The translations under genes were made by a program, and so were the position numbers. Below are positions 1 through 64,000 of a DNA stretch of 64,000 nucleotides, one piece after another. The stretch is from Spizellomyces punctatus DAOM BR117 (Eukaryota). The notes below the pieces were generated by a model, which searched no databases, had not been told where the DNA came from, and saw only the letters and a program-made list of their open reading frames with translations. The stretch lies in the NCBI GenBank assembly GCA_000182565.2, contig KQ257457.1; one strand, given 5' to 3'. Position 1 is the stretch's first letter; each line of letters opens with the position of its first letter.

Positions 1-2994
1 TATTTGAAAGGCGGCAGCCGCTGTAGTAGATATAATAGCATATTTTCCCATGTACACTGTGCCTTGGACTCCTAATCCACCGGCAACCTGTAATGCACCT
101 GTCGTTGTAGAGGATGCATCATTTGTTGCATCCAGTGTAACGATTCCAGTGTTCGCGAGTATTGTCAGTCCTCTAGCGGTCTGTGCTTGAAGCCGAAGGT
201 TACCAATATCGTTTCTCAACGTCATTGTGTTAACGCCTCCATCCACACTCCTATTGTTTCCGTTCAAAAACATCACTCCATTACCTCCAGAGGCCGTTAG
301 ATAAAGAATTGAACAAGCATTCGTCCCTGTATTAGTATTGGTTACAACTAGTGACCGTAGACCGCTAACAGAATTGGCTCCTCCGACGGTTAGGTCACCG
401 CCAACAAGGCATGAACCATTAGTGTCCACTCTTAGACCTAGAGTAGGCGTGCTAGATGTTCTTGGATAGATAAACATTGGTGAATCCTGAGCACCCAGCC
501 ATGTAGAGGCGGATGGGTTAAAACCAAGAAACCCTGCCCCATCAACCCCAAGCCATGTTGATTTTGAGCCGTCAAAATTACTTGAAATAAACACCGATGA
601 TTGTCCTGTTGCAGAGGCTGTAGTTTGCAGACGTGTGCCTGTTATCACTTTGCCTGAAACATTACCTCCAAAAGTAATATTATTCGAAGTTAATGCCGTT
701 ATCTGGCTTCCAACCCAAGGTTTGATGACTTCGGTATCATAATCCCTTAACATCGAGAGGTTGATCGCGGCTTGGGGGTATTCATATTTGATGGTGCGAT
801 AGCAACTCGGTACATCAAATAGTAATCGAGTACAGCCTCCAATCGGGTCTGAAGCAATTGCCACATTGCTTCCAGGCTCTAAAGGCGGCATGAAGGTAAC
901 AGGGTCGACTGGTTCGTAAACTGGATTTCCATCTCCATCGAGTATAGGTTGGCCTTCCGCATCTCGTTGAACCTTACGTTCCCTCTGACCACCGAAAATC
1001 ATTCCCCAAGGAAACGTTGAGACGATTGGGAGGATGGAGTTTACAGCCATGGGAATCGTCAGTGGTGGAGATACCATCGCAGGAAATGGAATAGTAGTCA
1101 GCGGTGTGGCCCCACTAAGAACAACAACATTCCCACCAGGGACATCAGTTTTTAAGATTTCTGCGGCGTCAGACTGTTCCGTATTATCGGTATCCCTTTG
1201 TTTCGATAACGGCGTAGGGTCAATGAGAGTGAAATTGTACAAAGGATAACTGCCGGATATGAGGAGATTTGGGCTGTTACTTACGAATTGTGGAGGAATC
1301 ATGTTGTACTGAATGGTATTACCAACAACGACCACACTTCCGTATGAATTGGTCGAGCCAACATAATTACCTCTTAAGGTATCGCCTACTCGAAGAATCG
1401 TATCACTTCCTGAAAGCGAACATGAAATCAGATCGCCACTAACTTGCACACCATTGATACCTCGGAGGTTGGTTGACAGAATGGCACCATTCTTCTGGAG
1501 TCCAATTCCCGCAGCGATGTTCGAACTGAGAACACCGTTGTTGAGAGTTAAATCGGGCTGTTGGGCTGTGAGAGATAACCTGAAATCATTTTGCACCCTT
1601 TGGATACCATTGGAGGCGGTAAACGTATCGCCTATGGTCCCGCGGCTGAGCATCATTAAGCCAGAGTTGGCATCAACTTTTAGATCGAGTTGAAGGTCAT
1701 TCTGTACTCTCTCGATACCATTGCTACAAGTCAGTACGTCTTTAATGGTATCTGCTTTGACCATTTGGAGACAACTGCCAGCCTCGCATTTGAGAGAGAG
1801 CACCACATCATTGGTCGTTCCCGGTCTAATGGAGACGCCATTAAAGTCCTGAAAAATGTAGCCACCTGTTAACTGGTTTCCTACAATCCGAACTGTTTGG
1901 TTATCAACGAGCACCCCGATTTCACGTCGTCCACTAAACTCTGGTCCGACAGCAATGGCCCCGGTTTGGCTGCCTTGGTAAAAATTGGCCATGTAATCTT
2001 TACTCACTGCATAAGAGCCTCCTCCAATAGCAGGTAATGTTGCGCTTAACTTTACATTGGGTACACGCAACTCTTGAAGCGTGGACGAATAGGTGAATGA
2101 AGAACTTCCCGAGTAGCCATAAGTAAGGTTCCCATACATGATTTGTTCATATCCGGGTGATTTCAGGGATAATCGAGAGCCGGCTTGCGTGAATGTAGAG
2201 GTGTCAGTCATCAATCTAATCGCTGTCATGTCCACTTCCCCCAGAGCGTCTGTTAGTTCACTGAGAGATGAGAAGCCAAAATCGAGCCAACTGCTTCCGA
2301 TATCTAAGATTGAGTCTGCTCCAGACGATGTTCTTATCGCCCCGAACGCCTTAAACAGTTGACTAGTATTGGTTTCCAATTCGTCTTCATTGTTCACCTT
2401 TAGACTTTTATGAAGTTTGATTCCAAGGCCATTATCCCGATACAATGGTTTCTTGAGCGTTTCTAAAGGCGGAGGTGGTGGAAAGTTTACTGATAAGCCA
2501 TTTTCAGTAATGGATAACGAATCGTCTGCACGAATACCAACTGTGCGTATTTCGTAATCCCTGTAGAGCGGAAACTCATAATTGTCCGGAATCACTTTTA
2601 GTTTTTCTTGTTCTACAGTTAAACATGAATCATCAATCTGAAGTTCGATATCATGATCCTCTTTTGAGTAGACAAGAGGAGAATGTGCGGTTACATCGAT
2701 TGTGGTCAAGCGACTGTCCTCATCAATCTCAAGTCTCTCGTTGTCAACATTTAATCCAACGGATACGACGCCATGTTCATTCGTACAAGGCAAGCATTCA
2801 GAGGTGGTTTCAAAAGAGTTGACTTCTAACTCACCATTCTCGTTTGATACTTTTTTGAATTCTCCAACGGCAAACCCCTTGATCTTGGCTCCTGCATCGA
2901 AGCCAACCATTTCGCCTGTCACATACGGTGACAGTAGATTAGTGTTATCTACTGTTCGTAAACCAGATGCGTTTCGTGAATTTATTCCGCTCAT
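1..2994 (-). CDS. Giant fibre/spike-like virion protein of element A (5' part, runs off window)
   Basis: ATG at 2994 (MSGINSRNASGL...) is in frame with the codons at position 1 (...STTAAAAFQI). Collinear with 28559-31560 of element B. Contains PLYRD..VG..DDSL.ITENGLSV shaft-like repeats and a TNDASSTTTGALQVAGGLGV motif. Confidence 0.75.
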   Translation of the reverse strand, partial: MSGINSRNASGLRTVDNTNLLSPYVTGEMVGFDAGAKIKGFAVGEFKKVSNENGELEVNSFETTSECLPCTNEHGVVSVGLNVDNERLEIDEDSRLTTIDVTAHSPLVYSKEDHDIELQIDDSCLTVEQEKLKVIPDNYEFPLYRDYEIRTVGIRADDSLSITENGLSVNFPPPPPLETLKKPLYRDNGLGIKLHKSLKVNNEDELETNTSQLFKAFGAIRTSSGADSILDIGSSWLDFGFSSLSELTDALGEVDMTAIRLMTDTSTFTQAGSRLSLKSPGYEQIMYGNLTYGYSGSSSFTYSSTLQELRVPNVKLSATLPAIGGGSYAVSKDYMANFYQGSQTGAIAVGPEFSGRREIGVLVDNQTVRIVGNQLTGGYIFQDFNGVSIRPGTTNDVVLSLKCEAGSCLQMVKADTIKDVLTCSNGIERVQNDLQLDLKVDANSGLMMLSRGTIGDTFTASNGIQRVQNDFRLSLTAQQPDLTLNNGVLSSNIAAGIGLQKNGAILSTNLRGINGVQVSGDLISCSLSGSDTILRVGDTLRGNYVGSTNSYGSVVVVGNTIQYNMIPPQFVSNSPNLLISGSYPLYNFTLIDPTPLSKQRDTDNTEQSDAAEILKTDVPGGNVVVLSGATPLTTIPFPAMVSPPLTIPMAVNSILPIVSTFPWGMIFGGQRERKVQRDAEGQPILDGDGNPVYEPVDPVTFMPPLEPGSNVAIASDPIGGCTRLLFDVPSCYRTIKYEYPQAAINLSMLRDYDTEVIKPWVGSQITALTSNNITFGGNVSGKVITGTRLQTTASATGQSSVFISSNFDGSKSTWLGVDGAGFLGFNPSASTWLGAQDSPMFIYPRTSSTPTLGLRVDTNGSCLVGGDLTVGGANSVSGLRSLVVTNTNTGTNACSILYLTASGGNGVMFLNGNNRSVDGGVNTMTLRNDIGNLRLQAQTARGLTILANTGIVTLDATNDASSTTTGALQVAGGLGVQGTVYMGKYAIISTTAAAAFQI

Positions 2995-3056
2995 TTAACT
3001 TAAGAAAGTAAAAATTAAGCTGATCAGCCTCGTGTTACCTCGTGTGAGCCGCGCTG

Positions 3057-3104
3057 TCATGTGATTTATCATGTCCTGGACATGTTAGTCCCCGATCATG
3101 GCTC
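3057..3104. promoter_or_regulatory. Palindromic CATGTCCnGGACATG motif upstream of fibre gene (copy 1 of 3)
   Basis: Inverted ~48-bp homology to 12561-12610; the core also occurs at 9328-9342. Confidence 0.5.
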
Positions 3105-4602
3105 ACATTATCCTCTGTTTCTTCCTCGGTGGAAGTGTGACATCCTCTGCTCCTTTCCTCTGCCTACTTCGAACTGTAGGTTCGACATGAACTGTTGCCT
3201 GTGTTGGAACCGGTGGTACAACATATTCCGCTTCACGTTGTCCTCTTAGACGAGTGAGAGGACGTACTTCGCTTCCCAAGTCCGCAGTCAATGGTACTAG
3301 CGTTGGCGGGTTAAGTGCCATCGGTGCTAAGACTGGATCAACATTGACCCTTCTCCTGCGGGAAGCACGTACAGACCTCTCGACTTCTTCAGGATTTTGT
3401 AACACTATTTCCTCTAGAGCAGGCTCCTCTACATGTTCGGCATCGATTCTCCGTCTTTTTATCGTCTGCTTATCCTCTGGCTGTTTATACTGTCTTCGCT
3501 TGGTTCCGTGAGGAGCACGTCCGGCAAAAAGCACATCTGGGGGACGTGGAGGAGCAACAGGTGGAGGGGTTGCTGGTGGAGTTACCGGCTCTAGATTTAT
3601 TCCTTCTACAACATCATGCTCTGCATCACCTGTTTTTTGCTTCTTTTTATTCAATCGAGGAATCGGTGGAGGCGCATTCGCCTTTCTTTTGGAACCCGCT
3701 AATACGGCTGGTTCTTTACCTTTGAAATGGAATGGTGTCCTTGCAGGAACAGAAATAAACTGTTCATTCACCGAGTTTCTCTCCAAAACATCTGCCACAT
3801 CAGATGGATTTTGATGGTCATTCATAATTACCGTATCGTGAGGAATTGGTGCGCTACGAGGCATTGTTTCCACTGAGGCATCGATTTGAGGAGATTCCAC
3901 ATGTACCTGTGGAGTCGAGCCAGGGAAACCGCCTGGGATAGGTGGAATATAGGCATCGCCCATTGTCATCGCATCTAATGGAACTGCGACACCAGTCGCA
4001 TGATTGACATGGTCATTTCCAAATGCATCTCGTCTAATTTCCGTCTCCCTTGTTAAAATAACAGGTTCTAGTGGACTTGAGTTTACATTTCTTGGTTGTG
4101 CCGGAATTTCATTTCCATTCGGTGGTGCCTGAAACATTAGACCTGTTTGACTCGTAACAGATGCCGGATAGTGAAACACAGTTCCTGATTCATCTGGAAT
4201 TGGTAATCCAGATGTAGACGCTTGTGTTCCAATAGTTAGAGCGTTCCCTCGACGACTGGGGGTAATAGAATCAAGATACTTCTGTTTTTTACGATAATCT
4301 TCCTCTGCTTTAACATATTCAAGACCGTCCTTGTAAGCCTGGGTTGTTTGTTGTGCGGCAGATATTTTCAGAACATCAGAAGATGAGAGTCGTGGCTCAT
4401 ATTTCGGCTCGGTGTAATTTTCTTTAGTTGCTAAATCTTTATCATGAATGTTCCTGTTCCATGAATACACTACTTTTGCTCGGCCAAGGTCATCGACCTT
4501 TGAATAGTCTAGAGCGACCCCAACTTGTCTCTTTTGCAAATTAGGAATTGGTGGACTTATAGCATAAGTATCGCTTAAGTAATTTGCTCTGTAGTACGCC
4601 AT
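3103..4602 (-). CDS. Hypothetical viral protein, Pro-rich and basic C-terminus with NLS-like clusters
   Basis: 499-aa intronless ORF inside the viral cluster, with KRK/KKKQK/RRRR clusters. Confidence 0.7.
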   Translation of the reverse strand: MAYYRANYLSDTYAISPPIPNLQKRQVGVALDYSKVDDLGRAKVVYSWNRNIHDKDLATKENYTEPKYEPRLSSSDVLKISAAQQTTQAYKDGLEYVKAEEDYRKKQKYLDSITPSRRGNALTIGTQASTSGLPIPDESGTVFHYPASVTSQTGLMFQAPPNGNEIPAQPRNVNSSPLEPVILTRETEIRRDAFGNDHVNHATGVAVPLDAMTMGDAYIPPIPGGFPGSTPQVHVESPQIDASVETMPRSAPIPHDTVIMNDHQNPSDVADVLERNSVNEQFISVPARTPFHFKGKEPAVLAGSKRKANAPPPIPRLNKKKQKTGDAEHDVVEGINLEPVTPPATPPPVAPPRPPDVLFAGRAPHGTKRRQYKQPEDKQTIKRRRIDAEHVEEPALEEIVLQNPEEVERSVRASRRRRVNVDPVLAPMALNPPTLVPLTADLGSEVRPLTRLRGQREAEYVVPPVPTQATVHVEPTVRSRQRKGAEDVTLPPRKKQRIM

Positions 4603-4659
4603 TATTTCCTTTATGTAGAGCTGATAAAATAATATCTCCTCTCTTCTATAAAAATCAAT

Positions 4660-4959
4660 ATGCCTAATTGGTTTTCGAAAGCAAAAGCAAAAGCCAATGT
4701 TTTATGGAACAATGCGCCGTCATATGTTGCAAAAGCAAGGAACTTTGCTAATCAAGCAGTCCGGCATGCCACTACATTGAATAAACATGTGCAGCACGTA
4801 AATCGCCAAGTACAAGAGTCACCGCTTTTCTCAGCAGGAGTCCGAGAGAAAAGTCAAAAGATTTCTAGTCATGGTGAGACCGGTTTGAAGAAACTACAAG
4901 AACTCCACAAGAACGCTGACGACTTCGTGGAACGGGTAAGGGGCGGTCCTATCGAGTAA
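4660..4959 (+). CDS. Small amphipathic-helix virion protein candidate
   Basis: 99-aa ORF, homologous to the stop-interrupted ORF 25984-26301 (NFANQAVRHA vs NGIRQFVNHA, shared VRE). Confidence 0.65.
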   Translation: MPNWFSKAKAKANVLWNNAPSYVAKARNFANQAVRHATTLNKHVQHVNRQVQESPLFSAGVREKSQKISSHGETGLKKLQELHKNADDFVERVRGGPIE

Positions 4960-5126
4960 ACCTATATTGTTCACTTCAACATAATTAAGCTTTACATGAA
5001 ATAACAACTTGCAAGAACTACTCTACATTATTGAGTTTGTATGAGCAGCCCTCTTTTTCATTCAATTCTTGTGCCTTCCTGTTGTAAGCAATAAGTGCAT
5101 CCCTTTTCCCAATGCCGGCATCGGCA

Positions 5127-6491
5127 TCAAACCACGGTAACAACAGCACCAATGGAAAGTGTAACATTCTCGAAATAACACGTCACCATGCGCACCTTTT
5201 GCGTAGGTGCCGTTGCATGAGTTGTATGCACACGAAGCAAACCATCGCTGCCAGTAAATGAGAGTGCCGCATTACTGCCTTCATCCTTTGATGCAAATGA
5301 CCAGCCAAATGAGAATGCCTTGGAATCATAGTCGGCGAACGACATGTCCATATCTCCTAATTGGTCAAAGTTGTTATTTGACAATTGTGTGACAAGCAGT
5401 GTTTGATTATCACTCGGTGAATGTGTGAAGCCTTGTATTCCACTTGGAATGGTCAAGTTCGGGCCGATTTGCATACGCCACTCGCGTAGTCCCTGGGACG
5501 AATACATTAACGCTTTATCTTTTGTGGTATCATTCAAAACGTCGTCATCGATAAAGGACATCTCCACACCCTGGAGAGAGCGAACGCCAGACATATGGAG
5601 CAAGAAGGTGTTCCGGTTTCCGCCACTACATGCATTTTCCGTTTGGGTTGAGCGCACATAGTCATAGAATATTGATTTACCGTCCGAAATAGCACGAGTC
5701 GCGTTGACAACGGTCGTCGGAGGAGGAGTGATATAAGGGACCAAACACCGAATGTTGGAAACCCGAATCTCACCTACACCGGCGCTTGTAAACACTGTGT
5801 TCGGGTCTGCGAGGGTGATAATGATTTCTAACGCCTGATTTGGAAGGGCCCACACAGGGAAGAACTGGTCATTCGATGGATGGCAAAAACCGACGAACGG
5901 GTGGTGATTAATGGAAATGGTACTTGATGTTGCAAAGATGTTGGTGTTTCCATATCCGGAAAGTTGGCTCAACAATTTCTTACTACCGGTGGATAGATTG
6001 CGGTACGTTTGTACTAGATAAAGAGGATAGTTTGGAATGTTAACAACAGTTTCTCCCCCTGCTTTGATGGTTAATGATTGAATAATGGATTCTAAGCCAA
6101 GGTACGTATTTTTAACACCTGTACCAGGAGTTATCAGGTTCCCTGCATTATCGTATGCAGAGACATCCATGGAGAGAATGAGTTTTTGCAGAATGAAACT
6201 CACCGAATTAGAGTCACAAGTTATCTTGATTGGGGTCAGGTTACGACTTTTTGTCGTATATGTGCTTTGACCAATCGGACTATAGATTGACACGCCTTCC
6301 CACGGGGGTCTGAGTACCCCCTCGNNNNNNNNNNNNNNNNNNNNNNNNNNNNNNNNNNNNNNNNNNNNNNNNNNNNNNNNNNNNNNNNNNNNNNNNNNNN
6401 NNNNNNNNNNNNNNNNNNNNNNNNNNNNNNNNNNNNNNNNNNNNNNNNNNNNNNTGTCATTGGCATATGAATTGTAATCAAATTCAACCAT
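5127..6491 (-). CDS. Major capsid protein (double jelly-roll, PLV type), element A; contains N gap
   Basis: ~450 aa and beta-rich, with a GLESIIQSLTIKAGGETVVNIPNY segment typical of PLV MCP N-lobes. Lies next to the minor capsid and ATPase and aligns weakly to 23332-24459. Confidence 0.75.
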   Translation of the reverse strand: MVEFDYNSYANDXXXXXXXXXXXXXXXXXXXXXXXXXXXXXXXXXXXXXXXXXXXXEGVLRPPWEGVSIYSPIGQSTYTTKSRNLTPIKITCDSNSVSFILQKLILSMDVSAYDNAGNLITPGTGVKNTYLGLESIIQSLTIKAGGETVVNIPNYPLYLVQTYRNLSTGSKKLLSQLSGYGNTNIFATSSTISINHHPFVGFCHPSNDQFFPVWALPNQALEIIITLADPNTVFTSAGVGEIRVSNIRCLVPYITPPPTTVVNATRAISDGKSIFYDYVRSTQTENACSGGNRNTFLLHMSGVRSLQGVEMSFIDDDVLNDTTKDKALMYSSQGLREWRMQIGPNLTIPSGIQGFTHSPSDNQTLLVTQLSNNNFDQLGDMDMSFADYDSKAFSFGWSFASKDEGSNAALSFTGSDGLLRVHTTHATAPTQKVRMVTCYFENVTLSIGAVVTVV

Positions 6492-6978
6492 ACACCCTGA
6501 CCATTCGTCCTGTAGAGTCTTTAATGGTTGAAAGGTGCAGGCGCTTTGACTTCGTCCCAGCGCTCCCCCTTTGGGGGGTCGCTGTCCTTCGAACCGCGCG
6601 GCTCACTGTAGCGGGTTGCTTCTTCTTCGGTGCATTTGAGGCCTTTGCTCTCTTCATGGCTCGCTCCTCTTTCTCTTTCCTTTTTCTTTCCTTCTCTTGC
6701 TCAAGAACGCGTTTCGCTTCATCGAGTTTCATCTGCTTCTCCTGCTCTTCCCTTTCCTGTTCACGTTTGGCCTGCATCTCACGTAACTGTGCGGCTCGGG
6801 CCTTTTGGGCCTTCTCTAATGCGGCCCTTTGCTTATCTGTCATTGGACGCTTTACTTTCTGCATAGGAGGTTGTTCTGGTTTCTTTTCTGCTTGTTGAAC
6901 AGGGACTTGTTCTGTGGGTTTTTCTACATTCTCTTGTGGAGCGGCGCTCGATTCTTGATTTGGATCTAATTCTTCCAT
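6484..6978 (-). CDS. Charged coiled-coil/basic viral protein
   Basis: KRPMTDKQRAALEKAQKARAAQLRE resembles KRTASEKQQAHLEKSRENALQVRRE in 27706-28500. Confidence 0.65.
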   Translation of the reverse strand: MEELDPNQESSAAPQENVEKPTEQVPVQQAEKKPEQPPMQKVKRPMTDKQRAALEKAQKARAAQLREMQAKREQEREEQEKQMKLDEAKRVLEQEKERKRKEKEERAMKRAKASNAPKKKQPATVSRAVRRTATPQRGSAGTKSKRLHLSTIKDSTGRMVRVYG

Positions 6979-7015
6979 TTGTTTCTTCCTTACACAGAAA
7001 AAAAAAATCATAAGA

Positions 7016-7735
7016 TTAGACATCCGCTACATCATCTGAAAATGCAAAACGAACCGTTAAGGGACTATTCAATGCAACTTCCAAACCGGTCATCGAGTCA
7101 ATCAGATAGAATTCGATTTTAGATATGGTATCATCTACGGGAAGCCATTCTCCCCCATCATTGGTCCAGGTCACTACATCACCGAAACTATCAGGGACAA
7201 CTGCAGCAACTACAGATTGCGCAGAATCATTGAAGTCACTGAGGTAGCGGCTTCCCTTTACTTGAATGTTACTCGTGAGTAGAACTGGATATGAACCCGA
7301 GAGGTTAACTGGGTTCTTCAATGTTACCATTTGGTAATATCCAGTCTCGGTCCAGCGAGACTGCCCGGTCAAAATGTAGGCCGTAGTTCCACGTGTGGCT
7401 GGCAGGATTTTGAACTTCTTAGGCCCTGTTGCTGCTATGGAAATCTTCCTGCTCACTCCATCATAACTAACAGTATAACTCTGTGTTCCGGCGGCGCTCA
7501 TAGCGTCTGCTACTGCTAATGGGAAGTTTGCAATACTGTAGTTTCCGGGCGCGATGGTTGCATTATAAATCGTACTATCGCCTTCTTCTACAAATGCTAT
7601 AACATTATTTGCACTAGATACCAAGTCCCAATCCTGAAGGAAACTCACGGAGAGCACCTTCATCATCTCCATCCTCCTAGGAGGAATGGAAAATGACCTC
7701 GACTTCAGACTGCAATATGTAATCTCGTTAATCAT
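7016..7735 (-). CDS. Minor capsid (penton-like single jelly-roll) protein, element A
   Basis: 239 aa with TIAPGNYS, YTVSYD and NPVNLSG motifs; homologous to 25213-25956 (IPPGTYS, YTVEYN, NPIDLTG). Confidence 0.75.
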   Translation of the reverse strand: MINEITYCSLKSRSFSIPPRRMEMMKVLSVSFLQDWDLVSSANNVIAFVEEGDSTIYNATIAPGNYSIANFPLAVADAMSAAGTQSYTVSYDGVSRKISIAATGPKKFKILPATRGTTAYILTGQSRWTETGYYQMVTLKNPVNLSGSYPVLLTSNIQVKGSRYLSDFNDSAQSVVAAVVPDSFGDVVTWTNDGGEWLPVDDTISKIEFYLIDSMTGLEVALNSPLTVRFAFSDDVADV

Positions 7736-7776
7736 GATATTTCCTTACCTTTTATGTAAAGACAAAGGAAATTTAA

Positions 7777-8490
7777 ATGTCCTATAAACCACGCCCAATC
7801 TTTCCAGCGGGTAAGAAGAAGAAAGACAATCGCATCCCAGTTGACCTCGCTTCACCGCCTCTATGTACTACGTTGGTTGCCCCAAGGAAAAGTGGTAAGT
7901 CAGCATTAGTTTGTGGTCTGATAGAGGATGTGTATGCAAAGTGTCATGACAAAGTCATTCTGATGAGCGACACCGTTGAGTATGATGCTTCGGTGAAAAC
8001 GTTGGCTAAAACAACAAAACATGATAACATCTATTCCACAGATGAGGTATCGAATGCCTCTATAGCAAAGATTGTGGAAGAACAAAAAAAAGCACACAAG
8101 GATGAAGGTAAGTCATTATTATTGTTCATCAATGATGCCGGAGACTCGGCTAGGAGTGCCGACTTAAATCGAGAGTTATCTAAATTGTACACAAAATGCC
8201 GGCACTTTGGGATTTCCTTGTGTGTGGCTATACAAAGTGTCACTTCACAGATATCCAGAAAAATGAAGAACTGTACAACAGAATGGATTGTCTTTAAGAA
8301 CAATGCAGAGGATATGAAACTACTCGCAAAGATGTTAACGTCGGCCTACAAAGAAGAAAAAGAGGTATTGAAATATCTCACTGAATGCACCACACAACCG
8401 TATTCATTTTGTTATGTTAACATGGCAGCAAACAATGCTAAGGACATGTATCGTTATTCCGATTCAGAAGGGTTCAAGGATTATTTTTAG
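7777..8490 (+). CDS. A32/FtsK-HerA family genome packaging ATPase, element A
   Basis: Walker A APRKSGKS, Walker B LLLFINDAG (IDD expected), arginine-finger motif KCRHFGIS followed by a Q sensor. Confidence 0.88.
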   Translation: MSYKPRPIFPAGKKKKDNRIPVDLASPPLCTTLVAPRKSGKSALVCGLIEDVYAKCHDKVILMSDTVEYDASVKTLAKTTKHDNIYSTDEVSNASIAKIVEEQKKAHKDEGKSLLLFINDAGDSARSADLNRELSKLYTKCRHFGISLCVAIQSVTSQISRKMKNCTTEWIVFKNNAEDMKLLAKMLTSAYKEEKEVLKYLTECTTQPYSFCYVNMAANNAKDMYRYSDSEGFKDYF

Positions 8491-8504
8491 CCATGCGAAG
8501 CCGA

Positions 8505-9236
8505 TTACAATGCACACATGATATAGCCCAAATCCTTGAACACATTGATGAAGTCATCACCTAAAGGATAGCTGCGGTCTGAATCATAATAAATAACCAT
8601 TCGACCAAATGGGTCTTGATGTTGTTTCTTTGTAGATGCCGATGCCGGCATTGGCGCTCCGCGCCGGCATGGTTTCGTTTCCCATTGAACTCGTTTCGCC
8701 AGAAAACAAACCATTCCTTCTGTTAACAATCTTTTGGCCCATTTCCGATCCGGTGTACAGGGGGTAATAGCTAAGATTTGCTTCACATTGCCTCTATCAA
8801 TTTCCGAAAAAGCCTTTTCGAAAAACTGTTCGAGGAGGCGGTGCGGACCCTTAATACCGGCTTCCTCTGGGCACATCGCGGAACCGGGCGGGTTCAGGAA
8901 AACTGTTTCTCCTTTCCACTCATTCATCAAAAGGGCGTTGATAAATGTACCATCCTTTTGGTAACCAAAGGTTTTCCTTGCTCGAATGTGGCTTTGCTCA
9001 TTTGAGCACGGGTCTAAGTCAAATATCGGGATGAATGAATGAACAACCTCTGCTAGACTACTGGGGGTGTTATAGACATTATTCACTCCAAGTCTAATGA
9101 ATTTGTTTTGTTCTTTCGCTTTGCGGGACATATTTGGATTTCTGGTTAGCTTGTAGGATTTCTCCATGGAATGTTTTTTATGCAAAAATCCATTCTCATC
9201 TTTTTGACCATGATATGTCAATATCGGCATACACAT
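8505..9236 (-). CDS. Phage Dam-like DNA N6-adenine methyltransferase
   Basis: YNTP...FDLDPCS...W.GETVFLNPPG motifs in the order seen in the phage Dam family; NPPG instead of NPPY/F. Confidence 0.72.
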   Translation of the reverse strand: MCMPILTYHGQKDENGFLHKKHSMEKSYKLTRNPNMSRKAKEQNKFIRLGVNNVYNTPSSLAEVVHSFIPIFDLDPCSNEQSHIRARKTFGYQKDGTFINALLMNEWKGETVFLNPPGSAMCPEEAGIKGPHRLLEQFFEKAFSEIDRGNVKQILAITPCTPDRKWAKRLLTEGMVCFLAKRVQWETKPCRRGAPMPASASTKKQHQDPFGRMVIYYDSDRSYPLGDDFINVFKDLGYIMCAL

Positions 9237-9423
9237 AGATCATCCGTACGTTGAAGCTTTCACTAGAAAGGAAAAAGCCACAGATCTATTAATAGACCTC
9301 TTTCCCAATCCGGAAAAGTGTGGCTATCATGTCTGGGACATGTTAGCTCCATGGAATAACATAAAAGAAGTCAACGAGCCTCTTCCCCTCCCCCCTCATC
9401 TCATTCACACACAATTCTCCACC

Positions 9424-10764
9424 ATGGTCTCCGCTCGTCCTTCAACTAGTAGTCATCATCAATTACCAGCAGATTACCTGGATGCGATTAATTCAGCGGT
9501 AGAAAGCGATACCAAGAAAGACTATATGCATGCTTTAAAAAAGCTTGTGAAATATTGGGAAGAGAATTGGGAAGAATATTGGCCTAGCAGCGATGACGGG
9601 TCTACGGAAAACATTACGAAGTTCTTCAAGACAATTGGGGATAAATACATCGTCCCGCAAAACCAACGAAACCCAGAAAAACCATCAAAGCGCGGTGATG
9701 ATCCAAAAACTGCAAATAAAAAGTTTACAGTTGACGAACTTGTGGAATTGTTGAAAAATGCAAATGAAGTTAAACGCCCTCTGTGCGGTAGTTCTTATAA
9801 TACGAACTCGGCCCTTAACAAGTTCATTTCAAGATTTACGAGTGGAAAGGTTGAAGAAGATAAGATCAAAGAATTCGATATGAGATTGACGAATACCAGC
9901 CAGCGTTTTGTGGAAATGAGCTTAAAATTACGGTGTGAGTATGGCAAGACATTACCAGCTCGAAGTGAGAATGGAAATCAACAGAGCGAATATGGGACGT
10001 ATTGCAGAAAATTAGCCACTCTGTATGAGGCGTTTGGGGAACTTATCGTCTCTGTGAAAAAATTACATAAACAAACGAGGCTATTTCGAACAGATTATCG
10101 TGTACTGGACAAAGTCATTGGACGAAAAGAGGAAATCCTTCAACATCGGGACAACAACGGTTCCTCTGAGGAACATCATGACAACAACGGTTCCCCTGAG
10201 GAACATCAGGACAACAACGGTCCCTCCGAGGATGTCCCTCAACATGACAACAACGGTCCCTCTGAGGATCGGGACAACAACGGTCCCTCTGAGGATCGGG
10301 ACAACAACGGTTCCTCTGAGGTGGATGTCCCTCAACATGACAACAACGGTTCCTCTGAGGATGTCCCTCAACATGACAACAACGGATCCTCTGAGGAACA
10401 TCAGGACAACAACGGTTCCTCTGAGGATGTCCCTCAACATGACAACAACGGATCCTCCGAGGAGGGTACAAACCGGAAGGCTCCTCAACAGCCGTCCACG
10501 GGTACAAAGCGGAAGGCTCCCCTCAAAAGGCAAGATAAACCTAGCAAAAAATCTTCCACGTATAAAATACCTTTCGGCCGTGTACTCGAATGCAACCTCT
10601 GTAAGGAGGGCTTCAGCACTCATGGAAGGTTTCAAACACACATGTTAAAGAAGCATAGTGTGGCTACCTGTGACACCGATTTCCCTACCTATGAAAAAGA
10701 GGACAGTATCACGATGGAAATGGTTGCCTATGAAAATGGAGATCTTATCGAGACGGCGCTGTAA
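9424..10764 (+). CDS. Viral protein with acidic tandem repeats, NLS and C2H2 zinc finger (candidate regulator)
   Basis: Long ORF with 10x DNNG(S/P)SE repeats, RKAP/KRKAP, and CNLC-x12-HMLKKH. Confidence 0.7.
   Translation: MVSARPSTSSHHQLPADYLDAINSAVESDTKKDYMHALKKLVKYWEENWEEYWPSSDDGSTENITKFFKTIGDKYIVPQNQRNPEKPSKRGDDPKTANKKFTVDELVELLKNANEVKRPLCGSSYNTNSALNKFISRFTSGKVEEDKIKEFDMRLTNTSQRFVEMSLKLRCEYGKTLPARSENGNQQSEYGTYCRKLATLYEAFGELIVSVKKLHKQTRLFRTDYRVLDKVIGRKEEILQHRDNNGSSEEHHDNNGSPEEHQDNNGPSEDVPQHDNNGPSEDRDNNGPSEDRDNNGSSEVDVPQHDNNGSSEDVPQHDNNGSSEEHQDNNGSSEDVPQHDNNGSSEEGTNRKAPQQPSTGTKRKAPLKRQDKPSKKSSTYKIPFGRVLECNLCKEGFSTHGRFQTHMLKKHSVATCDTDFPTYEKEDSITMEMVAYENGDLIETAL
10141..10462 (+). repeat. In-frame coding minisatellite, 10 copies of GACAACAACGG core
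   Basis: Unit lengths 27/30/36/39 bp, all multiples of 3. Confidence 0.95.
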
Positions 10765-10776
10765 GGCGCTTCACCA

Positions 10777-11028
10777 TCAATCATCATCACTGTTATATAC
10801 GACAGTCTTTCTCTTTTTGAATGATTTTTTGTATTTCTCTTTGAGTTCATCAACGGATATTAGTTTCTGGAGATAACTCTTAGCATCTTTGCTGAATGCT
10901 TCCACTTGCAGCACATCATTCACAAAGTCTCTTTTCTGGTCCAACGACCCTATCTTTTCATAGGTTTCCACTAGCATGCTTGTTAACCCGTCCTCCGATG
11001 TTTCCTCTGGAAAGTACACTTTGCGCAT
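10777..11028 (-). CDS. Small hypothetical viral protein
   Basis: 83-aa ORF. ETYEKIGSLDQKRDFV resembles ETYHQMQDKSERESFV in the neighbouring ORF, so the two may be paralogs. Confidence 0.5.
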   Translation of the reverse strand: MRKVYFPEETSEDGLTSMLVETYEKIGSLDQKRDFVNDVLQVEAFSKDAKSYLQKLISVDELKEKYKKSFKKRKTVVYNSDDD

Positions 11029-11074
11029 TTACCTTTTGACATGAAAAAAACAAATGTTTCATCCGCAGTTCTAT

Positions 11075-11431
11075 TCAACACACAACAACCTCAATATCCA
11101 TAGAACTAGATAGACTCTTAGTACAATGAAGGATTAAGTCTAATTGTTCGACAACAAATGATTCCCTTTCACTCTTATCCTGCATTTGATGATATGTTTC
11201 TATAGTGGTAGATAGTAAGAGAATCATACCAGGCCAACTAGTTTCAAAATGTGTAGGATATTCGAAAATATGTTGAGCCGCCCATGAAATTGGCAGAAGT
11301 GCAGCCGTGAGACGTTCTTCATCATTATCCGCAGCGCCCGCAACTATTCCATCTATCGCTCGGTGAATCACCTGGGAATAAAAAACACATCGGAATTGCT
11401 TTGCATTTTCAGGTTCTTGGTCAGACGACAT
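11075..11431 (-). CDS. Small hypothetical viral protein
   Basis: 118-aa ATG ORF tightly packed between neighbours. Confidence 0.5.
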   Translation of the reverse strand: MSSDQEPENAKQFRCVFYSQVIHRAIDGIVAGAADNDEERLTAALLPISWAAQHIFEYPTHFETSWPGMILLLSTTIETYHQMQDKSERESFVVEQLDLILHCTKSLSSSMDIEVVVC

Positions 11432-11600
11432 TATACAATACTGTCAAAATGTGAAGGTTAAGATACTTTATATAATAATGACTCTTTACATCATTGTTCT
11501 ACATCATGTAGCTAATTTGATGTAGTAGTTGATGTGTGTCCATTCTTATAAAAAGCTAGTATTTGCTTCCAGAGCTTCTGCATTCAAACACAATCGAAAC

Positions 11601-11942
11601 ATGTCTTTCCCAGTTACTCCAAAGCGTGAACACTTTGCTAATTGCATCATGCTCTTCAAGACGGACACGTTGATGGCAATGGATAAGCGAGGAAGGTGCA
11701 TCCATATCAACACTTCCAACTTTCCTGAAGTTCGCCATATTATGAATGATGAAGATTTGTTTCGCATCTTTGTTCATAACAAAACCAAAAGGAGCGCGGG
11801 GGAAAAGAATCGGATTTGCCCTGTTTGTTCATGCAACTATGATATTCCTGACCTACTCAAAACAGCAACGGAAAAGGAGATGGCTCTCTCCGGTGTTTGT
11901 AGTGATGCCTGCTGGGATACAGCGACGAAATTCGATGACTAA
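11601..11942 (+). CDS. Small Cys-rich (putative Zn-binding) protein
   Basis: CPVC...E..LSGVCSDAC. Confidence 0.5.
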   Translation: MSFPVTPKREHFANCIMLFKTDTLMAMDKRGRCIHINTSNFPEVRHIMNDEDLFRIFVHNKTKRSAGEKNRICPVCSCNYDIPDLLKTATEKEMALSGVCSDACWDTATKFDD

Positions 11943-11961
11943 GATAGAAGTGAATGTGAGC

Positions 11962-12341
11962 CGGGGGCGTGGGGGGCATGTGGGGGGCATGTGGGGGGCC
12001 TGTTTTTTTTTACTCGATGTATGAAGAGAGCTATGAAAAAAGAGAGAATATATGGAGTAGATATATGTAGTATAATTCATTGTTTTTTAGGGGGGGCTTG
12101 GGGGGCCTGTTTTTTCGAAAGTAGATTGTTTGGAATGAAAAAAGCAGAGTAAAAAACAACAAACACGTTATTCCTATTTTTACTTTAGTAGAACATCTCT
12201 GTAGACCCCAAATGTCCAAAAAACAGGCCCCCCAGGCCCCCCTTTTTATCACTCGATAAGTTGACTCGACGGGGGTTAGCTGCTAAATCATATATGGAGA
12301 GGCATGGAGTAAAAAAACAGGCCCCCCAAACAGGCCCCCCC
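11962..12341. repeat. Nested inverted repeats of GGGGGGCCTGTTTTTT with G-tract cluster
   Basis: Forward copies at ~11993 and ~12099; reverse copies at ~12218, ~12310 and ~12328. Confidence 0.85.
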
Positions 12342-12751
12342 TAATTTTAGTATATGCGGAATCGAGTCACCATTCACTTTCATTTACACCGTCTGACTCC
12401 ACACTTATGAAGGACAGCGCTCCCTTCGGAGCGCGCTGAGCGCAGGCTCAAGCGAGGACGCGTAGTGTGGCCATTGAATGTTCCTTTACTTTCGCCGTAG
12501 GCGACCTCGGAAACCAAAGCTGTATTTAAAGAATTACGATCAAGATTGGCTAACTGAAGCTGAGTCATGATCGGGGGACTAACATGTCTGGGACATGGCA
12601 AATCACATGAATTGCTTTGCAAAGTGAATCTATCGATAGTTGATTACCATATTAGGAAGGTGCATCACGTGAGTCGTACGCGTAGTAATCTGCTGATGTA
12701 AAGTGGGAAAAGCAACTATCAATAGCAAGTCCAAGTTTTTGCATAAAGTCG

Positions 12752-13240
12752 ATGGTTCAATGTCCCTCCCCTGCCCACCAAAACAATTACGATTACGAGC
12801 GATTCACACGGCATCGATTAACCATGGACAGCGCTCCTTCGAGCGCGCTGAGTCGCCTTGCGGCTCAGAAATTGATAAGGAGAGCTAGTGGAGAGGAGCT
12901 GTTTGACATTAAGAGATTCTACCAACTAACGGTTGACAACGAGAAGTACCAAAAGATAGTAACAGGGAATCGACGGAGTAAGGAGGCGATTGAAAGGAAG
13001 ATGGTGGACTTAGGTATCCGGTCAATCATTGGTGAAGATGGCTCGAATATGTATGTGGCATCGCTAGTAGAGGAGAAGTTGGGGGCGCTTACAAACGATA
13101 TCAAGAAGGAGCTAATGAATGCCGGATACACGGAAGACCAGGTGACACAGATTTCCGCCATCTATCGCATGCAACGGAATGTATTGAGACTGAAGGTGTC
13201 GTGTGTATCAGTAACTGAAGGAGGATTCGAAAGCACATGA
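12752..13240 (+). CDS. Hypothetical protein, last gene of element A
   Basis: 162-aa ORF (alternative start 12824). Confidence 0.55.
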   Translation: MVQCPSPAHQNNYDYERFTRHRLTMDSAPSSALSRLAAQKLIRRASGEELFDIKRFYQLTVDNEKYQKIVTGNRRSKEAIERKMVDLGIRSIIGEDGSNMYVASLVEEKLGALTNDIKKELMNAGYTEDQVTQISAIYRMQRNVLRLKVSCVSVTEGGFEST

Positions 13241-13384
13241 TGGGGCAATCATGGAAAAAATGCTGGCAAAGTATGAAGGGAAAAAACTATTCGAAATTGG
13301 TGTGTTCGAGATGGGGTCCGAGTGGTTAGAACCACGTTTGAGTTAAATTGACACGGCGTTTAAATATGGAGTGGGCGTTTAAAT

Positions 13385-13509
13385 ATAATAAGCCGGGCTG
13401 ATGTAATATATAATAAGCCGGGTATATAGAATAATAAGCCAGCTTATAATCATAAATAAGCCGGCTGATACAGTGCAGATAAGCCGTACGGCTTATCTGC
13501 ACTGTATCA
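13385..13509. repeat. Subterminal ATAAGCC(G) repeats ending in a perfect 44-bp palindrome (13466-13509)
   Basis: TGATACAGTGCAGATAAGCCGTACGGCTTATCTGCACTGTATCA equals its own reverse complement; four ATAAGCC copies lie upstream. Confidence 0.95.
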
Positions 13510-15078
13510 ACGTCCCTTGACATGACAACTTGGTTCATTTCAGGTACCCACAGTCTGTAGGCCTTACTCTGAGTGCTGTAGCCGACCATGACTGCCTTCT
13601 TGGCCTTCTCATCAAGTTTTGACCGCTTTTCCTTTGGAATATGAGTGTAGGCCATGCAGCCAAACACTCTGAGATGCTGGAGATCTGGTTTACCGCCTGT
13701 AAACTCTTGGAATGGTGTGGATTGGTTGCTGAGTGCTGCAGTGGGGCTCCTGTTCCTGAGATAGACCGCTGTCATGATTGCCTCGCCCCAGAACTTGTAG
13801 CTGAGTCCACTGTGGTGCAGCATGCACCTTCCCATTTCCACCAGCGTTCTGTTCATCCTCTCAGCAACACCATTCTGCTCTGGTGTGTAGGGGGTGCTGA
13901 ATTGCTGCTGAATTCCCTTCTGCTTGCAGAATTTCTTGAATTCTTCGCCCACATACTCTCCCCCATTGTCTGATCTGAGAGTTTTGATCTTCTGCCCCGT
14001 GAAGTTGGTTGCCCAGGCCTCAAACTCCTTGAATTTGCTGAGAACCTCACTCTTCTCCTTCAGAAGATAAACTGCCGTCATCCTTGACTTGTCATCAATG
14101 AATGTGACAAAGTACTTTGCCCCACCATGACTTGGTGTCTTCATGGGCCCACACACATCACTGTGAACCACCCCCAGCAGTAGAGCTGCTCTAGCTGCTT
14201 CTCCCTTTGGAAAGGGACGCCTGGTGATCTTTCCAATGGCACAGGCTTCACACGGTGATGTTTCTGCGTGATTCTTGACCTCCAGACCGCTTCCCAGCTG
14301 GTTCCTAGCCAAGATTTTGATGCTGTTGACGTTCAGGTGTCCTAACCTGCGATGCCAGAGGTCCAAACTCATTCCAGAGGCTATGTTTGCATGTTCTCTT
14401 GCATGAAACATGTATAGACCGCCACCTAGAGTTCCCTGGATTGCTTCCTGACCGTCTGAAGTCTTGATACAGCATCCCTTGCTGCCAAACTCAACTTTGG
14501 CACCATTTTCAGTGGCTCTTCTTACTGAAAACAAGTTCTTTTCAAGCTTGGGAACAAACCACACGTCTCTGAGGGTACAGAATCAGTTTCTGCCTGTCTC
14601 AAGTGTGATCTGGCCCTTCCCTATTGCCTGAACTGTTCTGTTGTCTGCCAGATGGACTTGAATTGGTGACATCTCTGTGTAATTGGTCATCCAATCCTTC
14701 CTGTGTGACATGTGCTGTGAGCCACCCGAGTCCACAATCCACCAGACTGCTCCCTGAGAGGTTTTGGTGTCCTTTCCTGACTGAGCAAAGAATAGGAACT
14801 CATTCTGAGTTGCCTGACTGGTGCTGGCTTGATTGGCTTGTTGTTTGGTGTCCGCCAGAAACTTCCTGCAGTCCTTCTTGAAGTGACCCTTCTTGTTGCA
14901 ATAGAAGCACTTCCCTGCTATCTTCTTGGTCCCACCATGCTTGCCAACCTTCTGCCCACCATCCCTGCTGAAAAAGGCCTTCCCTTTGCTATCTCCTTCA
15001 CCCCCAGCTTCCTTCCTGCGTGTTTCTTCATGCAAAAGCCGTGATGTGAGGAATTCCAGCGTCAGAGAATCACTCCTG
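13510..15078 (-). pseudogene. Ty1/Copia gag(C-term)-protease-integrase, truncated at SRDV
   Basis: Zn knuckle CFYCNKKGHFKKDC, protease WIVDSGGSQHM, LWHRRLGH..CEAC, and D-D-E motifs VHSDVCGP/RSDNGGEY/QNGVAER. In-frame TGA at 14583-14585. Confidence 0.95.
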
Positions 15079-15465
15079 ACTACAAAGTGAGGCACTTTGA
15101 GACAATTTCATCAAAAATATTCCCAGGGAAAAAGTGCCACAGGATAAAACCAATGGTAAAAATTGGAAGCTTATGGAAAGTAAAAAATTATGTAGAGACA
15201 TGTAGGGATGAGAATTGTCCCCATTTTCCTAGCAAGATTGCAAAAAGAATAGAAATATCCACATGTTTAAATGGCAACATTGGTTTCCTTGTTTACACAA
15301 AAATCCACAGAAGATGTAGGCAACTCAGGCGTCAGAACTCATCCCATCTCAACATTACCTTCGAGGCATACCAGCCGGGATTGGCCGCTCCACGCCCGGC
15401 ATGCCTGCTGGCATCCTCATGTCCGTTCTTCAAATGGACTACATCTGCGCCGGCATCTTCCACCG
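15079..15465 (+). repeat. Left terminal inverted repeat of element B
   Basis: Reverse complement of 36073-36459 with about 6 mismatches. Confidence 0.95.
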
Positions 15466-16539
15466 AGGAATTTCTATGTGTGAAAATGTACCCTTCGGAC
15501 GAACTTTTAACTTTTTCTGCTGTAATCTTGTTTTAGTAGGTCGTGTTTGTACAGGCTCCAACTGACAAATTTCTTTGCAAACTTCTTTTTGTGTTCTAGT
15601 CAATTTTACTGGTCGATGACCTGGTTTCTCGGTAATCGGTGCATTGGTTTTCTGTAATTCATAGTATTTGAAATGCTGGTCTATTTCTTTACCATTGGCG
15701 TATGCTACTACGAATTGATAGCCATCGACACTGACTATATGGTATACATCATCAGACCATTTTGCCTCATATCCTTTTTTGAAAATATCCCATTTGAGTA
15801 ATATTCTTACATGGTCGCCAATGTCAAACTTCTTGAAATCACTTACAGCCTTGCTATTATCGCGCACATAATCACCATCAGCAACATCGACAGGTGCCTT
15901 TTTCAATAGACTGTGATATGAAGTATTGTAGTTCATAACAAGGTCAGGAAGAGCATCTATGTAGCGCTTAGTTTTAAATATGGTCATGTATCTGGAGATA
16001 ACACTTTTCAGTGTGCGATTAAACCTTTCGACCAGACCCATATGGTTATGGTCAGCAACTTCAGCCATGTAATGGTTTATACCATACTTATTGAGCAATT
16101 GCTCAAAAACAATGTTGTTGTACTCTGAACCCCTATCAGTCGTGATATTTTTAGGACGCCGCCTAGCGAGTAACTTTGTAAAACAATCAGCAATATTTTC
16201 TCTGGTTTTATTCTTGAGAGGAAAAACAAAGGCATAACAAGAGTACACATCTACAATACATAACAGATAATGGTAACCATTGTTGTAGGTAGCATATTTC
16301 TGCATGTCGCACAAATCCGATTGCCATATGTGATCAACACCATTGGCTGTTATATGCATGTAGTTAGGCTTGACAAGAGGTTTGTGTACTTGTTGCACAT
16401 GCTGACTGTCGATGAATGTCTTTATATCCTTTCTGGAAATACCCTGATCCTTGAGTCTCTGGTAGAGCTTTTCTACGCTCTGAAGTCCAGTCTTGGGATC
16501 ATAGTAAACTTTCTTGATTAGTTCGGTTTTTGTCCCCAT
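15439..16539 (-). CDS. Polinton-type RVE (retroviral-like) integrase
   Basis: WQSDLCDM, CIVDVYS, TTDRGSEY, GLVERFNRTLK, YNTSYHS, FDIGDHVRI, FKKGYEAKWS. Confidence 0.93.
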   Translation of the reverse strand: MGTKTELIKKVYYDPKTGLQSVEKLYQRLKDQGISRKDIKTFIDSQHVQQVHKPLVKPNYMHITANGVDHIWQSDLCDMQKYATYNNGYHYLLCIVDVYSCYAFVFPLKNKTRENIADCFTKLLARRRPKNITTDRGSEYNNIVFEQLLNKYGINHYMAEVADHNHMGLVERFNRTLKSVISRYMTIFKTKRYIDALPDLVMNYNTSYHSLLKKAPVDVADGDYVRDNSKAVSDFKKFDIGDHVRILLKWDIFKKGYEAKWSDDVYHIVSVDGYQFVVAYANGKEIDQHFKYYELQKTNAPITEKPGHRPVKLTRTQKEVCKEICQLEPVQTRPTKTRLQQKKLKVRPKGTFSHIEIPRWKMPAQM

Positions 16540-16540
16540 T

Positions 16541-19500
16541 TTAAAAACCGAAAGGAAGTGTCTCTATGACCTTAGACTCAGAGTTAAATTCTTGAACCAC
16601 ACGTTTGTCGTAGACAAACTTGTACTTTTTGCTGGGTGAGTTATTTTTTTCTGGTATGATGATCTTTGTCTTGTTACGCACACTGTGTGTTTTACTAATG
16701 TTGATTTCGCTAAAGTTAAAATTAACACAACTCTCTTTCTCAATCCCTTCATCATCAATGTACCTAGGGTTAAATACTATATCCTTCATAGACTCATGTC
16801 CAAGATTGAGTCCATTTTCATATGAAAGTGCAAAGCCTTTACAGACCGTCTTTGCTCTACCCGTTTTGTTGAGAATGTAAGAGTAATTCTTAGCGCCACC
16901 TGAAACAAATTCTACAATATGGTCGCCTTTCAATTCATCTGTCAGGTCTCCAAGATAATTACCATAGGGCAAAGTCTTTTCAGTTGATCCTATATCATCA
17001 TCAACATATATAATAGAATCAGTATCATAGTACAACACCTTTTCCCCTACAGTATCCAGAACACTGTAAAGTTTACAACGAGCCAAAGCGGTAGTGTATG
17101 CAGCAATGAAAATACTAGTATTCTTGTCATCACGAACAGCAGNNNNNNNNNNNNNNNNNNNNNNNNNNNNNNNNNNNNNNNNNNNNNNNNNNNNNNNNNN
17201 NNNNNNNNNNNNNNNNNNNNNNNNNNNNNNNNNNNNNNNNNNNNNNNNNNNNNNNNNNNNNNNNNNNNNNNNNNNNNNNNNNNNTAGACAATTTTGGCTG
17301 GATCAAGACGAATACCTTGCTTGCTTTCATAGTCGTCAATATACTTTTTTCTGTCGTCATCATTTTTACACCATTTAGGGTACCCTGATGCTTCCTGCTT
17401 GATTTTGAGAAATGTGAAGATGTAATCTTTGAAAAGATCAGATCCCGTATTTTCGAAATGAAGAACCTCATAAACTTGAGAAATGACATAGCCCTTTGAA
17501 AGTGCTAACTTCACTTCCGGAATGCACCAAGTCCCAACAAAAGCCCTCTGTTCAACAGAGTGGCAACAAACAGAGATTCCTTTTTCAGCACAATCATTAC
17601 AAAGAACAAACATGGTCTTGTTGTTAATCTTAGCAGGAAGTACAGGGTGATATAACCCACGAGGGGGTCCTATTCGACACTTGATGAAACCATTGTAGTT
17701 CAGTTGGCCATCAAAGTTGTTAAGAATCCTTGTGGGGAACGAGTAGCAGGGGTACTCTCCAAAAGCGTTTACCCAAGGATACTGTGATGTAAAATCGCAG
17801 TATTTCACTCTTTCCTTCTCAGAACATTTGTAGTAAAGTTTGCTGGCATTTGTTCTACCGCCAAAAAATGCGTTACGAGGATCTAGAGGTCGGATATATT
17901 CAATGTCGAGGTCTTTACTCATAACATAATCACATATCTTCTTGTTTGAGTCATATTCACACTCTGAGATCGAGACATAATTGTAACCTAGAGCAATCAA
18001 TTCTTCATGCTTATTATCGGTATATCGTCTCAAAGACTTATAAGGGACACCACGATAATTAACGGCATCATTGTCTTTGCATTGTTTACACCCATGGAAT
18101 TCACAACCATTAAATTCATACACAGTATTTGTCGAAGGAGAATAGCCATCAGCATAGAATTTTTTCCCATTTAATCGGTCAATCCATTTCTCTCCACCAC
18201 ATAGAACATGTTGCATATCCGGAACGCCATTATCGCGTAGATATTCGAGCCACTGGACAGCCTTGTCTGAATGACGCCGCATTCCTTCTTCATGATGTGT
18301 GGGTATGCTTTCTTCAGGCATGAACATATGCCTGTAAGTCCCCATACATGCCGATGCTATGGTTTTATAAGCCCAAGGATCAATTTCACCATCAGTTGCT
18401 ACAAGGAATTGCTCTCGGAACAATTTCACGGCCGCTGCTAGAATATCGACATCATTCTTGCAGTATTCAACAAGTTCCTTAGTGTAATCAAAAACATACC
18501 TACCCTTCATGCATTCGCGTAGGGTTTTCTTGTACCAGCGTCGTGCATCAGCGCGTTTATCATAGGGCATACTGTCGAATCGGAAATCATCCAAAGACAG
18601 TAAAACGCCTTTATAATCATTTGAACATTTGAACCAATGTGGAAAGTAACCCTTACAAACATGTTCCTCTAATCCAAACATGGAAGGCAACTTTGACAGT
18701 CCCATAGGCAAAATGACATGCTATCAATGAACCGGATGTTGAACTTGGGCAGCANNNNNNNNNNNNNNNNNNNNNNNNNNNNNNNNNNNNNNNNNNNNNN
18801 NNNNNNNNNNNNNNNNNNNNNNNNNNNNNNNNNNNNNNNNNNNNNNNNNNNNNNNNNNNNNNNNNNNNNNNNNNNNNNNNNNNNNNNNNNNNNNNNNNNN
18901 NNNNNNNNNNNNNNNNNNNNNNNNNNNNNNNNNNNNNNNNNNNNNNNNNNNNNNNNNNNNNNNNNNNNNNNNNNNNNNNNNNNNNNNNNNNNNNNNNNNN
19001 NNNNNNNNNNNNNNNNNNNNNNNNNNNNNNNNNNNNNNNNNNNNNNNNNNNNNNNNNNNNNNNNNNNNNNNNNNNNNNNNNNNNNNNNNNNNNNNNNNNN
19101 NNNNNNNNNNNNNNNNNNNNNNNNNNNNNNNNNNNNNNNNNNNNNNNNNNNNNNNNNNNNNNNNNNNNNNNNNNNNNNNNNNNNNNNNNNNNNNNNNNNN
19201 NNNNNNNNNNNNNNNNNNNNNNNNNNNNNNNNNNNNNNNNNNNNNNNNNNNNNNNNNNNNNNNNNNNNNNNNNNNNNNNNNNNNNNNNNNNNNNNNNNNN
19301 NNNNNNNNNNNNNNNNNNNNNNNNNNNNNNNNNNNNNNNNNNNNNNNNNNNNNNNNNNNNNNNNNNNNNNNNNNNNNNNNNNNNNNNNNNNNNNNNNNNN
19401 NNNNNNNNNNNNNNNNNNNNNNAAATGATCCCCTTTACGTAGGATAGTAGCAGGTTTCTCATCGTATCGCTCGTTGTTAACACCTTTGACCATAAGAGGC

Positions 19501-20570
19501 TTACCACCGTTCTCTAGATCAACAATAACGATGTTCCTTTTGAGGAATGAAACCAACTTTGGAAAATCGCCGTAAGACATCTTCTGACCAACAGGTAACC
19601 CGCATCCTTCATAATAGTTAGTAACAATTTTGTCCAGTGGCTTTCTTTGTTTCATGATGTACGCATATTCATTTGTTGAGTGATCCATTGTATGGAATGC
19701 TACGGATAAGGCAACTGCTCTCATACCACAATCGTTACCATTGTTTTTCACAACAATGACACAACTTTTTGACTGTGCTGATAGATGGTCATGATAGTTT
19801 TTGAAAGTGCCGCCCTTTACCGAAACTAAATGATGCACCTCAATAGTCATGCTTTCATCGATTGATGCTATTTCAGCCGATTGCATTCTCGCAGTAATTT
19901 CGTCTATCACTTCAGAAGCAATCAGATCACTAACTGATACAACTTTTGATGACCAAAATCCATTGTGTAGACTTTGATGTTGAAACCCTATTTGCACTTT
20001 GTCACCGTGTTCAAGGCCTACAAGTGATTCCTTGATGACATCATTGAAAAATGAAACAATATCATCATGAGTAGCAAAGGTGTACTTTGGATTGAACCGA
20101 TAAAGTTCCTTTGTATAACCGATACCTTTGATTTTGATCTCTTTGACAGATATTAAAGGTGAGAATGATTCTTGATGCTTTCGAAGATTATACTTACATT
20201 TAGCCCTAGTGGCAGCAGCCTTCTTAGCGGCTTCCTTTCGCTTTTTAATAGCAGCCTGAGCCCTCTCTTGAATTTCTCTCATCTCGCGCTCTTCCGCTTC
20301 TTTATTAAGCCTTCTCGTCTCTCTGGCCTTTTCAGCAATAGCCTGCTTTTGAGCCTCAGTGCATCTCGCAGCAGCAATTCTTTTTTCTCACTCAGATTGT
20401 AGGAATCTTGGTACTCGATGTATTTGAAGGTTCTCTAGTGCTTCTCGTCATTTCTTAGTCCAGTTCTTACATGAGAAGTTTCCAGAGACGATCTTCCGCA
20501 TCATCTTCTCGAAAGGCTTCGAGTCTTCTTTTACGTTTCTGTTCGCGATTGGGTCAAAAATCAAAGACAT
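16541..20570 (-). pseudogene. Protein-primed family B DNA polymerase with N-terminal TP and vOTU-like domains and an internal Vsr-like insertion
   Basis: Motifs RFIDS, KGYFPH, YCKNDVDIL, AFFGGRT, DFTSQYP, IAAYTTALAR, YYDTDS, GAKNYSY. Disrupted by TGA stops at 20448 and 20388 and a 1-bp frameshift near 18712; spans two N gaps. Confidence 0.93.
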
Positions 20571-20644
20571 AGTAAATAGAAATATATAGTGTTAAAAAAT
20601 AAATATTTTCAAAGCTTTAAATGTATTTGTTCTTTGAATGATGT

Positions 20645-20959
20645 TCATGCGAAGTGAGCAACTTTTACTGGATCATCAGGAATAGCCACTTTTCGATTTA
20701 TTTTAAAGTATCTCATCTTAGGAGGAGGTGGTGGTGGTTTTTGTATACATGGTAACTTTTCTATAGCATACATCTTTGAAATAGGTGATTCTGCTAACCC
20801 ATGTATTATATTATGAATGTATGAGCGTGAGACACCTAACCTGTTAGCAATCTCTATGGCTGCCTGATAGTCATTTACAAATGTTCTAGAACCATCTTCT
20901 TCGATCTTGTATACCCTGTAGCGATCCTTCGTGTTTATCGATCCTGATTTGCATCCCAT
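20645..20959 (-). CDS. Small HTH (NUMOD1-like) DNA-binding protein
   Basis: YQAAIEIANRLGVSRSYIHNII helix-turn-helix pattern. Confidence 0.55.
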   Translation of the reverse strand: MGCKSGSINTKDRYRVYKIEEDGSRTFVNDYQAAIEIANRLGVSRSYIHNIIHGLAESPISKMYAIEKLPCIQKPPPPPPKMRYFKINRKVAIPDDPVKVAHFA

Positions 20960-21216
20960 GTTAAAATATATTGTGTATACAAAATATTATTTCTCTTTGT
21001 TTAAACGTGTGTGTTTATTAGCAAACATTGTACAAAAGCTCTATAACAACACCCCTACATGACGCTAAACAAAGGGATATCTATGTACATTGTGCTACGA
21101 AACACCTTTACAGACTGTTTTTGTTGTTTTGTATTTTTTTTCTGGTTTTGTTGTTTTGTACTTTTTTTGTTGATTTCATGGATTTTTTAGCGTGTGTCAA
21201 TGGTAATTGAAGAGAA

Positions 21217-21858
21217 TCAAGCAGCGGCGCTACTGCTTCCTACATCTGGAGGATTGATAACATCAGCATGGACAATGTCCTGATCGCTCACTTTAGCCTT
21301 GACGCTCTTTCTGGGCTTAGGGGTGCTAGCTGCTATGAGTGTGTTAATCTGCATCTGTTGCCACTCGATACACTCCATGAGCATTTGCTCTAAATTAGAG
21401 GATTCCCGATTACGCTCAGGCTCAGGAAAGCCTGCCGGGATGCCTGCTGGCATGCCTTCCGGCATATGGCTCTGCGCCGGGATATGGGTCTGCACCGGGC
21501 TTGACCGCTCCGTGCCTGGCATACTCTCTTTCTCGACACGTCTGCATTTAGCCTTTTGTGGACTGTAATCGCTGTCATCGGCATCATCGGAATCGTCAGC
21601 ATCAGATGAAGAACCAGAACTCAAGGTTTCACCATCGGACTCTTCGAACTCTTCAAACTTCCTCTTTAACTTGAGAGATGAAGATTTCCGTTGAGTCTCT
21701 TCTCGCTTCTTCCGCTTTAGGAGTCGTCCCAGATGTTTTCTAAGTGATCTTATCAACTTCTTGTCATCCTTATATATCTTCTGATTATCAGCCATATTTT
21801 CTAATAAACACTCGCTTTGCTTGAAGGTGAGATCCTCTAGACCCATCCTGAGGAGCAT
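21217..21858 (-). CDS. Hypothetical viral protein (basic then acidic tracts)
   Basis: 213-aa ORF containing a GC module copy (PAQSHMPEGMPAGIPAG). Confidence 0.6.
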   Translation of the reverse strand: MLLRMGLEDLTFKQSECLLENMADNQKIYKDDKKLIRSLRKHLGRLLKRKKREETQRKSSSLKLKRKFEEFEESDGETLSSGSSSDADDSDDADDSDYSPQKAKCRRVEKESMPGTERSSPVQTHIPAQSHMPEGMPAGIPAGFPEPERNRESSNLEQMLMECIEWQQMQINTLIAASTPKPRKSVKAKVSDQDIVHADVINPPDVGSSSAAA

Positions 21859-21928
21859 GACGCGCTATGGGATGTAGCAAGCCTCCTACAAAGTGCGTCA
21901 CTTGCCCCCATTGACTCTTTGCAATGGA

Positions 21929-22080
21929 CATGTTTCAAATTCGGTTAGGTGTTTCAGAAAATGTAGCTATGTTTTCGGATTTTGGTTAGATGTTTCAGAA
22001 TTATGGCGCATGTTTCAGAACACCTATCTGATGTTTCAGATTCGGTTAAATGTTTCGAATCATACCTGATGTTTCAAACC
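21929..22080 (+). repeat. Array of 8 TGTTTCAGA-like cores at 19-21 bp spacing
   Basis: Cores start at 21931, 21950, 21970, 21991, 22011, 22032, 22051, 22070. Confidence 0.85.
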
Positions 22081-22242
22081 CGTACTCGTGCCCAATGGGA
22101 AAAAAGATACACCGAGTGCCTTTTTATGCCACCGGCTTGTACTCAGGGATGCCCTTCCGTTCAATGGAAAGAATCTTGGCATCCCTGCCGGGATAGGCCG
22201 CTCCGCGCCCGGCATAGTCTTGGCATTTCTTGGCACCATTTT

Positions 22243-22416
22243 TTAAACATAAACAACATGCCTCATGACTCTTCCAGAACCGTAGCATCGCTTACGTGTT
22301 GCTGCGGCTTTTCTAGCAGCGATGATGTGCCTGTTTCTTGCACGAGCAGCCGCTTTAAGCCCTTTATTAGGCATAGCCGATACGTTGATGAGTTTTCTAT
22401 GGGATTTCTTAGCCAT
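22243..22416 (-). CDS. Very basic 57-aa protein, candidate DNA-condensing core protein
   Basis: MAKKSHRKLINVSAMPNKGLKAAARARNRHIIAARKAAATRKRC..., no acidic residues, downstream of MCP. Confidence 0.55.
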   Translation of the reverse strand: MAKKSHRKLINVSAMPNKGLKAAARARNRHIIAARKAAATRKRCYGSGRVMRHVVYV

Positions 22417-23181
22417 AATGTGATTCAATATTAGGTTGAANNNNNNNNNNNNNNNNNNNNNNNNNNNNNNNNNNNNNNNNNNNNNNNNNNNNNNNNNNNN
22501 NNNNNNNNNNNNNNNNNNNNNNNNNNNNNNNNNNNNNNNNNNNNNNNNNNNNNNNNNNNNNNNNNNNNNNNNNNNNNNNNNNNNNNNNNNNNNNNNNNNN
22601 NNNNNNNNNNNNNNNNNNNNNNNNNNNNNNNNNNNNNNNNNNNNNNNNNNNNNNNNNNNNNNNNNNNNNNNNNNNNNNNNNNNNNNNNNNNNNNNNNNNN
22701 NNNNNNNNNNNNNNNNNNNNNNNNNNNNNNNNNNNNNNNNNNNNNNNNNNNNNNNNNNNNNNNNNNNNNNNNNNNNNNNNNNNNNNNNNNNNNNNNNNNN
22801 NNNNNNNNNNNNNNNNNNNNNNNNNNNNNNNNNNNNNNNNNNNNNNNNNNNNNNNNNNNNNNNNNNNNNNNNNNNNNNNNNNNNNNNNNNNNNNNNNNNN
22901 NNNNNNNNNNNNNNNNNNNNNNNNNNNNNNNNNNNNNNNNNNNNNNNNNNNNNNNNNNNNNNNNNNNNNNNNNNNNNNNNNNNNNNNNNNNNNNNNNNNN
23001 NNNNNNNNNNNNNNNNNNNNNNNNNNNNNNNNNNNNNNNNNNNNNNNNNNNNNNNNNNNNNNNNNNNNNNNNNNNNNNNNNNNNNNNNNNNNNNNNNNNN
23101 NNNNNNNNNNNNNNNNNNNNNNNNNNNNNNNNNNNNNNNNNNNNNNNNNNNNNNNNNNNNNNNNNNNNNNNNNNNNNNNNN

Positions 23182-23331
23182 TACGCTGAAATCTAATGCG
23201 CCAATTGCCATTCTCCGAACCGGTTTTTTCGGTCGCGGTAACCCAATCGGTGGAGTTGGTCACGCGATTCGTGCTTCCCGCGTCCGATTTGGGCTTACTC
23301 GCGATCTCTCGAAGACGTCCTCGTCGTTACA
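23182..23331 (-). mobile_element. LTR fragment inserted into element B MCP (remainder in N gap)
   Basis: Near-identical reverse complement of 36941-37090, ending exactly at the TGTAA terminus. Confidence 0.85.
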
Positions 23332-24459
23332 ATGACCAATGTTTTATCTTTTTGTCTCCTAGAGTCCATCCTTTCAAATCAGACATAGTGGGCGCAAACT
23401 TCACATCATTGAAATCCTTGTTATGTTGACTCAATGCATACATCTCAGGGTCAATAGTAGAGACAGATCCTGTTTTCTCAGAGCCATGTCCAATAGCCTT
23501 CCCTTGTGGGAACCGTTCCGTTCCTACTTGGATAGACACTGTTCTAATACCTGCATCGTCTGAATAATTCAGTTTGTCTACATCTGTTAGAACATTGTCA
23601 GTTGTCACCAACATCAATGATGAAACAGAGGACTGTTCGCCTGTTACAAGCGAGAGTTGTTGTACTCGACTATCTTGTCCTGCAAATTCTTGACTCCATA
23701 CTATTTGCATGGGGATAGTCAGGGGTGTAGGATCCTCAGCCTGCATCAAAGCAAGCACTTTATCATAGTAAGCCTTGACCAGTTCAGCAAACTGACATAT
23801 TAATTCATTTTGTTCTACTTTGAAGGACATAATCCCTGTGGATTTTGGGAATATTTTGGAAAGGTCTGTCTCGGCGGTCATCTCCAGGCTTACTCCTCCT
23901 TTCACAAGACAGAGAGGAAAAGCCACTTCATTTTGAAAGAATGATAGCGATGACCCGGTAATGTGTATGCGTTGTTTTGAGCGACCACTGCTGAACAGTC
24001 ATTAGCCGCATCACTCGAATAATACTCGCATTGGCCTAGATGTTGTTTGGTTTCCCATGATGTTAAGGCGTTTTCATGCGCAGTGAACAAATTATAGTCA
24101 TTGAGATCTTCAATGATCCTTCCATTGATCAGGAGAGATTGACGTTTCCATACAGCATCAGTTCCAGATTGACAGAGCCTGTAGTTAGCATCAACTGCTA
24201 CTGCTGGCGAACCATCTGCTTTTAAGCCGACTACACGATATTTGTGCAGCATTTCATTAACGAGCCAGAAGCGCTTGTCGTCTGCTATTTTAAAAACTAG
24301 TTTCCCACCTGGTCGGCAATCTCCACTTCCGTTTGTTGGCTCGAAGCGAACCTGACTAGATGGCTGGAAGTTTAGAATGACTCCATTTTTTGCAGATCTT
24401 TTATAAGTAAATGCCGATGGGACACGTCTGACCTCTGTTACTTCAATATCGGATGACAT
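23332..24459 (-). pseudogene. Major capsid protein of element B, frameshifted (~23915) and LTR-interrupted
   Basis: Two overlapping ORFs (23902-24459, 23327-23926). GTDAVWKRQSLLINGRIIEDLNDYN corresponds to the A MCP segment; adjacent to ATPase and mCP. Confidence 0.72.
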
Positions 24460-24517
24460 GGTTTACTTTACACATCTAGAAAAAAAAAAGTCGTTATGAA
24501 AAACCAACTCTAAATGG

Positions 24518-25165
24518 TCATTTTGAACTTTGTAGATTTATGTGCACAAAATGAAATGGTTTCTTTGTATTATCCATAACGAACTTTTCAAATACATCTT
24601 CAGGTAAAGCGAGAGATAAGCCTGCTTCGACCATTTTCTTGAGTTCGCTTTTCAAAGGTCTAAAAATGATCCAGTTTGTTGCGTTGCTACGTACAGCGGG
24701 ACTATTGTGATAAAAATATTGACTCGACAGGATGCAGGTTATCCCAGTGTGTCTCCCCCGTGTAGCCAACTCATCGAGTGACTTCTTATGTCCTTTCTGC
24801 ATATTGTAGTCATCTATGATAAGAAGTAAATCTCGTTTTCTTCCGCTTCGAACAAATTCATAAAGTTGCTCTTCGTGTATAAAATTGAGTATTTCATTGG
24901 AAATCTTGTCAAATATATGAACCTTTTTGCTCGTTCTTAAGGGGTTCCAATTGGTGTCATGCGGATTTGGTGTGAATATTATGATATTCGAATACTGCTT
25001 CTTCAAGAACAATTTGCATATCACTGCAATGTTTAGCATCTTCCCACAAAATCGAGCGCCATTGTATACAATAAAACCATACTTTCTAGGAAGCCGTGGA
25101 TCTGTATTATCCTTTATGTGTCCAGAGACTTGACTAGATAAAGGGGCAATTGTGATTGGCTTCAT
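24518..25165 (-). CDS. A32/FtsK packaging ATPase, element B (Walker A damaged)
   Basis: GARFCGKM (GKT expected), LLLIIDD, RGRHTGIT, SQ, VRSNA. Confidence 0.88.
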   Translation of the reverse strand: MKPITIAPLSSQVSGHIKDNTDPRLPRKYGFIVYNGARFCGKMLNIAVICKLFLKKQYSNIIIFTPNPHDTNWNPLRTSKKVHIFDKISNEILNFIHEEQLYEFVRSGRKRDLLLIIDDYNMQKGHKKSLDELATRGRHTGITCILSSQYFYHNSPAVRSNATNWIIFRPLKSELKKMVEAGLSLALPEDVFEKFVMDNTKKPFHFVHINLQSSK

Positions 25166-25212
25166 TGCACTTGTTTTTATTTGCTCTCTGTATCTATAAT
25201 ACATTAGAAGAA

Positions 25213-25956
25213 ATGAAAAAGTTGATTCTTGATAGCAACAGGGCGATGAACGGAAACAAGAATGAACCTAAATGGACTCTAGCCGAACCCATCGCATGTG
25301 ATAAAATTCGATACAATTCGATCATTTTGCCCCTTTCGTGGGACATAGTAAATGACAAGAACAATATTGTCTCCTTTTATGATGCTGGGATGGGTAATGC
25401 TGCAAAGACTTTTGCTATTCCTCCTGGGACATATAGCCCTGATGATTTGGTCGATGCACTGACTGCTGGATTTAACTCGACTGGGACACAAGCATACACT
25501 GTAGAATACAATCATATAAACAATCAAATCACAGTGACCGCAGGTACAACACCATTCAAAGTTCTCTACCCTCAAACCACAGCAAGCAAACTGCTCGGAT
25601 TAGTTCAGATGCAGCAATCTGACCCTGGGAGATCAATAACTTTTGCGAATCCAATCGATTTGACAGGTGTTAAGATGGTGCTCGTCTCATCGTCAAACTT
25701 ATGTTCTAACGATGTTGTAGTTGCTGGAGCCGATGATCTAAATATTCTAGCATCGATTCCAATAAGCCAGGAAATAGACACTGTGCTGTGTGCGCAGAAT
25801 TATTTCAATACCAACTTCATTGACACGGAGTCAGGCCTTGTTAGTACCATCAACATCCATTTGCTTGATGCTGAAATGCTATTGCTGATTGATTTACAGG
25901 GCAAAGGGTTCACTTTGGTTCTCGATTGTCATTCCTCCGGCTTTGCAGATGATTAA
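25213..25956 (+). CDS. Minor capsid (penton-like) protein, element B
   Basis: LILDS..., IPPGTYS, ILASIPI, TINIHLLD...IDLQGKGFTLVL; homolog of 7016-7735. Confidence 0.78.
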   Translation: MKKLILDSNRAMNGNKNEPKWTLAEPIACDKIRYNSIILPLSWDIVNDKNNIVSFYDAGMGNAAKTFAIPPGTYSPDDLVDALTAGFNSTGTQAYTVEYNHINNQITVTAGTTPFKVLYPQTTASKLLGLVQMQQSDPGRSITFANPIDLTGVKMVLVSSSNLCSNDVVVAGADDLNILASIPISQEIDTVLCAQNYFNTNFIDTESGLVSTINIHLLDAEMLLLIDLQGKGFTLVLDCHSSGFADD

Positions 25957-25983
25957 TTTTTTTTCATTTGGAACATGTAAAAG

Positions 25984-26301
25984 ATGTTGCGTCAAAAATT
26001 TGCAAACTTTCTCTCAAGTGCAAAGAACTTTGGTCTTTGAGCGTTGAACAGTTACAGCAAAGTAAACAATGGAATTCGACAATTTGTAAACCATGCCGGC
26101 CAAGCCAGAGATATTTATGGAAAGGTTCATCAATCTCTAGTCCATGACGAATCTGTACCCATCAAAGTAAGAGAGACAATTTCATGAGGACGAGGTTATA
26201 TCGATGATCTCCATAAAGGTCTAGGGCGATCCTATGAGATCCAACAGAATTTTGATTCAGTGCTAAGGAAATCGCTTCCTGTCGAATTAGCGGGGTATTA
26301 A
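25984..26301 (+). pseudogene. Homolog of 4660-4959 with two in-frame TGA
   Basis: MLRQKFANFLSSAKNFGL*ALNSYSKV..., stops at 26038 and 26185. Confidence 0.65.
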
Positions 26302-26315
26302 TGCTACTTTTAGTG

Positions 26316-26594
26316 TCAAATGATTTCATTCAAGTCATCAATGTAAAGAGGATTTTCAGGAATAATAACATACTCATTCCAGTTAATACCACTCGCATCA
26401 GCGTCTGGAATGATGGTTTCCTTACTGTATATATTCGTCATGCCTGAGCCCGGCATTGGCACTCCGAGTTCATTCGCAGAGCAAATGAACGAGTCGGAAT
26501 CATCTTTGATGGTTCCTCCACGCCCAGCATGCCTTTCAGCCAACTTCCTCCTCAAACGCTCTTGTATCCGTTCCTTCCTTTGTTGAGATGACAT
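26316..26594 (-). CDS. Small hypothetical viral protein
   Basis: MSSQQRKERIQERLRRKLAER..., 92 aa. Confidence 0.5.
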   Translation of the reverse strand: MSSQQRKERIQERLRRKLAERHAGRGGTIKDDSDSFICSANELGVPMPGSGMTNIYSKETIIPDADASGINWNEYVIIPENPLYIDDLNEII

Positions 26595-26644
26595 GCTTCT
26601 TTTTTTTAATAATACTAATATAGTAAAATACAGAATAGAATGAT

Positions 26645-27664
26645 ATGTCTGTTGCCAAATTGGTAAAACTTTTACAGAAGGGCAACACTGATGTAACTGA
26701 TTACAACTCTGAGCAGGTCGAACATGATGTGTTTTGGAGAGAGAAGAGAAAATGGGTTGATTCAAAGTTACCTACAGGCTATTTCAAGCACCCATTGTTA
26801 AACAAGTATCGTTCATTTGGTAAGGTAGATACACAATTCGTCAGTGACCCATACTATATCGAAATTGATAATAGACGCTTCGGTGAACTAAGGGATGCTA
26901 ATGGCCGGTCTTTGGATCCTGATACCTTTCGGCCAGTTGTTTCAGATGCAGAACTCAAATGGATGGCTTCCGGGCGTTCAGTTGATTACCGTCCCAAATC
27001 TAATCAAGAGACTCGGTATCCGATAATCCATGGTCGCGATGGATACAAAAATGACATAGATTTGAATGCACGCATCAGACAAATGCGCGAAGGTTATGAG
27101 AATTTTATACAAAAGGAGAGGGCTATAGAAAGAGAAAGACGTGAGAACATTGCTAACATACAGCATTTCCGCTCTTCACATGGTATTCACAATCCTGGGG
27201 AGAGTTTGCTAGAAACAACTGGCTTAGGAATGCGGGGCACAGACATTTCTGCCTCAAGAGACTCATTCAATGTACAACGTGGACGACCTACTCCTGCGTT
27301 GTCTGAGAACATCTTTTATGAGGAAGGAGGCACGCCACCTACACAATGGGTTCTACATAGGCAATCTGATTCAGATCTTGAAAGGGGTATAATGACACCA
27401 TTACCTTTATCACCAACCTCAGGCTTACCATCACTAGCACCGATGGATGACTCACCATCTCCGTCTCCATCTAGAACAAGGCAGCCCATGCCTAAACAAC
27501 TATTCAAAAGTATTCTAAAGAGGAACCCTCGAGGCGGTTTCATGCATCCTGTTATACTGGGCAAAAATATGCCCGAGAGATTGCCTGAATTTAGACAAAT
27601 GGTCAAAGCATTTAAAGACAATAATAATCGACCATTGTCAACTTGGACGAATATCAAACTATAG
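26645..27664 (+). CDS. Hypothetical viral protein, Pro/Ser-rich C-terminus
   Basis: 339-aa intronless ORF, possibly a positional counterpart of 3103-4602. Confidence 0.65.
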   Translation: MSVAKLVKLLQKGNTDVTDYNSEQVEHDVFWREKRKWVDSKLPTGYFKHPLLNKYRSFGKVDTQFVSDPYYIEIDNRRFGELRDANGRSLDPDTFRPVVSDAELKWMASGRSVDYRPKSNQETRYPIIHGRDGYKNDIDLNARIRQMREGYENFIQKERAIERERRENIANIQHFRSSHGIHNPGESLLETTGLGMRGTDISASRDSFNVQRGRPTPALSENIFYEEGGTPPTQWVLHRQSDSDLERGIMTPLPLSPTSGLPSLAPMDDSPSPSPSRTRQPMPKQLFKSILKRNPRGGFMHPVILGKNMPERLPEFRQMVKAFKDNNNRPLSTWTNIKL

Positions 27665-27705
27665 TGCTGAAGTATGTTTTTTTATTTTCTATTTACAAAG
27701 CTAAA

Positions 27706-28500
27706 ATGCCTAAAAAAAAGGAATCTATGCCGGCGCAGAGCCAAATGCCGGCAGGCATACCTGACCAGGACATTACAGATGAAGAACAAAGTTTGAATGA
27801 TGATGATGAAACTAATGATGATGATCATCAAGACTATGTTCAAGAACTTGTAAACAAATATGCCGGCGCAGAGCCAAATGCCGGCAGGCATGCCGGGCGC
27901 GGAGTGGCCAATCCCAGCAGGGATGCCGATCCAGGCAGGGATGCCGATCCAGGCAGGGATACCGGAGAGGTCAATACCAGCACTCCCAAAAAACGTACTG
28001 CATCAGAGAAGCAGCAAGCACATTTAGAAAAAAGCCGAGAAAACGCTCTTCAGGTTAGACGAGAACTTGCCGCCAAGAGAAAAGAAGAGAGAGAACTAGA
28101 AAAGAAGAGAAAAGAGGATGAACGGATTCTTGCTAAGGCCGAAGCCCTTAGAGTGGAACAGGAAAAATGTGTCGAGGCTAGGCTCCGCAACTATATGAAG
28201 GACTTACAAAGTCACAAGACTAAAGCAAAGTGAATTAAAATGCCAATACCGAAAAAAAGACGGCAGATTGAAGTTGAGGAATCGTCAGATGATTCTTCAG
28301 ATGATGATGATTATGAGGTTGTTAAAGTCGTCAAGAGAAAGAGAACTCGCCCTGTTCATCCCACTCGCGCAGATGTAGTCCATTTTAAAAATGGACATGA
28401 GTATGTCAGGCACGCAGAACCATATCCCGGTGCAGAGCCATATGCCAGAAGGCATATCATGCGTACCAAACCACCATCGATCTTTGATGAGATTGTATAA
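27706..28500 (+). pseudogene. Charged coiled-coil protein (homolog of 6484-6978) with in-frame TGA at 28231
   Basis: ORFs 27643-28233 and 28240-28500 are in the same frame. Confidence 0.62.
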
Positions 28501-28558
28501 ACCAAATGTCGGCATGCAATTCATTTTCTAAGCTATGATGATATAAAGGAATAAGAAG

Positions 28559-31500
28559 ATGCCTTTGCCTAATAGCATTCAAGGCACATATATGGTTCGA
28601 AGAAATTTAGAAGTCCTAGATAATTTCAAGTCCGGAAAAGTTAAAGCCAATTCTATCTATGGAGAGAGCCTACGGAATAAAGATGGTATAGTCACTATAC
28701 TCGATTTGGATAGTCAAACACCAAGTCTCTCCATTCAGAAAAATAAAGGTAAATATACCATCTCTCTTGCCGAGACAACTTATGTTTTTCCATTAATTAA
28801 TGATGAACATGATGTCAGGCTTGTAACAGACGATACTCTGCTTATAACAGAAGACGGCTTATCAGTTAAACCTGAGACACTCCTGCAACCTCTCTATAGG
28901 GCTGCCGACTCATGAACAGTAAGCCTAAACATTGATGATGATGAACTAAAAGTGGAGGATGAAAAATTAACAGTCATACCTTATAACTATGATTTTCCAC
29001 TCTACAGGGATGCCGAATCACGTATGGTTGGTTTACAAGCAGATGATAGTTTGCTTATAACTGAAAACAGTCTATCGGTTAATTTTCCTGATCCTGAGAT
29101 GCTGAAAAAGCCGTTGTATCATGACCAGAGCAGCCTTGGAATCAAACTTCATAAAAGTCTAAAGGTGAACAATAATGATGAATTGGAAACTAACATTCAG
29201 TCGGTACTAAAAGCATTTGGCGCTCTGAAATCGAGTTCAGGTGCAGATACGCTGTTAGACATCGGGTCTTCATGGCTCGACTTTGGATTTGATAGTTTGA
29301 CCGAAATGACTGATGTGTTAGGAGAAGTAGACACCACAGCCATTCGCCTAATGGTAGATAGTTCCACATTCAGCCAAGCAGGTTCGAGATTGTCCCTGAA
29401 ATCACCCGGATATGAACAAATCATGTATGGGAACCTTACTTATGGCTACTCGGGAAGTTCTTCATTCACCTATACGTCCACGCTTCAGGAGTTGCGTGTA
29501 CCCAATGTAAAGTTAAGCGGAACATTGCCTGCGATTGGAGGTGGCTCATATGCTGTAAGTAAAGACTATCTTTCGCAATTTTATCAAGGCTCTCAAACTG
29601 GAGCGATTGCAGTGGGACCCGAGTTTAGTGGAAGATGTGAAATCGGTGTGCTTGTGGATAATCAAACTATTAGAATTGTTGGAAATGCACTCACAGGTGG
29701 GTACATTTTTCAGGACTTTAATGGAGTGGCGGTTCGTCCTGGCACTACAAACGATATTATGCTGTCTCTCAAATGTGAGGCTGGCAGTTGTCTCCAAATG
29801 GTCAAAGCAGATACCATTAAAGACGTACTGACTTGCAGCAATGGTATCGAGAGAGTACAGAATGACCTTCAACTCGATCTAAAAGTTGATGCTAACAGCG
29901 GTTTGGCTATGGTCAACAGGGGTACCATATGGGATACCTTTACAGCCTCCCAAGGGGTAACCAGGATGGGGAATGACTTCAGACTGAGTTTAACAGCACA
30001 GTCACCCGATCTTACTCTAAACAATGGTGTTCTGAGTTCAAACATCGCTGCGGGAATTGGACTGCAAAAAAATGGTGCGATTTTGTCAATGAACCTAAGA
30101 GGTATCAATGGCGTGCAAGTTTCGGGAGATTTGATTTCATGTTCTCTTACAGGAAGCGATACAGTTCTTCGAGTGGGAGATACTCTGAAAGGCAATTACA
30201 TTGGCTCGACCAATTCATATGGAAGTGTGGTCATTCTGGGTAATACCATTCAGTATAACATGATTCTGCCACAATTCGTAAGTAACAGTCCAAACTTGAT
30301 TATCACAGGAAGTTACCCTCTCTACAACTTTACTCCAATCGACCCTACACCTTTATCGAAGCAAAAAGACACGGATACCACTGAACAGAGTGATACGGCT
30401 GAAATCTTGAAAACTGATGTCCCAGGTGGTAACGTAATTGTTTTGTCCGGAGTGACTCCGTTGACCACAATTCCGTTTCCTGCAATGGTTAACCCTCCTC
30501 TTACAGTTCCCATGGCTGTCAATTCAATTCTTCCTATTACAAGTACATTGCCATGGGCTATGATTTTCGGAGGGTCACGCAAACGTAAGGTTCAATGAGA
30601 TGCGGAAGGCCAACCTATACTCAATGGCGATGGAAACCCCGTTTATGAACCAATAGACCCTGTTACCTTCATGCCACCACTTGAACCTGGGAGCAGTGTC
30701 GCAATTGCTTCTGATCCAATAGGAGGTTGTACTCGTCTCTTGTTTGATATGCCTTCATGTTATCGAGGCATCAAATACGAATACCCCCAAGCCGCAATCA
30801 ACCTCTCGATGTTAAGGGATTATGATACCGAGGTTATTAAGCCTTGGGTGGGAGGCCAAATAACTAATTTGACTTTGAATAATGTGACATTCAGAGGCAA
30901 TATCTCGGGTAAAGTAATAACAGGCTCACGTCTGCAATCAGCAGCCTCTGTAGCAGGAGGCTCGTCTGTCTTTATTTCGAACAGTTTTGACAGAACAAAA
31001 TCGTCTTGGCTGGGTCTTGATGGCACGGGCTTTTTAGGATATGCTAGTGACACTGCTACTTGGCTGGGCGCACAAGACAAGCCGATTTACATTTACGGAC
31101 GGACATCTAGTGCAGTATCTCTGGGTCTAAGAGTGGATACAAATGGTTCATGCCTTGTTGGTAGTGACCTAACTGTCGGAGCCTCTTCTGTAAATGGTTT
31201 ATGTTCTCTTACCATAAGCAATTCAAGTACAGGGATGAACGGATGCAGTATTCTTTATCTTATGGCCTCAGGAGGTTCTGGAGTGATGTTTTTGAACGGA
31301 AACAACCGGAGTGTGGACGGAGGCCAAGGTGCGATGACGTTGAGAAACGATATTGGTAACCTTCGGCTTCAAGCACAGACCGCTAGAGGACTGACAATAC
31401 AGGCAAACACTGGAATCGTTACGCTGGATGCTACAAATGATGCATCCTCTACAACAACAGGTGCATTACAAATTCCCGGTGGATTAGGAGTGCAAGGCAC

Positions 31501-34500
31501 AGTGTACATGGGAAAGTATGCTATTATATCTACTACAGCGGCTGCCACCTTTCAAATAAACAATGCATCATTCGGATATACAGCAACAGCAGGTCAATGG
31601 GTAACAAATTCAGTTGCTGGAGACTACATCATTCGAGCCTCTGCTAGTAATTTGCATATCGGTACAAATAATGCAACGGCTTCGAATTTGGATATTCTCT
31701 CATCTGGGAATGTTATTATCAATATGACAACTGATGCTACTTCCTCAACATCCGGCACGTTCCAGGTGAAAGGCGGTGTAGGCATTGCTAAATCACTGTA
31801 CGTTGGAGGGGATGTATACACAAACGGAGTGAAAGTAGCCACGGAATCCTTTGTAACAACAGGATATCAGCCCCTGATTACACCTGCGAGTTCGCTTAAC
31901 CTGAGCAGTTTAACGGTACAAAATTCAAACACCAATGCTTCAGCAATCACACTAGGAAACACTAGTGCTGCACAGACATGGAATATCCATGTGGCTGGTT
32001 CTGCAAACTCAAATCTGCTAACTGGAACACTCAGTTTCTACTCTTCCCTTCAAGATAAGGGGTATGTTTTCCGAATTGACCCATCAGGTAATATGGTCAT
32101 GAGTGGTGGCCTAGGAGTATCAACTGATGCATATATTGGTGGAATGGCTTACATCGGAGGTATTGAAGTCACAACTCAGAAATTTGTAATTGATAACACC
32201 GCTCCAATAAGTCAATCCTTGTCTTCATTGACAACCACAGTTAATAATAACAATAATACCATTACTACTGCACTCGCATCGAAGCAACCAATGAACAGTG
32301 CTACCAACTCCATCTATAGTATGATGGTACAACCTGATAGTTGGCTATATTCTTCTGCTGGAACTACATTCAAGAATGTTACTTCCACTCAAGTGAAAGG
32401 CATCCTCGATATAGCAACCAACGCTAACGTGAATACACTCCTTTCTGGTAAACAGAACAACATAACTACATCAACTAATTTGAGTCTTGCCTCAGTTACG
32501 GCTAGTGGTTATGTAACAGTAATTAATGGTGCCAATCCAACATATATGTCCCTGGTCAACACTTCGTCAAATATCACTTGGGGTCTTCGAGTAGCAGGTT
32601 CAACAGCCGATGGCTCTAACCCTGCAGGTGGGTTCGGAATCAACTGTTCATACAACAACATTGGCTATGTGTTCAAGATTTCTAATACCAGTATTACACA
32701 GATAACAAATACCTCACAATCGACTAGTTCGACTACAGGAGCACTTCTAGTAAGTGGGGGTTTAGGTGTTGCAAAGGACTTATATGCGGGAGGAAATGTG
32801 ATTAGTAACACCTCTGTGGATGCTCCAAACTGGGTTCAATCTAGAAACGTTTCATCTGGCGTTAATGCCTATTCAGCCGTTGGTTGTGCCAATGATAGCG
32901 GAAATGGAGCCTTACTCTTTCTCAACTCTTCTACAAGGACTACAGACAGCTCATTGAATAATGCTACTCTTCGTAACGATTGTGGAGACATGAACATCCA
33001 AGGGAAATCTGGTCTAGGATTAGGTCTACGGATTGTATCCATTTCGAATGAAGTTAAGGTGTTGACTGCTACAGACTCCTCGTCTGCAACAACAGGGGCT
33101 TTACAGGTATCTGGGGGTGTTGGAATTGTGAAGACTCTGTGGGTTGGTAATAAGGTAACCAGTGGAAAAGGGACTGGCTATGGTTTTGGATGGGGTAGCA
33201 TCGGTGGAAATGTCAATACTGGTGACATGACATTCTTCTCCCCATCTTCGAATGGCCAAGCCTTCTTCAATGATCAGATTAACAATGTCTGCCTGCAGGC
33301 ATGGAATACTAACCTGAGATTTGGTGTTACAAATAGTTCATCTCAACTAGATATTCTCTCATCTGGGAATGTTGTTATCAATACAACCACAGATGCTTCA
33401 TCCTCAATCACAGGTGCATTCCAAGTAAGGGGAGGTGTTGGAATATCTAAGAATCTCTACTGTGGAGGGAGTCTGTACTCCAATAATCTGAAAGTTGCAA
33501 CCGAGAGTTATGTAGGGACAGCCATTGCTTCAAAACAGACATCGAGTCCGCTCCTAGATTCCATTAGTGGAGTCACACTATCTGCAAATTCTTTCATTTT
33601 AGGGAGTTCTGCAATGACATTCGCGGTGAAAACTCCTGAAGAGGTGAAGACAATATTAGGCATTACAAATGTCGACCTCTCAGGGAAGCAAAATGCATCA
33701 CCCTTACTCTCTACTCTCGCTGCTATGAGTCCAATGTCTAACATGTTTCTTATGGGGGATGATGTAACGGGGTTTTCCCTTGTGAATGATATTTCCATTC
33801 GAAGTATTTTAAACATTGTCGACTATGCCCCCAGCATATCAGCACTNNNNNNNNNNNNNNNNNNNNNNNNNNNNNNNNNNNNNNNNNNNNNNNNNNNNNN
33901 NNNNNNNNNNNNNNNNNNNNNNNNNNNNNNNNNNNNNNNNNNNNNNNNNNNNNNNNNNNNNNNNNNNNNNNNNNNNNNNNNNNNNNNNNNNNNNNNNNNN
34001 NNNNNNNNNNNNNNNNNNNNNNNNNNNNNNNNNNNNNNNNNNNNNNNNNNNNNNNNNNNNNNNNNNNNNNNNNNNNNNNNNNNNNNNNNNNNNNNNNNNN
34101 NNNNNNNNNNNNNNNNNNNNNNNNNNNNNNNNNNNNNNNNNNNNNNNNNNNNNNNNNNNNNNNNNNNNNNNNNNNNNNNNNNNNNNNNNNNNNNNNNNNN
34201 NNNNNNNNNNNNNNNNNNNNNNNNNNNNNNNNNNNNNNNNNNNNNNNNNNNNNNNNNNNNNNNNNNNNNNNNNNNNNNNTCCTTAAAACGTCGACTCTGG
34301 TAGCAATAGTTGTGCCATCCAATACTTCCAGAATGCAGCAGGTTCTGCTGTTATGTTTTTGAACGGAAACAATAGGAGTGTGGACGGAGGCGCCTCGATG
34401 TTTATGGTGAGGAATGATGCAGGTTCAGTGCGACTGCAAGCACAGGGAGCAAAGGGTATTACTATCACATTGTCGACAGGAAATGTTGTCGTTGAAAGCA

Positions 34501-35027
34501 CCACTCCAGCTTTATCGAGTACAACTGGTGCTCTGGTTGTCAATGGAGGAGTTGCGGTTAATGCACATGTTGTTGCAGGAGGGAATCTGTATTCGAACGG
34601 TGCTGTCTATAGCAATGGTCAGGTTTGTGCTACTCAACCATGGGTTGCCAGTCAAACATTTCTAAGAAATGTTCAAGTTATCAAACTTTTGACTAAAGAC
34701 ATGTGGCAATCCAACAATGCCTCAAAGGTCTTCTATGTTTCGACACCTGGCAAGGTACTTATGGAGTGGACGCTCAACCTCCATGGCACAGCAAACTCAA
34801 ATGGTACATTGTCAATATTTCTCGGCCAAAGCGCTGGGTCGATGCCTCTCATGTACTCGAGCGACTTTAACTTTAATTCGGGAGTCAATCGTACAATCAC
34901 AGCAGCCTTCGTTGTTACAGGGATGGCCGATAACATTGCTTACTTCACAAATTTTAGTATCAGTCAGGCTGCTCCTGATAACACAACTGATGTTACACTC
35001 ATCAAAATAACTGAACTCGGACAATAG
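28559..35027 (+). pseudogene. Giant (~2100 aa) fibre/spike-like protein, element B
   Basis: In-frame ORFs separated by TGA at 28913 and 30596 (the latter is CGA in the A copy). Shaft-like repeats and repeated S.TTGA(L/F).V.GG.G modules; N gap 33847-34279. Confidence 0.75.
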
Positions 35028-35072
35028 ATTACACGCACTGCCATCATTTAAAAAAGAAGCTATGCAAGATAA

Positions 35073-35381
35073 ATGCGACGCGCGGATATTGAAGGTCATT
35101 CAGTATTGAACATCAAGGACGCTGTGAAGGGTGATAGGGATAAATTTTGGAAATTTTGTGAAAGTATGTTAAGAGGGAACAAGAGCAGGGTAATTCTCTA
35201 TCTACCCCAAACACCTGAAAATGTACATATCTTTCAAGAGATTCTCTCCATCGTCCACTTGAAGAAACTCGACCAATTGTGCTTCAAGCGCAGTGGCTAT
35301 CTCGCTATTCTCAATGATTGTGTATTGTTGGGTCATTCGAGAAACAAACAGCTGTTTTTTTTAGAGATGAGAGTCAAATAG
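35073..35381 (+). CDS. Hypothetical viral protein
   Basis: 102-aa ORF, abutting the next ORF. Confidence 0.5.
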   Translation: MRRADIEGHSVLNIKDAVKGDRDKFWKFCESMLRGNKSRVILYLPQTPENVHIFQEILSIVHLKKLDQLCFKRSGYLAILNDCVLLGHSRNKQLFFLEMRVK

Positions 35382-35382
35382 A

Positions 35383-35778
35383 ATGCATTTCATATCCGTA
35401 TGGTCTACCAAAGATGACTTTATAACCATGTTTGATGACCTACATCAAGGATCATTCAAAAACATGATCAAAGACTTCTCTGATATTCTACAAACAAAGC
35501 AATTCTCACTGTCATTTCAAGACCCTACATTATCTGATACAAACCATAATGGCTTCATAAATTATTCATCTATAGCATTTTTCAGAAATCGAAAGCATCT
35601 TATCACCATAAACCTGAAAACCCTAATGCCTGTCATCAAGGATCCTACGCTAGATAAAAGGGCGATCTGCAAATGCATATTGCAGCATCAGGAAACTCTA
35701 TTGGATATGGATGACCACATTATGAATGTGGGGAAAGAATATGCTCAGTTGAAGAATATTGCTTCTAAAGGTACTTAA
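35383..35778 (+). CDS. Hypothetical viral protein
   Basis: 131-aa ORF. Confidence 0.5.
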   Translation: MHFISVWSTKDDFITMFDDLHQGSFKNMIKDFSDILQTKQFSLSFQDPTLSDTNHNGFINYSSIAFFRNRKHLITINLKTLMPVIKDPTLDKRAICKCILQHQETLLDMDDHIMNVGKEYAQLKNIASKGT

Positions 35779-35816
35779 AACGCATGCTGAATAATCTTCC
35801 ACTCATTATAATAAAA

Positions 35817-36206
35817 ATGCGTGTTTCGATGCGTTGCGATACTTGTACAGGCTTTAGAGAATATCAACTCTGCATATGTCTGAAATGCGCTGTGTATTCC
35901 TGCTATGAATGTTTGGATAAACTAAAAAACTATTCGCATGGTCGAAATCATGCTATCGTTCATCATGATTGTCAACAGTACATATCTACCGCTTTCGCCG
36001 CTCGCTGTGCCAGCATGCATGAAGAAAGAAAACGAAATCCCAGGGCTACATGTAAAAAAGTAGCATCAAAAGCGGCGGAAGATGCCGGCGCAGATGTAGT
36101 CCATTTGAAGAATGGACATGAGGATGCCGGCAGGCATGCCGGGCGTGGAGCGGCCAATCCTGGCTGGTATGCCTCAAAGGTAATGTTGAGATGGGATGAG
36201 TTCTGA
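35817..36206 (+). CDS. Cys/His-rich Zn-finger-like protein ending inside the right TIR
   Basis: CDTC-x9-CLKC-x4-CYEC...H..H. Confidence 0.55.
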   Translation: MRVSMRCDTCTGFREYQLCICLKCAVYSCYECLDKLKNYSHGRNHAIVHHDCQQYISTAFAARCASMHEERKRNPRATCKKVASKAAEDAGADVVHLKNGHEDAGRHAGRGAANPGWYASKVMLRWDEF

Positions 36207-36459
36207 TGCCTGAGTTGCCTACATCTTCTGTGGATTTTTGTGTAAACAAGGAAACCAATGTTGCCATTTAAACATGTGGATATTTCTATTCTTTTTGCAA
36301 TCTTGCTAGGAAAATGGGGACAATTCTCATCCCTACATGTCTCTACATAATTTTTTACTTTCCATAAGCTTCCAATTTTTACCATTGGTTTTATCCTGTG
36401 GCACTTTTTCCCTGGGAATATTTTTGATGAAATTGTCTCAAAGTGCCTCACTTTGTAGT
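36073..36459 (-). repeat. Right terminal inverted repeat of element B
   Basis: Reverse complement of 15079-15465. Confidence 0.95.
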
Positions 36460-36940
36460 CTCCTGGCCTCCAAAGACACCACCAGCTGTTCATAACTCTC
36501 TGGTAGGCTGTAGAGTAGGGTGATGACTTGGTCTTCTTCACTGACTGGCGCCCCAATGGCCTCCAACTGCTGAGCCATTGTCCTGACTGTGTTTATGTGT
36601 CCCAACATGCCCCCAGTGCCGTCTTCCATCTTCAGAGTGAGAAATTTCCTCCTTAGATAGAGCCTACTGGCAATTCCCTTCCTTTGGTGGATGTCACTGA
36701 GCTTTAACCAGGCCTCTTTTGCAGTTACAGCGGTCTGTACATGCATGAGTGACAGAGCAATTACAGCCATTGCCCGCTCATCCCTTCTCCTCCAATCCTT
36801 CTCAGAGGTTCCCTCCATGCTGTCATCCCCCTCAATCACACCCCACAGACCTCTTTCCTTCAGCAACATCATCATTTTGAACTTCCAGAGGTGGTAGTTC
36901 ACGCCATTGAACTTTTCCATCATGTATTTGGTGTCCAAGT
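36460..36940 (-). pseudogene. Ty1/Copia gag N-terminal part
   Basis: EKFNGVNYHLWKFKM..LL...GLW, TAKEAWLKL, LLYSLPESYEQLVVSL; continues in frame at 15072. Confidence 0.92.
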
Positions 36941-37542
36941 TGTAATGACGAGGACGTCTTCGAGAGATCGCGAGTAAGCCCAAATCGGACGCGGGAAGCA
37001 TGAATCGCGTGACCAACTCCACCGATTGGGTTACCGCGACCGAAAAAACCGGTTCGGAGAATGGCAATTGGCGCATTAGATTTCAGCGTGCCTCGTACAA
37101 CCTGTGGAGGCCCGAGCCAGTGCGGAAAAGGAAGAGATCGGTACCGCCACCAATAAATCAGTTGCGGTGCAGCGACACCCATTAGTTTAGTTTAGTTTAA
37201 CAGTTTATCCAAGAATCTTGTATAAAAAGGATGTATTCAATAAAATAAGTCGGGGGCAGAAGCCGTAGCGACACTAAATCCCCATAACTCGCTTCTCAAC
37301 TCCAATCTTAGGTAAACAGGAACCTAACAGAGCGCTTCAACGGCCTGATCACCCGTACCGAAGCCTCTAAATCCTGCTCGGTTCACAACTAACGGACTTC
37401 TCCTTGCCTCTTCGCCCCCAAGTCGCTACCGACGCCCAAAGAAAGGATTCGGAGACTATGATTCCTAGTACGGCCACCCACATAACCTGCTAGGAGACCC
37501 AAGTCGTCTTTACCGTAGTCTACCAACAAAAAATCCGCTACA
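36941..37542. mobile_element. Solo LTR (~600 bp) of another retroelement family
   Basis: TGTAATG...CGCTACA termini, AATAAA signals, second copy at 23182-23331. Flanks do not match (CAAGT vs CTCAG). Confidence 0.7.
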
Positions 37543-37825
37543 CTCAGCCGTGCTCAGCAATGCTCAGCAGCTTCAGCCATGCCTTGGCAAACATTACCTG
37601 AAGATCTAGATTGTCACAAACCTTCCAGACCTTCTAAGAGTGCTTACATGATGATTTACCCCTTTAAATCATTCCCACATGCGTCTGTGATCATTCTGAT
37701 TACTCTAAGTCCAATTCCCCACATTGTAACTTAGCCAAATCAGATGTGAACTGTCTAATGACATCCCAGCATGATCTCACATGATTTATAGCTCATACAG
37801 CGTGGTTTAAGCCTGAATCTCAACA
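37543..37825 (-). mobile_element. Probable remnant of the Copia 5' LTR
   Basis: Minus strand begins TGTTGAGA at 37825, upstream of gag; CpG-poor. Confidence 0.45.
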
Positions 37826-38160
37826 CTTCACTGTGGTGGTACACTGAACAAGTGGGAGCTTTGCAGATACTCACATGTGGATTTATGTGGCAACTTGGAT
37901 ACTAGACAGGGTTCTTAGTCAAGATTGGCAGCAGCACAGTCAACTGGCAGAGCAACCTGACACATAATGCAAGGACAACATGCACTAATATATGGCACCA
38001 TAATATCAAGCAAGATGCAAACACAAGAGCATTGCTCCAAATAAATGAGATGACAGCAGACATTCTCACTGAGATATTACCCAAAGTCAAAGACCTTACA
38101 GTTTGTGGCATTATGAGGGTCTCTGCTCTTGCACTGGTCATTCACTGAGTGGGAATATCA
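37826..38160 (+). pseudogene. Degenerate Copia RNase H end plus PPT-like tract
   Basis: HNARTTCTNIWHHNIK and NEMTADILTEILPK resemble H.RTKHIDIRHH and MxADILTK.LP; followed by CTGAGTGGGA. Confidence 0.55.
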
Positions 38161-39950
38161 GGACTCAAGCTTGAAAACTTGGTGCATCAAAGTCCTGCTG
38201 ACACTTCTGTGTTGAGGTTACGGTTAGAGCACTGTGAGATGTAGAAAAATTAGAAATACTGGCACTTGGTAGTTTGCTAAAGTTGCAGAGATTGGTAAAT
38301 AGATTACCAAGAGCTGTGGATATATTAGTAAGGGATTGTTTCAGGCTCATTGTTAGGAGAAGTGGATCAAGTCCTGAGATTAGGATCCTGAAACAGGTGT
38401 TGGATGGAGAACTAGATCAGGGCACTAGAATCAGGACCCAGATCAACAGAACTCAATCAGAGAGCAGGGTCAGGAACCAAGATTGGGTAACAATCTTCAG
38501 ATCTGGATGTGGGAACACATCAAGGGAACCATACTGATAAGCACCATTATAAAATAAAGTAATTATAAAAGAAGTATGTATCAATGCCCCAGAATAAGAG
38601 GTAAGTGTTCAGTGCATACATTACCCCAAACCCCATGGTTATCACCTAACTTGTCCATTTTATTCTGCCAGTCAGAACTCTTTTCTTATTATTACATCAG
38701 TTTCCTAGCACAATTTTCAGTAGCCAGGGGACTTTTTTATGCCCCAGGTATATCCACAAGTGTTATCCATCAAGTTTCAGTACCAAAAAAGGCAACCATG
38801 GTCCACAGCCATTCTAGCCCTCTCAGATATGATTTGTACATATGAAATCAATGTTCCAAGTGCTAAGTCTAATATTTATGGACTTCTCTACTATCTCTAG
38901 CATTGGTAGCCAATGAAAAAGCTTCTATAATGCAGTACTAACCCACAATGCATCCTCCTTACCTTTGCACCAAAATTCGCTAATCTTAGTTAGTAAAGGA
39001 GATTTCTATTTTAGAATATATAGTATCTTATATACAGTTTCAGGAGCCTTGTCTTGCCTACTTTTGGACAAATTGAGTGTGAAATATATTATTTTACTAA
39101 CATTTGTTGCAAATATAAGTGCCTGCTATTTTAAAAGTAATATACTTTGTACTGAAATTCTCAAAGCTCAAAGTACTGCACTTTACCACTATTAGCTAAC
39201 TAGCAAACTAGAGACAAAGCAGCTAATAGAAGAATTCAGTTACAAGATACCTAATCAATTAATCTGATTTTTTAAAAAAACTAGTAGCTATGTTAGTATC
39301 TTGTTCAGTGCTATATCTTCCTACAATAAGTAGTTTTATTAAAATTGTACTAAGATATTTATTTAAATAATAAGTATTAAGCTCTAATATATGCAATAAA
39401 GTAGGCTGGTCAGGTAAAAACTATAGAGTTTGGAGTATACTTTTAGTTGGTACCAATTTTTCTATTCTGGGCCACTAGTACACATTATTTTTATAACTAC
39501 TCTACTCAGTAACTGTGGATCTAATTCCAAGTTTAAATACCAGTTTAGGTTCCTGACCCAATACCCCATTCAATTCTCCTAACAGCTAGCCTGAAACAAA
39601 TCCTTACTAAGATATTGATAACTTGGGATAATCTGCTTACAATATCTATATACTTTCATAAGCCTACCAGGTATACCAGTATTTCTAATTAATCCAAGTA
39701 ACCCCAATGTTGCAGTTGTCTGACTCCAACCCTACCTGGTGTAAATGCACTGAGATGTACCAAACTTTCTGTCAGAGCATTAAGCTTGATATCAATATTT
39801 TTTTTCCCTGGTTGGTATGGAAAGGAAGCCTGTTGTTGCCACCACATCTTGAGCAGACTGGCAACCACACTACTCTGATCAGTTTGGGAGCTCAAATACG
39901 AAAGTCCTAGTTGACTATTGCCAAATATACCATAAGTTGCTGGGATTTGG
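38160..39950. other. AT-rich, CpG-free decayed repeat DNA
   Basis: Essentially no CG dinucleotides and no credible ORFs. Confidence 0.6.
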
Positions 39951-40127
39951 AGTCGCTTAGAGGTAGTCAGATCCTCTTCATCTGCCAGGATTCCGCGCCG
40001 CTTTGTTGGATCCACTCAATGAAAGGAACATTCGAACCAGATCAAAAAGCTTTAATCCTGCTGGAAGGCAGTTGCTGATCGATGCTCATCGGTCATACCT
40101 TGGACGTCAGGGAGGAATATTTACGGC

Positions 40128-42884
40128 GTGCTACGCACCCTACAGCCAGTGGCTTGCTGCCTTGTGGAGTGCTGTGCCAAGCGATTAATGCGGGACAAAC
40201 TGCTACTGTTGGGAAGTCGCGGATATGGATATAATGCCCTGGCTCGTCGGCGCTTTGCACACACGCCAAAGGCGAAGATGGACAGTCATTTGCGTTCAGA
40301 GACACCACGACTTCGGATGAGTAGGTGCATGTCTCGGAGAAATCTGCCGCAGCGGCCGATCGATCAGTATCCGGGACTGCACCGAACGACTCGCCGTTTC
40401 CTTATGATGTTTCATGCCATCACCGTTGGTTCAGCACTGGGTTCTTTGTGGCTCAGCAAGAGAAAGATGCATACAGCTTCGCAGATGTTGCCAGTTTCCG
40501 AAGACGATCACCTCCCGCCTTGTGAGCCAGATGTCAGATATGCGATGCTGGATAAGTTGCGAACTTCGTTGCTCTGTGGTGATTGCCCGACCATTACCTG
40601 GAATTGTTACGCAGCTTTGACTGATAACGAGCGCACCGTACTCTCACGGGAGGATTTTGTTGACATAGTACGATCGATTGCTAAGCAACCGGATTCGTTC
40701 GCCGTTAAAAGATGTCTGGAGGTGCTCCTTCACATGTCAGTAGCCGGGTTCCCCCCATCAATCGAAGAATACAGTGTAGTGATAGGACTTTGCCGACGGG
40801 CACGAAAGTGGAAGGAAGCGGAGCGTCTAGTTGCGAGGATGTTACAACAAGGTTTACTCATCAATGACATGATCTATGAGGATTTGATGAGCATGTACGG
40901 GGAGCTTGGAGAAGTTGATAAGGCTACCCGGCTGTACGAAGAAATGCTACGTCTTGGACACCAGCCTACGCTTGTAGGGATTCCAGCCATCATTAAGGCC
41001 TGCGGTAAAACTGGTGCCATAGAGCAGGCAGAATCCATGCTGAAGCGGCTGAATGTGTTAGGTTTGCAGCCCAATGTTGACATTTATGCTGCTCTAATCC
41101 ATTTATACGCCAAAGCGGGACGTCGTGTGATCGCCATGGAGTATTTCGAACGAATGATTTCCATTGGATTGCAGCCAAACGTGGCGGTTTATACTATCTT
41201 GATCGATGCGTACTATCGCGCCGGAGACCAGTTGACTGTTCGCCGTCTTCAGAAGTTGATGAATTTGGCTGGGATAGAGCCGGATGTCGTTCTTTATGGT
41301 ACTTTGATTGCGGGTGCTGCTAGGATGGGCGATTTTGAGGAAGTTAGAATGCTCTTTGACCAATTAGCCCGGCGAGCCATACAACCGAGCGATATCACTT
41401 ATGATGGCCTTTTGGCTGGGTGCGCGCATCATGTGGAGCCGGAAGCGATTGGTCAGAGCGTGGATGCCATGAAGAGAGCCGGTGCCGAGCCTGGAGTACG
41501 TACCTTGAATTCGTTGCTGATTGCACTTGGGAAGAAAGGATATATTGATAGAGCCAGCACTCTTCTGACGGCCTGGAAGAAAAGCGGCCGTGATGTCAAT
41601 ACCGTCAATTACAACACGTTGCTCAAAATATATGCGAAGGTCTTAGGGGTGTCGCGAGCACTCGAGTTAATGGAGAGCCTTATAGCAACTGGCTTCAAGC
41701 CCAATGTGCGAACTTTTAACATCCTTTTAAACATATCCTTAAGATCCGGTGACCATACAAGCTCAGACAAGGTGCTGACGGCAATGCGTAAACGACGTGT
41801 TCCTGCTGATACAGTGACATACAACACCGTCATGAGTAGTGTTACCACGTCCTCCTCCTTGGGTCCAATCGTGGAAGAAGCTCATCGGCGGAAGATCAGA
41901 CTCGACCGCGTAAGCTTCCAGATCATCCTTCGTAACTTCGCCCGCGAACGAAATGCAGCCGGGGCCATGAATGTATTCCGACTTATGCATTCGATGGGCA
42001 TTCGAGCAGATTTGAAAGCATGGACTGCCCTAATTGATGCACATGGGAAGGCGGGAGAGCTAACTAAGATGGAAGAACTCATGAACATCTTACAAGGAGA
42101 AGGCTGGACGCCAGATGCCGTCTTGTACACATGTTTGATCGACGCTTACGGAAGGTGCAACGACGTTGCCGGTGCAGAACGTGCATGGACGCGCATGATT
42201 TCATCAGGATGCAAGCCCAGTAGTAAAGCGTACGCACAGCTTCTAAAAGGATACGTTCGCGCTCGCAACTATGGAGCCGCTTGGCAAGTAATCAAGGACA
42301 TGCAGCTGCGTGGGGTTACCATAGATCGCGTTATATATACCCAGCTTATACAGTGTGCGGGCATTGCAAGGGGCTACGAATTCGGACGAACCATCTTTAA
42401 CGAAATGATTGCGTCTGGTGTGGAACCAGACATTTACATTTTCAATACCCTTTTAGCTGTCGGCAGTAGAGGGGCAAGGGTGGAGGACATGACCGCATTA
42501 CTGGGGGAAATGTGGAGTAGGGCCATCCAGCCGAATTGCTTCTCCTATCGCGCCCTTTTTAGAAGATTTGTGGCGTCAATGGGAGCTCCAGGAATTGTGA
42601 GATTACACGAGCTCCTAACGGCCGCGGAAGGCTTCACTCCGGACGAAACCTACTACCAGGAGATGCTCAGGGCTCATTCGATGTGTCAGGACGCGGACGG
42701 CATGGCAGAAACATGGTCCAATATGATTCAGTGTGGAATTCAGCCAACGGCAAGTTTATTGTCCACATGTCTAAGTGGGGCCGTAAAATGTGGATTGCCT
42801 GACACTCTGGTCCAGATATGGAAACCATACCTGGATTCACAAGAGCATATGGCGTTGCATTCGCGGAAGGGAGTCTCTGTTTGA
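40128..42884 (+). CDS. Pentatricopeptide-repeat (PPR) protein
   Basis: Many tandem 35-aa repeats (GLQPNVAVYTILIDAY, PDAVLYTCLIDAYGR); true start uncertain. Confidence 0.92.
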   Translation: MLRTLQPVACCLVECCAKRLMRDKLLLLGSRGYGYNALARRRFAHTPKAKMDSHLRSETPRLRMSRCMSRRNLPQRPIDQYPGLHRTTRRFLMMFHAITVGSALGSLWLSKRKMHTASQMLPVSEDDHLPPCEPDVRYAMLDKLRTSLLCGDCPTITWNCYAALTDNERTVLSREDFVDIVRSIAKQPDSFAVKRCLEVLLHMSVAGFPPSIEEYSVVIGLCRRARKWKEAERLVARMLQQGLLINDMIYEDLMSMYGELGEVDKATRLYEEMLRLGHQPTLVGIPAIIKACGKTGAIEQAESMLKRLNVLGLQPNVDIYAALIHLYAKAGRRVIAMEYFERMISIGLQPNVAVYTILIDAYYRAGDQLTVRRLQKLMNLAGIEPDVVLYGTLIAGAARMGDFEEVRMLFDQLARRAIQPSDITYDGLLAGCAHHVEPEAIGQSVDAMKRAGAEPGVRTLNSLLIALGKKGYIDRASTLLTAWKKSGRDVNTVNYNTLLKIYAKVLGVSRALELMESLIATGFKPNVRTFNILLNISLRSGDHTSSDKVLTAMRKRRVPADTVTYNTVMSSVTTSSSLGPIVEEAHRRKIRLDRVSFQIILRNFARERNAAGAMNVFRLMHSMGIRADLKAWTALIDAHGKAGELTKMEELMNILQGEGWTPDAVLYTCLIDAYGRCNDVAGAERAWTRMISSGCKPSSKAYAQLLKGYVRARNYGAAWQVIKDMQLRGVTIDRVIYTQLIQCAGIARGYEFGRTIFNEMIASGVEPDIYIFNTLLAVGSRGARVEDMTALLGEMWSRAIQPNCFSYRALFRRFVASMGAPGIVRLHELLTAAEGFTPDETYYQEMLRAHSMCQDADGMAETWSNMIQCGIQPTASLLSTCLSGAVKCGLPDTLVQIWKPYLDSQEHMALHSRKGVSV

Positions 42885-45800
42885 CCTCAGCGGCCGTGCA
42901 GGGAGGAACACGCATGCCGCGCGTGCCGAATGCGAGCCCATGCCACGGTCGCTACCATTTTACAGAAGCGGTTTTCAGCGATGGGGGATATTTACTGGGC
43001 GATCTTCCATGGATCTATCTGCCGCTTTACCGGTCCATCTGCTGACTTCGTCGCCAGCTGGCCCGCCGCAAGGCTACGGCCAGGGTCTGCTCTTCTAAAT
43101 TGCAAATGCTCGTGGCACCACTACTTTGTATCATGTAATGACGCCCTTCATCCGAAGAAGAGTCAGCCTATCACAGGGCTTCCTTCAGCGAACCGAAAAC
43201 CTACCTGCAGCGCGGAAGCAAAACTACAATACAGAAAAAACAGAGGTGGCGCGGACGGGAGTCATGGTGTAGAGATCATATGCTACGCGGGGGCGTTCTG
43301 TGTCTCCATGTCGCCATTTCCTTAGGTGAGCATAATCTCATGTGTGTACCACAATAGACTGTACATTAATACGCTTTTGCTTGCTAGGCACTGCGGTCCG
43401 AGTGTCCGTTTAGCTTAGGCATGATAATAATGGATGTGCGCACTCAATGGTATGAAGGAGCCCTTACGCCTAGGCCAGCTGCCGACCCACTTGATGCTGG
43501 GTGACATGTGTCATTTCCTTATCCCATAATTCTCTGCTATAGCATACAATTACGCGAGCGATAAAACTAGGGTTTTATTGTTGATTCGCTGTTAGCTGAC
43601 CGAAGGTTCGAGTTATATAAGTGGCATGTACAATCTGATCTACTGGATGTTGACTAGACGAGTGTTGCCACGACCTGTCATGATTTATGTATGATATAAT
43701 GTTATTCACTCCGTTAGTTTTTCTCATATGCTGGCATACAGGGAAACAAGGATTAAAGGAAAAGTCGATCGTCTTTTGGTTGGAATTAGTGATTCGTATA
43801 CTTGTTGATGAAGGCCTGGTGGTGTTGAGAAAATCATGACCTGAATATTTCTTGACACTTGCGGCAAAAACATGCCACTGGCGACCCCCTCCTACAGTTG
43901 GACAGCATAATTGCGGGGCCCCAACTCTACCACCTGAAAAATGTCAGTTTACTTCTACGCTGTGCTGAGCGGAAGGGGTACTTGACTCCTATTTGGTGAC
44001 GAGAAGCCACCGCAATTTCGTTGTAGTCCAGTCAAATGTTCAAGAGGACGATCTCTTACAATAGTAAGGTTGGAAAACCTCAAAGCTCCATATTAATGGT
44101 ATTTATCAGTGCTATGGTAGGTGAAGTCATGTATCCAATAAATTGACACATGCTGGCCGACTCTGTATTTCCAGCATCCGGCTTTTGTCTGTGTTGGCGC
44201 ATATGCGTATCTCATAACTCAACGAGTTGGTTTGTTGTCTCTCTCATCTAAACCAATTGGAGAAATATTGGACTGTGATTTTGTCCTGCTCGGTAAGAGA
44301 AGAGTGTTGTGCTCCTGTCGCTAAAGCTCTATGTGTTCCGTCTTTAGGGTCTTAATACGTAAGTCGTATGTTGCATAGTCTGAGCGTTGCATGGATCGCA
44401 AGTTTCGCTGAGGACGTACTGTGGCAATAGGCCCTCTGCTTTTTTCCTTGCAAATGGGCAGATGTTTTGAGACTTGTGCATGCGATTACGAAAACCCTGG
44501 CTATTTGTGAGACGCACATATAATGAAAACTGTTCTCACATGAGGCGCTCAAGTATGAGTCGTCCCGAGGGACTTGCAGAGGACAATTCACGATCACCGT
44601 TCCGCTGCTGAGCCTACCGAGCCCAGCCAAATTGCACGAAATGTATCGTACGAACCTTGCTGTCGCTCATGCCATGCCACCAACTTGAAGGAGTCTTCGC
44701 AAAATGTGTGGTGTCTATCTTTAATCTAAACGGTAAGGCTTCAGACTGGGTTTGGGCTTCGTCTCGATTTCATGTGGGAGCCCGTTGTCACGCTTGGACA
44801 ATGTACTTGCTCTCCACGCGGTAATATGGATCATGGGCCGATGCGGATTCTTCAGCCTCCTTCTCGCTGCGCTTCGACTTCGTGTGCAGAAATGTCAATT
44901 GAGAAAGGCAATGTATAGTTTCCTGCACTGACAGATTGATTCCGTCCGGCAGCAAGAAGTTTGCAACACGAAGAAAGACCTTCGAGAGGTGGCACAATAT
45001 TGGCCCATGCTGCGGGTCAACAAGCGGTGAACAATGGCGCTCGTTCATGCGAGGGCTGGGCATGGCTGGGGATATATTGGGAGGACGGCTTGATCCAGAA
45101 AGCCGAGGACACATGTGACGCATATCGTGTATTGGAGCACTTTATTCTTGTCCTGACGTGATGCTGGGAAGATATTGCGAAATATAGCCTTGCGTTCCCC
45201 TGTCATATAAGGTCTTGGAGCAAGGAGGTGATCTTGGATTCACCTCCTTGCTCAGTTGCATTTGTGAATGGAATGATAACCTGTTACGGAAAGCCTTAAG
45301 GTCACAAGCTATGTGTCGCGAAATGTTTTCCCGGCAATCATTCTAGTGAAATGCTTCGGCGACAAGAGCCTTATAAGCTGCATGGATGCTGACCAGCGAG
45401 TTGCAGTGGACAGTGCCATGTGCGAGCGGGATTGACCATCCTGTTGTTAATTTCTTAGTAACGCTGTGGAAGAACTGAGGACAACAGTAGTTGATTCGAT
45501 CCGATGAACAACATACTTCGGGAGATATGTATCAATCCACGGAACGTCCAACACAAGTTGGCCACGGCGGCCACCTCATACATTTTATCCTTGCACCAGG
45601 GGCAGCTCCATGTTGTCTGATAGAAGTTCAAAGTTCTACCCCCCTTTTTGGATGCGCACGACACGTCCGTGCTAAACATCAGGATCGGTCGCGGGGGGCA
45701 ACCGACGACACAGATCCCAGATGGTGAAATGTTGGCCGCTCTCAGCGTTTGGGCGGACACTTCATGTCCCTGTCCAATGAAGCACAGGCCCGTGTTTTCC

Positions 45801-46113
45801 TACAGATTGAGCGCTTGCCGTTACAAGGCTACTTCAAATCATAGGAATAGAGATGCTAGCGATCGGAGTTGGGTTTTCCACATTGCTTGATCTACAATAT
45901 TCGTTTGCTTTAGAGCTCGTGTAGTTGCGTGTCCATTTATGGTTGGTCGACCACATGAAATCATTCACTGGCAGATGTTAGTAATCTGATAATTTTTTGC
46001 ATTTTTGTAGCGCCGCTGTGTTTTTGAAGATGACGAGGACCTAAGAGATCCTTACTAATGTGTCTAGGATATAGGCTTCAATAATATGTCAGCTCTTGTG
46101 TACAGATCCTACC

Positions 46114-48358
46114 CTATTTTGGCCCTTTATCTGCAATCTTCAAATTCAGTTCCATGTTCTTTTCCAACAAAGCTTTGTAGTCTCGCTTAAGTCCAGTCAT
46201 GTCCACATCCTTCTCTCGGACGACTTCGACCAGAGCTTCAACCTCGTTTTGTTTGGAGAGAAGCGCTGCTCGAAGCTAATGACCGAAGATGCGGTTAGCT
46301 GGATAGAGCAACGGGGAAATAATGGCATCTAGGTGCACACTGACCTCCAACTCGGCTTGAGCTGCTTTCCTCAAATTCTCTTTCTCTTTGTTATCGAGTG
46401 ATACGGAGGAAAGATGCTCCGACAAGTCCCCGCGAGTCTCAATCACCGTATCCGGTTGAACATCCAATCCCAGGGCCCGCGCTTTCCATCGATCGGCATC
46501 CAATCTCGCTTTTTCTAGCTCACTTTGTAGCTTTGCCATTTCTTGTGCGCTGGACTGGTTTAGGAGAGATTGTGCTTCGCGTAATTGACTCTCAAGACTG
46601 GCAAGTCGCCGACGGTCAGACTCAACAATGGACACCATGGAGCTGTACACTTTCTCCGCTTCTACACTGTGCGCTTCGTACTTTGCCTAGCACAGCAACC
46701 CATGAAGCAGAGCTAACGCTATTGGAAAGTGCAAGCTCAAACTTACCTTCAACTTCAATAATCGCGCTACCTCTGATTTAGACGAATTTAGTTCGGCGTT
46801 CAATTCAGAAGCGCGCCGCTCGAGCACGGTCACCATCCCGTTCGGATCTAATACGACAGATTTCTGTACTGATACGTTGTTTTCACCAGACTTCGCTTCT
46901 AGTTCTACATTCTGAGCTTCTTCAATCCCCCCCTTCTCTCCGATGAGGGATCCGAGCTCATCATGACCTTCAAGCGATTGTTCCTCATTAGTCTTCGCAG
47001 GTATAGCTATCTCCTCATTCTTCAATCTGCCGGCCAACATAGCTTCCAAATGGGCGGTCTTGTTGCGCAACGCAATCACCTCCCCTGCCGCAGAGCGCGC
47101 GGCTGATAGCTCAACTCTCAATCGGTCCATCTCGGTCTCAGCAACAAGGGCACGCTGCTGTGCCTCGGCGCAAATACTTCGCAGCTCTGACAATTCCGCT
47201 GGCATAATTGCGGCATCCGTACTTGGAATATCGGCTGTAGATCGCGCGTGAGATCCAGGACTCTGGTGAATCTTCTGTTGATGAGACACCGTTTCATCCA
47301 AAAGTCTCTCCAAATTTTCGTTCACATGTCCCAACCGCGAAATCTCCAAAATGGCAGTGTTCAATTCTTCCTGGGTCATTCGGAGTCTTTCGCTATCTGC
47401 TTTCGTATCCTCTTTGCGCATTTCATTCGCTCGCTCTAATGATTGCACAGTCTTTTCATACTCTTCAACTTTCGCCTGAAGTTCCGTCAATCGGGTTTCG
47501 AGAACGCGAAACTCGATGAGAGGCACACACTCTGGCCCCTCGTTTGGTGATGCGGCTGTGAACGCCCCGCGCTCTGGGACTGGCGCGGCCATCGATGCAG
47601 CCGAATCTCGTTTCGACACGGGATAGGACACGCTCCCTTAAATGTGGTTGTAGGTTAGGGATGGGTTTGCCTCGTTGCTAGCATGCACGCATATCTATAC
47701 TTCAATACATCGACCAACCATGAGACAGATCCTCAGGACGGCCCCCGTGTTGCCTTGCACCACGCCATACCGCTTCATGGGCAACTGGTGGAAATTGCTG
47801 TATTTTTGATCCGGGCAACATCGAATGGCGAGAAGATGGAAGAGAAGTGTACTGATTCTGCGGAGGTAAAGCCATTATTGAATGGCGGTGGGAGTTCATA
47901 CTAGATGGACGCTGTTGCACACCAGGTGCCCGCTGTGGAGTTGTCGACGACTGTTGTGATGGAGGCAGATGCTGCTGGAAATATTGTGGCGCATGCGGGG
48001 AATATGGCGGTCGATGATAGATTAATCGAGGACCAGCGGGGCGACCAGGTGGCGGGTACGGTTGGGGTGGAATATTGGGAACAGGTTGTTGTTGAGATAG
48101 TACAGGCGCATGCTGCTGGTGACGTGGGGTTTGCATTTCATTCGGATAGTATGGTGATACTGCCTTCGAAGAATCAAATTCAAAATCAACAACAGGACGA
48201 TTTTGCAGACCATAGCGAAGCACAAATTCTACCTGTCCAGATAATGGAAACGGGGAATGGTGCGCTGCTGCTGAAGGGTGTGACGCAGTACGAGGAGGCA
48301 AGTATTGCCTTTCGTCTGCAACTGGTGGCGCGTGATTGTATGGATGCTGGGTTGACAT
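46114..48358 (-). CDS. Multi-exon protein, Pro/Gln-rich N-terminus and long coiled coil
   Basis: Joined exons MSTQHPYNHAPP...LETRLTELQAKVEEYEK...KIADKGPK*, with GT-AG introns. Confidence 0.7.
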
Positions 48359-48649
48359 TGCTTTAAACTTGGGATCCCCAGGAGGGCGAACAGCCGTCAC
48401 TCTGTGGTCGAGGGAACCAGTTTGTCACTGACGGGTTCGGCTGGAACCTGGCTGGATTCTCTTTTGAATTATTTTTGGATAAACAGGTTGGGTGTTGGAA
48501 GGTCTGTCCACCGGAATGTCATCCACCGCAGCAGCACGTTCCGTGTCTCGAATTTTAACCATCTCTCCTGGCTCATTCCCGGTACTGGGACAGTGCTGCT
48601 CATTGGCTTGTTGGAGAACGCTGTACCAGAAAAGACTACAGTCTTCGAA

Positions 48650-51162
48650 ATGCGATCGCTTGCACGCTGTTCGGGTACCTGGCTCGGCGGCCGTCAATGG
48701 TAAGCAATTGGAGATAGCAACGCCCTCGACGTCTAGCGCACGAAAACAGTAAGTGGTTATTCATCTGGAGTATGAACACGAAACCCTTCATAAGACCTCT
48801 TCTCAGTAATAGGACACCTGAGCTTCCTCATACTCATCCTTCGAAGGAGCGGCAAGTTTCAAAAACGGTATGCACTTTCTGAGCTCTGATGAATAGTCTA
48901 TATTGCTAATTTCAGACTCCGGCACGTGTGGTTAGCTTAATGCCCCCGTTATAAGTGAAGATATTCAGGAGCTGTATAATGCACTCTCGACCCCTCCTCA
49001 ACCTAATGCTTGTGTGGGACCGAATAGTGTAGCTGCAACGAAATTAGATCCTGACTATCTACTCCGGTTAAAGTTGAGCTTTTCTGATACTTCAGAAAAA
49101 GATCAGCGCAATTTGAACGCATTACGGCGGACGGCTGCCAGCAGCTTAAAGCGACGAAATGTCTCTCTTGTCAATATCACCGAAGTCATACATGTGAACG
49201 CTTTGTCCAAGCGACCAAGGGAAGCGCAGATGGCCTTTGACATGATTGAAGAGAATGGCATGAAGCCTGATCTGATTGCTTTCAATCATTTGATGGATGC
49301 TTATGCGCGAGCGGACTGTCATGAACAAGCACTGGCAGTTTTTCAAACATTGGACGCATATGATCTGAAGCCAGATGCAATCACTTACGGAATTTTGGTT
49401 CATTCATGCATTAAGCATGGTGACCTCCGAGCTGGGTTTAAACTCTATGACCGCATGAAAGCTGCTGGCATACAACCTACGCAACCTGTGTTCACCTCCC
49501 TCATCAAAGGTTGTCTTCAAGCGGGCGACACCGCACGCGCGTGGAAAACCTTCAACTACATGCGATCCGAAATATGTGCGCCAGATGAAGTCACCTATTC
49601 TTTAATGATTCATGCATGCTCGAAAGCGGGCGATACAGAACGGGCATTAGACCTTTTTCAAGAAATGGCGGAGCGAGGGCTAATGGCAACGGAGGTCACT
49701 TTCACTTCATTGATTCAAGCATGCGCTACCAGAAGCGATTACTATCCAGAAGCATTTGAGCTACTAGGGCAGATGGCCGCGCAAGGGTTTACACCGAACC
49801 TTTACACATACAACGTACTGCTGAAAGGTGCAGCAAAACAAGGGGATATAATGAGAGCTCGGTTAATATGGAACGACCTTGTGGAGCGCGCGGAAGCTGA
49901 AGGAGAAGAATCTAAGTTGAAGCCGACAGGGCACACCTTCACCTACTTGTTGCGGACCTATGCGCACGCAGTCGCTATCTCTAGAAGAAGCAAGCGCTGT
50001 ACCAATACAGAGAATGGGTTGAATAGACACATTGCTAATACCAAGGTGACAACAGAGAGACGACCAACAGCATCAGAGGGTGAGAGCCGGCACCTCTCAA
50101 CTGGGGCGCATGCGGCATCTGATGATGGATCTTCTGTGGAAGCCGTTCCCTCGACACCTTGCACACTGTCTGACGATACCTCAGAGATTTTTGGACGCAC
50201 TCATTCATCAGTACCTCGGCTCACATCAGTTGATACAACCCCTAAAGTGCTTCTTGAAGATGCGAAGACAATTTGGAGATACTTAACGACCTCAGGCGTA
50301 CCAACTGTGAACTCTGCTAACGACCATACACATACGGACACATCTCCCCAGCCAGTGGTACCGGTGACCAGTCACATCCTCGATGCATATTTGTCCGTGC
50401 TTTGCGCGAACCCAGCAAACGCTGGCGCCCTTCCCTTAGCAATTCGCTTTTTCAACGAAGAATATCAGCGCTATGGCGTCGAACCTGGCGGCCAAGCCCG
50501 CTCTGAAGTTCTCGCCCTAGTCACGCGTGACAAACGCGCTATGGAAACGTGGGGCCAGACGATGTGGGATGATTTTCTGAAGTGGGATGCTGAGAAGGAA
50601 GCGCAGATGATGCTAAACGCCCCACTGCATGGGGACGGATTGCTAACTGAGGGAGAGAAAGAGATCATTCGGAAACGTGAAGCGCGAGGGAAAATGGATA
50701 TGTTCCGTAATTTTGTGAGGGTTGTCAACGGCTACACCAGGTTGGATCCTAGTTACAGTTGCTACGCATTGGACAACAATACTAATAATTATTGGCTTTC
50801 TTAGAATTGGGGATCTCGATTCAGCGCTCAGAACCATTTCCGAATCTCACCGTTTCCGCAGCTATTACTTTCTTCCTCAAATTCAGTTTAGTGACGTATG
50901 GTCTCTGGTTATTCAATCACGGGACCTCGCCGAAGACGGCAAACATGATATTGCGCGACGCTTACTGGAGCTATGTCCGCGACCTGTTAAAAGTCCGCTA
51001 GATGAGGTTCAGCGAAGACTGAAGGCCAAGTATGTGGGCGGGGGATGGTGGGGTTGGGAGGCGCTTGGACTCCAGCAGGAAGAAAGGATTAAAGTAGCGA
51101 AACTGCAGAAGCGGCAGAATCGAGAGAGACTGGTCAAATTGCACAGGAGCCAGAGACTGTAG
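48650..51162 (+). CDS. Mitochondrial PPR protein (Ccm1-like), multi-exon
   Basis: PPR repeats in 49014-50741, intron ~50742-50805, Arg/Ser-rich N-terminus; start inferred. Confidence 0.85.
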
Positions 51163-51258
51163 CAGGTTACGTGTATGCACGCAGCCAGATGAACTAGAAA
51201 TATGATATGAACGTATGTAGTCCGCTATGTCCTATCTAGAGCTATGTAGAACGAGTGA

Positions 51259-54200
51259 TCAGGCGGATGCCGCAGCTTTGCCAGTGTCATCCTTGTGTGA
51301 TTCTTCAATCTTTCGAATAACTTCTTGAGCCGCGAGGGGGATCTTGGTCCCTATAGAAAACACCAATGCCTGTTAATCTTACTACGGAACAATGATTAAA
51401 ACCGATACATACCAGGCCCAAAGATGCAGCTGACTCCATGTTCGTACAAGAAAGCGTAGTCCTGCTGTGGAATGACTCCTCCAACAACAACCAATTTATC
51501 GCAAGCCCCTAATTTCTTTAACCTATATGATGTTCACTTAGCGGTGTTCTGCTGAAGAATATTTGCGACACAACTCACTCTTCAATCAGCTCCGGTACCA
51601 AAGTCTTATGACCAGCGGCCTGTGAACTGACACCCACTACATGAACATCAGCATCGACCGCCTGACGGGCGACCTCAGCTGGAGTCTGCGTAAGAAGTAC
51701 CACACCCGTGGTCAGCACGTGCTCCTAGCAACACTAGAAAGGGGGGAAAATACCTGAAATAGGGGTCCAATGTCGACATCAAATCCCAAATCCGCAAAAC
51801 CACTGGCGATAACCTTCGCTCCCCGATCATGTCCATCTTGTCCCATCTTGCCGACTAGGATACGTGGACGACGGCCTTCACGATGCATGAATTCCTACAC
51901 CTCTATAAGTCACCAGGGTGAATGAAACCTGCAAAGTGCCATCTCGTACCTGAACCATCGCCAAGGTCTTGGCGATATCTTCACTTGCTCCGTATTCAGA
52001 TTTGTAAGCGCCGCTGACAACTCTGACTGTTGGGTTGTGGCGTCCCCATATCTGGTATATACGGTAATGGGCATTGGAACTATGTCAGTCCGCATATATA
52101 GCACAGAGAATATCGTACCTGCTCCAACGCATATGTAATTTCCCCGACGGTACATCGTGCTTTGGCAGCCTAGGTAATGCGTAAGCACTCGAAATACAGA
52201 AACAAGTGCATCACGATAGTACCTCAATCGCCAATGCTAAGGTATTTCCTTGTCCGGATCTTGCACTGTCCGTTAACGCGTCCAAGGCCCTCGCTGCCTA
52301 TGATACCCCATTGAGGTTGGCAAAGGCTGGAACAACTCAAGTCCGAAAAAGGAGAGACAAAACTCACTCGTTCCTGATCCCTCGTGGTCTTGACAATATT
52401 GATCTTAGCGATCTAGTCGGCGGTGTTTACTATTAGTCGGACACCGATGACCACTGACGCCCATGCATACCTGGGCGTTCCGGACTTGAGAGTTGTCAAT
52501 GGCTAAGACATCCACGGCATTGTCGTCTTTTTCCACTCGATACTTATTCACACCAACAATAACTTCTACTCCCCGTATTTACATATGAGAAATGATGCAA
52601 TTTGCGTAATCAAGACAGCCACGATACCTTGCCCGGAGTCAATACGTGCTTGTCGCTTCGCTGCAGACTCTTCGATCCTCAGCTTAGGCATGCCGCTAGC
52701 AACCGCTTTAGCCATTCCTCCCATAGATTCCACCTCTGCAATAATAGCGTGCGCTCTGTCAAAAAGTTCATTGGTCAAGGACTCCATTAAGTAACTGCCA
52801 CCCCATGGATCCGCGACCTAAAAAGGGAGCGGCCGCCGTCAATATAAACGGAGAGCGGCAGGTCCATTTCTGTAGCCTCCTACGAACCTTAGGAATGAAT
52901 GCTTCTGTTTGCAAAATAAGCTGTGTGTTACGCGCAATACGCGCGCTAAATTCGGTTGGCAGACCGATAGCTTCGTCGAGCGCGTTTGTATGCAAGGACT
53001 GTGTCCCTCCCAGCGTTGCTGCCATGGCTTCAATTGTCGTACGAATTACATTGTTATAAGGATCCTACAATTTCAGTAGGACGGTAAGTCCCAAATTCAG
53101 GCACGAAACAGTGATGTCACCACCTGCTCCGTTAGTGACCATCCCGAAGTTTGACAGTGAGTTCTTAATAAAAGCGATTTTTTATTCTGAGGTTGAAATT
53201 TTTCCTTGACCAATGTGGCCCATAGGCGACGCGCTGCCCGTAACTTCGCGATTTCCTTCGGCACAGAATGCAATAAGCCGCTCGCCGCGTCGAACTCAGC
53301 ACGGCGCCTACAAGGCAGCATACCATATAGAAATTCATCCCAATCCCTGACACAAAAGAGCAGATGATTTAACATCAAGCACCTCACCAGCCGCAGTATG
53401 ACATATATGCGTACCGAAAAAGAAAGACAAGCGCGGTGCGAAATCGTCGACAGTCATTCCCGCTTTCAAACCTATCGCATCATGCATAGGATAAATGTGT
53501 AGTTCAGCAACTCACTTGCTACTGCCAGTACCTGTGCGGACATATCTAAATCCGAAATTTAGAGCAGAGGGCTTACAATCGGATAAATTTGTAACTTACT
53601 CTAAGCCGTCTGCAATGGTGAATGCCAATTCCAAGGCATTGTCTGCACCTGCCTCCTGAATGTGATAACCAGATATAGAAATGGAATTGTACTTCGGCAT
53701 GTGCTATATAACACATGCTTATGAAAAGTTCTGACCAAAATGCGACGACTCTCCAAACTCACCTTTGCAGTGTATTCAAAGATGTCGCCAATCAGCTTCA
53801 TGGAGGGTTCAGGAGGATAAATAAAGGTGTTTCTAACCATAAATTCTTTTAGAATATCATTTTGAATCGTTCCAGACAGTTCTTTTTGTTGTGCACCCTG
53901 TTGGAGATAAGGTGAGTTGGTTCATCAATGGCTCCCGGTTCAAGATTTCTGAATGGCTTAGACCTGCTCCTCCCCTGCAACAATGTACATGGCCAAAATA
54001 GGCAGAACTGCACCATTCATAGTCATCGAAACCGACATGCGATTCAACGGAATACCATCGAACAAACGCTAAGACGCATTATCGTGAATCACACAAACAG
54101 AGAGTAGGTCACTGAACAAAGAGATACCTTCATATCCTCAACAGAGTCAATGGCAACTCCTGCCATTCCGACATCACCCACGACCCGTGGATGATCACTG

Positions 54201-54988
54201 TCGTATCTGGAAGTACAGATCAACCAAATGAGCTGTTGTTTACGCCCCGGTATAAGGTGGAAGAGTTCCGTACCCTCGATGAGTAGCAAGGTCAAAGGCT
54301 ACGCTAAGACCTTGTTGCCCAGCGGCCAAGTTCTTCTTGTAGAAAGCGTTGCTTTCTTCCACAGTACTGAACCCCGCATACTGCAGGACAACACTTTCTG
54401 AATGATATTATCAAAATTCTCTGCAATTATTGATGGCTACATACTTGGCGAATCGTCCAAGGTCGATTTGTGTACATCGAAGCATAAGGTCCTTCAAAAT
54501 GATCAGATTGACAGGGGGCGACATGATAACCGTCAGAATATCACCAAGTTTACCTCGGGTAAAAGGAAATTTGCCTGGTATCTCTTCAGGTACGTCCGCA
54601 ACATCAGCCTTTGTATACAATGGTTTGACAGGTATTCCCTACAAGTATTGCAGCCGTTGTGAGCAATATTGTGCCGCCCGGTTAAGAGATCTGAACCGTC
54701 CCGGACCTCTGAAGTATTCCACGTCAGATCGATCGGGTCTTTTCCCTTGAGCTCCTTCTTAACTAAGTCTACCCATTCTTGGTTCATAGGAACTTTGAAT
54801 TTAGGAGCAGCCGTGGCCAGAGCGCGGATATGTGATCGCTACACACACGGCGTTTACAGAATAATAGAGTTCAGTGAGAAAAGATATTTGGCGTACAGCA
54901 CACCTGCCATTGTCCTTACTCTTATGCAGGCTAGGTGCCCAAGCAGCGCAGGACGCTGTGGTCGCTTTCTTGACAACGGACGCAGCAT
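51259..54988 (-). CDS. MMUT: Methylmalonyl-CoA mutase (adenosylcobalamin-dependent), multi-exon
   Basis: [50 protein letters not shown], and the B12 motif [14 protein letters not shown]. Confidence 0.97.
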
Positions 54989-55208
54989 TTTTCCTGTCCA
55001 GCGCCTAGATGATCGAGACAACACTGTGGTGTATACATGGTGGTTAGTTGCTGGGGTTATTACTGTAAGCGTGATCACGGGACTTGCTGGGCCAGCACAT
55101 CACCGATACAGGCGCACTTCTTGGCTGGTGCAAGATTTTTGATCAGCGACGGACCTGCCTACGCCTCCAATAACATCACTTGGCGGCATAAGGCCTCCAG
55201 GCCATAAA

Positions 55209-58200
55209 ATGGCAACTGCAATATTGGATTCAGCGTTAATACTGGATGCTTGTCAGTACGCAATATTTGGATCCGATTGCCATACGGGCGTGATACACAC
55301 TTTTAATCGGGCCGCCGAGTGCCTTACCGGCTTTGATTCGTCGGAAGTCATCGGTATCTTGTCTCCACTTCATTTTTTGGACCCAGCGGACGTTCAGGCG
55401 TATAAGACAGTTCTATCGCAGGCCCAACGCTGTGGAGTGCCACAAGAACTTGCCGCTACGTAGGTCGACAGTGCTCTTCTTGGTTGGTTCAACTCTCAAC
55501 TGATTTCCTTTCTAGGTATATTCGAAAAGACAGCTCGCGTGTGCCTGTGAAGCTCTCTGTTAACTGTGTCGGCGCCTCACGCTCTCGTGACGCCCCTATC
55601 GTTGGGTTCGTAGCGGTGGCTGTTGATATGTCTGAACAGAAGCGCATGGAAAAGCAAATGCGCGAGCTATCGACGGCAATGGAGAATGCAGTGGAAGGAA
55701 TAGCTCGTGTGGACGTAAAAGGGCATTACACTCTTGTAAATAAAGCATATGCAGCAACACTGCTGTATGATCCCGAGGAGCTGATTGGAAAAAGCTGGGA
55801 GTCCACGTTATACCGTGACTCAGAAGAAAAAGTCAATGAAGCATATCGAAGCATGATCAAAGAAGGAAGAGGGGTGGCAGAAGTGCGTGCGGTGCGACGG
55901 GATGGGCAGACGTTTTACAAAGAAGTAACGCTGGTACCATGCTACGACGACGATAAAGGGGAAATTGTCGGACATTATTGTTTCATGAGAGACATCACAG
56001 ACAGAAAAACACAAGAGGAAAGTCTTCGCATCAGCCAGTTACGTCTCCAGGAGGCCCAGGTATGTCTATTTTCTGCTGTTTGTCTTGACTGCCGATCTCA
56101 TGTTTTCTTTTATTGCCTTTTTGCAGGCAATCGCTCATCTCGGATCGTGGGAATATAATGTTGCGACAGGTTTGCATTATTTCGGTCTTTCGCCTCGAAC
56201 TTCCCACAAACATACCTAAGTCGGCATAGGCTCCATAAGTTGGAGTGACGAACTTTGTAGGATATTTGGAATAGAACCCACCGAACGCAGTGGTAGCAAG
56301 AACTTTGGCATGGAGGTGGGGCATCACCTATGAACCCTGATTAGTCATCATCACGTTTCTAACTGGTTCTGAATCTAGGAATACATGCAGCTCCTGGTGG
56401 ACGAAGATCGACCATTGATATTATCTTCCATTGACCAGTGTGTGCAAACAGGAACTCCTTATGAGGTGGATCATCGTATACGACGAGCGGATGGGCATGT
56501 CCGCGTCCTTTGCGGACGGGGCCGTGGTATTATGGATGCAGAAGGCCGTCTGACCAAGTTGATAGGCACAGCACAGGATGTGACGGAACAAAAACAAACA
56601 GAGCGTGAACTTATTGCGGCAAAAGAAGAGGCCCTGGAAGCATCGAGACACAAATCTGCTTTCCTACGGAATATGTATGGATTCCTATAAAAGGCATTTA
56701 CAAATTGGGCATAGGGGTTCTTACGCAGTTCATTCCGCAGGTCTCACGAAGTTCGAACTCCAATCAATGGCATTACCGGGTAAGATCAAAATGATTCTGG
56801 GTTTGCCAATTTCAATTTAGTCCTTATGGTATCTCATCCATTTGTGCAGAATGACGTCCTTGGTAGGACGTGCAGGTTGATGACTTCTTTTCGCCTTGCT
56901 CATGCTCTTGGCCTTTTCAGCTATTGCAAACGAATCTTACACCTGAGCAAGCGGAGTACGCCAATGGGATTCGAGCGTCTGCTAGCGTTCTTTTGACGGT
57001 GGTTAACGATATCCTTGATTTCAGGTGAGATATCTGCGGTTTAGCAACTAAGCTACAGTAATAGTCGATTATTAATTCCGTTGGTTCAGTAAAGTTGAAG
57101 CGGGGAAGATAGAACTGGAACGAATCCCGTTCACAATAGCAGAAGTGGTTGCCGACGTAGCACGCATGACGTCATGCGTAGCGGAGCCTAAAGGACTGGC
57201 CCTCGAAGTTGAAGTGACCGATGAAGGACAGACGCTTGTGATAGGAGATCCAAATCGTTTGAGTCAAATACTCATAAACTTGACAAACAACGCAATCAAG
57301 GTAGGGGAGAGATCAGTAGTAGATATGATCATCTGGGCTCATATATCATGGTGTACAGTTCACTGAAAGGGGAAAGGTGACAATACGGGTCCGCCGAATA
57401 TCAGCATTAAGAAAACCTCTCTCACGCGCGGCAAGTGAGGTTGGCGATAGTTTAGATGGAACAGATAGATCACATAGCGATGACAATCAAAGAGAGGCCC
57501 ACCCTTCAAGCATACCTTTCCTGTTCGAGGTAATTGATACTGGGATTGGAATATCACCGGAAGCGCAGAAACGGCTCTTCGTGCCTTTTTCGCAGGCAGA
57601 CTCGTCAACAACCAGGTTGCTTCACTTTTAAACTCGGAACGGTGTTGATCATGGATCACTCACCCTTCGACATAGGAAATTTGGGGGAACAGGGCTGGGG
57701 CTCTCGATTTGTAAATCGTTTGTTACATTGATGGTAAGCGTGGTGTTCCCAGTTATGCTTAACACCGTGATACACGATCATGTAATTCGTTGAACTAGAA
57801 CGGGTTGATCGATGTGGATAGTACGGAGGGTCATGGGTCAAGGTTCTACTTTATGGTCGAGTTCCCTGTCGTGGAATCAAATCATCCGAATCCTCCACCC
57901 AATGGCTGCGTGACAGCGGCCTCCCACAGTCCTTTTACCAGCAACTCAACACTGACGGACGGGCCAGAAGCTACCGAAGCTCTAACCTCAGATGACAAAT
58001 CAACTTTGCGGATCCTTGTCGTCGAGGACAATGATATGAATCGATTGATATGCGCTAAAATGTTGCAAAAACTGGGCTATGCGCAAATAACACTTGCTGT
58101 AAACGGCAAGGAATGTATTGATTTGATAAAAGCTGTAAGCGCCGAACGCTCGTCGTCGAATCCCTCGTCACATTCCAATATGTCTGCCTTCGACGTAGTA

Positions 58201-58614
58201 CTAATGGATTGCCAGATGCCTATAATGGTACTGTACTGCTGGTTGACGCCGAGCTAGCTGTCAATGTGTAATAGGTTCTCATGCTCTGTCCTTGATGTTT
58301 GCTTAGGATGGATTTGAGGCTACTCGTGAGATCAGGGCCAAACACCTTTTGGATGAATATGTGCCCATTATTGCATTGACGGCTAATGCCTTAGAAGGAG
58401 ATAGAGAGAGATGTCTGGAGAGTGGAATGGACTTCTTTCTCACAAAACCGGTGGTAATGGAAGATTTAAATATCATGGTACAGGTCAGTGTTTAATACTA
58501 AAGGACGATCTGCGATCGCGCTCCCACTAACATTTCCGGATATCCATATCCACCCCTGCCTTCCATCAGACGGCGGTGAGCGTAGCCAGAGAGAAACGGC
58601 ACTCGATTTTGTGA
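55209..58614 (+). CDS. PAS-domain hybrid sensor histidine kinase, multi-exon
   Basis: PAS/PAC repeats, H-box [35 protein letters not shown], receiver ILVVEDN..LMDCQMP..KP. Confidence 0.95.
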
Positions 58615-58778
58615 TATGACATACCTTTTTGGAACTGGATTTCATGTAGATACCTTACTGTAGATAGAATCTAGAGACTGCACTCTTATTTGGGTCACCA
58701 TATCGGGGATAAATTTGTGATGAAAATATTCAATTGCGAACATGACGATCTGCGACGCTCTGGGAGCAGAAAGTTCTG

Positions 58779-59900
58779 CTATTTGATGCAAAGTAATAGG
58801 GGACGACAAAACCCTTTGGTACCATTCATAGTGGACGCTACAACGTGATCGACCCTCCGAAAGTTGACGCGTTCAACGAGATATTTCTCGAAGTCCTCAG
58901 GCTTCAAGGTTATGTTGCGATAGTTGTTACGCATTTCATCGCTCAGTATGAGGCCACGCTTCCTATATGAGTCAAAGGGCTGCGGTTCCAAAAGAAGAAG
59001 ACCTCCGGAATTTAATGAATGAAAACATCGCTGGAAGAAGAGTTTGATGCCGTCATCCCCGTGATTAAGGTGTATCCATTTGGTCACTGAGAGTGCTAAG
59101 ATAACGTCGTATTTCAAGTCTGTGTTCGATGGATTCGGCTCATGCAACCAGTCACCGCAGCGGAACCGGACATTTAAAGGAAAGGGTTGCAAAGACCAAG
59201 ATTCGGGTGGTGCTGCGATGATTGGAAGACTTCCCAATTGTAGCAGACAACTTTTCGGGAAATACTCAAGATCCATTGACATGGGTAGGTTAACCTGATC
59301 GATGTCCATGGGATCTAATGAACTCGACTGAGCGACTTGGTCGATCTGCATCTGACCCTCTGCTCGTGTCTCAACTGACAGCCCGTGGTCTCCTGACACG
59401 GGTTGAACAAGTGAAGCTCTTTGCGCGAGGTTCATCCTCGCCTTCCTCACCAGGCCTGGATCTATGTCCACCCCCTCCACAAAAGCTGGCGAGAAGAACA
59501 TTCCCAGGGCAATGGTAAGAAAGCCCGCGTTACAGCCAACATCCAACACCTTCTTTCCCGCGAACCAGGATTTCTCAAACCAGCTTAACCGCGGATCCAC
59601 ACGCGCAAGAGGGCCGACACGTTTTGAGTAATAGTGCGCGTAGTTGCCAAGCGAATGTAGCGGCCGACGCTTTGGCGCAGGAAAAATGTTTTTAGCATTT
59701 GACTGCTTGATCTTTTCGGTCACGTTCGACGGATTCTGGTGTCGGAGTGTAGCGTCCGGGACCAGCATGGGTCGTGAAGCGCCTCCAAGAGCTTCTCGCG
59801 GCGCGAAAGCTGGTCTCCTTCTACCCCGTTGGCCAGAATTGCAACTTCTTTCATTTTCAAGATGAGCAAGGTACGGGTTCAATGGCATCTGGTCTGTCAT
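58779..59900 (-). CDS. bin3: Bin3/MePCE RNA methylphosphate capping methyltransferase
   Basis: GNY..YY, VLDVGCNAG, LSVTKWIHLNHGDDG, LEPQPFDSY. Confidence 0.93.
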   Translation of the reverse strand: MTDQMPLNPYLAHLENERSCNSGQRGRRRPAFAPREALGGASRPMLVPDATLRHQNPSNVTEKIKQSNAKNIFPAPKRRPLHSLGNYAHYYSKRVGPLARVDPRLSWFEKSWFAGKKVLDVGCNAGFLTIALGMFFSPAFVEGVDIDPGLVRKARMNLAQRASLVQPVSGDHGLSVETRAEGQMQIDQVAQSSSLDPMDIDQVNLPMSMDLEYFPKSCLLQLGSLPIIAAPPESWSLQPFPLNVRFRCGDWLHEPNPSNTDLKYDVILALSVTKWIHLNHGDDGIKLFFQRCFHSLNSGGLLLLEPQPFDSYRKRGLILSDEMRNNYRNITLKPEDFEKYLVERVNFRRVDHVVASTMNGTKGFCRPLLLCIK

Positions 59901-60098
59901 GTCTAATGACTCTGTGAGTGTGGAAATGCAAGTCAGTCAACATGTTGCACTGCACCCAAATGAATTAGCCACATTTATTGTGAATCATTGGTAATTAGGC
60001 TTAGTACAGTAGTTAGCTTTATCCAGGCTCGTTGTCGCCGCACCCAAGCAGTTGAAACCGTACTGTGTGGGCAGGTTTGATGCACAAAAGATGCACCA

Positions 60099-60163
60099 CC
60101 ATGAAAAACGGGTCCAATATGTGCGGCCATACTATGAAAACGGGTCCAATATGTGCGGCCATG
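60099..60163 (+). repeat. Two-copy ~32-bp tandem repeat
   Basis: ATGAAAA(A)CGGGTCCAATATGTGCGGCCAT twice. Confidence 0.85.
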
Positions 60164-61053
60164 AACGAATTGCCCTTGCGGCCATCTATGAGAGGAATAT
60201 TCTGTTGTTGCCACCTGCATGACGCTCCATGACTCAATATATCCGCTCTTTTTTCTATATAAACCCCCCCTCGTCCTCTTCCCCCATCCTGTTCTTTACC
60301 CTCGACTCGCAAGCATCTGCTCAACGCTCAAGCAATTCTCAAGTCCATCATGAGAATACTGCTCTGGTGCCGAGGACCTCGTCCACCCGACAAATACAAC
60401 ATAACTCCTTGCAAATGCTGCTACTACTATGTTGCTACGATCGCAGGTATATCGTTATGATTGTTCCCACGCGTATTACCAGTCTAATTCTGACTTTACT
60501 AGTATCTGAAACATCCTCCGACTAAGAATTTCGGAATCAAAGGGCGAGTAGGATTTCTCTCGTGGTGGTGGGCTTAGTTACCCGGTTGACCAACCGTGAC
60601 GTTATCGCATGTGTAATTGGGCCTAGTGATAGTTGGTTACTTGTAAGGAGATGGTAGCTACTGTACTGTACACTATTGTGTGTTATTGCCAATACACCTG
60701 CTGTCAGCACTACTGTACCCATTAGCACTCCAATTGTGGTTTCAAATGCATCACGTCAATCAATGTCGTAGAGGTGTGCCAAGCGTGGTCATCTGCAAGG
60801 TGGTGATGCCAGCTATCCTTCCTTTCTTATGAGGTACAAGTCGTGTGCTCAGCGGCTGTGTTCGCAAAGAATCTCTGCCTCTTGGAGGAAGCCTAAATTT
60901 ATGTGTGAACAATGTGCTGGTGGCCATCAAGGGGGCTATTGGAGTGATTGGCTGTATTGCCGGCTGGAGTGCAGTTCTTGCCATCCACATCCACGTGAGC
61001 ACGGTTCTTCCTCAGGATGCGAACCTTGGTAGCCTACTGACGATGCCACAACC

Positions 61054-62644
61054 ATGCGCATAGATCCCTTATCAAACAATCACGATGCGGCGACAAATGT
61101 GAACGCATCCGATGAGGAGAGATATGAGGTCAGTGCTATCGGACGTTTCGGTCTTGGACAACACAGAGTGCAAATAGCGTTAAATTTGACTAGGTTGAAG
61201 AGATTCTGGATGTGAAGAGCGTAAACGTATGCTGCCCCACTTCGGATAGGTCGTCTTTCCCATCTTCAGTTTAACTTACGCAAGCAGCGTAGCGAAGGTA
61301 TAAATATAAGCTCAAGTGGAAAGGCTACACGGAAACCTCTTGGGAGCCGGAGGAGAATCTTGATTGTCCCGACCTGTTGGCGACCTTCTGGCGGGCCCGC
61401 ACGCACAATACGCGTAAACGGAAACGTGCCGCAGATGATGCGAACCCCATAAGGTCCGAAAGAAAAGGGGGCAGTAGTGGATGTTATTTCTCAGTACCGA
61501 AATTGAACTCAGGGCCGGCTCGTAGAGGCTCTGAACAGACTTCGATCAGGCACTCGTTACAGGTAGAGCCACTGCGTTTTTTGTCTCTGTATCAATTGCA
61601 AGTATGGCTGACTGCATGACGCATGTCTTGCGATTTTCTCTCGAAGGAAATTACTCGTCAAGATTCGGATTCTTTCAGACCGCTGCCAGACACCCCACAT
61701 TGGGAAGCATGGAGAGCTTTACTAGTTGGTGCTGAGTATGAGACACTGGTCAGAAATACCTTTGATAATAGCGGACCCCCGGAAAATTTCGAATGGACGG
61801 AGAAGCTCATATATACCGGGACCGACATACCCGACTCTGAATTCACTGTCGCCTGTGAGTGTAAGGATTTTTGCGGAAAAGATTGTTTGTGCATCTTGGA
61901 GTACGACCAGCAAAATGCACCCTATGATTCTGATGGACGGGTGAAGGAAGGACCCGCTTACGGCGCCATATACGAGTGTCATAGTAGTTGTCCATGTCCT
62001 CAAGATTGTCACAATCGCGTTGTTCAAAAAGGGCGGAAGATTCCTTTGGAGATTTTCAGATGTGGGGATGCCAGAGGTTGGGGGGTAAGAACACTCCAAC
62101 GAATAGCGAAAGGACAATTTATCTCAAAGGTGAGGCGTCAGGTCTGCAGCACCCCGTCGACTTACCATCTAATTTGCAACGTCGCTTGTGTTCAAGTACG
62201 TTGGAGAAATGATTACATCTGAAGAAGCCGAGAAGCGAGGCAAGACGTACGATACAAATGGGGTGACGTTCTTGTTTGATATTGACTATGATATCGGAGA
62301 ATATGATGGCGAAGGAGCAAAGTATTGTGTGGATGCGTATCGGAAGGGAAACATCGCTCGGTTTTTCAACCATTCATGCGACCCCAATATTGCCTCGTAC
62401 GCGGTATATAATCTCCAGTATGTTCTCTCTGTGTAATCGTTGGTTCATCTATTATTCTTTGCAGGTTTTCATAGATAACTTGTCACCCGAGCAGCATCAA
62501 CTTGCTTTTTTTGCCGTGAGAGATGTGGACGAAGGAGAAGAGCTCACATTTGATTATGCAGGAAGCACAAAACCTCATAGATCAAAGCGGGCTACTGCAT
62601 GCCTCTGTGGTGCTGAAAATTGCAGAGGATTTGTACCGTTATAA
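61054..62644 (+). CDS. clr4: Clr4/SUV39-family H3K9 methyltransferase, multi-exon
   Basis: Chromodomain YEVE...[13 protein letters not shown], pre-SET Cys cluster, [23 protein letters not shown], post-[13 protein letters not shown]. Confidence 0.93.
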
Positions 62645-63469
62645 AAGTTCACTCTAACGCTCAACTATTGCGAAGTTCGTGCCGCCCAATAGCTGAGGCA
62701 CAACGTGGTTGCTGTTTGTAGACGAGTGAGAATCATCTGACAAGTATGAAGCCACTCTGCATGCGAGAGTTCATCTTTCATTTCATAGTGTTAATGCGCT
62801 TGAAAACGTTAGCTCCTCAGGAGGGTGCGGGGAACTATTGCAGATGATCACTACACAACACCAATCTTCACGTCTGGTCGGTGAGAGGGTCCTGAGTCAT
62901 ACCGAACCATTCAAACCGGATCCAAGCGCATGTTGACATAAGCTTCTCCGATGGATGGTCCACAAAACTTACGCCCGCAAGGCAGGCTATTCATCTGCTT
63001 CCAAAGACCAAATTTAGTAGAATTTCTACGACTTGGAAATCTACAGCAAGCGACAAATGTGATTCAGTCCCCAATTCTCGACATATCCAAAGGTGACACG
63101 GGCAGGCTAGTTTGCAACAAGAACATCTGTAGTCGAGCGAGATTTTAGCTGATGAGTTGGTTAAAACTGGTTGTAAGGTCAATAGTGGGGGGATGACATT
63201 ATCTGCTGCCTGCGCTGAGGTGTAAATATACTTGAATGATATATTTATATTTCTATGCAAGTGAGAAGTGGTGACTATTTTTAGTAACAATCGTTAAGGC
63301 GCCTCTTATCGCCTCATTTCCTGGCTGTTCGCAGTTGTTGTGGGACCGTTTCCCGTCCTATCCGAGAGCACTGAATCGGGGACTACAAGACGTAAATAAC
63401 AACAACACAGAAACAAAGTTAATCGATCGTTATCCTTGTCAAAAGCAGAACTTCACGTTGCGGTTTACC

Positions 63470-64000
63470 ATGATTACAGACGAGGTGATGAAGAAAGAAA
63501 CGAGTTCACCTTCTCCTTCCCCTCGCGGCATTGTAAGCTCTCCAACCAACAGCGTTAGTAAATCAATTCCTACAGGCTACCAAAAACAGCCAATTGAGAA
63601 AATGGTTCATGAGAACCAGCCGAAAGCAGCCTCACAGCCTCCAGACGTCGTTCAGCAGACAGCCAGTGCCGCGGAAGACGACGCCGTCCAAGAAAACTTC
63701 CCTTCGGGCCAGCAAATGCCAGTGGCAAGCCAAGTGGATGGTATGCCTGAGTCAGTTGATTGTGGAGAGTTGATGGATATTGACCCCGCTGAACAAGACG
63801 AAGAGGAGGATGACGAATATACAGATTCGGAAGTCAGCAGTTTGCATCCTCAAGATGAGATAGTCACTGCTAGTGACAGAAGATCTTGTGAACGTAAAGA
63901 GTCTATTTTTGAAACGTCAACCGAATCACTCCTGCGCAATGCAGAAAGAGGCCCTAGGCGCAAGCCAAAACGCAAGCGAACCTCGCCCGAACAGCTATCG
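63470..64000 (+). CDS. Probable homeodomain transcription factor (5' part)
   Basis: Open ORF ending KPKRKRTSPEQLS, the N-terminal arm/helix 1 pattern of homeodomains. Confidence 0.6.
   Translation, partial: MITDEVMKKETSSPSPSPRGIVSSPTNSVSKSIPTGYQKQPIEKMVHENQPKAASQPPDVVQQTASAAEDDAVQENFPSGQQMPVASQVDGMPESVDCGELMDIDPAEQDEEEDDEYTDSEVSSLHPQDEIVTASDRRSCERKESIFETSTESLLRNAERGPRRKPKRKRTSPEQLS

Follow-up and report, generated by a model that had tools for sequence, protein, structure and literature searches.

Two endogenous Polinton-like viruses of separate capsid lineages around one Copia copy in the chytrid Spizellomyces punctatus

We analysed a stretch of 64,000 nt from Spizellomyces punctatus DAOM BR117 (GCA_000182565.2, KQ257457.1), referred to here as the window. 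In this patch of the scaffold two different integrated Polinton-like viruses (PLVs), A and B, lie beside each other around one minus-strand Ty1/Copia copy (Table 1). A occupies positions 1–13509, its left end being beyond the window, and B spans 15079–36459 (21,381 bp). The distance between them, with the Copia fragment 13510–15078 in between, was measured as 1,570 bp, in agreement with the 1.6 kb given by an initial annotation of this DNA.

Table 1. Features of the locus, in order of position (MCP, major capsid protein; TIR, terminal inverted repeat; TSD, target-site duplication)
Feature	Position	Strand	Basis
A fibre gene	1..2994	-	ORF; open 998-aa frame leaving the window's left edge
A 499-aa Pro-rich basic protein	3103..4602	-	ORF; no Pfam match; singleton cluster in protein collection
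A MCP (predicted double jelly roll)	5127..6491	-	Predicted fold, Foldseek, homology
A 179-aa Lys/Glu-rich protein ('coiled-coil' of the initial annotation)	6484..7023	-	ORF
A penton (minor capsid protein)	7016..7735	-	Identity to named pentons and B penton
A packaging ATPase	7777..8490	+	Similarity to B ATPase; Walker A APRKSGKS
A possible N6-adenine DNA methyltransferase	8505..9236	-	Pfam Dam E 1.6e-3, 18.6 bits, below the 28.1 cut-off; weak
A 474-aa protein: N-terminal domain, acidic DNNG(S/P)SE repeats, C-terminal C2H2 finger	9340..10764	+	Tandem repeat, Pfam
A small ORFs (83, 118, 136, 162 aa)	10777..13240	.	ORFs; no Pfam match under E 0.04
A non-coding right terminus	13241..13509	.	Sequence, motif count, DNA fold
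Copia fragment: gag end, protease region, integrase	13510..15078	-	Pfam gag_pre-integrs, rve, SH3_retrovirus (matches at 13326–14411, flank left of B); translation
B TSD, left copy CTCCTG	15073..15078	.	Compared with right copy
B left TIR	15079..15465	.	388-nt repeat match, 6 mismatches
B retrovirus-type (rve) integrase	15439..16539	-	Pfam rve PF00665, 2.7e-16
B protein-primed family B DNA polymerase (pPolB)	17047..20282	-	Pfam DNA_pol_B_2 PF03175, 2.6e-25
B small HTH-like protein	20645..20959	-	Pfam HTH_3 2.8e-3, under cut-off
Stray Copia fragment of 150 nt (5'UTR, gag start) within B	23183..23332	+	Self-BLAST, repeats
B MCP	23333..24459	-	Alignment with 8 full-length homologues
B A32-like packaging ATPase	24518..25204	-	Pfam Pox_A32 5.3e-5, 23.2 bits against the 22.8 cut-off
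B penton	25213..25956	+	Similarity to A-type pentons
B 339-aa protein and 175-aa charged protein	26645..28233	+	ORFs; no match in Pfam scan of 26645–27664
B fibre gene, broken into four ORFs	28559..35027	+	ORFs, frame reading, comparison with A fibre
B three small ORFs (102, 131, 140 aa; the 140-aa one Cys-rich)	35073..36206	+	ORFs; no Pfam match under E 0.04
B right TIR	36073..36459	.	388-nt repeat match, 6 mismatches
B TSD, right copy CTCCTG	36460..36465	.	Compared with left copy
Copia gag N-terminal part and leader	36460..37190	-	Pfam Retrotran_gag_2 (E 1.7e-35 on 36438–37076, flank right of B), DUF4219; translation

A Copia-type gag is followed by protease and integrase in the Ty1/Copia order. 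The Copia fragment between A and B carries one in-frame stop (14583–14585), and its homology ends after ...MSRDV. The Copia reverse transcriptase, RNase H and LTRs are out of view; self-BLAST found no LTR pair for Copia within the window, and there are no tRNA genes in 1–40200. A rhizosphere metagenome run (X9) matched the Copia part only, and the matches carried other organisms' sequence.

B had been described as having TIRs and a TSD inside Copia gag, and this was borne out. The repeat match 15078–15465/36073–36460 extends over 388 nt with 6 mismatches, all of them transitions, and the 6-bp CTCCTG is present on both sides if B is taken as 15079–36459. Across the empty site the Copia gag frame is unbroken (...SLEAR/x/DSLTLEFLTSRLLHEE). 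The empty site itself was found in other Copia copies: contigs of X1, X2 and X3 (n = 3, 2 and 3, respectively), three public runs of one sample, go from 15078 directly into GCCTCCAAAGACA, which is the window sequence after 36465. In Copia gag, B forms a canonical TIR/TSD insertion. Run X2 contains a further B-type TIR that has other flanking sequence. A and B were rejected as two halves of a single element on the ground that B possesses TIRs and a TSD of its own.

B is damaged in its MCP, polymerase and fibre genes. The polymerase gene has a frameshift at the T run 18710–18713, as judged from a three-frame reading, and N runs at 17143–17284 and 18755–19422. In the MCP gene a 1-nt frameshift lies near 23961 and about the last 90 residues are missing, where the stray Copia fragment, next to an assembly gap, cuts the gene. 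This fragment, which matches 36940–37089 in reverse complement at 98.7% identity, is placed between the N run 22441–23181 and the truncated MCP, and run contigs extend it as ordinary Copia on both sides. It does not fit a simple LTR insertion. Two in-frame stops (28913–28915 and 30596–30598) and an N run (33847–34279) were located in the fibre gene. The B ATPase has the Walker A GARFCGKM, with M and not S/T as its final residue, and the Walker B LLLIIDD. An OTU-like motif considered in the N-terminus of the polymerase found no support in Pfam or PDB searches, the PDB sequence search with the N-terminal 286 aa yielding two chance-level matches only.

The capsid-module reading frames of A are open. 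The AF2 model of its MCP, which has an N run (6325–6454) close to the N-terminus, reached pLDDT 75.3 and pTM 0.77, and Foldseek matched it in the PDB to PBCV-1 Vp54 (E 3e-13, TM 0.62–0.67) and also to Sputnik, PRD1 P3 and mavirus. P0023, a 78%-identical stand-in for the B MCP, was modelled as a double jelly roll as well (pLDDT 82.4, pTM 0.83; PBCV-1 match E 3e-17). Both MCPs are thus predicted to be PBCV-1-like double jelly rolls, that of B through its homologue, and the fold proposed for them earlier passed this check. The matches to PBCV-1 Vp54 and other double jelly-roll proteins (PDB 8h2i, 6ncl, 3kk5, 5tiq; TM 0.56–0.67, E 3e-13 to 3e-17) come with 8–12% sequence identity and indicate a common fold, not family membership.

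For the A fibre, neither PDB sequence matches nor a Pfam match were obtained. The A penton is without a Pfam sequence match, and the penton profile gave two chance-level matches against the PDB; in the ESM Atlas, the A penton lies next to viral DUF5901 clusters (0.97–0.98). An FtsK/A32-type packaging ATPase was assigned in both elements, in B by Pox_A32 and in A, which has no Pfam match of its own at E ≤ 0.01, by homology to B and the Walker A motif. The translated possible methyltransferase shows DPC and NPPG motifs. In the 474-aa protein, zf-C2H2_4 matched at 7.9e-4, under the Pfam cut-off, and residues 1–268 had Atlas neighbours with tyrosine-recombinase-related domains (0.87–0.88), which is a lead only. 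The small ORFs at 10777–13240 would belong to A, judging from their position and low word depth. No polymerase, helicase, primase or integrase domain was detected by Pfam at E ≤ 0.01 in 12 different A ORF pieces, consistent with the earlier remark that A shows no pPolB or integrase in view.

The right terminus of A contains GGCGTTTAAATAT twice and AATAAGCCRG four times (13387, 13412, 13433 and 13455). The latter motif occurs 5 times in the window against 0.24 expected, and none of 100 shuffles reached 5. A perfect 44-nt palindrome (13466–13509) ends on the Copia boundary, and the terminus is predicted to fold as DNA with −33.9 kcal/mol (z −5.47). Other copies of this terminus have one extra repeat unit. 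Copia homology begins at 13510, from where one contig each in X1, X2 and X3 runs leftwards as different (Copia) sequence; as given by the initial annotation, A ends exactly where the Copia integrase breaks off (13509/13510). No similarity was found by self-BLAST between the A termini and the B TIRs. Nesting of A within this Copia copy is unproven: a single A/Copia junction is in view, with neither a TIR pair nor a TSD for A. The silence proposed earlier for the TE island is likewise unproven.

We compared the two elements gene by gene. Their pentons are 30% identical (E 2e-16) and their ATPases 24% (E 2e-12), and their MCPs gave no significant BLASTP match. A profile comparison of the MCPs returned E 2.7e-4 over 291 columns with 41% probability, and 38 of 65 further proteins matched both MCP families. 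In the MCP tree, the A clade (11/11 rows) and the B clade (6/6 rows) are separated by a branch with 99 SH-aLRT, and the A-type MCPs form one clade (100 SH-aLRT). By these sequence comparisons the A and B MCPs group as two separate clades within one MCP superfamily. The B penton matched all 23 A-type pentons tested (27–38% identity, E 3e-8 to 9e-21). The fibres, on the other hand, are 79.7% identical at the DNA level over 2,572 aligned nt (66–93% per 150-nt window). The charged proteins of A (6484–7023) and B (27706–28233) are 43% identical over 60 aa (E 1e-4), in a region of low complexity. Hence two earlier statements stood, that similarity is weak outside the fibre and that two distinct PLVs with separate capsid modules are present in a fungal (chytrid) genome.

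The suggestion that these were probably uncharacterised lineages did not hold. The A MCP shares 69% identity with 'hexon [Powellomyces chytrid fungus MELD virus 5]', while the A penton shares 66% with the penton of that virus and 60% with the MELD virus 2 penton. S. punctatus itself has paralogues, and six further genera of Spizellomycetales have homologues. Among the 8 matches of the B MCP there was no named MELD virus protein. Searches for A-type MCP relatives gave 84 pattern matches in IMG/VR and 350 in JGI metagenomes, with 0 confirmed in either. An integrated PLV of S. punctatus and an 'S. punctatus group' of PLVs had been published (Bellas & Sommaruga 2021, PMC7805220), and two chytrid ATPase lineages were already noted in a 2026 preprint. 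A and B would both fall within virus groups known already from chytrids, and the locus is a clear example, not a new kind of element.

As far as its account of that element goes, Bellas & Sommaruga 2021 reported it from the same host species, in the middle of a large contig and with a new type of double jelly-roll MCP; one element was reported there, compared to two lineages in the window, and it could be either this locus or another one, the match to the 'S. punctatus group' being in the host name only. The same source gives a chitinase gene in 52% of the 'S. punctatus group', and no chitinase or other enzyme of that sort was found in the Pfam scans of the A and B ORFs. The chytrid MELD viruses, in the portion of Starrett et al. 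2021 (PMC8502044) that deals with gene content, pair one kind of fibre with PolB or other replicases, which matches A and B having the fibre but no replication module in common. The Powellomyces MELD genomes are presented there as free linear sequences assembled from a sequencing run, whereas A and B are integrated and have flanks. Endogenous virophages and retrotransposons in one genome, as here, are also described for Cafeteria in the relevant part of Hackl et al. 2021 (PMC8547959); in our locus, however, the virus is inside the retrotransposon, and the sole retroelement piece in a virus is the unexplained 150-nt fragment.

All four features defining Polintons/Mavericks, namely pPolB, rve integrase, TIR and 6-bp TSD, are present in B, along with a double jelly-roll MCP, a penton and an A32-like ATPase. 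An adenain/Ulp1-like protease was not found: none of 18 B ORF pieces matched any Pfam peptidase family, 1,984 nt of B being N. The B MCP falls in the chytrid PLV superfamily and would not belong with animal Polinton MCPs.

We consider it highly probable that this is a transposon-rich chytrid patch in which one Copia copy is flanked and interrupted by two endogenous PLVs, B being a decayed Polinton-type element and A a second capsid lineage, with the fibre recently exchanged. B's own rve integrase most likely joined a TIR-ended linear genome into Copia gag, thereby creating the 6-bp duplication, and its pPolB, going by its family, would have replicated that genome by protein priming. The frameshifts, truncation and stops of B probably arose by decay after insertion. 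A, at least 13.5 kb of which is in view, would be a second virus and a near relative of Powellomyces chytrid fungus MELD virus 5. The genes for its replication and integration are most likely left of the window; as contigs with A-type MCP or penton relatives are 13.9–25 kb long, several kb of A should still be to the left. The fibre, a host-attachment gene, appears to have passed between the two lineages recently.

The nature of A's right end admits other readings. A may not be a canonical insertion at all, the A/Copia junction being an illegitimate breakpoint formed by deletion or end-joining, the 22-nt inverted duplication a by-product of repair and A perhaps truncated on the right. We regard this as rather unlikely, but it would suit the right arm of the palindrome, which is foreign to Copia and dispensable for coding, and the other rearranged Copia pieces in the patch (23183–23332 and 37906–38148), with no TSD of A in view. 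It accounts poorly for the ordered array of 4–5 AATAAGCCRG copies, spaced 21–25 nt, that precedes the junction, the last of which forms an arm of the palindrome and so resembles a natural end or origin. The tip of A also reads 5'-TG...CA-3', and such tips are typical of many integrase substrates. Taking the 44-nt palindrome as an unfolded hairpin end leads to a much bolder proposal, to which we give only a small chance: A-type chytrid PLVs would have hairpin (covalently closed) or palindromic telomeres with iterated binding sites and would replicate and integrate without pPolB or rve integrase, both lineages preferring Copia or heterochromatin and trading one fibre gene.

Slightly more doubtful still is a helper-dependent A, genuinely devoid of a replicase and integrase and relying on B-type elements or a giant virus in the manner of virophage-like PLVs. 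The absence of replication and integration domains from the A ORF pieces scanned, and the host and fibre common to A and B, would agree with this; but the left part of A is outside the window, its termini are so unlike the B TIRs that the B integrase is not obviously able to act on them, and the Powellomyces MELD viruses, in the replicase account of Starrett et al. 2021 (PMC8502044), have varied replicases of their own. It is likewise improbable, to about the same degree as the hairpin proposal, that the arrangement is partly an assembly artefact, arising from a misjoin at an N run, a repeat-induced chimera where a contig ends or a false A/Copia adjacency due to multi-copy Copia. Five N runs interrupt the window (130 nt in A and 1,984 nt in B), the 150-nt Copia piece is exactly at a contig end inside B, and none of the run contigs listed is shown to bridge 13509/13510, 15078/15079 or 23332/23333. 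Word depth in the runs is 50–85 for Copia and 0–8 for the viral parts, depth not being copy number. A misjoin would not, however, yield the matching 6-bp duplication and the one continuous gag frame at the B junctions, and there is no N run near 13510.

If the two-virus reading is correct, the locus bears on a field in which fungal DNA viruses are barely known and chytrid PLVs have so far come from sequence only. It yields a base-exact integration site for one chytrid PLV, B, and places two capsid lineages together in one genome. Fibres that are ∼80% identical in otherwise diverged elements would be direct evidence for a host-attachment module moving between lineages in one host. Because the capsid-module frames of A are open, a search for real virions in a culturable and genetically tractable chytrid could reasonably start from A-type elements.

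In an exact-sequence look-up, one of 10 window ORFs was present in the protein collection, as a singleton. By eye only, a possible shared promoter-like motif (ACATAAAGG-like) was noticed in the upstream regions of several genes in both elements.

We observed that element B, one of the two integrated Polinton-like viruses (PLVs) of this region, is a canonical insertion in the gag gene of a Copia retrotransposon. Its inverted arms, located with a repeat finder (15078–15465 and 36073–36460, 388 nt), differ at 6 of 388 positions, every mismatch being a transition, and CTCCTG is present on either side of the element when it is bounded as 15079–36459. As judged from Pfam domains, the flanking sequence is Copia on both sides: Retrotran_gag_2 on the right (36438–37076, 1.7e-35), and gag_pre-integrs, rve and SH3_retrovirus on the left (13326–14411). 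When the flanks were translated separately, the gag frame was unbroken over the empty site (...LVVSLEAR, one codon, DSLTLEFLTSRLLHEE...); one in-frame stop (14583–14585) is found in the Copia frame left of B. Contigs from three public sequencing runs of one sample contained the empty site itself, with other Copia copies going from 15078 straight into GCCTCCAAAGACA, which is the window sequence after 36465 (three contigs in run X1, two in X2 and three in X3). A misassembly at B would not give rise to a matching duplication together with a restored reading frame.

We propose that a linear genome ended by terminal inverted repeats (TIRs) would have been joined into the Copia gag through a 6-bp staggered cut. 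The product of this insertion is directly visible, and we infer that the integrase was the enzyme responsible. Because of the family of its polymerase (protein-primed family B DNA polymerase, pPolB), B would have replicated by protein priming. In one X2 contig, a B-type TIR is flanked by other sequence than here, which indicates that B-type elements are also located at other sites.

Once inserted, B would have decayed inside a repeat-rich patch. We describe it as a decayed provirus because its major capsid protein (MCP) and pPolB genes are frameshifted, the MCP is cut short and the fibre gene has in-frame stops (28913–28915 and 30596–30598). Alignment of the MCP against eight full-length homologues (341–489 aa) revealed a 1-nt frameshift near 23961 and an end (...KHWS) ∼90 residues too short; the pPolB frameshift is in a T run (18710–18713). 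The MCP break is followed by a 150-nt fragment of Copia 5′UTR and gag start (23183–23332; 98.7% identical to the reverse complement of 36940–37089), and then by an N run. This fragment is either a rearrangement or a contig-end artefact; the run contigs extend as ordinary Copia on either side of it. Neither its orientation nor its break point matches a simple LTR-element insertion. N runs in the window are five in number (6325–6454, 17143–17284, 18755–19422, 22441–23181 and 33847–34279). No protease family was detected by Pfam among 18 B ORF pieces. The Walker A motif of the B ATPase reads GARFCGKM, its final M standing where S/T is usual, which may be a trait of the lineage or a sign of more decay. 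B also contains several occurrences of a short GC-rich repeat (ATGCCGGCAGGCATGCC-like; 15365–15414, 21449–21494, 27726–27954, 28423–28467 and 36124–36173): each TIR has it, and it is part of the coding sequence of three different ORFs, giving peptides of the MPAGIP/MPEGMP type.

Features of the two PLVs and of the surrounding Copia
Feature	Position (nt)	Strand	Basis or remark
Virus-like block A	1–13509		
A fibre			998 aa, continues beyond window edge
A 499-aa protein			
A MCP			398 aa after N run
A charged protein			179 aa
A penton			homology to MELD virus pentons
A ATPase			homologous to B ATPase
A Dam-like methyltransferase, candidate			weak, 1.6e-3, below cut-off
A repeat and zinc-finger protein			474 aa
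Copia piece	13510–15078	minus	
Virus-like block B	15079–36459		
B rve integrase	15439–16539		Pfam 2.7e-16
B pPolB	17047–20282		PF03175, 2.6e-25
B MCP	23333–24459		aligned with homologues
B A32-like ATPase	24518–25204		23.2 bits, cut-off 22.8
B penton	25213–25956		homology to A-type pentons
B fibre	28559–35027		
Start of same Copia	36460–37190		

Every large ORF of element A in view is open. Pfam scans of 12 different A ORF pieces detected no domains of polymerases, helicases, primases or integrases, in agreement with the initial annotation, which had seen no pPolB or integrase in the visible part of A. Residues 1–268 of the 474-aa protein have Atlas neighbours with tyrosine-recombinase-related domains; we treat this likeness as a lead rather than a finding, because the scores are only 0.87–0.88. 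The same protein contains a tandem coding repeat (10144–10463, units of 30–36 nt) that encodes an acidic DNNG(S/P)SE(D/E) array directly upstream of a C2H2 finger.

Past its last ORF, A has 269 non-coding bases (13241–13509), in which two GGCGTTTAAATAT units are followed by four AATAAGCCRG units at a spacing of 21–25 nt. AATAAGCCRG matches five times in the window, where 0.24 matches would be expected; none of 100 shuffles gave five or more. The tip of A is a perfect 44-nt palindrome (13466–13509; fold z −5.47), and Copia homology starts at 13510, 1,570 bp from B. Copia contigs in X1, X2 and X3 extend left past 13510 with other sequence, so the Copia integrase is broken, after ...MSRDV, exactly at the A tip. 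Some run contigs have one additional repeat unit (∼45 nt) between 13348 and 13380; therefore, more A-type termini are present in that sample.

We favour A as a genuine insertion, in which a natural, structured genome end would have been joined to the Copia integrase, and the other end, with the replication and integration genes, would lie left of the window. The remainder is placed there because contigs with A relatives are 13.9–25 kb long. We consider it rather unlikely that the meeting of this palindromic tip with the Copia integrase is an illegitimate junction, and quite improbable that an assembly problem affects this junction or another part of the arrangement.

Structure models upheld the expectation that both MCPs are double jelly-rolls. 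The A MCP model (the 398 aa that follow the N run, from an alignment of 13 sequences; pLDDT 75.3, pTM 0.77) matched PBCV-1 Vp54 (E 3e-13, TM 0.62–0.67) as well as the MCPs of Sputnik, PRD1 P3 and mavirus, and, in BFVD, models of MCPs from giant viruses, adomaviruses and ‘MELD virus sp.’. As the B MCP is broken, P0023, a full-length homologue 78% identical to it, was modelled in its place (42-sequence alignment; pLDDT 82.4, pTM 0.83), and its top match was PBCV-1 (E 3e-17). The putative penton identity of the A and B genes rests on homology. The A penton shares 66% identity with ‘penton [Powellomyces chytrid fungus MELD virus 5]’ and 60% with the MELD virus 2 penton, and the B penton has 27–38% identity to A-type pentons (23 of 23); a penton profile had no match in PDB and Pfam.

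Between A and B, the ATPases are 24% identical (E 2e-12) and the pentons 30% (E 2e-16). BLASTP gave no significant match between the two MCPs, and their profile comparison gave E 2.7e-4 over 291 collinear columns with a probability of only 41%. A profile search with B-type MCPs recovered 66 proteins at E≤1e-3; 38 of the 65 proteins beyond the first match both MCP families (BLASTP, E≤1e-5). The MCP tree (66 rows) included 10 of the 21 matches of the A family, 6 of the 8 of the B family and, from the proteins P0034–P0094, only those of 380–480 aa. A-type (11/11) and B-type (6/6) clades had SH-aLRT 100 each, the branch dividing them had a support of 99, and each type was closer to other proteins of the tree than to the other type. 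From the BLASTP and profile links and the split in the tree, we concluded that the two MCPs are two lineages of one superfamily. The fibre genes are 79.7% identical over 2,572 nt, reaching the window edge (66–93% per 150-nt window), and this similarity points to the A and B lineages having exchanged the fibre recently.

The A MCP search returned 21 matches, including the protein of the window itself, Spizellomyces punctatus DAOM BR117 paralogues at 92–93% identity and homologues in Spizellomyces ‘palustris’, Powellomyces, Phlyctochytrium and Gaertneriomyces; searches with the B MCP (8 matches) and the penton (22 matches) add Geranomyces and Thoreauomyces. Paralogous copies of the A type are located around SPPG_02195, SPPG_08707 and SPPG_07591, and those of the B type around SPPG_05487 and SPPG_07208. 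By locus-tag numbering, the order MCP, one gene, penton is found in at least four other genomes. Starrett et al. (2021, PMC8502044) describe six MELD viruses assembled from one Powellomyces data set, with similar fibres paired with PolB or various other replicases. Bellas & Sommaruga (2021, PMC7805220) report a single PLV integrated in S. punctatus, together with a PLV group named after this host; that PLV may be the present locus. A 2026 preprint notes two positions among PLVs for the A32 ATPases of chytrids. In a limited search of open-access text, we found no description of two such elements around one Copia. The arrangement first noticed was confirmed, and its interpretation only in part: the suggestion of uncharacterised lineages is not supported, and A and B add new members to chytrid PLV lineages that are already known. 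The worthwhile details are the base-exact integration site, the fibre common to both elements and the unusual terminus of A.

On the plus strand, opposite in orientation to the main Copia, 37906–38148 (...ADILTEILPKVKDL...) resembles the C terminus of a Copia pol; it would be a second remnant of Copia, in degraded form. Host genes, assigned by eye, start at ∼40.1 kb and include PPR-like repeat proteins (40188–42884 and 49230–50804), histidine kinase pieces (PAS and response-regulator-like; 55628–58257), a Bin3/MePCE-like methyltransferase (58779–59900) and a pre-SET/SET-like ORF (61623–62222).

Follow-up and report, generated by a model that had tools for sequence, protein, structure and literature searches.

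Mosaic fibre genes are known from phages, where they have been found in the distal fibres of T-even phages and the side fibres of lambdoid phages. Distantly related Alteromonas phages carry common tail fibres, according to the accessible text of PMC10579305. The locus described here resembles these systems in that a host-recognition fibre is exchanged in patches between viruses whose structural genes are otherwise very distant, that an N-terminal adaptor stays with the virion, and that related fibres have an S74 chaperone at the C-terminus. It differs in having eukaryotic hosts and, as carriers, polinton-like and Maverick-type elements within a fungal genome; the Peptidase_S74 domain itself was not found in the Spizellomyces punctatus copies tested, namely full-length SPPG_01935 and the C-terminus of the fibre of element B described below (P0008, P0007).

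Recombination of fibre genes is known in adenoviruses too, with intertypic recombination reported for fowl adenoviruses in the accessible part of PMC6950264. As in adenoviruses, the fibre gene studied here adjoins capsid genes, and shaft-like repeats of the Av_adeno_fibre type are present in S. punctatus paralogues. However, adenovirus recombinants belong to one species with near-identical capsids, whereas the capsid proteins of the carriers compared here share at most 30% identity; in addition, the present fibre is approximately 2000 aa long, has another N-terminal motif and has no significant match to a solved adenovirus fibre.

Among polinton-like viruses, those of cryptophytes and other protists also have very long, modular fibres, with avian-adenovirus-fibre N-terminal domains, lectin-like domains and S74 chaperones, and these fibres are thought to be attached to the penton (PMC12220804). 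In the accessible text of that study exchange between capsid lineages is not described, gene conversion is not mentioned and the passages on recombination do not concern fibres. Closer to our organism, six Powellomyces MELD viruses combine adenovirus-like fibres with differing replicases (Starrett et al. 2021, PMC8502044). The accessible main text of that paper, from which Spizellomyces is absent, describes gene content but not sub-genic mosaicism, heterogeneity of dS or a tail/body boundary. The 'fiber' of Powellomyces MELD virus 3 is 32% identical to the fibre of element A described below and has the same N-terminal motif. Multi-level mosaicism of replication modules and replicase domains has been described in Polisuviricotina (Barth, Ha and Aylward, bioRxiv 10.64898/2026.10.13.758929), in a text that, as far as it is accessible, mentions neither fibres nor chytrids nor Spizellomyces. 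The mosaic fibre reported here is a fresh instance of a known phenomenon.

Two integrated elements with distant capsid genes

The window, that is, the whole 64-kb stretch of S. punctatus DNA analysed, contains two elements (Table 1). Element A (1 to ~13240) is polinton-like and has a hexon of the chytrid 'MELD virus' type; element B (15078-36460), of the Maverick/Polinton type, has 388-nt terminal inverted repeats, a protein-primed family B DNA polymerase (pPolB) and an integrase. B is nested within a copia element and is in decay. The best explanation is that A and B are two integrated viruses of this chytrid that belong to different capsid lineages.

Table 1. Positions of the features of elements A and B and of the near-identical fibre tracts in the window
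Feature	Position	Strand	Remarks
A fibre gene, first 998 codons	1..2994	-	stop-free translation; 100% match to SPPG_05088 model
A-type N-terminal tail, residues 1-116	2647..2994	-	unalignable with B
Proximal shaft, residues 117 to ~270	2185..2646	-	alignable with B, yet lineage-specific
Tract 1	A 2389..2429	-	41 nt, 0 mismatches vs B 29133-29173
Tract 2	A 2043..2169	-	127 nt, 2 mismatches vs B 29393-29519
Tract 3	A 1670..1797	-	128 nt, 2 mismatches vs B 29765-29892
Tract 4	A 731..793	-	63 nt, 2 mismatches vs B 30769-30831
Tract 5	A 1..225	-	225 nt, 12 mismatches vs B 31334-31558; ends at window edge
A major capsid protein ('hexon')	5127..6491	-	similar to MELD virus 5 hexon and S. punctatus copies
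A penton-like protein	7016..7735	-	homologue of B 25156-25956
A packaging ATPase	7777..8490	+	phrog_2666 E 1e-8; 24.5% identity to B ATPase
B left terminal inverted repeat	15078..15465		388 nt, 6 mismatches vs 36073-36460
B integrase (rve)	15439..16539	-	Pfam rve E 2.7e-16
B protein-primed family B DNA polymerase	17047..20282	-	two ORFs and masked runs
Candidate B major capsid protein	23327..24459	-	two overlapping ORFs, then masked run
B packaging ATPase (A32-like)	24518..25204	-	Pfam Pox_A32 E 5.3e-5; phrog_2666
B penton-like protein	25156..25956	+	29.7% identity to A 7016-7735
B fibre pseudogene	28559..35027	+	~2150 codons
B right terminal inverted repeat	36073..36460		388 nt, pairs with 15078-15465

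The hexon of A is 69% identical to 'TPA_asm: hexon [Powellomyces chytrid fungus MELD virus 5]' and 92-93% identical to SPPG_02195 and SPPG_08707; the MELD virus 5 hexon itself matches Pfam Capsid_N weakly (E 0.003, under the cut-off). A hexon alignment retrieved no related loci from IMG/VR or metagenomes. For the penton-like protein of A, ESM Atlas features resemble those of viral DUF5901 clusters (score 0.98), which we treat as a lead only, and ESM Atlas gave no usable match for the 499-aa product of 3103-4602. Replication and integration genes and element termini were not recognised at 9340-13240 with Pfam and PHROG, and the other end of A lies beyond the window.

The terminal repeats of B are bordered on either side by TCCT, a 4 bp target-site duplication, and not by the 6 bp generally given for rve integrases (PMC12220804, accessible text). 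Its polymerase matches Pfam DNA_pol_B_2 (E 2.9e-25) at 17047-18711. The product of 25156-25956, a putative penton-like protein assigned from its position and its homology to that of A, has relatives in S. punctatus, Powellomyces and Geranomyces, and the ORF layout and sequence character of 23327-24459 make it the probable major capsid protein. The latter has no family match; the penton-like and capsid candidates yielded no Pfam match even at E <= 10, and no adenain-like cysteine protease was matched by Pfam or PHROG among the ORFs scanned in B, which is partly masked.

Comparison of the two elements confirmed the earlier note's view that their capsids and ATPases barely align: the ATPases are 24.5% identical across 196 aa, and the major capsid proteins show no significant match. 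The penton-like proteins share 29.7% identity across 138 aa, and a K/E-rich protein common to both elements shares 43% across 60 aa (E 0.002).

The fibre gene of B is a decaying pseudogene copy. It has in-frame TGA codons at 28913 and 30596, and a masked run (33847-34279) conceals a frame change into 34287-35027, which probably encodes the receptor-binding head at the far C-terminus; over the last 246 aa, the B product shares 90% identity with the C-terminal end of SPPG_01935, an intact fibre. The TGA at 30596 pairs with CGA in A, and both TGA positions are R in other B-type copies. Reassignment of TGA was ruled out, given these R residues and the count of 0 TGA in the 998 codons of A. The observed/expected ratio of CpG is 0.60-0.70 in B versus 0.86-0.89 in A.

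The match between the A and B fibre genes reaches base 1, so the A gene is truncated by the edge of the window, within which lie the tail, the shaft and the middle of the body. Pfam Av_adeno_fibre exceeds its cut-off in six relatives (SPPG_08705, 25.4 bits; SPPG_01935, 24.7 bits; and four more distant ones), while A itself scores 12.2 bits, under the cut-off of 22.7. Peptidase_S74 is present at the C-terminus of five distant relatives and F5_F8_type_C in three. A structure model of A residues 1-998 was unusable (mean pLDDT 28.5), and one of residues 130-600, built with 32 sequences, is a beta-hairpin ladder with a poor pLDDT of 58.7. With the latter model Foldseek found nothing in the PDB at E <= 0.001, and the top structural matches, reovirus sigma1 and other fibres, were below significance (E 0.045; Z 2.6, the top score of the VIA wide search). 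Sequence searches of the PDB with A and with SPPG_01935 gave 0 matches each. The protein would form a trimeric fibre, dock on the penton and bind a receptor through its distal part. Since the head of A lies beyond the window, that the part shared with B is a receptor-binding module is something we infer.

Near-identical tracts in a diverged fibre gene

By blastn, 1-2607 of A matches 31558-28961 of B on the opposite strand with 78.1% identity over 2618 columns (543 mismatches, 14 gap openings), in agreement with the collinearity proposed earlier for A 1-~2620 and B ~28940-31560. A two-state HMM called five low-divergence tracts, which are 95-100% identical over 41-225 nt and alternate with segments of 60-76% identity. 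The near-identical block previously placed at A 1672-1796 does have 2 mismatches in 125 nt, but its start in B was one base off, the true counterpart being 29766-29890. The block described at ~2085-2170 was borne out by an exact count (1 mismatch in 93 between A 2077-2169 and B 29393-29485), and the divergent block at 1560-1670 is equally real: a 30-codon window at A 1644-1555 has 64% identity and pS 0.74.

Sliding windows, permutations and tract counts agree that synonymous divergence is uneven along the pair, as the earlier note had it. The longest run of identical codons is 29 among 717 codon pairs that encode identical residues and are able to differ synonymously; 0 of 20000 permutations matched this run and 0 of 20000 matched the between-window variance. 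Binomial tails for the tracts range from 1e-6 to 1e-18 before correction for 2631 positions. Outside the tracts 142 of 264 four-fold degenerate sites differ (54%), compared to 7 of 92 inside, with pS of 0.67 and 0.105, respectively. The diverged parts are under purifying selection, with pN/pS at 0.22.

Collapse or consensus mixing of reads from paralogous fibres by the assembler is a very improbable source of this pattern. At least 10 similar copies are a known assembler hazard, and the 38-nt ChIP reads are too short to span any tract. However, separately assembled Logan contigs, built from different runs of this organism, agree fully with A (0 differences) at 1-346, 430-708, 658-892, 983-1227 and 1198-1699; these spans cross tract 4 at both borders, tract 5 at its border and tract 3 at one border, and tracts 1 and 2 have their borders outside the contigs listed. 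Among the best 40 of 476 variant rows, those in tracts are at 1726, 2042 and 2074 (A being the minority) plus seven in tract 5. In tract 5, again among these 40, 127 and the 157/158 pair are the only ones to match A-B differences, while the variants at 84, 87 and 88 are letter changes unlike the A-B mismatches; a hidden divergent version of A is not apparent in these rows. Moreover, the blocks retain one or two true differences, both genes are on the same contig, and the annotated proteins of other copies independently show a similar mosaic. The suspicion that the identical blocks reflect assembly collapse thus found no support.

A second alternative is that the tracts were not exchanged but are kept constant at nucleotide level by some role of the DNA or RNA, for instance as an internal promoter, as a signal for packaging or splicing, or through RNA structure. 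In line with this, the tracts coincide with the regions where the protein is most conserved, and read depth at 80% likeness is 35 (tract 3, the highest of the stretch), 22.5 and 21 on tracts versus 3.5-7 on their flanks; this approximately 5-8-fold excess indicates that most genomic copies share the tract sequence. On the other hand, tract 2 varies, since SPPG_08705, SPPG_05632 and SPPG_07587 have several amino-acid changes where A and B are the same; for SPPG_07587, the sister of A, these are at residues 286, 294 and 298. RNA folding of the five tracts is not significant (z of -1.16, -0.28, -0.36, -0.26 and -1.09; three control stretches gave 0.77, -0.20 and 1.65), no opposite-strand ORF is common to the A and B copies, and conservation of the homologous segment is only moderate in the Powellomyces fibre. 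Constraint would also leave unexplained the phylogenetic incongruence outside the tracts (see below). We consider it improbable.

Tail type and exchange among the fibre copies

The S. punctatus genome holds at least 10 fibre copies, two of which are intact at 2035 aa; the tests described in this section used protein sequences, some of them from imperfect gene models. At the N-terminus, 116 codons of A and approximately 122 of B do not align, the termini having been called poorly alignable before: the A tail is 14-26% identical to B-type copies and 62-95% identical to other A-type copies, and its N-terminal motif shows no variation among 17 A-type relatives, which span several chytrid genera. 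Tail type matches the neighbouring capsid genes in 6/6 cases, with all four A-tail fibres of known neighbour adjoining an A-type hexon and both such B-tail fibres adjoining a B penton-like gene. The motif and this link fit a tail that would bind the penton base and so dock the fibre on the capsid.

The tail-type clade has support of 100/100 for residues 1-116 and of 100/99 for residues 117-260. An AU test did not reject it for residues 261-345 (p 0.146) and rejected it for residues 346-445 (p 0.00067), 446-600 (p 0.00015) and 601-745 (p 4.5e-5), with the segment limits picked post hoc, when the sliding identity table was already in view. Across 8 genomic copies and 78 informative sites, PHI was 0.299 versus a permuted mean of 0.538 (sd 0.012), and 0 of 2000 permutations were equally low. 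Pairs that combine the two tail types receive support (SPPG_05486 with 01935, 100/98; B with 08452, 94/94), the closest cross-type partners sit on separate contigs, and at residues 601-745 A and B, though adjacent, are not mutual closest copies. When A, its sister SPPG_07587 and B are compared, nearly all sites group A with the sister up to about residue 270; past it, sites where A equals B and sites where the sister equals B occur in clustered runs.

Beyond residue 345, the fibre has therefore been exchanged repeatedly across both capsid types, and the exchange involves a family of at least 10 copies, not simply A with B. The repeated recombination or gene conversion between distant elements that the earlier note had proposed is upheld by the mosaic of dS, by PHI and by the AU test in three of the four segments past residue 260. 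Its further suggestion, that each element keeps its own N-terminus, holds in that tail type tracks the capsid gene, but the lineage-specific part reaches approximately residue 260, not 116. Beyond the S. punctatus copies, a fibre query found no related loci in IMG/VR, and neither did a query with the JGI-derived relative P0033.

Routes of exchange and implications

We favour, with a probability of roughly 55%, a two-part fibre whose recombining pool is common to both capsid lineages and is mostly exchanged during replication in the same cell. Each virus would carry a vertex fibre of 2000 residues, comparable to those of adenoviruses and phages. Its first ~260 residues (tail and proximal shaft) would act as a lineage-specific adaptor, remaining linked to the capsid genes of its lineage and presumably docking on the matching penton, while both lineages would draw the long body and the head from one common pool. 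Repeated homologous recombination between fibre genes would mix this pool, leaving near-identical patches of tens to a few hundred nt in a background near synonymous saturation. Most of the exchange would take place while genomes replicate in one cell, including recombination of an active virus with integrated copies already resident there, comparable to that of temperate phages with defective prophages. The integrated copies would be snapshots of the virus population that later decay by CpG deamination.

The less probable alternative is that virus-stage recombination played no part and that the tracts arose by ectopic (non-allelic) gene conversion between integrated, non-replicating fibre copies. 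A tract size of 41-225 nt is typical of ectopic gene conversion and would count against virus-stage exchange. A and B are on the same contig, inverted and 26 kb apart, and the decayed B, with its low CpG ratio and its two CGA-type nonsense codons, shares tracts of at least 98% identity with the fresher A. Differences within the tracts are enriched in CpG transitions (7/18 versus 66/566, Fisher p 0.0037 in a post hoc test), the derived state being in B for 5/7; this is a signature of chromosomal, methylated DNA and also speaks against virus-stage exchange. In the accessible text of PMC12695648, 5mC is restricted to transposons in Spizellomyces. Tracts 1-4 differ at 6 of 359 nt, much as B's own terminal repeats do at 6 of 388, so that the exchange would be as young as, or younger than, the integration of B. 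Finally, just 8 RNA reads fall on the stretch, with approximately 6% of the run read.

A contribution of the virus stage is nevertheless favoured by the separate contigs of the closest cross-type partners, by the looser relationship of A and B at residues 601-745, by the intact frames of 2035 codons in two copies and at least 998 in A, and by the pN/pS of 0.22. Intact frames and purifying selection indicate that each copy stems from a separate integration of an evolving virus and is not a dead duplicate. The same fibre family is also common to different viruses from one Powellomyces data set (PMC8502044, accessible text). The nonsense codons of B are absent from the other copies, but gene models would avoid stops.

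A further reading, which we regard as unlikely, is that the integrated fibres serve as a chromosomal archive for both capsid lineages, from whose residents viruses re-assort the fibre, the adaptor boundary being fixed at approximately residue 260. Incoming or reactivated viruses of either type would repair their host-recognition fibre from resident copies, and the near-identical tracts would be retained as linkers for recombination, a role resembling that of the conserved motifs behind adhesin swapping in T-even phage fibres. If true, the fungal genome would be part of the viral recombination pool rather than a graveyard.

A central place in the evolution of eukaryotic DNA viruses is attributed to polinton-like viruses and Mavericks, whose mosaicism has until now been reported chiefly for replication modules. 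The present case is one of phage-style, sub-genic shuffling of a host-recognition fibre between two capsid lineages in a single fungal genome, and it displays a clear adaptor boundary. It is also a warning to annotators, since public models of these 6-kb fibre genes are wrong. S. punctatus is culturable and transformable (reference 43 of PMC12695648, as cited in its accessible text), and it would offer a tractable system in which one could ask whether the elements still produce particles and how the specificity between fibre and penton is encoded.

Alternating divergence along the two fibre genes

The fibre gene of the polinton-like element at the start of the window (element A) and the fibre pseudogene of the Maverick/Polinton-type element downstream of it (element B) are collinear, as the earlier note had held, with window 1-2607 aligning to 31558-28961 at 78.1% identity over 2618 columns. 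The two blocks described there as almost identical contain 2 mismatches in 125 nt (A 1672-1796 versus B 29766-29890) and 1 in 93 (A 2077-2169 versus B 29393-29485). The contrast in synonymous divergence described there was also found: sliding Nei-Gojobori analysis gave a pS of 0.05 in these blocks and 0.7-0.99 elsewhere, while pN was low all along the fibre from codon 117 on. An HMM delimited five tracts of 41, 127, 128, 63 and 225 nt (94.7-100% identity), separated by segments that are 60-76% identical. Outside the tracts pS was 0.669 and pN 0.149, versus 0.105 and 0.015 inside, and four-fold sites differed at 142 of 264 positions versus 7 of 92. Neither the longest identical run (29 codons) nor the observed between-window variance was reached in any of 20,000 permutations. 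Taken together, the alignment, the tracts, the pS contrast and the permutations confirm the mosaic. A separate 53-nt match (89%) between A fibre 234-286 and the last part of the B fibre (34340-34392) reflects an internally repeated fibre module.

Preservation of the tracts by RNA structure is opposed by RNA folding, in which they performed no better than control stretches, and preservation by constraint is opposed by tract 2, which is variable in three copies. The identical blocks could also be an assembly artefact; however, contigs from separate assemblies agree with A without any difference over both borders of tract 4, the border of tract 5 and one border of tract 3, and no sign of collapse was found. 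Short DNA reads at 80% likeness covered most of A at a depth of 3.5-7, with peaks of 35 (1681-1800), 22.5 (2041-2160) and 21 (121-240); since these peaks lie over tracts, the tracts are common to most copies. Among the best 40 of 476 variant rows, the A letter is in the minority at 1726, 2042 and 2074.

Exchange among the fibre copies of S. punctatus

S. punctatus contains at least 10 fibre copies, A and B counted, with N-termini of A type (A-tail) or B type (B-tail). In a PHI test on eight copies, which covered A residues 117-745 and used 78 informative sites after columns with gaps or X had been dropped, the observed value was 0.299 and the mean under permutation 0.538 (sd 0.012); none of 2000 permutations was as low. 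The result was again 0/2000 without SPPG_08557, and 4/2000 for the five copies extending to residue 998.

Trees and AU tests, which leave out SPPG_07587 and SPPG_08833, asked, segment by segment along A, if the four A-tail copies group as a clade (see table); the segments were picked after the sliding table had been seen, and the clade was set beforehand by tail type. Supported pairs crossing the tail types were SPPG_05486 with SPPG_01935 (100/98), B with SPPG_08452 (94/94) and A with SPPG_08557 (80/85). Over the entire 117-745 region the A-tail clade still appeared (98/96), its branch being very short, and therefore some lineage signal is left. Site patterns among A, its relative SPPG_07587 (the sister) and B over residues 117-790 comprised 68 sites with A=sister, 26 with A=B, 23 with sister=B and 5 others. 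The A=sister pattern is near-exclusive until about residue 270, past which there are runs of A=B (286-298, 608-635, 742-762, 778-782) and of sister=B (462-479, 528-580).

Each element was proposed to have kept its own N-terminus, and this is supported: tail type tracks the neighbouring capsid gene in all six copies with a known neighbour, four other copies being without one. The A-type hexon adjoins an A-tail fibre in the window and at SPPG_08452/08453, 08705/08707 and 07587/07589, and the B penton-like gene adjoins a B-tail fibre in the window and at SPPG_08833/08834. Several positions of the A-type tail motif are invariant across 17 relatives from several chytrid genera, and the B-type tail occurs in one further relative. 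The PHI test, the AU tests and the tail-capsid link support recombination or gene conversion.

As to when exchange occurred, replicating viruses are favoured by the purifying selection, by frames that are intact over long distances and by nearest partners that are not linked. Other observations point the opposite way. CpG transitions make up 7 of 18 differences inside tracts versus 66 of 566 outside (p 0.0037, post hoc test); CpG o/e is 0.60-0.70 in B versus 0.86-0.89 in A; the divergence of the tracts is similar to that of the B terminal repeats; and passages of one study describe 5mC in Spizellomyces as confined to transposons (PMC12695648). Combined, these place the identity of the tracts at integration or later, and chromosomal copies therefore probably took part, as donors or recipients.

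The two elements and their surroundings

Elements, fibre tracts, fibre segments and fibre copies
Feature	Position	Description
Element A	1 to about 13240	ATPase, Dam-like methyltransferase, major capsid protein
Element B	15078-36460	bounded by 388-nt terminal inverted repeats, 6 mismatches; TCCT flanking both ends
copia zinc knuckle, protease, integrase	15095-13326	left of B
copia gag	36438-37076	right of B
A fibre tracts 1-5	2429-2389, 2169-2043, 1797-1670, 793-731, 225-1	low A-B divergence
A fibre segment	residues 1-116	A-tail clade present, support 100/100
A fibre segment	residues 117-260	A-tail clade present, support 100/99
A fibre segment	residues 261-345	A-tail clade missing from best tree, not rejected, AU p 0.146
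A fibre segment	residues 346-445	A-tail clade rejected, AU p 0.00067
A fibre segment	residues 446-600	A-tail clade rejected, AU p 0.00015
A fibre segment	residues 601-745	A-tail clade rejected, AU p 4.5e-5
S. punctatus copies with A N-terminus		SPPG_08705, 01935, 08452, 07587
S. punctatus copies with B N-terminus		SPPG_05632, 08557, 05486, 08833

Mobile elements occupy the left 37 kb of the window. In the right half the genes are ordinary eukaryotic ones, for a Pre-SET protein, a Bin3 methyltransferase and two PPR proteins, and five N runs mask parts of the window. A and B were correctly called otherwise distant: identity is 24.5% between their ATPases (over 196 aa), 29.7% between their penton-like proteins (over 138 aa) and 43% for a K/E-rich protein (over 60 aa), comparison of the major capsid proteins gave no significant match, and gene order is unlike.

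The gene set of B includes an rve integrase, an A32-like ATPase and a protein-primed family B polymerase. The insertion site of B, with TCCT on both sides, is a copia retrotransposon. The copia fragment around B has a CpG o/e of 0.32 and appears to be without reverse transcriptase. A 150-nt inverted repeat (99% complementary) has one arm, 23183-23332, adjoining a masked run in the B capsid region and the other, 36940-37089, within copia gag, which suggests a second copia fragment inside B. Short GC-rich repeats of B, forward and inverted (15365-15450, 21449-21494, 22178-22215, 27726-27927, 28367-28455), code, within several small ORFs, for Pro/Ala/Gly-rich peptides that resemble one another.

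The A major capsid protein and the 'hexon' of Powellomyces chytrid fungus MELD virus 5 share 69% identity. In the part of A within the window, neither a replicase nor an integrase was recognised. An A ORF at 9340-10764 combines a run of near-identical acidic 'DNNG(S/P)SE' repeats with a C-terminal C2H2 zinc finger. The palindromic motif CATGTCYRGGACATG lies solely in three intergenic places of A (3069-3085, 9327-9343, 12582-12597), one of them some 75 nt ahead of the fibre start; its 5 matches, both strands counted, were reached in none of 100 shuffles, and it could serve as a common promoter or regulator site.

Fibre identity, gene structure and precedent

HMMER against 1.84 billion representative proteins yielded 214 fibre relatives at E <= 0.001. 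Organism names were available for 9 of 20 looked up, either chytrid records (Spizellomyces 'palustris', Powellomyces hirtus, Fimicolochytrium, Phlyctochytrium, Thoreauomyces) or the Powellomyces MELD virus 3 'fiber'; the rest were Logan, ENA or JGI records. Pfam Av_adeno_fibre passed its cut-off in four distant relatives as well as in SPPG_08705 and SPPG_01935, and the A fibre itself scored under it. Five relatives end in Peptidase_S74, and three contain F5_F8_type_C. Two structural models of the A fibre were of poor quality, and no significant structural match was obtained.

The product of 1-2994 matches SPPG_05088 of S. punctatus DAOM BR117 at 100%, and its word-indexed homologues are all from this species (5/5). 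Public gene models are poor at the fibre loci: SPPG_05088 departs from the long ORF after about 620 residues into an unrelated tail, and SPPG_08833 runs three pieces together, namely a K/E-rich protein from upstream, a fibre of B type and part of a second fibre copy. A search for an exact protein match to the B fibre found none.

The B fibre is a pseudogene. Its frame has TGA at 28913 and 30596, the latter opposite CGA in A, and R stands at each of the two sites in the other B-type copies. The gene resumes in another frame after the masked run 33847-34279 and extends to 35027, and its last 246 residues share 90% identity with the C-terminal end of SPPG_01935, an intact copy of 2035 aa. Both fibre genes are thus longer than the stretch compared, and therefore the likely receptor-binding head is outside it and, for A, off the window. 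The shared stretch stands; its label as the receptor-binding module may not fit.

Mid-fibre, 895-1077 (A residues about 640-700) and B 30480-30660 hold a hydrophobic Pro/Gly/Ala-rich stretch, then a polybasic run and a D-x-G-N-P motif, conserved among distant chytrid relatives. This could be a membrane-active or cleavage region; just ahead of the basic run is IFGG, which may resemble the adenovirus protease consensus.

In the passages available, Bellas and Sommaruga describe one polinton-like virus in S. punctatus, which could be A or B (PMC7805220), and a preprint has chytrid ATPases in two places (bioRxiv 10.64898/2026.06.19.733378). Passages likewise describe fibres in common between Powellomyces MELD viruses with different replicases (Starrett et al., PMC8502044), modular fibres of polinton-like viruses (PMC12220804) and multi-level mosaicism of replication modules (Barth et al., bioRxiv 10.64898/2026.10.13.758929). 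In the papers checked from full-text searches, the passages and term counts held no account of sub-genic fibre mosaicism in these elements. The fibre mosaic is a good new example of an evolutionary mechanism that is already known.

Follow-up and report, generated by a model that had tools for sequence, protein, structure and literature searches.

A perfect 44-bp palindrome at the right end of an integrated Polinton-like virus of Spizellomyces punctatus

In the chytrid fungus Spizellomyces punctatus, a viral element (element A) meets a truncated Copia integrase at a perfect palindrome. This raises the question of whether the palindrome belongs to the viral end, and in what role, or whether it came from a transposon, a recombination site, a repair event or the assembly. 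We examined the locus within the window, by which we mean the whole 64-kb stretch of DNA analysed. The features nearest to the junction are as follows.

13466..13509, no strand: perfect palindrome with centre CGTACG, the outermost sequence of element A; starts TG, ends CA
13510..15078, minus strand: Copia fragment between elements A and B, with CCHC, protease barrel and integrase up to S-R-D-V (Pfam)

The 44-bp palindrome consists of two arms (13466-13487 and 13488-13509) of 22 nt each, which are 100% complementary with a 0-nt spacer. In a scripted scan no other zero-spacer perfect palindrome of the window was as long: the runners-up had arms of 9 and 8, and the longest arm in 200 block shuffles was 11, compared with the 22 nt observed. 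With up to 3 mismatches allowed it was present as a single copy in the 64-kb window, and its core gave 0 matches in IMG/VR and 0 in JGI metagenome contigs. As single-stranded DNA, it was predicted to form a hairpin with a 20-bp stem (-22.1 kcal/mol, z -11.9), and 0 of 200 shuffles folded as well. The mirror symmetry breaks right at the host junction (C at 13465 versus A at 13510).

On the other side of this junction, a minus-strand ORF (13326-14564) contained the gag_pre-integrs, rve and SH3_retrovirus domains (Pfam), with S-R-D-V at 13509-13520. Intact Copia copies continue in the Copia frame with I-F-D-E-N after S-R-D-V. Reads of other Copia copies matched from 13510 rightwards and had different letters leftwards, leaving loose ends before 13510 in 82 reads of X16, 89 of X17 and one Logan contig in X9. 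Since these reads diverge left of 13510, the Copia homology stops exactly there. The palindrome ends at 13509 and the Copia homology starts at 13510; therefore, the palindrome is the extremity of A. The original prediction correctly placed the junction of A with the truncated Copia integrase at the palindrome and the end of Copia at SRDV. Its estimate of a join within 1-3 bp has to be corrected: the gap is 0 bp, and there is no filler.

The junction also bears on the proposal that A was moved whole by a Tc1/IS630-type transposase, with the palindrome arm as a Tc1-like terminal repeat and a TA duplication. The palindrome does contain the letters TA-CAGTGC...GCACTG-TA, with TA at 13468-69 and 13505-06, and the strings TACAGTG and CACTGTA are the sole point in favour of this proposal. 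However, other copies show the Copia target intact, and at the insertion site, G^A, it lacks a TA. Moreover, TATCA, five non-Copia bases, intervenes between CACTG and the first Copia base, and scans of 17, 24, 9 and 18 ORFs of the window detected no domain of the Tc1/mariner/IS630 type. The Tc1-like end with a TA duplication, one of three options in the original prediction, is thereby refuted, and we regard transport by such a transposase as extremely improbable. A Helitron was considered as well and rejected. Helitrons have a 3' hairpin followed by about 10 nt and CTRR, and insert between A and T, whereas here the palindrome runs to the junction without CTRR and the target is G^A.

The same Copia copy received a second virus-like element, whose ends can be compared with that of A.

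15079..36459, no strand: element B, a classical Polinton with 388-nt TIRs at 98% and the 6-bp TSD CTCCTG (15073-78 and 36460-65)
15439-16539: rve integrase gene of B
17047-20282: pPolB gene of B
24518-25204: A32 ATPase gene of B
36466..37076, minus strand: Copia gag, resuming beyond B (Retrotran_gag_2, E 1.7e-35)

By coordinate arithmetic, excision of B and one TSD copy brings the Copia gag at 36466..37076 into frame with 15072 downwards. The integrase of B was 60% identical to that of Powellomyces MELD virus 1; when used as a query, it found no other Spizellomyces punctatus protein among the best 120 of 128 matches. Elements A and B have in common a double jelly roll (DJR) capsid, an A32-type ATPase, a fibre gene and the Copia copy as target. 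In contrast, rve, pPolB, TIRs and a TSD are present in B, while the visible 13.5 kb of A shows neither rve nor pPolB and ends in the palindrome and an array of short motifs. The tips of B contained no perfect palindrome with arms of at least 8. The expectation that A's terminus is unlike that of B, with its 388-nt TIRs and 6-bp TSD, is thus borne out. Retroviral-type DDE integrase substrates usually end 5'-TG...CA-3', as does the tip of A; this is a weak argument for an intrinsic end, because the ends of B read AC...GT.

The visible part of A contains the following features.

1..13509, no strand: element A, an integrated Polinton-like / MELD-type virus with its right end at 13509; the left part lies beyond the window edge
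1..2994, minus strand: fibre-type gene, open at the window edge, which fuses homologues of two separate B genes
5127..6491, minus strand: major capsid protein (MCP, double jelly roll), its N-terminal part broken by an N run at 6325-6454
7777..8490, plus strand: FtsK/HerA (A32-like) packaging ATPase (phrog_2666 terminase, E 1e-8; weak CedD/HerA matches)
8505..9236, minus strand: DNA methyltransferase-like gene (phrog_111, E 1.8e-15; Pfam Dam, E 0.0016, below the cut-off)
9340..10764, plus strand: orphan 474-aa protein in the right arm, with a DNNGSSE-type repeat and one C2H2 zinc finger

Element A is a Polinton-like or "MELD" virus of Spizellomyces. It is viral because it combines a DJR capsid fold, a packaging ATPase and an MCP that is 69% identical to 'hexon [Powellomyces chytrid fungus MELD virus 5]', the closest named relative; according to the portion of PMC8502044 available, the host of that virus belongs to the order Spizellomycetales, as does that of A. 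A profile of the capsid protein gave no match against PDB sequences. A fold search succeeded instead: for the AF2 model (pLDDT 73.7), the top Foldseek matches were the capsid proteins of PBCV-1, SGIV, Sputnik, mavirus and PRD1 (E 1e-13 to 1e-9). The genome of S. punctatus also has paralogous capsid genes, SPPG_02195 and SPPG_08707. The ATPase of A was 24% identical to the Pox_A32-family ATPase of B (E 2e-12). In the fibre protein, residues 152-676 were 85% identical to B 29024-30598, and residues 702-998 were 81% identical to the start of B 30671-34303. Searches of IMG/VR with the 499-aa protein, the capsid protein and the ATPase of A returned no relative, nor did a 13-sequence capsid alignment in IMG/VR or the JGI metagenomes, and a tblastn search of a phage collection was likewise without a match. 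A published Polinton-like virus (PLV) of S. punctatus, NW_015971538 (Bellas and Sommaruga 2021, PMC7805220), was considered as a possible record of A and set aside: in the part of that paper available it is listed with 'TIR 154 bp (pPolB)', i.e. as a pPolB element.

We then turned to the enzymes that A might use at its ends. Domain scans covered 17 ORFs of 1-20282, 9 ORFs at E up to 5, and 18 stop-to-stop frames chosen from the 41 frames (at least 45 aa) overlapping 9200-13520. In the visible 13.5 kb of A they detected no pPolB, rve, tyrosine recombinase (YR) or DDE/Tc1 domain, and in the ORFs scanned there was no replicase of any kind, resolvase, protelomerase, HUH nickase or poxvirus-type primase. 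For DNA_pol_B_2, the visible ORFs of A gave no match, compared with E 2.9e-25 for B. The 474-aa ORF matched only itself in a word-index search and in phmmer against 1.84 billion representatives, and Pfam gave only a weak C2H2 finger; the protein is possibly a DNA binder. A single-sequence AF2 model of its residues 30-260 was unusable (pLDDT 42.8). The 499-aa protein looks disordered; its Atlas model was poor, with a pLDDT of 0.37 and no usable match.

These scans bear on the idea that a tyrosine recombinase crosses over within the palindrome, or that a protelomerase acts on it, with the enzyme encoded in A's unseen part. Telomere-resolvase targets have a similar size and perfect symmetry, and the palindrome resembles them in both. 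According to the Fig. 6 legend of PMC8502044, from the portion of the paper available, some Powellomyces MELD viruses encode a tyrosine recombinase. In addition, Atlas gave a weak lead from the 474-aa ORF to the Crypton-type DUF3435, although its score of 0.83 was below the bar. With no Phage_integrase or DUF3435 match to be found and no Pfam support, the Crypton-like assignment was rejected. Furthermore, a crossover would leave a hybrid half-site, but both 22-nt arms are intact, neither is Copia, and Copia follows directly. Because both arms are kept at the junction, a crossover site is unlikely. A replicated protelomerase site needs viral DNA on both sides, but the right flank is Copia. Of the first option in the original prediction, a hairpin telomere or a tyrosine-recombinase/protelomerase site, the hairpin-forming terminal structure survives as the best reading, while we found nothing in support of either enzyme and consider their involvement very doubtful.

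The end of A contains two further sets of repeats.

13388..13496, plus strand: array of ATAAGCC half-sites, direct at 13388, 13413, 13434, 13456 and 13479, inverted at 13490-13496
13355..13386, plus strand: two copies of GGCGTTTAAATAT, 19 bp apart, a direct repeat within the terminal module

The motif ATAAGCC occurred 13 times in the window on both strands, versus 6.64 expected, and 6 of the 13 were clustered within 109 bp (13388-13496). The start-to-start distances of the direct copies were 25, 21, 22 and 23 bp. Four copies precede the palindrome and two, the fifth and the sixth, lie inside it at the array spacing of 21-25 bp, which confirms the predicted layout of a perfect 44-bp palindrome preceded by four ATAAGCC copies that also occur within it. 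Within the array, units 1, 3 and 4 each form an imperfect inverted pair, in which GGCTGAT or AGCTTAT comes after ATAAGCC, and the inverted half-sites thus belong to the whole end rather than to the tip alone. At 13355..13386 the repeat number varied among other genomic copies. In an X9 contig, 13380 led back to 13348 through 12 extra letters; loose ends before 13348 were present in 13 reads of X16. At least one diverged genomic copy matched again from 13348 rightwards with the neighbouring interior unaligned, indicating that the terminal module is better conserved than its surroundings.

The reads were raw ChIP-seq data of 38-51 nt from three runs of 2026, which is too short for long anchors on both sides of a 44-bp palindrome. 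Depth was even through the palindrome: the bin 13438-13504 had a depth of 30 in X16, versus 31 and 42 in the two bins leftwards. At the palindrome axis or behind 13509 there was no indel, joint or 22-bp skip, and no loose end among the 16 of 63 loose-end rows listed. Over the terminal 130 bp of A, the X16 depth was about 30 and thus not above that of A's interior (34-63). An identical copy at A's left end should approximately double the terminal depth, so the undoubled depth counts against one, ChIP depth being a poor measure of copy number; it is uneven, and the stretch analysed holds no single-copy host gene as a reference. Copia was about 20 times deeper than A, the palindrome was as deep as A, and A appears to have a low copy number.

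Array and depth together weigh on the last option of the original prediction, an independent 36-bp mini-transposon, taken here as a Tc1-like unit for which a TA at the tip of A served as target and which has no part in the biology of A. Tc1 ends start with CAGTG, and the letters of the palindrome fit a TA-flanked unit with such ends, the excision of which would leave TGATATCA, containing a TA. On the other hand, this unit carries two copies of A's own ATAAGCC motif in phase with the array, has no second copy in the window, gave no match in IMG/VR or JGI metagenome contigs, and shows the depth of A, unlike a dispersed repeat. Landing on the very last bases of A would in addition be a coincidence. 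The mini-transposon is accordingly disfavoured, and we consider it very unlikely.

The reads are also relevant to a non-viral origin, either a repair fold-back in the chromosome at this one locus or an artefact of a gap-rich draft assembly. The window has five N runs, one of them beside an inverted 150-nt Copia piece, which points to a fragile assembly, and the reads do not bridge the palindrome with long anchors. Nevertheless, independent reads of 2026 ran evenly across it, and the content of the arms matches A's repeat array. Fold-back repair usually leaves a spacer, and the palindrome has none. Regarding the fold-back artefact against which the original prediction had warned, the reads are favourable in their even depth and the lack of a skip, while reads of 38-51 nt cannot anchor both sides. 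We consider a non-viral origin improbable.

The reading that we prefer, with roughly even confidence, is that the palindrome is A's intrinsic terminal palindrome, capable of forming a hairpin and accompanied by an array of end-binding motifs. The palindrome would then be the physical right end of A and part of a terminal module (about 13355-13509), with no separate insertion. This module consists of short putative protein-binding half-sites (ATAAGCC) placed about two helical turns apart, and across GTAC, within the 44-bp palindrome, the last two are in opposite orientation. In a free linear genome, the self-complementary tip could snap back into a hairpin of 20-22 bp, and this hairpin might prime or complete the replication of the end. 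The repeated half-sites would dock A's end-binding protein, which may be an integrase or a replication initiator. The join between A and its Copia target falls precisely at the palindrome's tip. From the right end, the one seen here, we infer an intrinsic palindrome shared by both ends, hairpin formation in vivo, and protein binding at the motifs.

The closest published parallel comes from the stramenopile Halocafeteria. The available part of a July 2026 preprint (bioRxiv 10.64898/2026.07.28.741278) describes endogenous virophages and PLVs without pPolB whose TIRs bear palindromes at their extremities, and proposes a role of the hairpin in end replication; its authors also allow for accidental annealing at DNA breaks. 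Like A, these are integrated small DJR-capsid viruses with a palindrome at the extremity beside host DNA. The palindrome has 52 nt there and 44 bp in A, whose host is a chytrid fungus and which is known from one end. The Halocafeteria palindromes occur in elements without a protein-primed polymerase, and no pPolB was found in the visible part of A. In A, the palindrome is the last unit of a six-copy phased ATAAGCC array, a feature that the available part of the preprint does not mention. According to the same part, the Halocafeteria palindromes go with 'particular RVE integrases' and adjoin TSDs; no RVE integrase was seen in the visible part of A. Since comparable palindromes go with such integrases, the original prediction's conclusion of an integration mode for A unlike that of RVE-integrase elements does not follow.

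Perfect palindromes also arise by another route. In hairpin-ended replicons, the replication or unfolding of a closed hairpin yields a perfect palindrome with zero spacer; such ends are found in poxviruses, chloroviruses, ASFV, parvoviruses and phage N15, and parvoviral ends consist of a hairpin plus short tandem Rep-binding repeats. A shares with these systems the self-complementary terminus and a nearby repeat array, although its structure is known only as an integrated junction. The right arm may have been copied at integration, being no part of the unit genome. In one version, a closed hairpin with its apex at the axis 13487/13488 was nicked 22 nt from the apex and entered by end-joining; in the other, a replicative head-to-head junction was broken 22 bp past the axis and then end-joined into the chromosome. 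A perfect palindrome with zero spacer is what such a history would produce, the symmetry ends right where host DNA begins, no integrase is seen in the visible part of A, and the terminal depth is not doubled, against an identical copy at the other end. Symmetry ending at the host junction is, however, predicted both by an intrinsic palindrome and by a closed hairpin opened off-centre. Against the opened hairpin, the ORFs scanned gave no match to a protelomerase, resolvase or YR domain, and the core ATAAGCC-GTAC-GGCTTAT resembles the imperfect inverted pairs upstream, suggesting a built-in dimer site. The TSDs beside published PLV and virophage terminal palindromes, as given in the accessible portion of the preprint, point to junctions made by an integrase. 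We consider the opened hairpin or replicative junction unlikely. The same low expectation applies to its fullest form, in which A would be a fungal Polinton-like virus with hairpin telomeres in the style of parvoviruses or poxviruses, primed by fold-back, recognised through ATAAGCC iterons by an end-resolving protein, and entering via its hairpin end rather than by a Polinton-type integrase. If true, the hairpin-telomere reading would mean a mode of replication and integration not yet demonstrated for Polinton-like viruses.

The intrinsic palindrome also invites comparison with transposon ends. In Mu and Tn7, each end holds several transposase-binding sites about 22 bp apart, and the tips read 5'-TG...CA-3'; both features recall A. 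Their ends are not terminal palindromes, however, and no transposase was seen in A. Chytrid MELD viruses have fibre genes, as A does, and the set includes non-PolB replicases and tyrosine recombinases; hairpins and terminal palindromes are not mentioned in the available portion of this account (Starrett et al. 2021, PMC8502044).

It was only recently that terminal palindromes were proposed as the means by which Polinton-like viruses and virophages copy their ends when they have no protein-primed polymerase, from one protist genome as far as the available preprint text goes. Their presence in a second, unrelated host lineage, the chytrid fungi, would speak for hairpin-forming ends as a general alternative 'end module' in this group of viruses. 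The repeated half-site of which A's palindrome is composed points towards a specific end-binding protein, on the evidence of one end and one copy. In the accessible part of their paper on Fanzor, Saito et al. (PMC10432273) describe 30-nt inverted repeats in S. punctatus without printing the sequence. S. punctatus is culturable and transgene expression has been reported in it (PMC10432273, same part), so snap-back and binding assays look feasible.

Element A, an integrated virus-like element whose right part lies in the window, ended in a perfect palindrome that directly abutted a Copia retrotransposon. The features of this end are as follows:

1-13509, element A, extending beyond the left window edge
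13388, 13413, 13434, 13456 and 13479, direct copies of ATAAGCC (n = 5)
13490, inverted copy of ATAAGCC (n = 1)
13466-13509, perfect palindrome, two 22-nt arms without a spacer

The palindrome was present once in the window, even with 3 mismatches allowed. The next longest zero-spacer palindromes had arms of 9 and 8, and the longest arm in 200 block shuffles never exceeded 11; therefore, the 22-nt arm length is far above chance expectation. The original prediction had described four ATAAGCC repeats in front of the palindrome and the same motif inside it, and the motif positions bear this out. On both strands of the window ATAAGCC was found 13 times against 6.64 expected, with six of the 13 copies clustered in 13388-13496. 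The start-to-start spacing of the direct copies (25, 21, 22 and 23 bp) amounts to about two helix turns. Units 1, 3 and 4 of this array form imperfect inverted half-site pairs, in which ATAAGCC is followed by GGCTGAT or AGCTTAT. Just inside the array, GGCGTTTAAATAT occurred in two copies.

The junction was examined over 12500-14500 with raw ChIP-seq reads from three runs of 2026 (X16 and X17 among them) and Logan contigs of one older run (X9), all under the same species label. The depth of Copia was about 20 times that of A (about 850 versus about 40 in X16, both orientations summed), and Copia here is therefore a multi-copy family. Reads from its other copies matched from 13510 rightwards and then diverged (82 reads in X16, 89 in X17 and one contig in X9), which sets the exact junction at 13509/13510: the palindrome ends at 13509 and Copia homology at 13510, with zero filler bases. 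In the Copia frame, the consensus of the other copies continues with I-F-D-E-N after S-R-D-V, the last integrase residues before A. Depth in the palindrome bin equalled that of adjoining A, which excludes a palindrome dispersed genome-wide, within the limits of reads of 38-51 nt, too short for long anchors on both palindrome sides. The mapped reads showed no indel or joint at the palindrome axis or behind 13509, and the 16 loose-end rows listed of 63 included no loose ends there. Within these limits of read length and listed rows, the reads do not support a fold-back artefact of assembly, which had been raised as a possible objection.

Three origins had been proposed for the palindrome. A Tc1-like end fails a defining feature, the TA target: intact Copia copies have no TA at the target, and the non-Copia bases TATCA lie between CACTG and Copia. 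The ORFs scanned in the window yielded no Tc1/IS630 domain. An independent mini-transposon is disfavoured, for copies five and six of A's own motif lie within the palindrome, spaced as in the array, and the palindrome is single or low copy; such a transposon would have had to land on A's last bases. The remaining proposal, a hairpin telomere or recombinase site, held in part. A good fit is an end of A that can form a hairpin: folded as single-stranded DNA, the 44-mer reached -22.1 kcal/mol, with 0 of 200 shuffles as good. A recombinase crossover within the palindrome is a misfit, because only half a site would be expected at the host junction, and so is a replicated telomere, for which viral DNA would be expected on both sides.

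We consider it about an even chance that the palindrome is an intrinsic terminal feature of A, accompanied by an end-binding array. In the free linear genome, the palindrome would assist replication of the end by forming a hairpin, and an integrase would join the palindrome tip to the target; this enzyme would be encoded in A's left part beyond the window or supplied in trans. Mirror symmetry stopped exactly at the host junction (13465 is C and 13510 is A). This stop is predicted both by an intrinsic palindrome and by the main rival, in which a covalently closed hairpin end or head-to-head replicative junction was opened 22 nt off axis and captured by end-joining, a course of events that we regard as unlikely. 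At least one diverged genomic copy (13 X16 reads, and an X9 contig carrying an additional repeat unit) aligned again from 13348 rightwards where the adjoining interior did not, which points to a functional module. The depth at A's terminus was about 30 in X16, not above the 34-63 of the interior. This speaks somewhat against a long identical inverted repeat at the other end of A, although ChIP depth is an unreliable measure of copy number.

In the available part of a preprint on terminal palindromes of Halocafeteria virophages and PLVs without pPolB, the authors propose that the palindromes form hairpins priming replication and allow accidental annealing as an alternative; beyond it (bioRxiv 10.64898/2026.07.28.741278), literature searches yielded no description of terminal palindromes in Polintons or virophages, or of a protelomerase in Polintons. 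The accessible portion of the chytrid MELD virus paper does not mention hairpins (PMC8502044). By comparison, A's end looks like a further member of the preprint's newly described kind. Compared with what that part of the preprint describes, A differs in its fungal host and adds the detail that its palindrome forms the final unit in a phased array of half-sites.

The genes identified in A are as follows:

1-2994, minus strand, fibre gene, common to A and B
5127-6491, capsid ORF, interrupted by Ns at 6325-6454
7777-8490, packaging ATPase
8505-9236, methyltransferase-like gene
9340-10764, orphan protein of 474 aa, about ten D-N-N-G-S/P-S-E-type repeats in tandem and a single C-terminal C2H2 finger

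From the capsid, packaging ATPase and fibre gene content, A is a Polinton-like or MELD-type virus of a lineage other than that of B, the neighbouring Polinton. The best matches of the capsid ORF were S. punctatus proteins at 92-100% identity (SPPG_02195 at 92%, SPPG_08707 at 93%), with further homologues in other Spizellomycetales and 69% identity to the 'hexon' of Powellomyces chytrid fungus MELD virus 5. In a Foldseek search, an AF2 model derived from 13 of these homologous sequences (pLDDT 73.7) matched capsid proteins with the double jelly roll, namely those of PBCV-1, SGIV, Sputnik, mavirus and PRD1 (E 1e-13 to 1e-9). A-type capsid genes number at least three in S. punctatus and are also present in Spizellomyces 'palustris', Powellomyces hirtus, Phlyctochytrium arcticum and two Gaertneriomyces species, a distribution which suggests that this virus lineage is widespread among the Spizellomycetales. 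Several of the homologues sit on contigs of only 14-25 kb.

In the fibre ORF, homologues of two genes that are separate in B are joined: 29024-30598 (85% identity) and the start of the fibre gene 30671-34303 (81%); elsewhere the two elements can hardly be aligned. Orphan genes lie in A's right arm, 9.3-13.3 kb, and two very large protein searches returned no relative of the 474-aa protein except itself. Pfam searches detected no polymerase, integrase, tyrosine recombinase or transposase in A's main ORFs, nor in 18 chosen of the 41 stop-to-stop frames of at least 45 aa overlapping 9200-13520. IMG/VR, JGI metagenomes and a phage collection gave no DNA matches to the palindrome or A's proteins. 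In non-coding DNA of A, at 11960-12345, a motif made up of 6-7 G, then CCTG or CTTG, then 6-9 T recurs about six times in both orientations; its copies make up several inverted repeats (13-28 nt), and the motif may serve the virus as a bidirectional transcription signal.

One minus-strand Copia retrotransposon in the window was split by two insertions:

13510-15078, Copia piece between A and B, with CCHC knuckle, protease barrel and integrase up to S-R-D-V
15079-36459, element B, textbook Polinton with rve integrase, pPolB and A32-type ATPase
36466-37076, Copia gag, resuming beyond B

By coordinate arithmetic, taking out B and one copy of the duplication leaves the gag in frame with 15072 downwards. 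B is bounded by 388-nt TIRs at 98% and a 6-bp duplication, CTCCTG, and the nearest match of its integrase was that of Powellomyces MELD virus 1. Five bases from the end of the TIR, at 15084-15098, a short motif could fold into a hairpin (AAAGTG, 3 nt, CACTTT); it is far weaker than A's palindrome and may be due to chance. Five N runs of 130-741 bases (6325-6454, 17143-17284, 18755-19422, 22441-23181 and 33847-34279) break A's capsid gene and B's polymerase, interior and fibre gene, and cause the apparent low-GC windows. Directly after the fourth, 23183-23332 is a 99% inverted copy (150 nt) of the start of the Copia gag, 36940-37089, either from a second Copia within B's gap or from a scaffold misjoin. 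Two different capsid-encoding elements lie 1.6 kb apart in one copy of a multi-copy Copia, which hints at targeting of repeats or heterochromatin. Most differences among the Copia copies were C>T and G>A changes (in X16, for instance, 23 of each among 66 variable places), which hints at deamination-type mutation of repeats.
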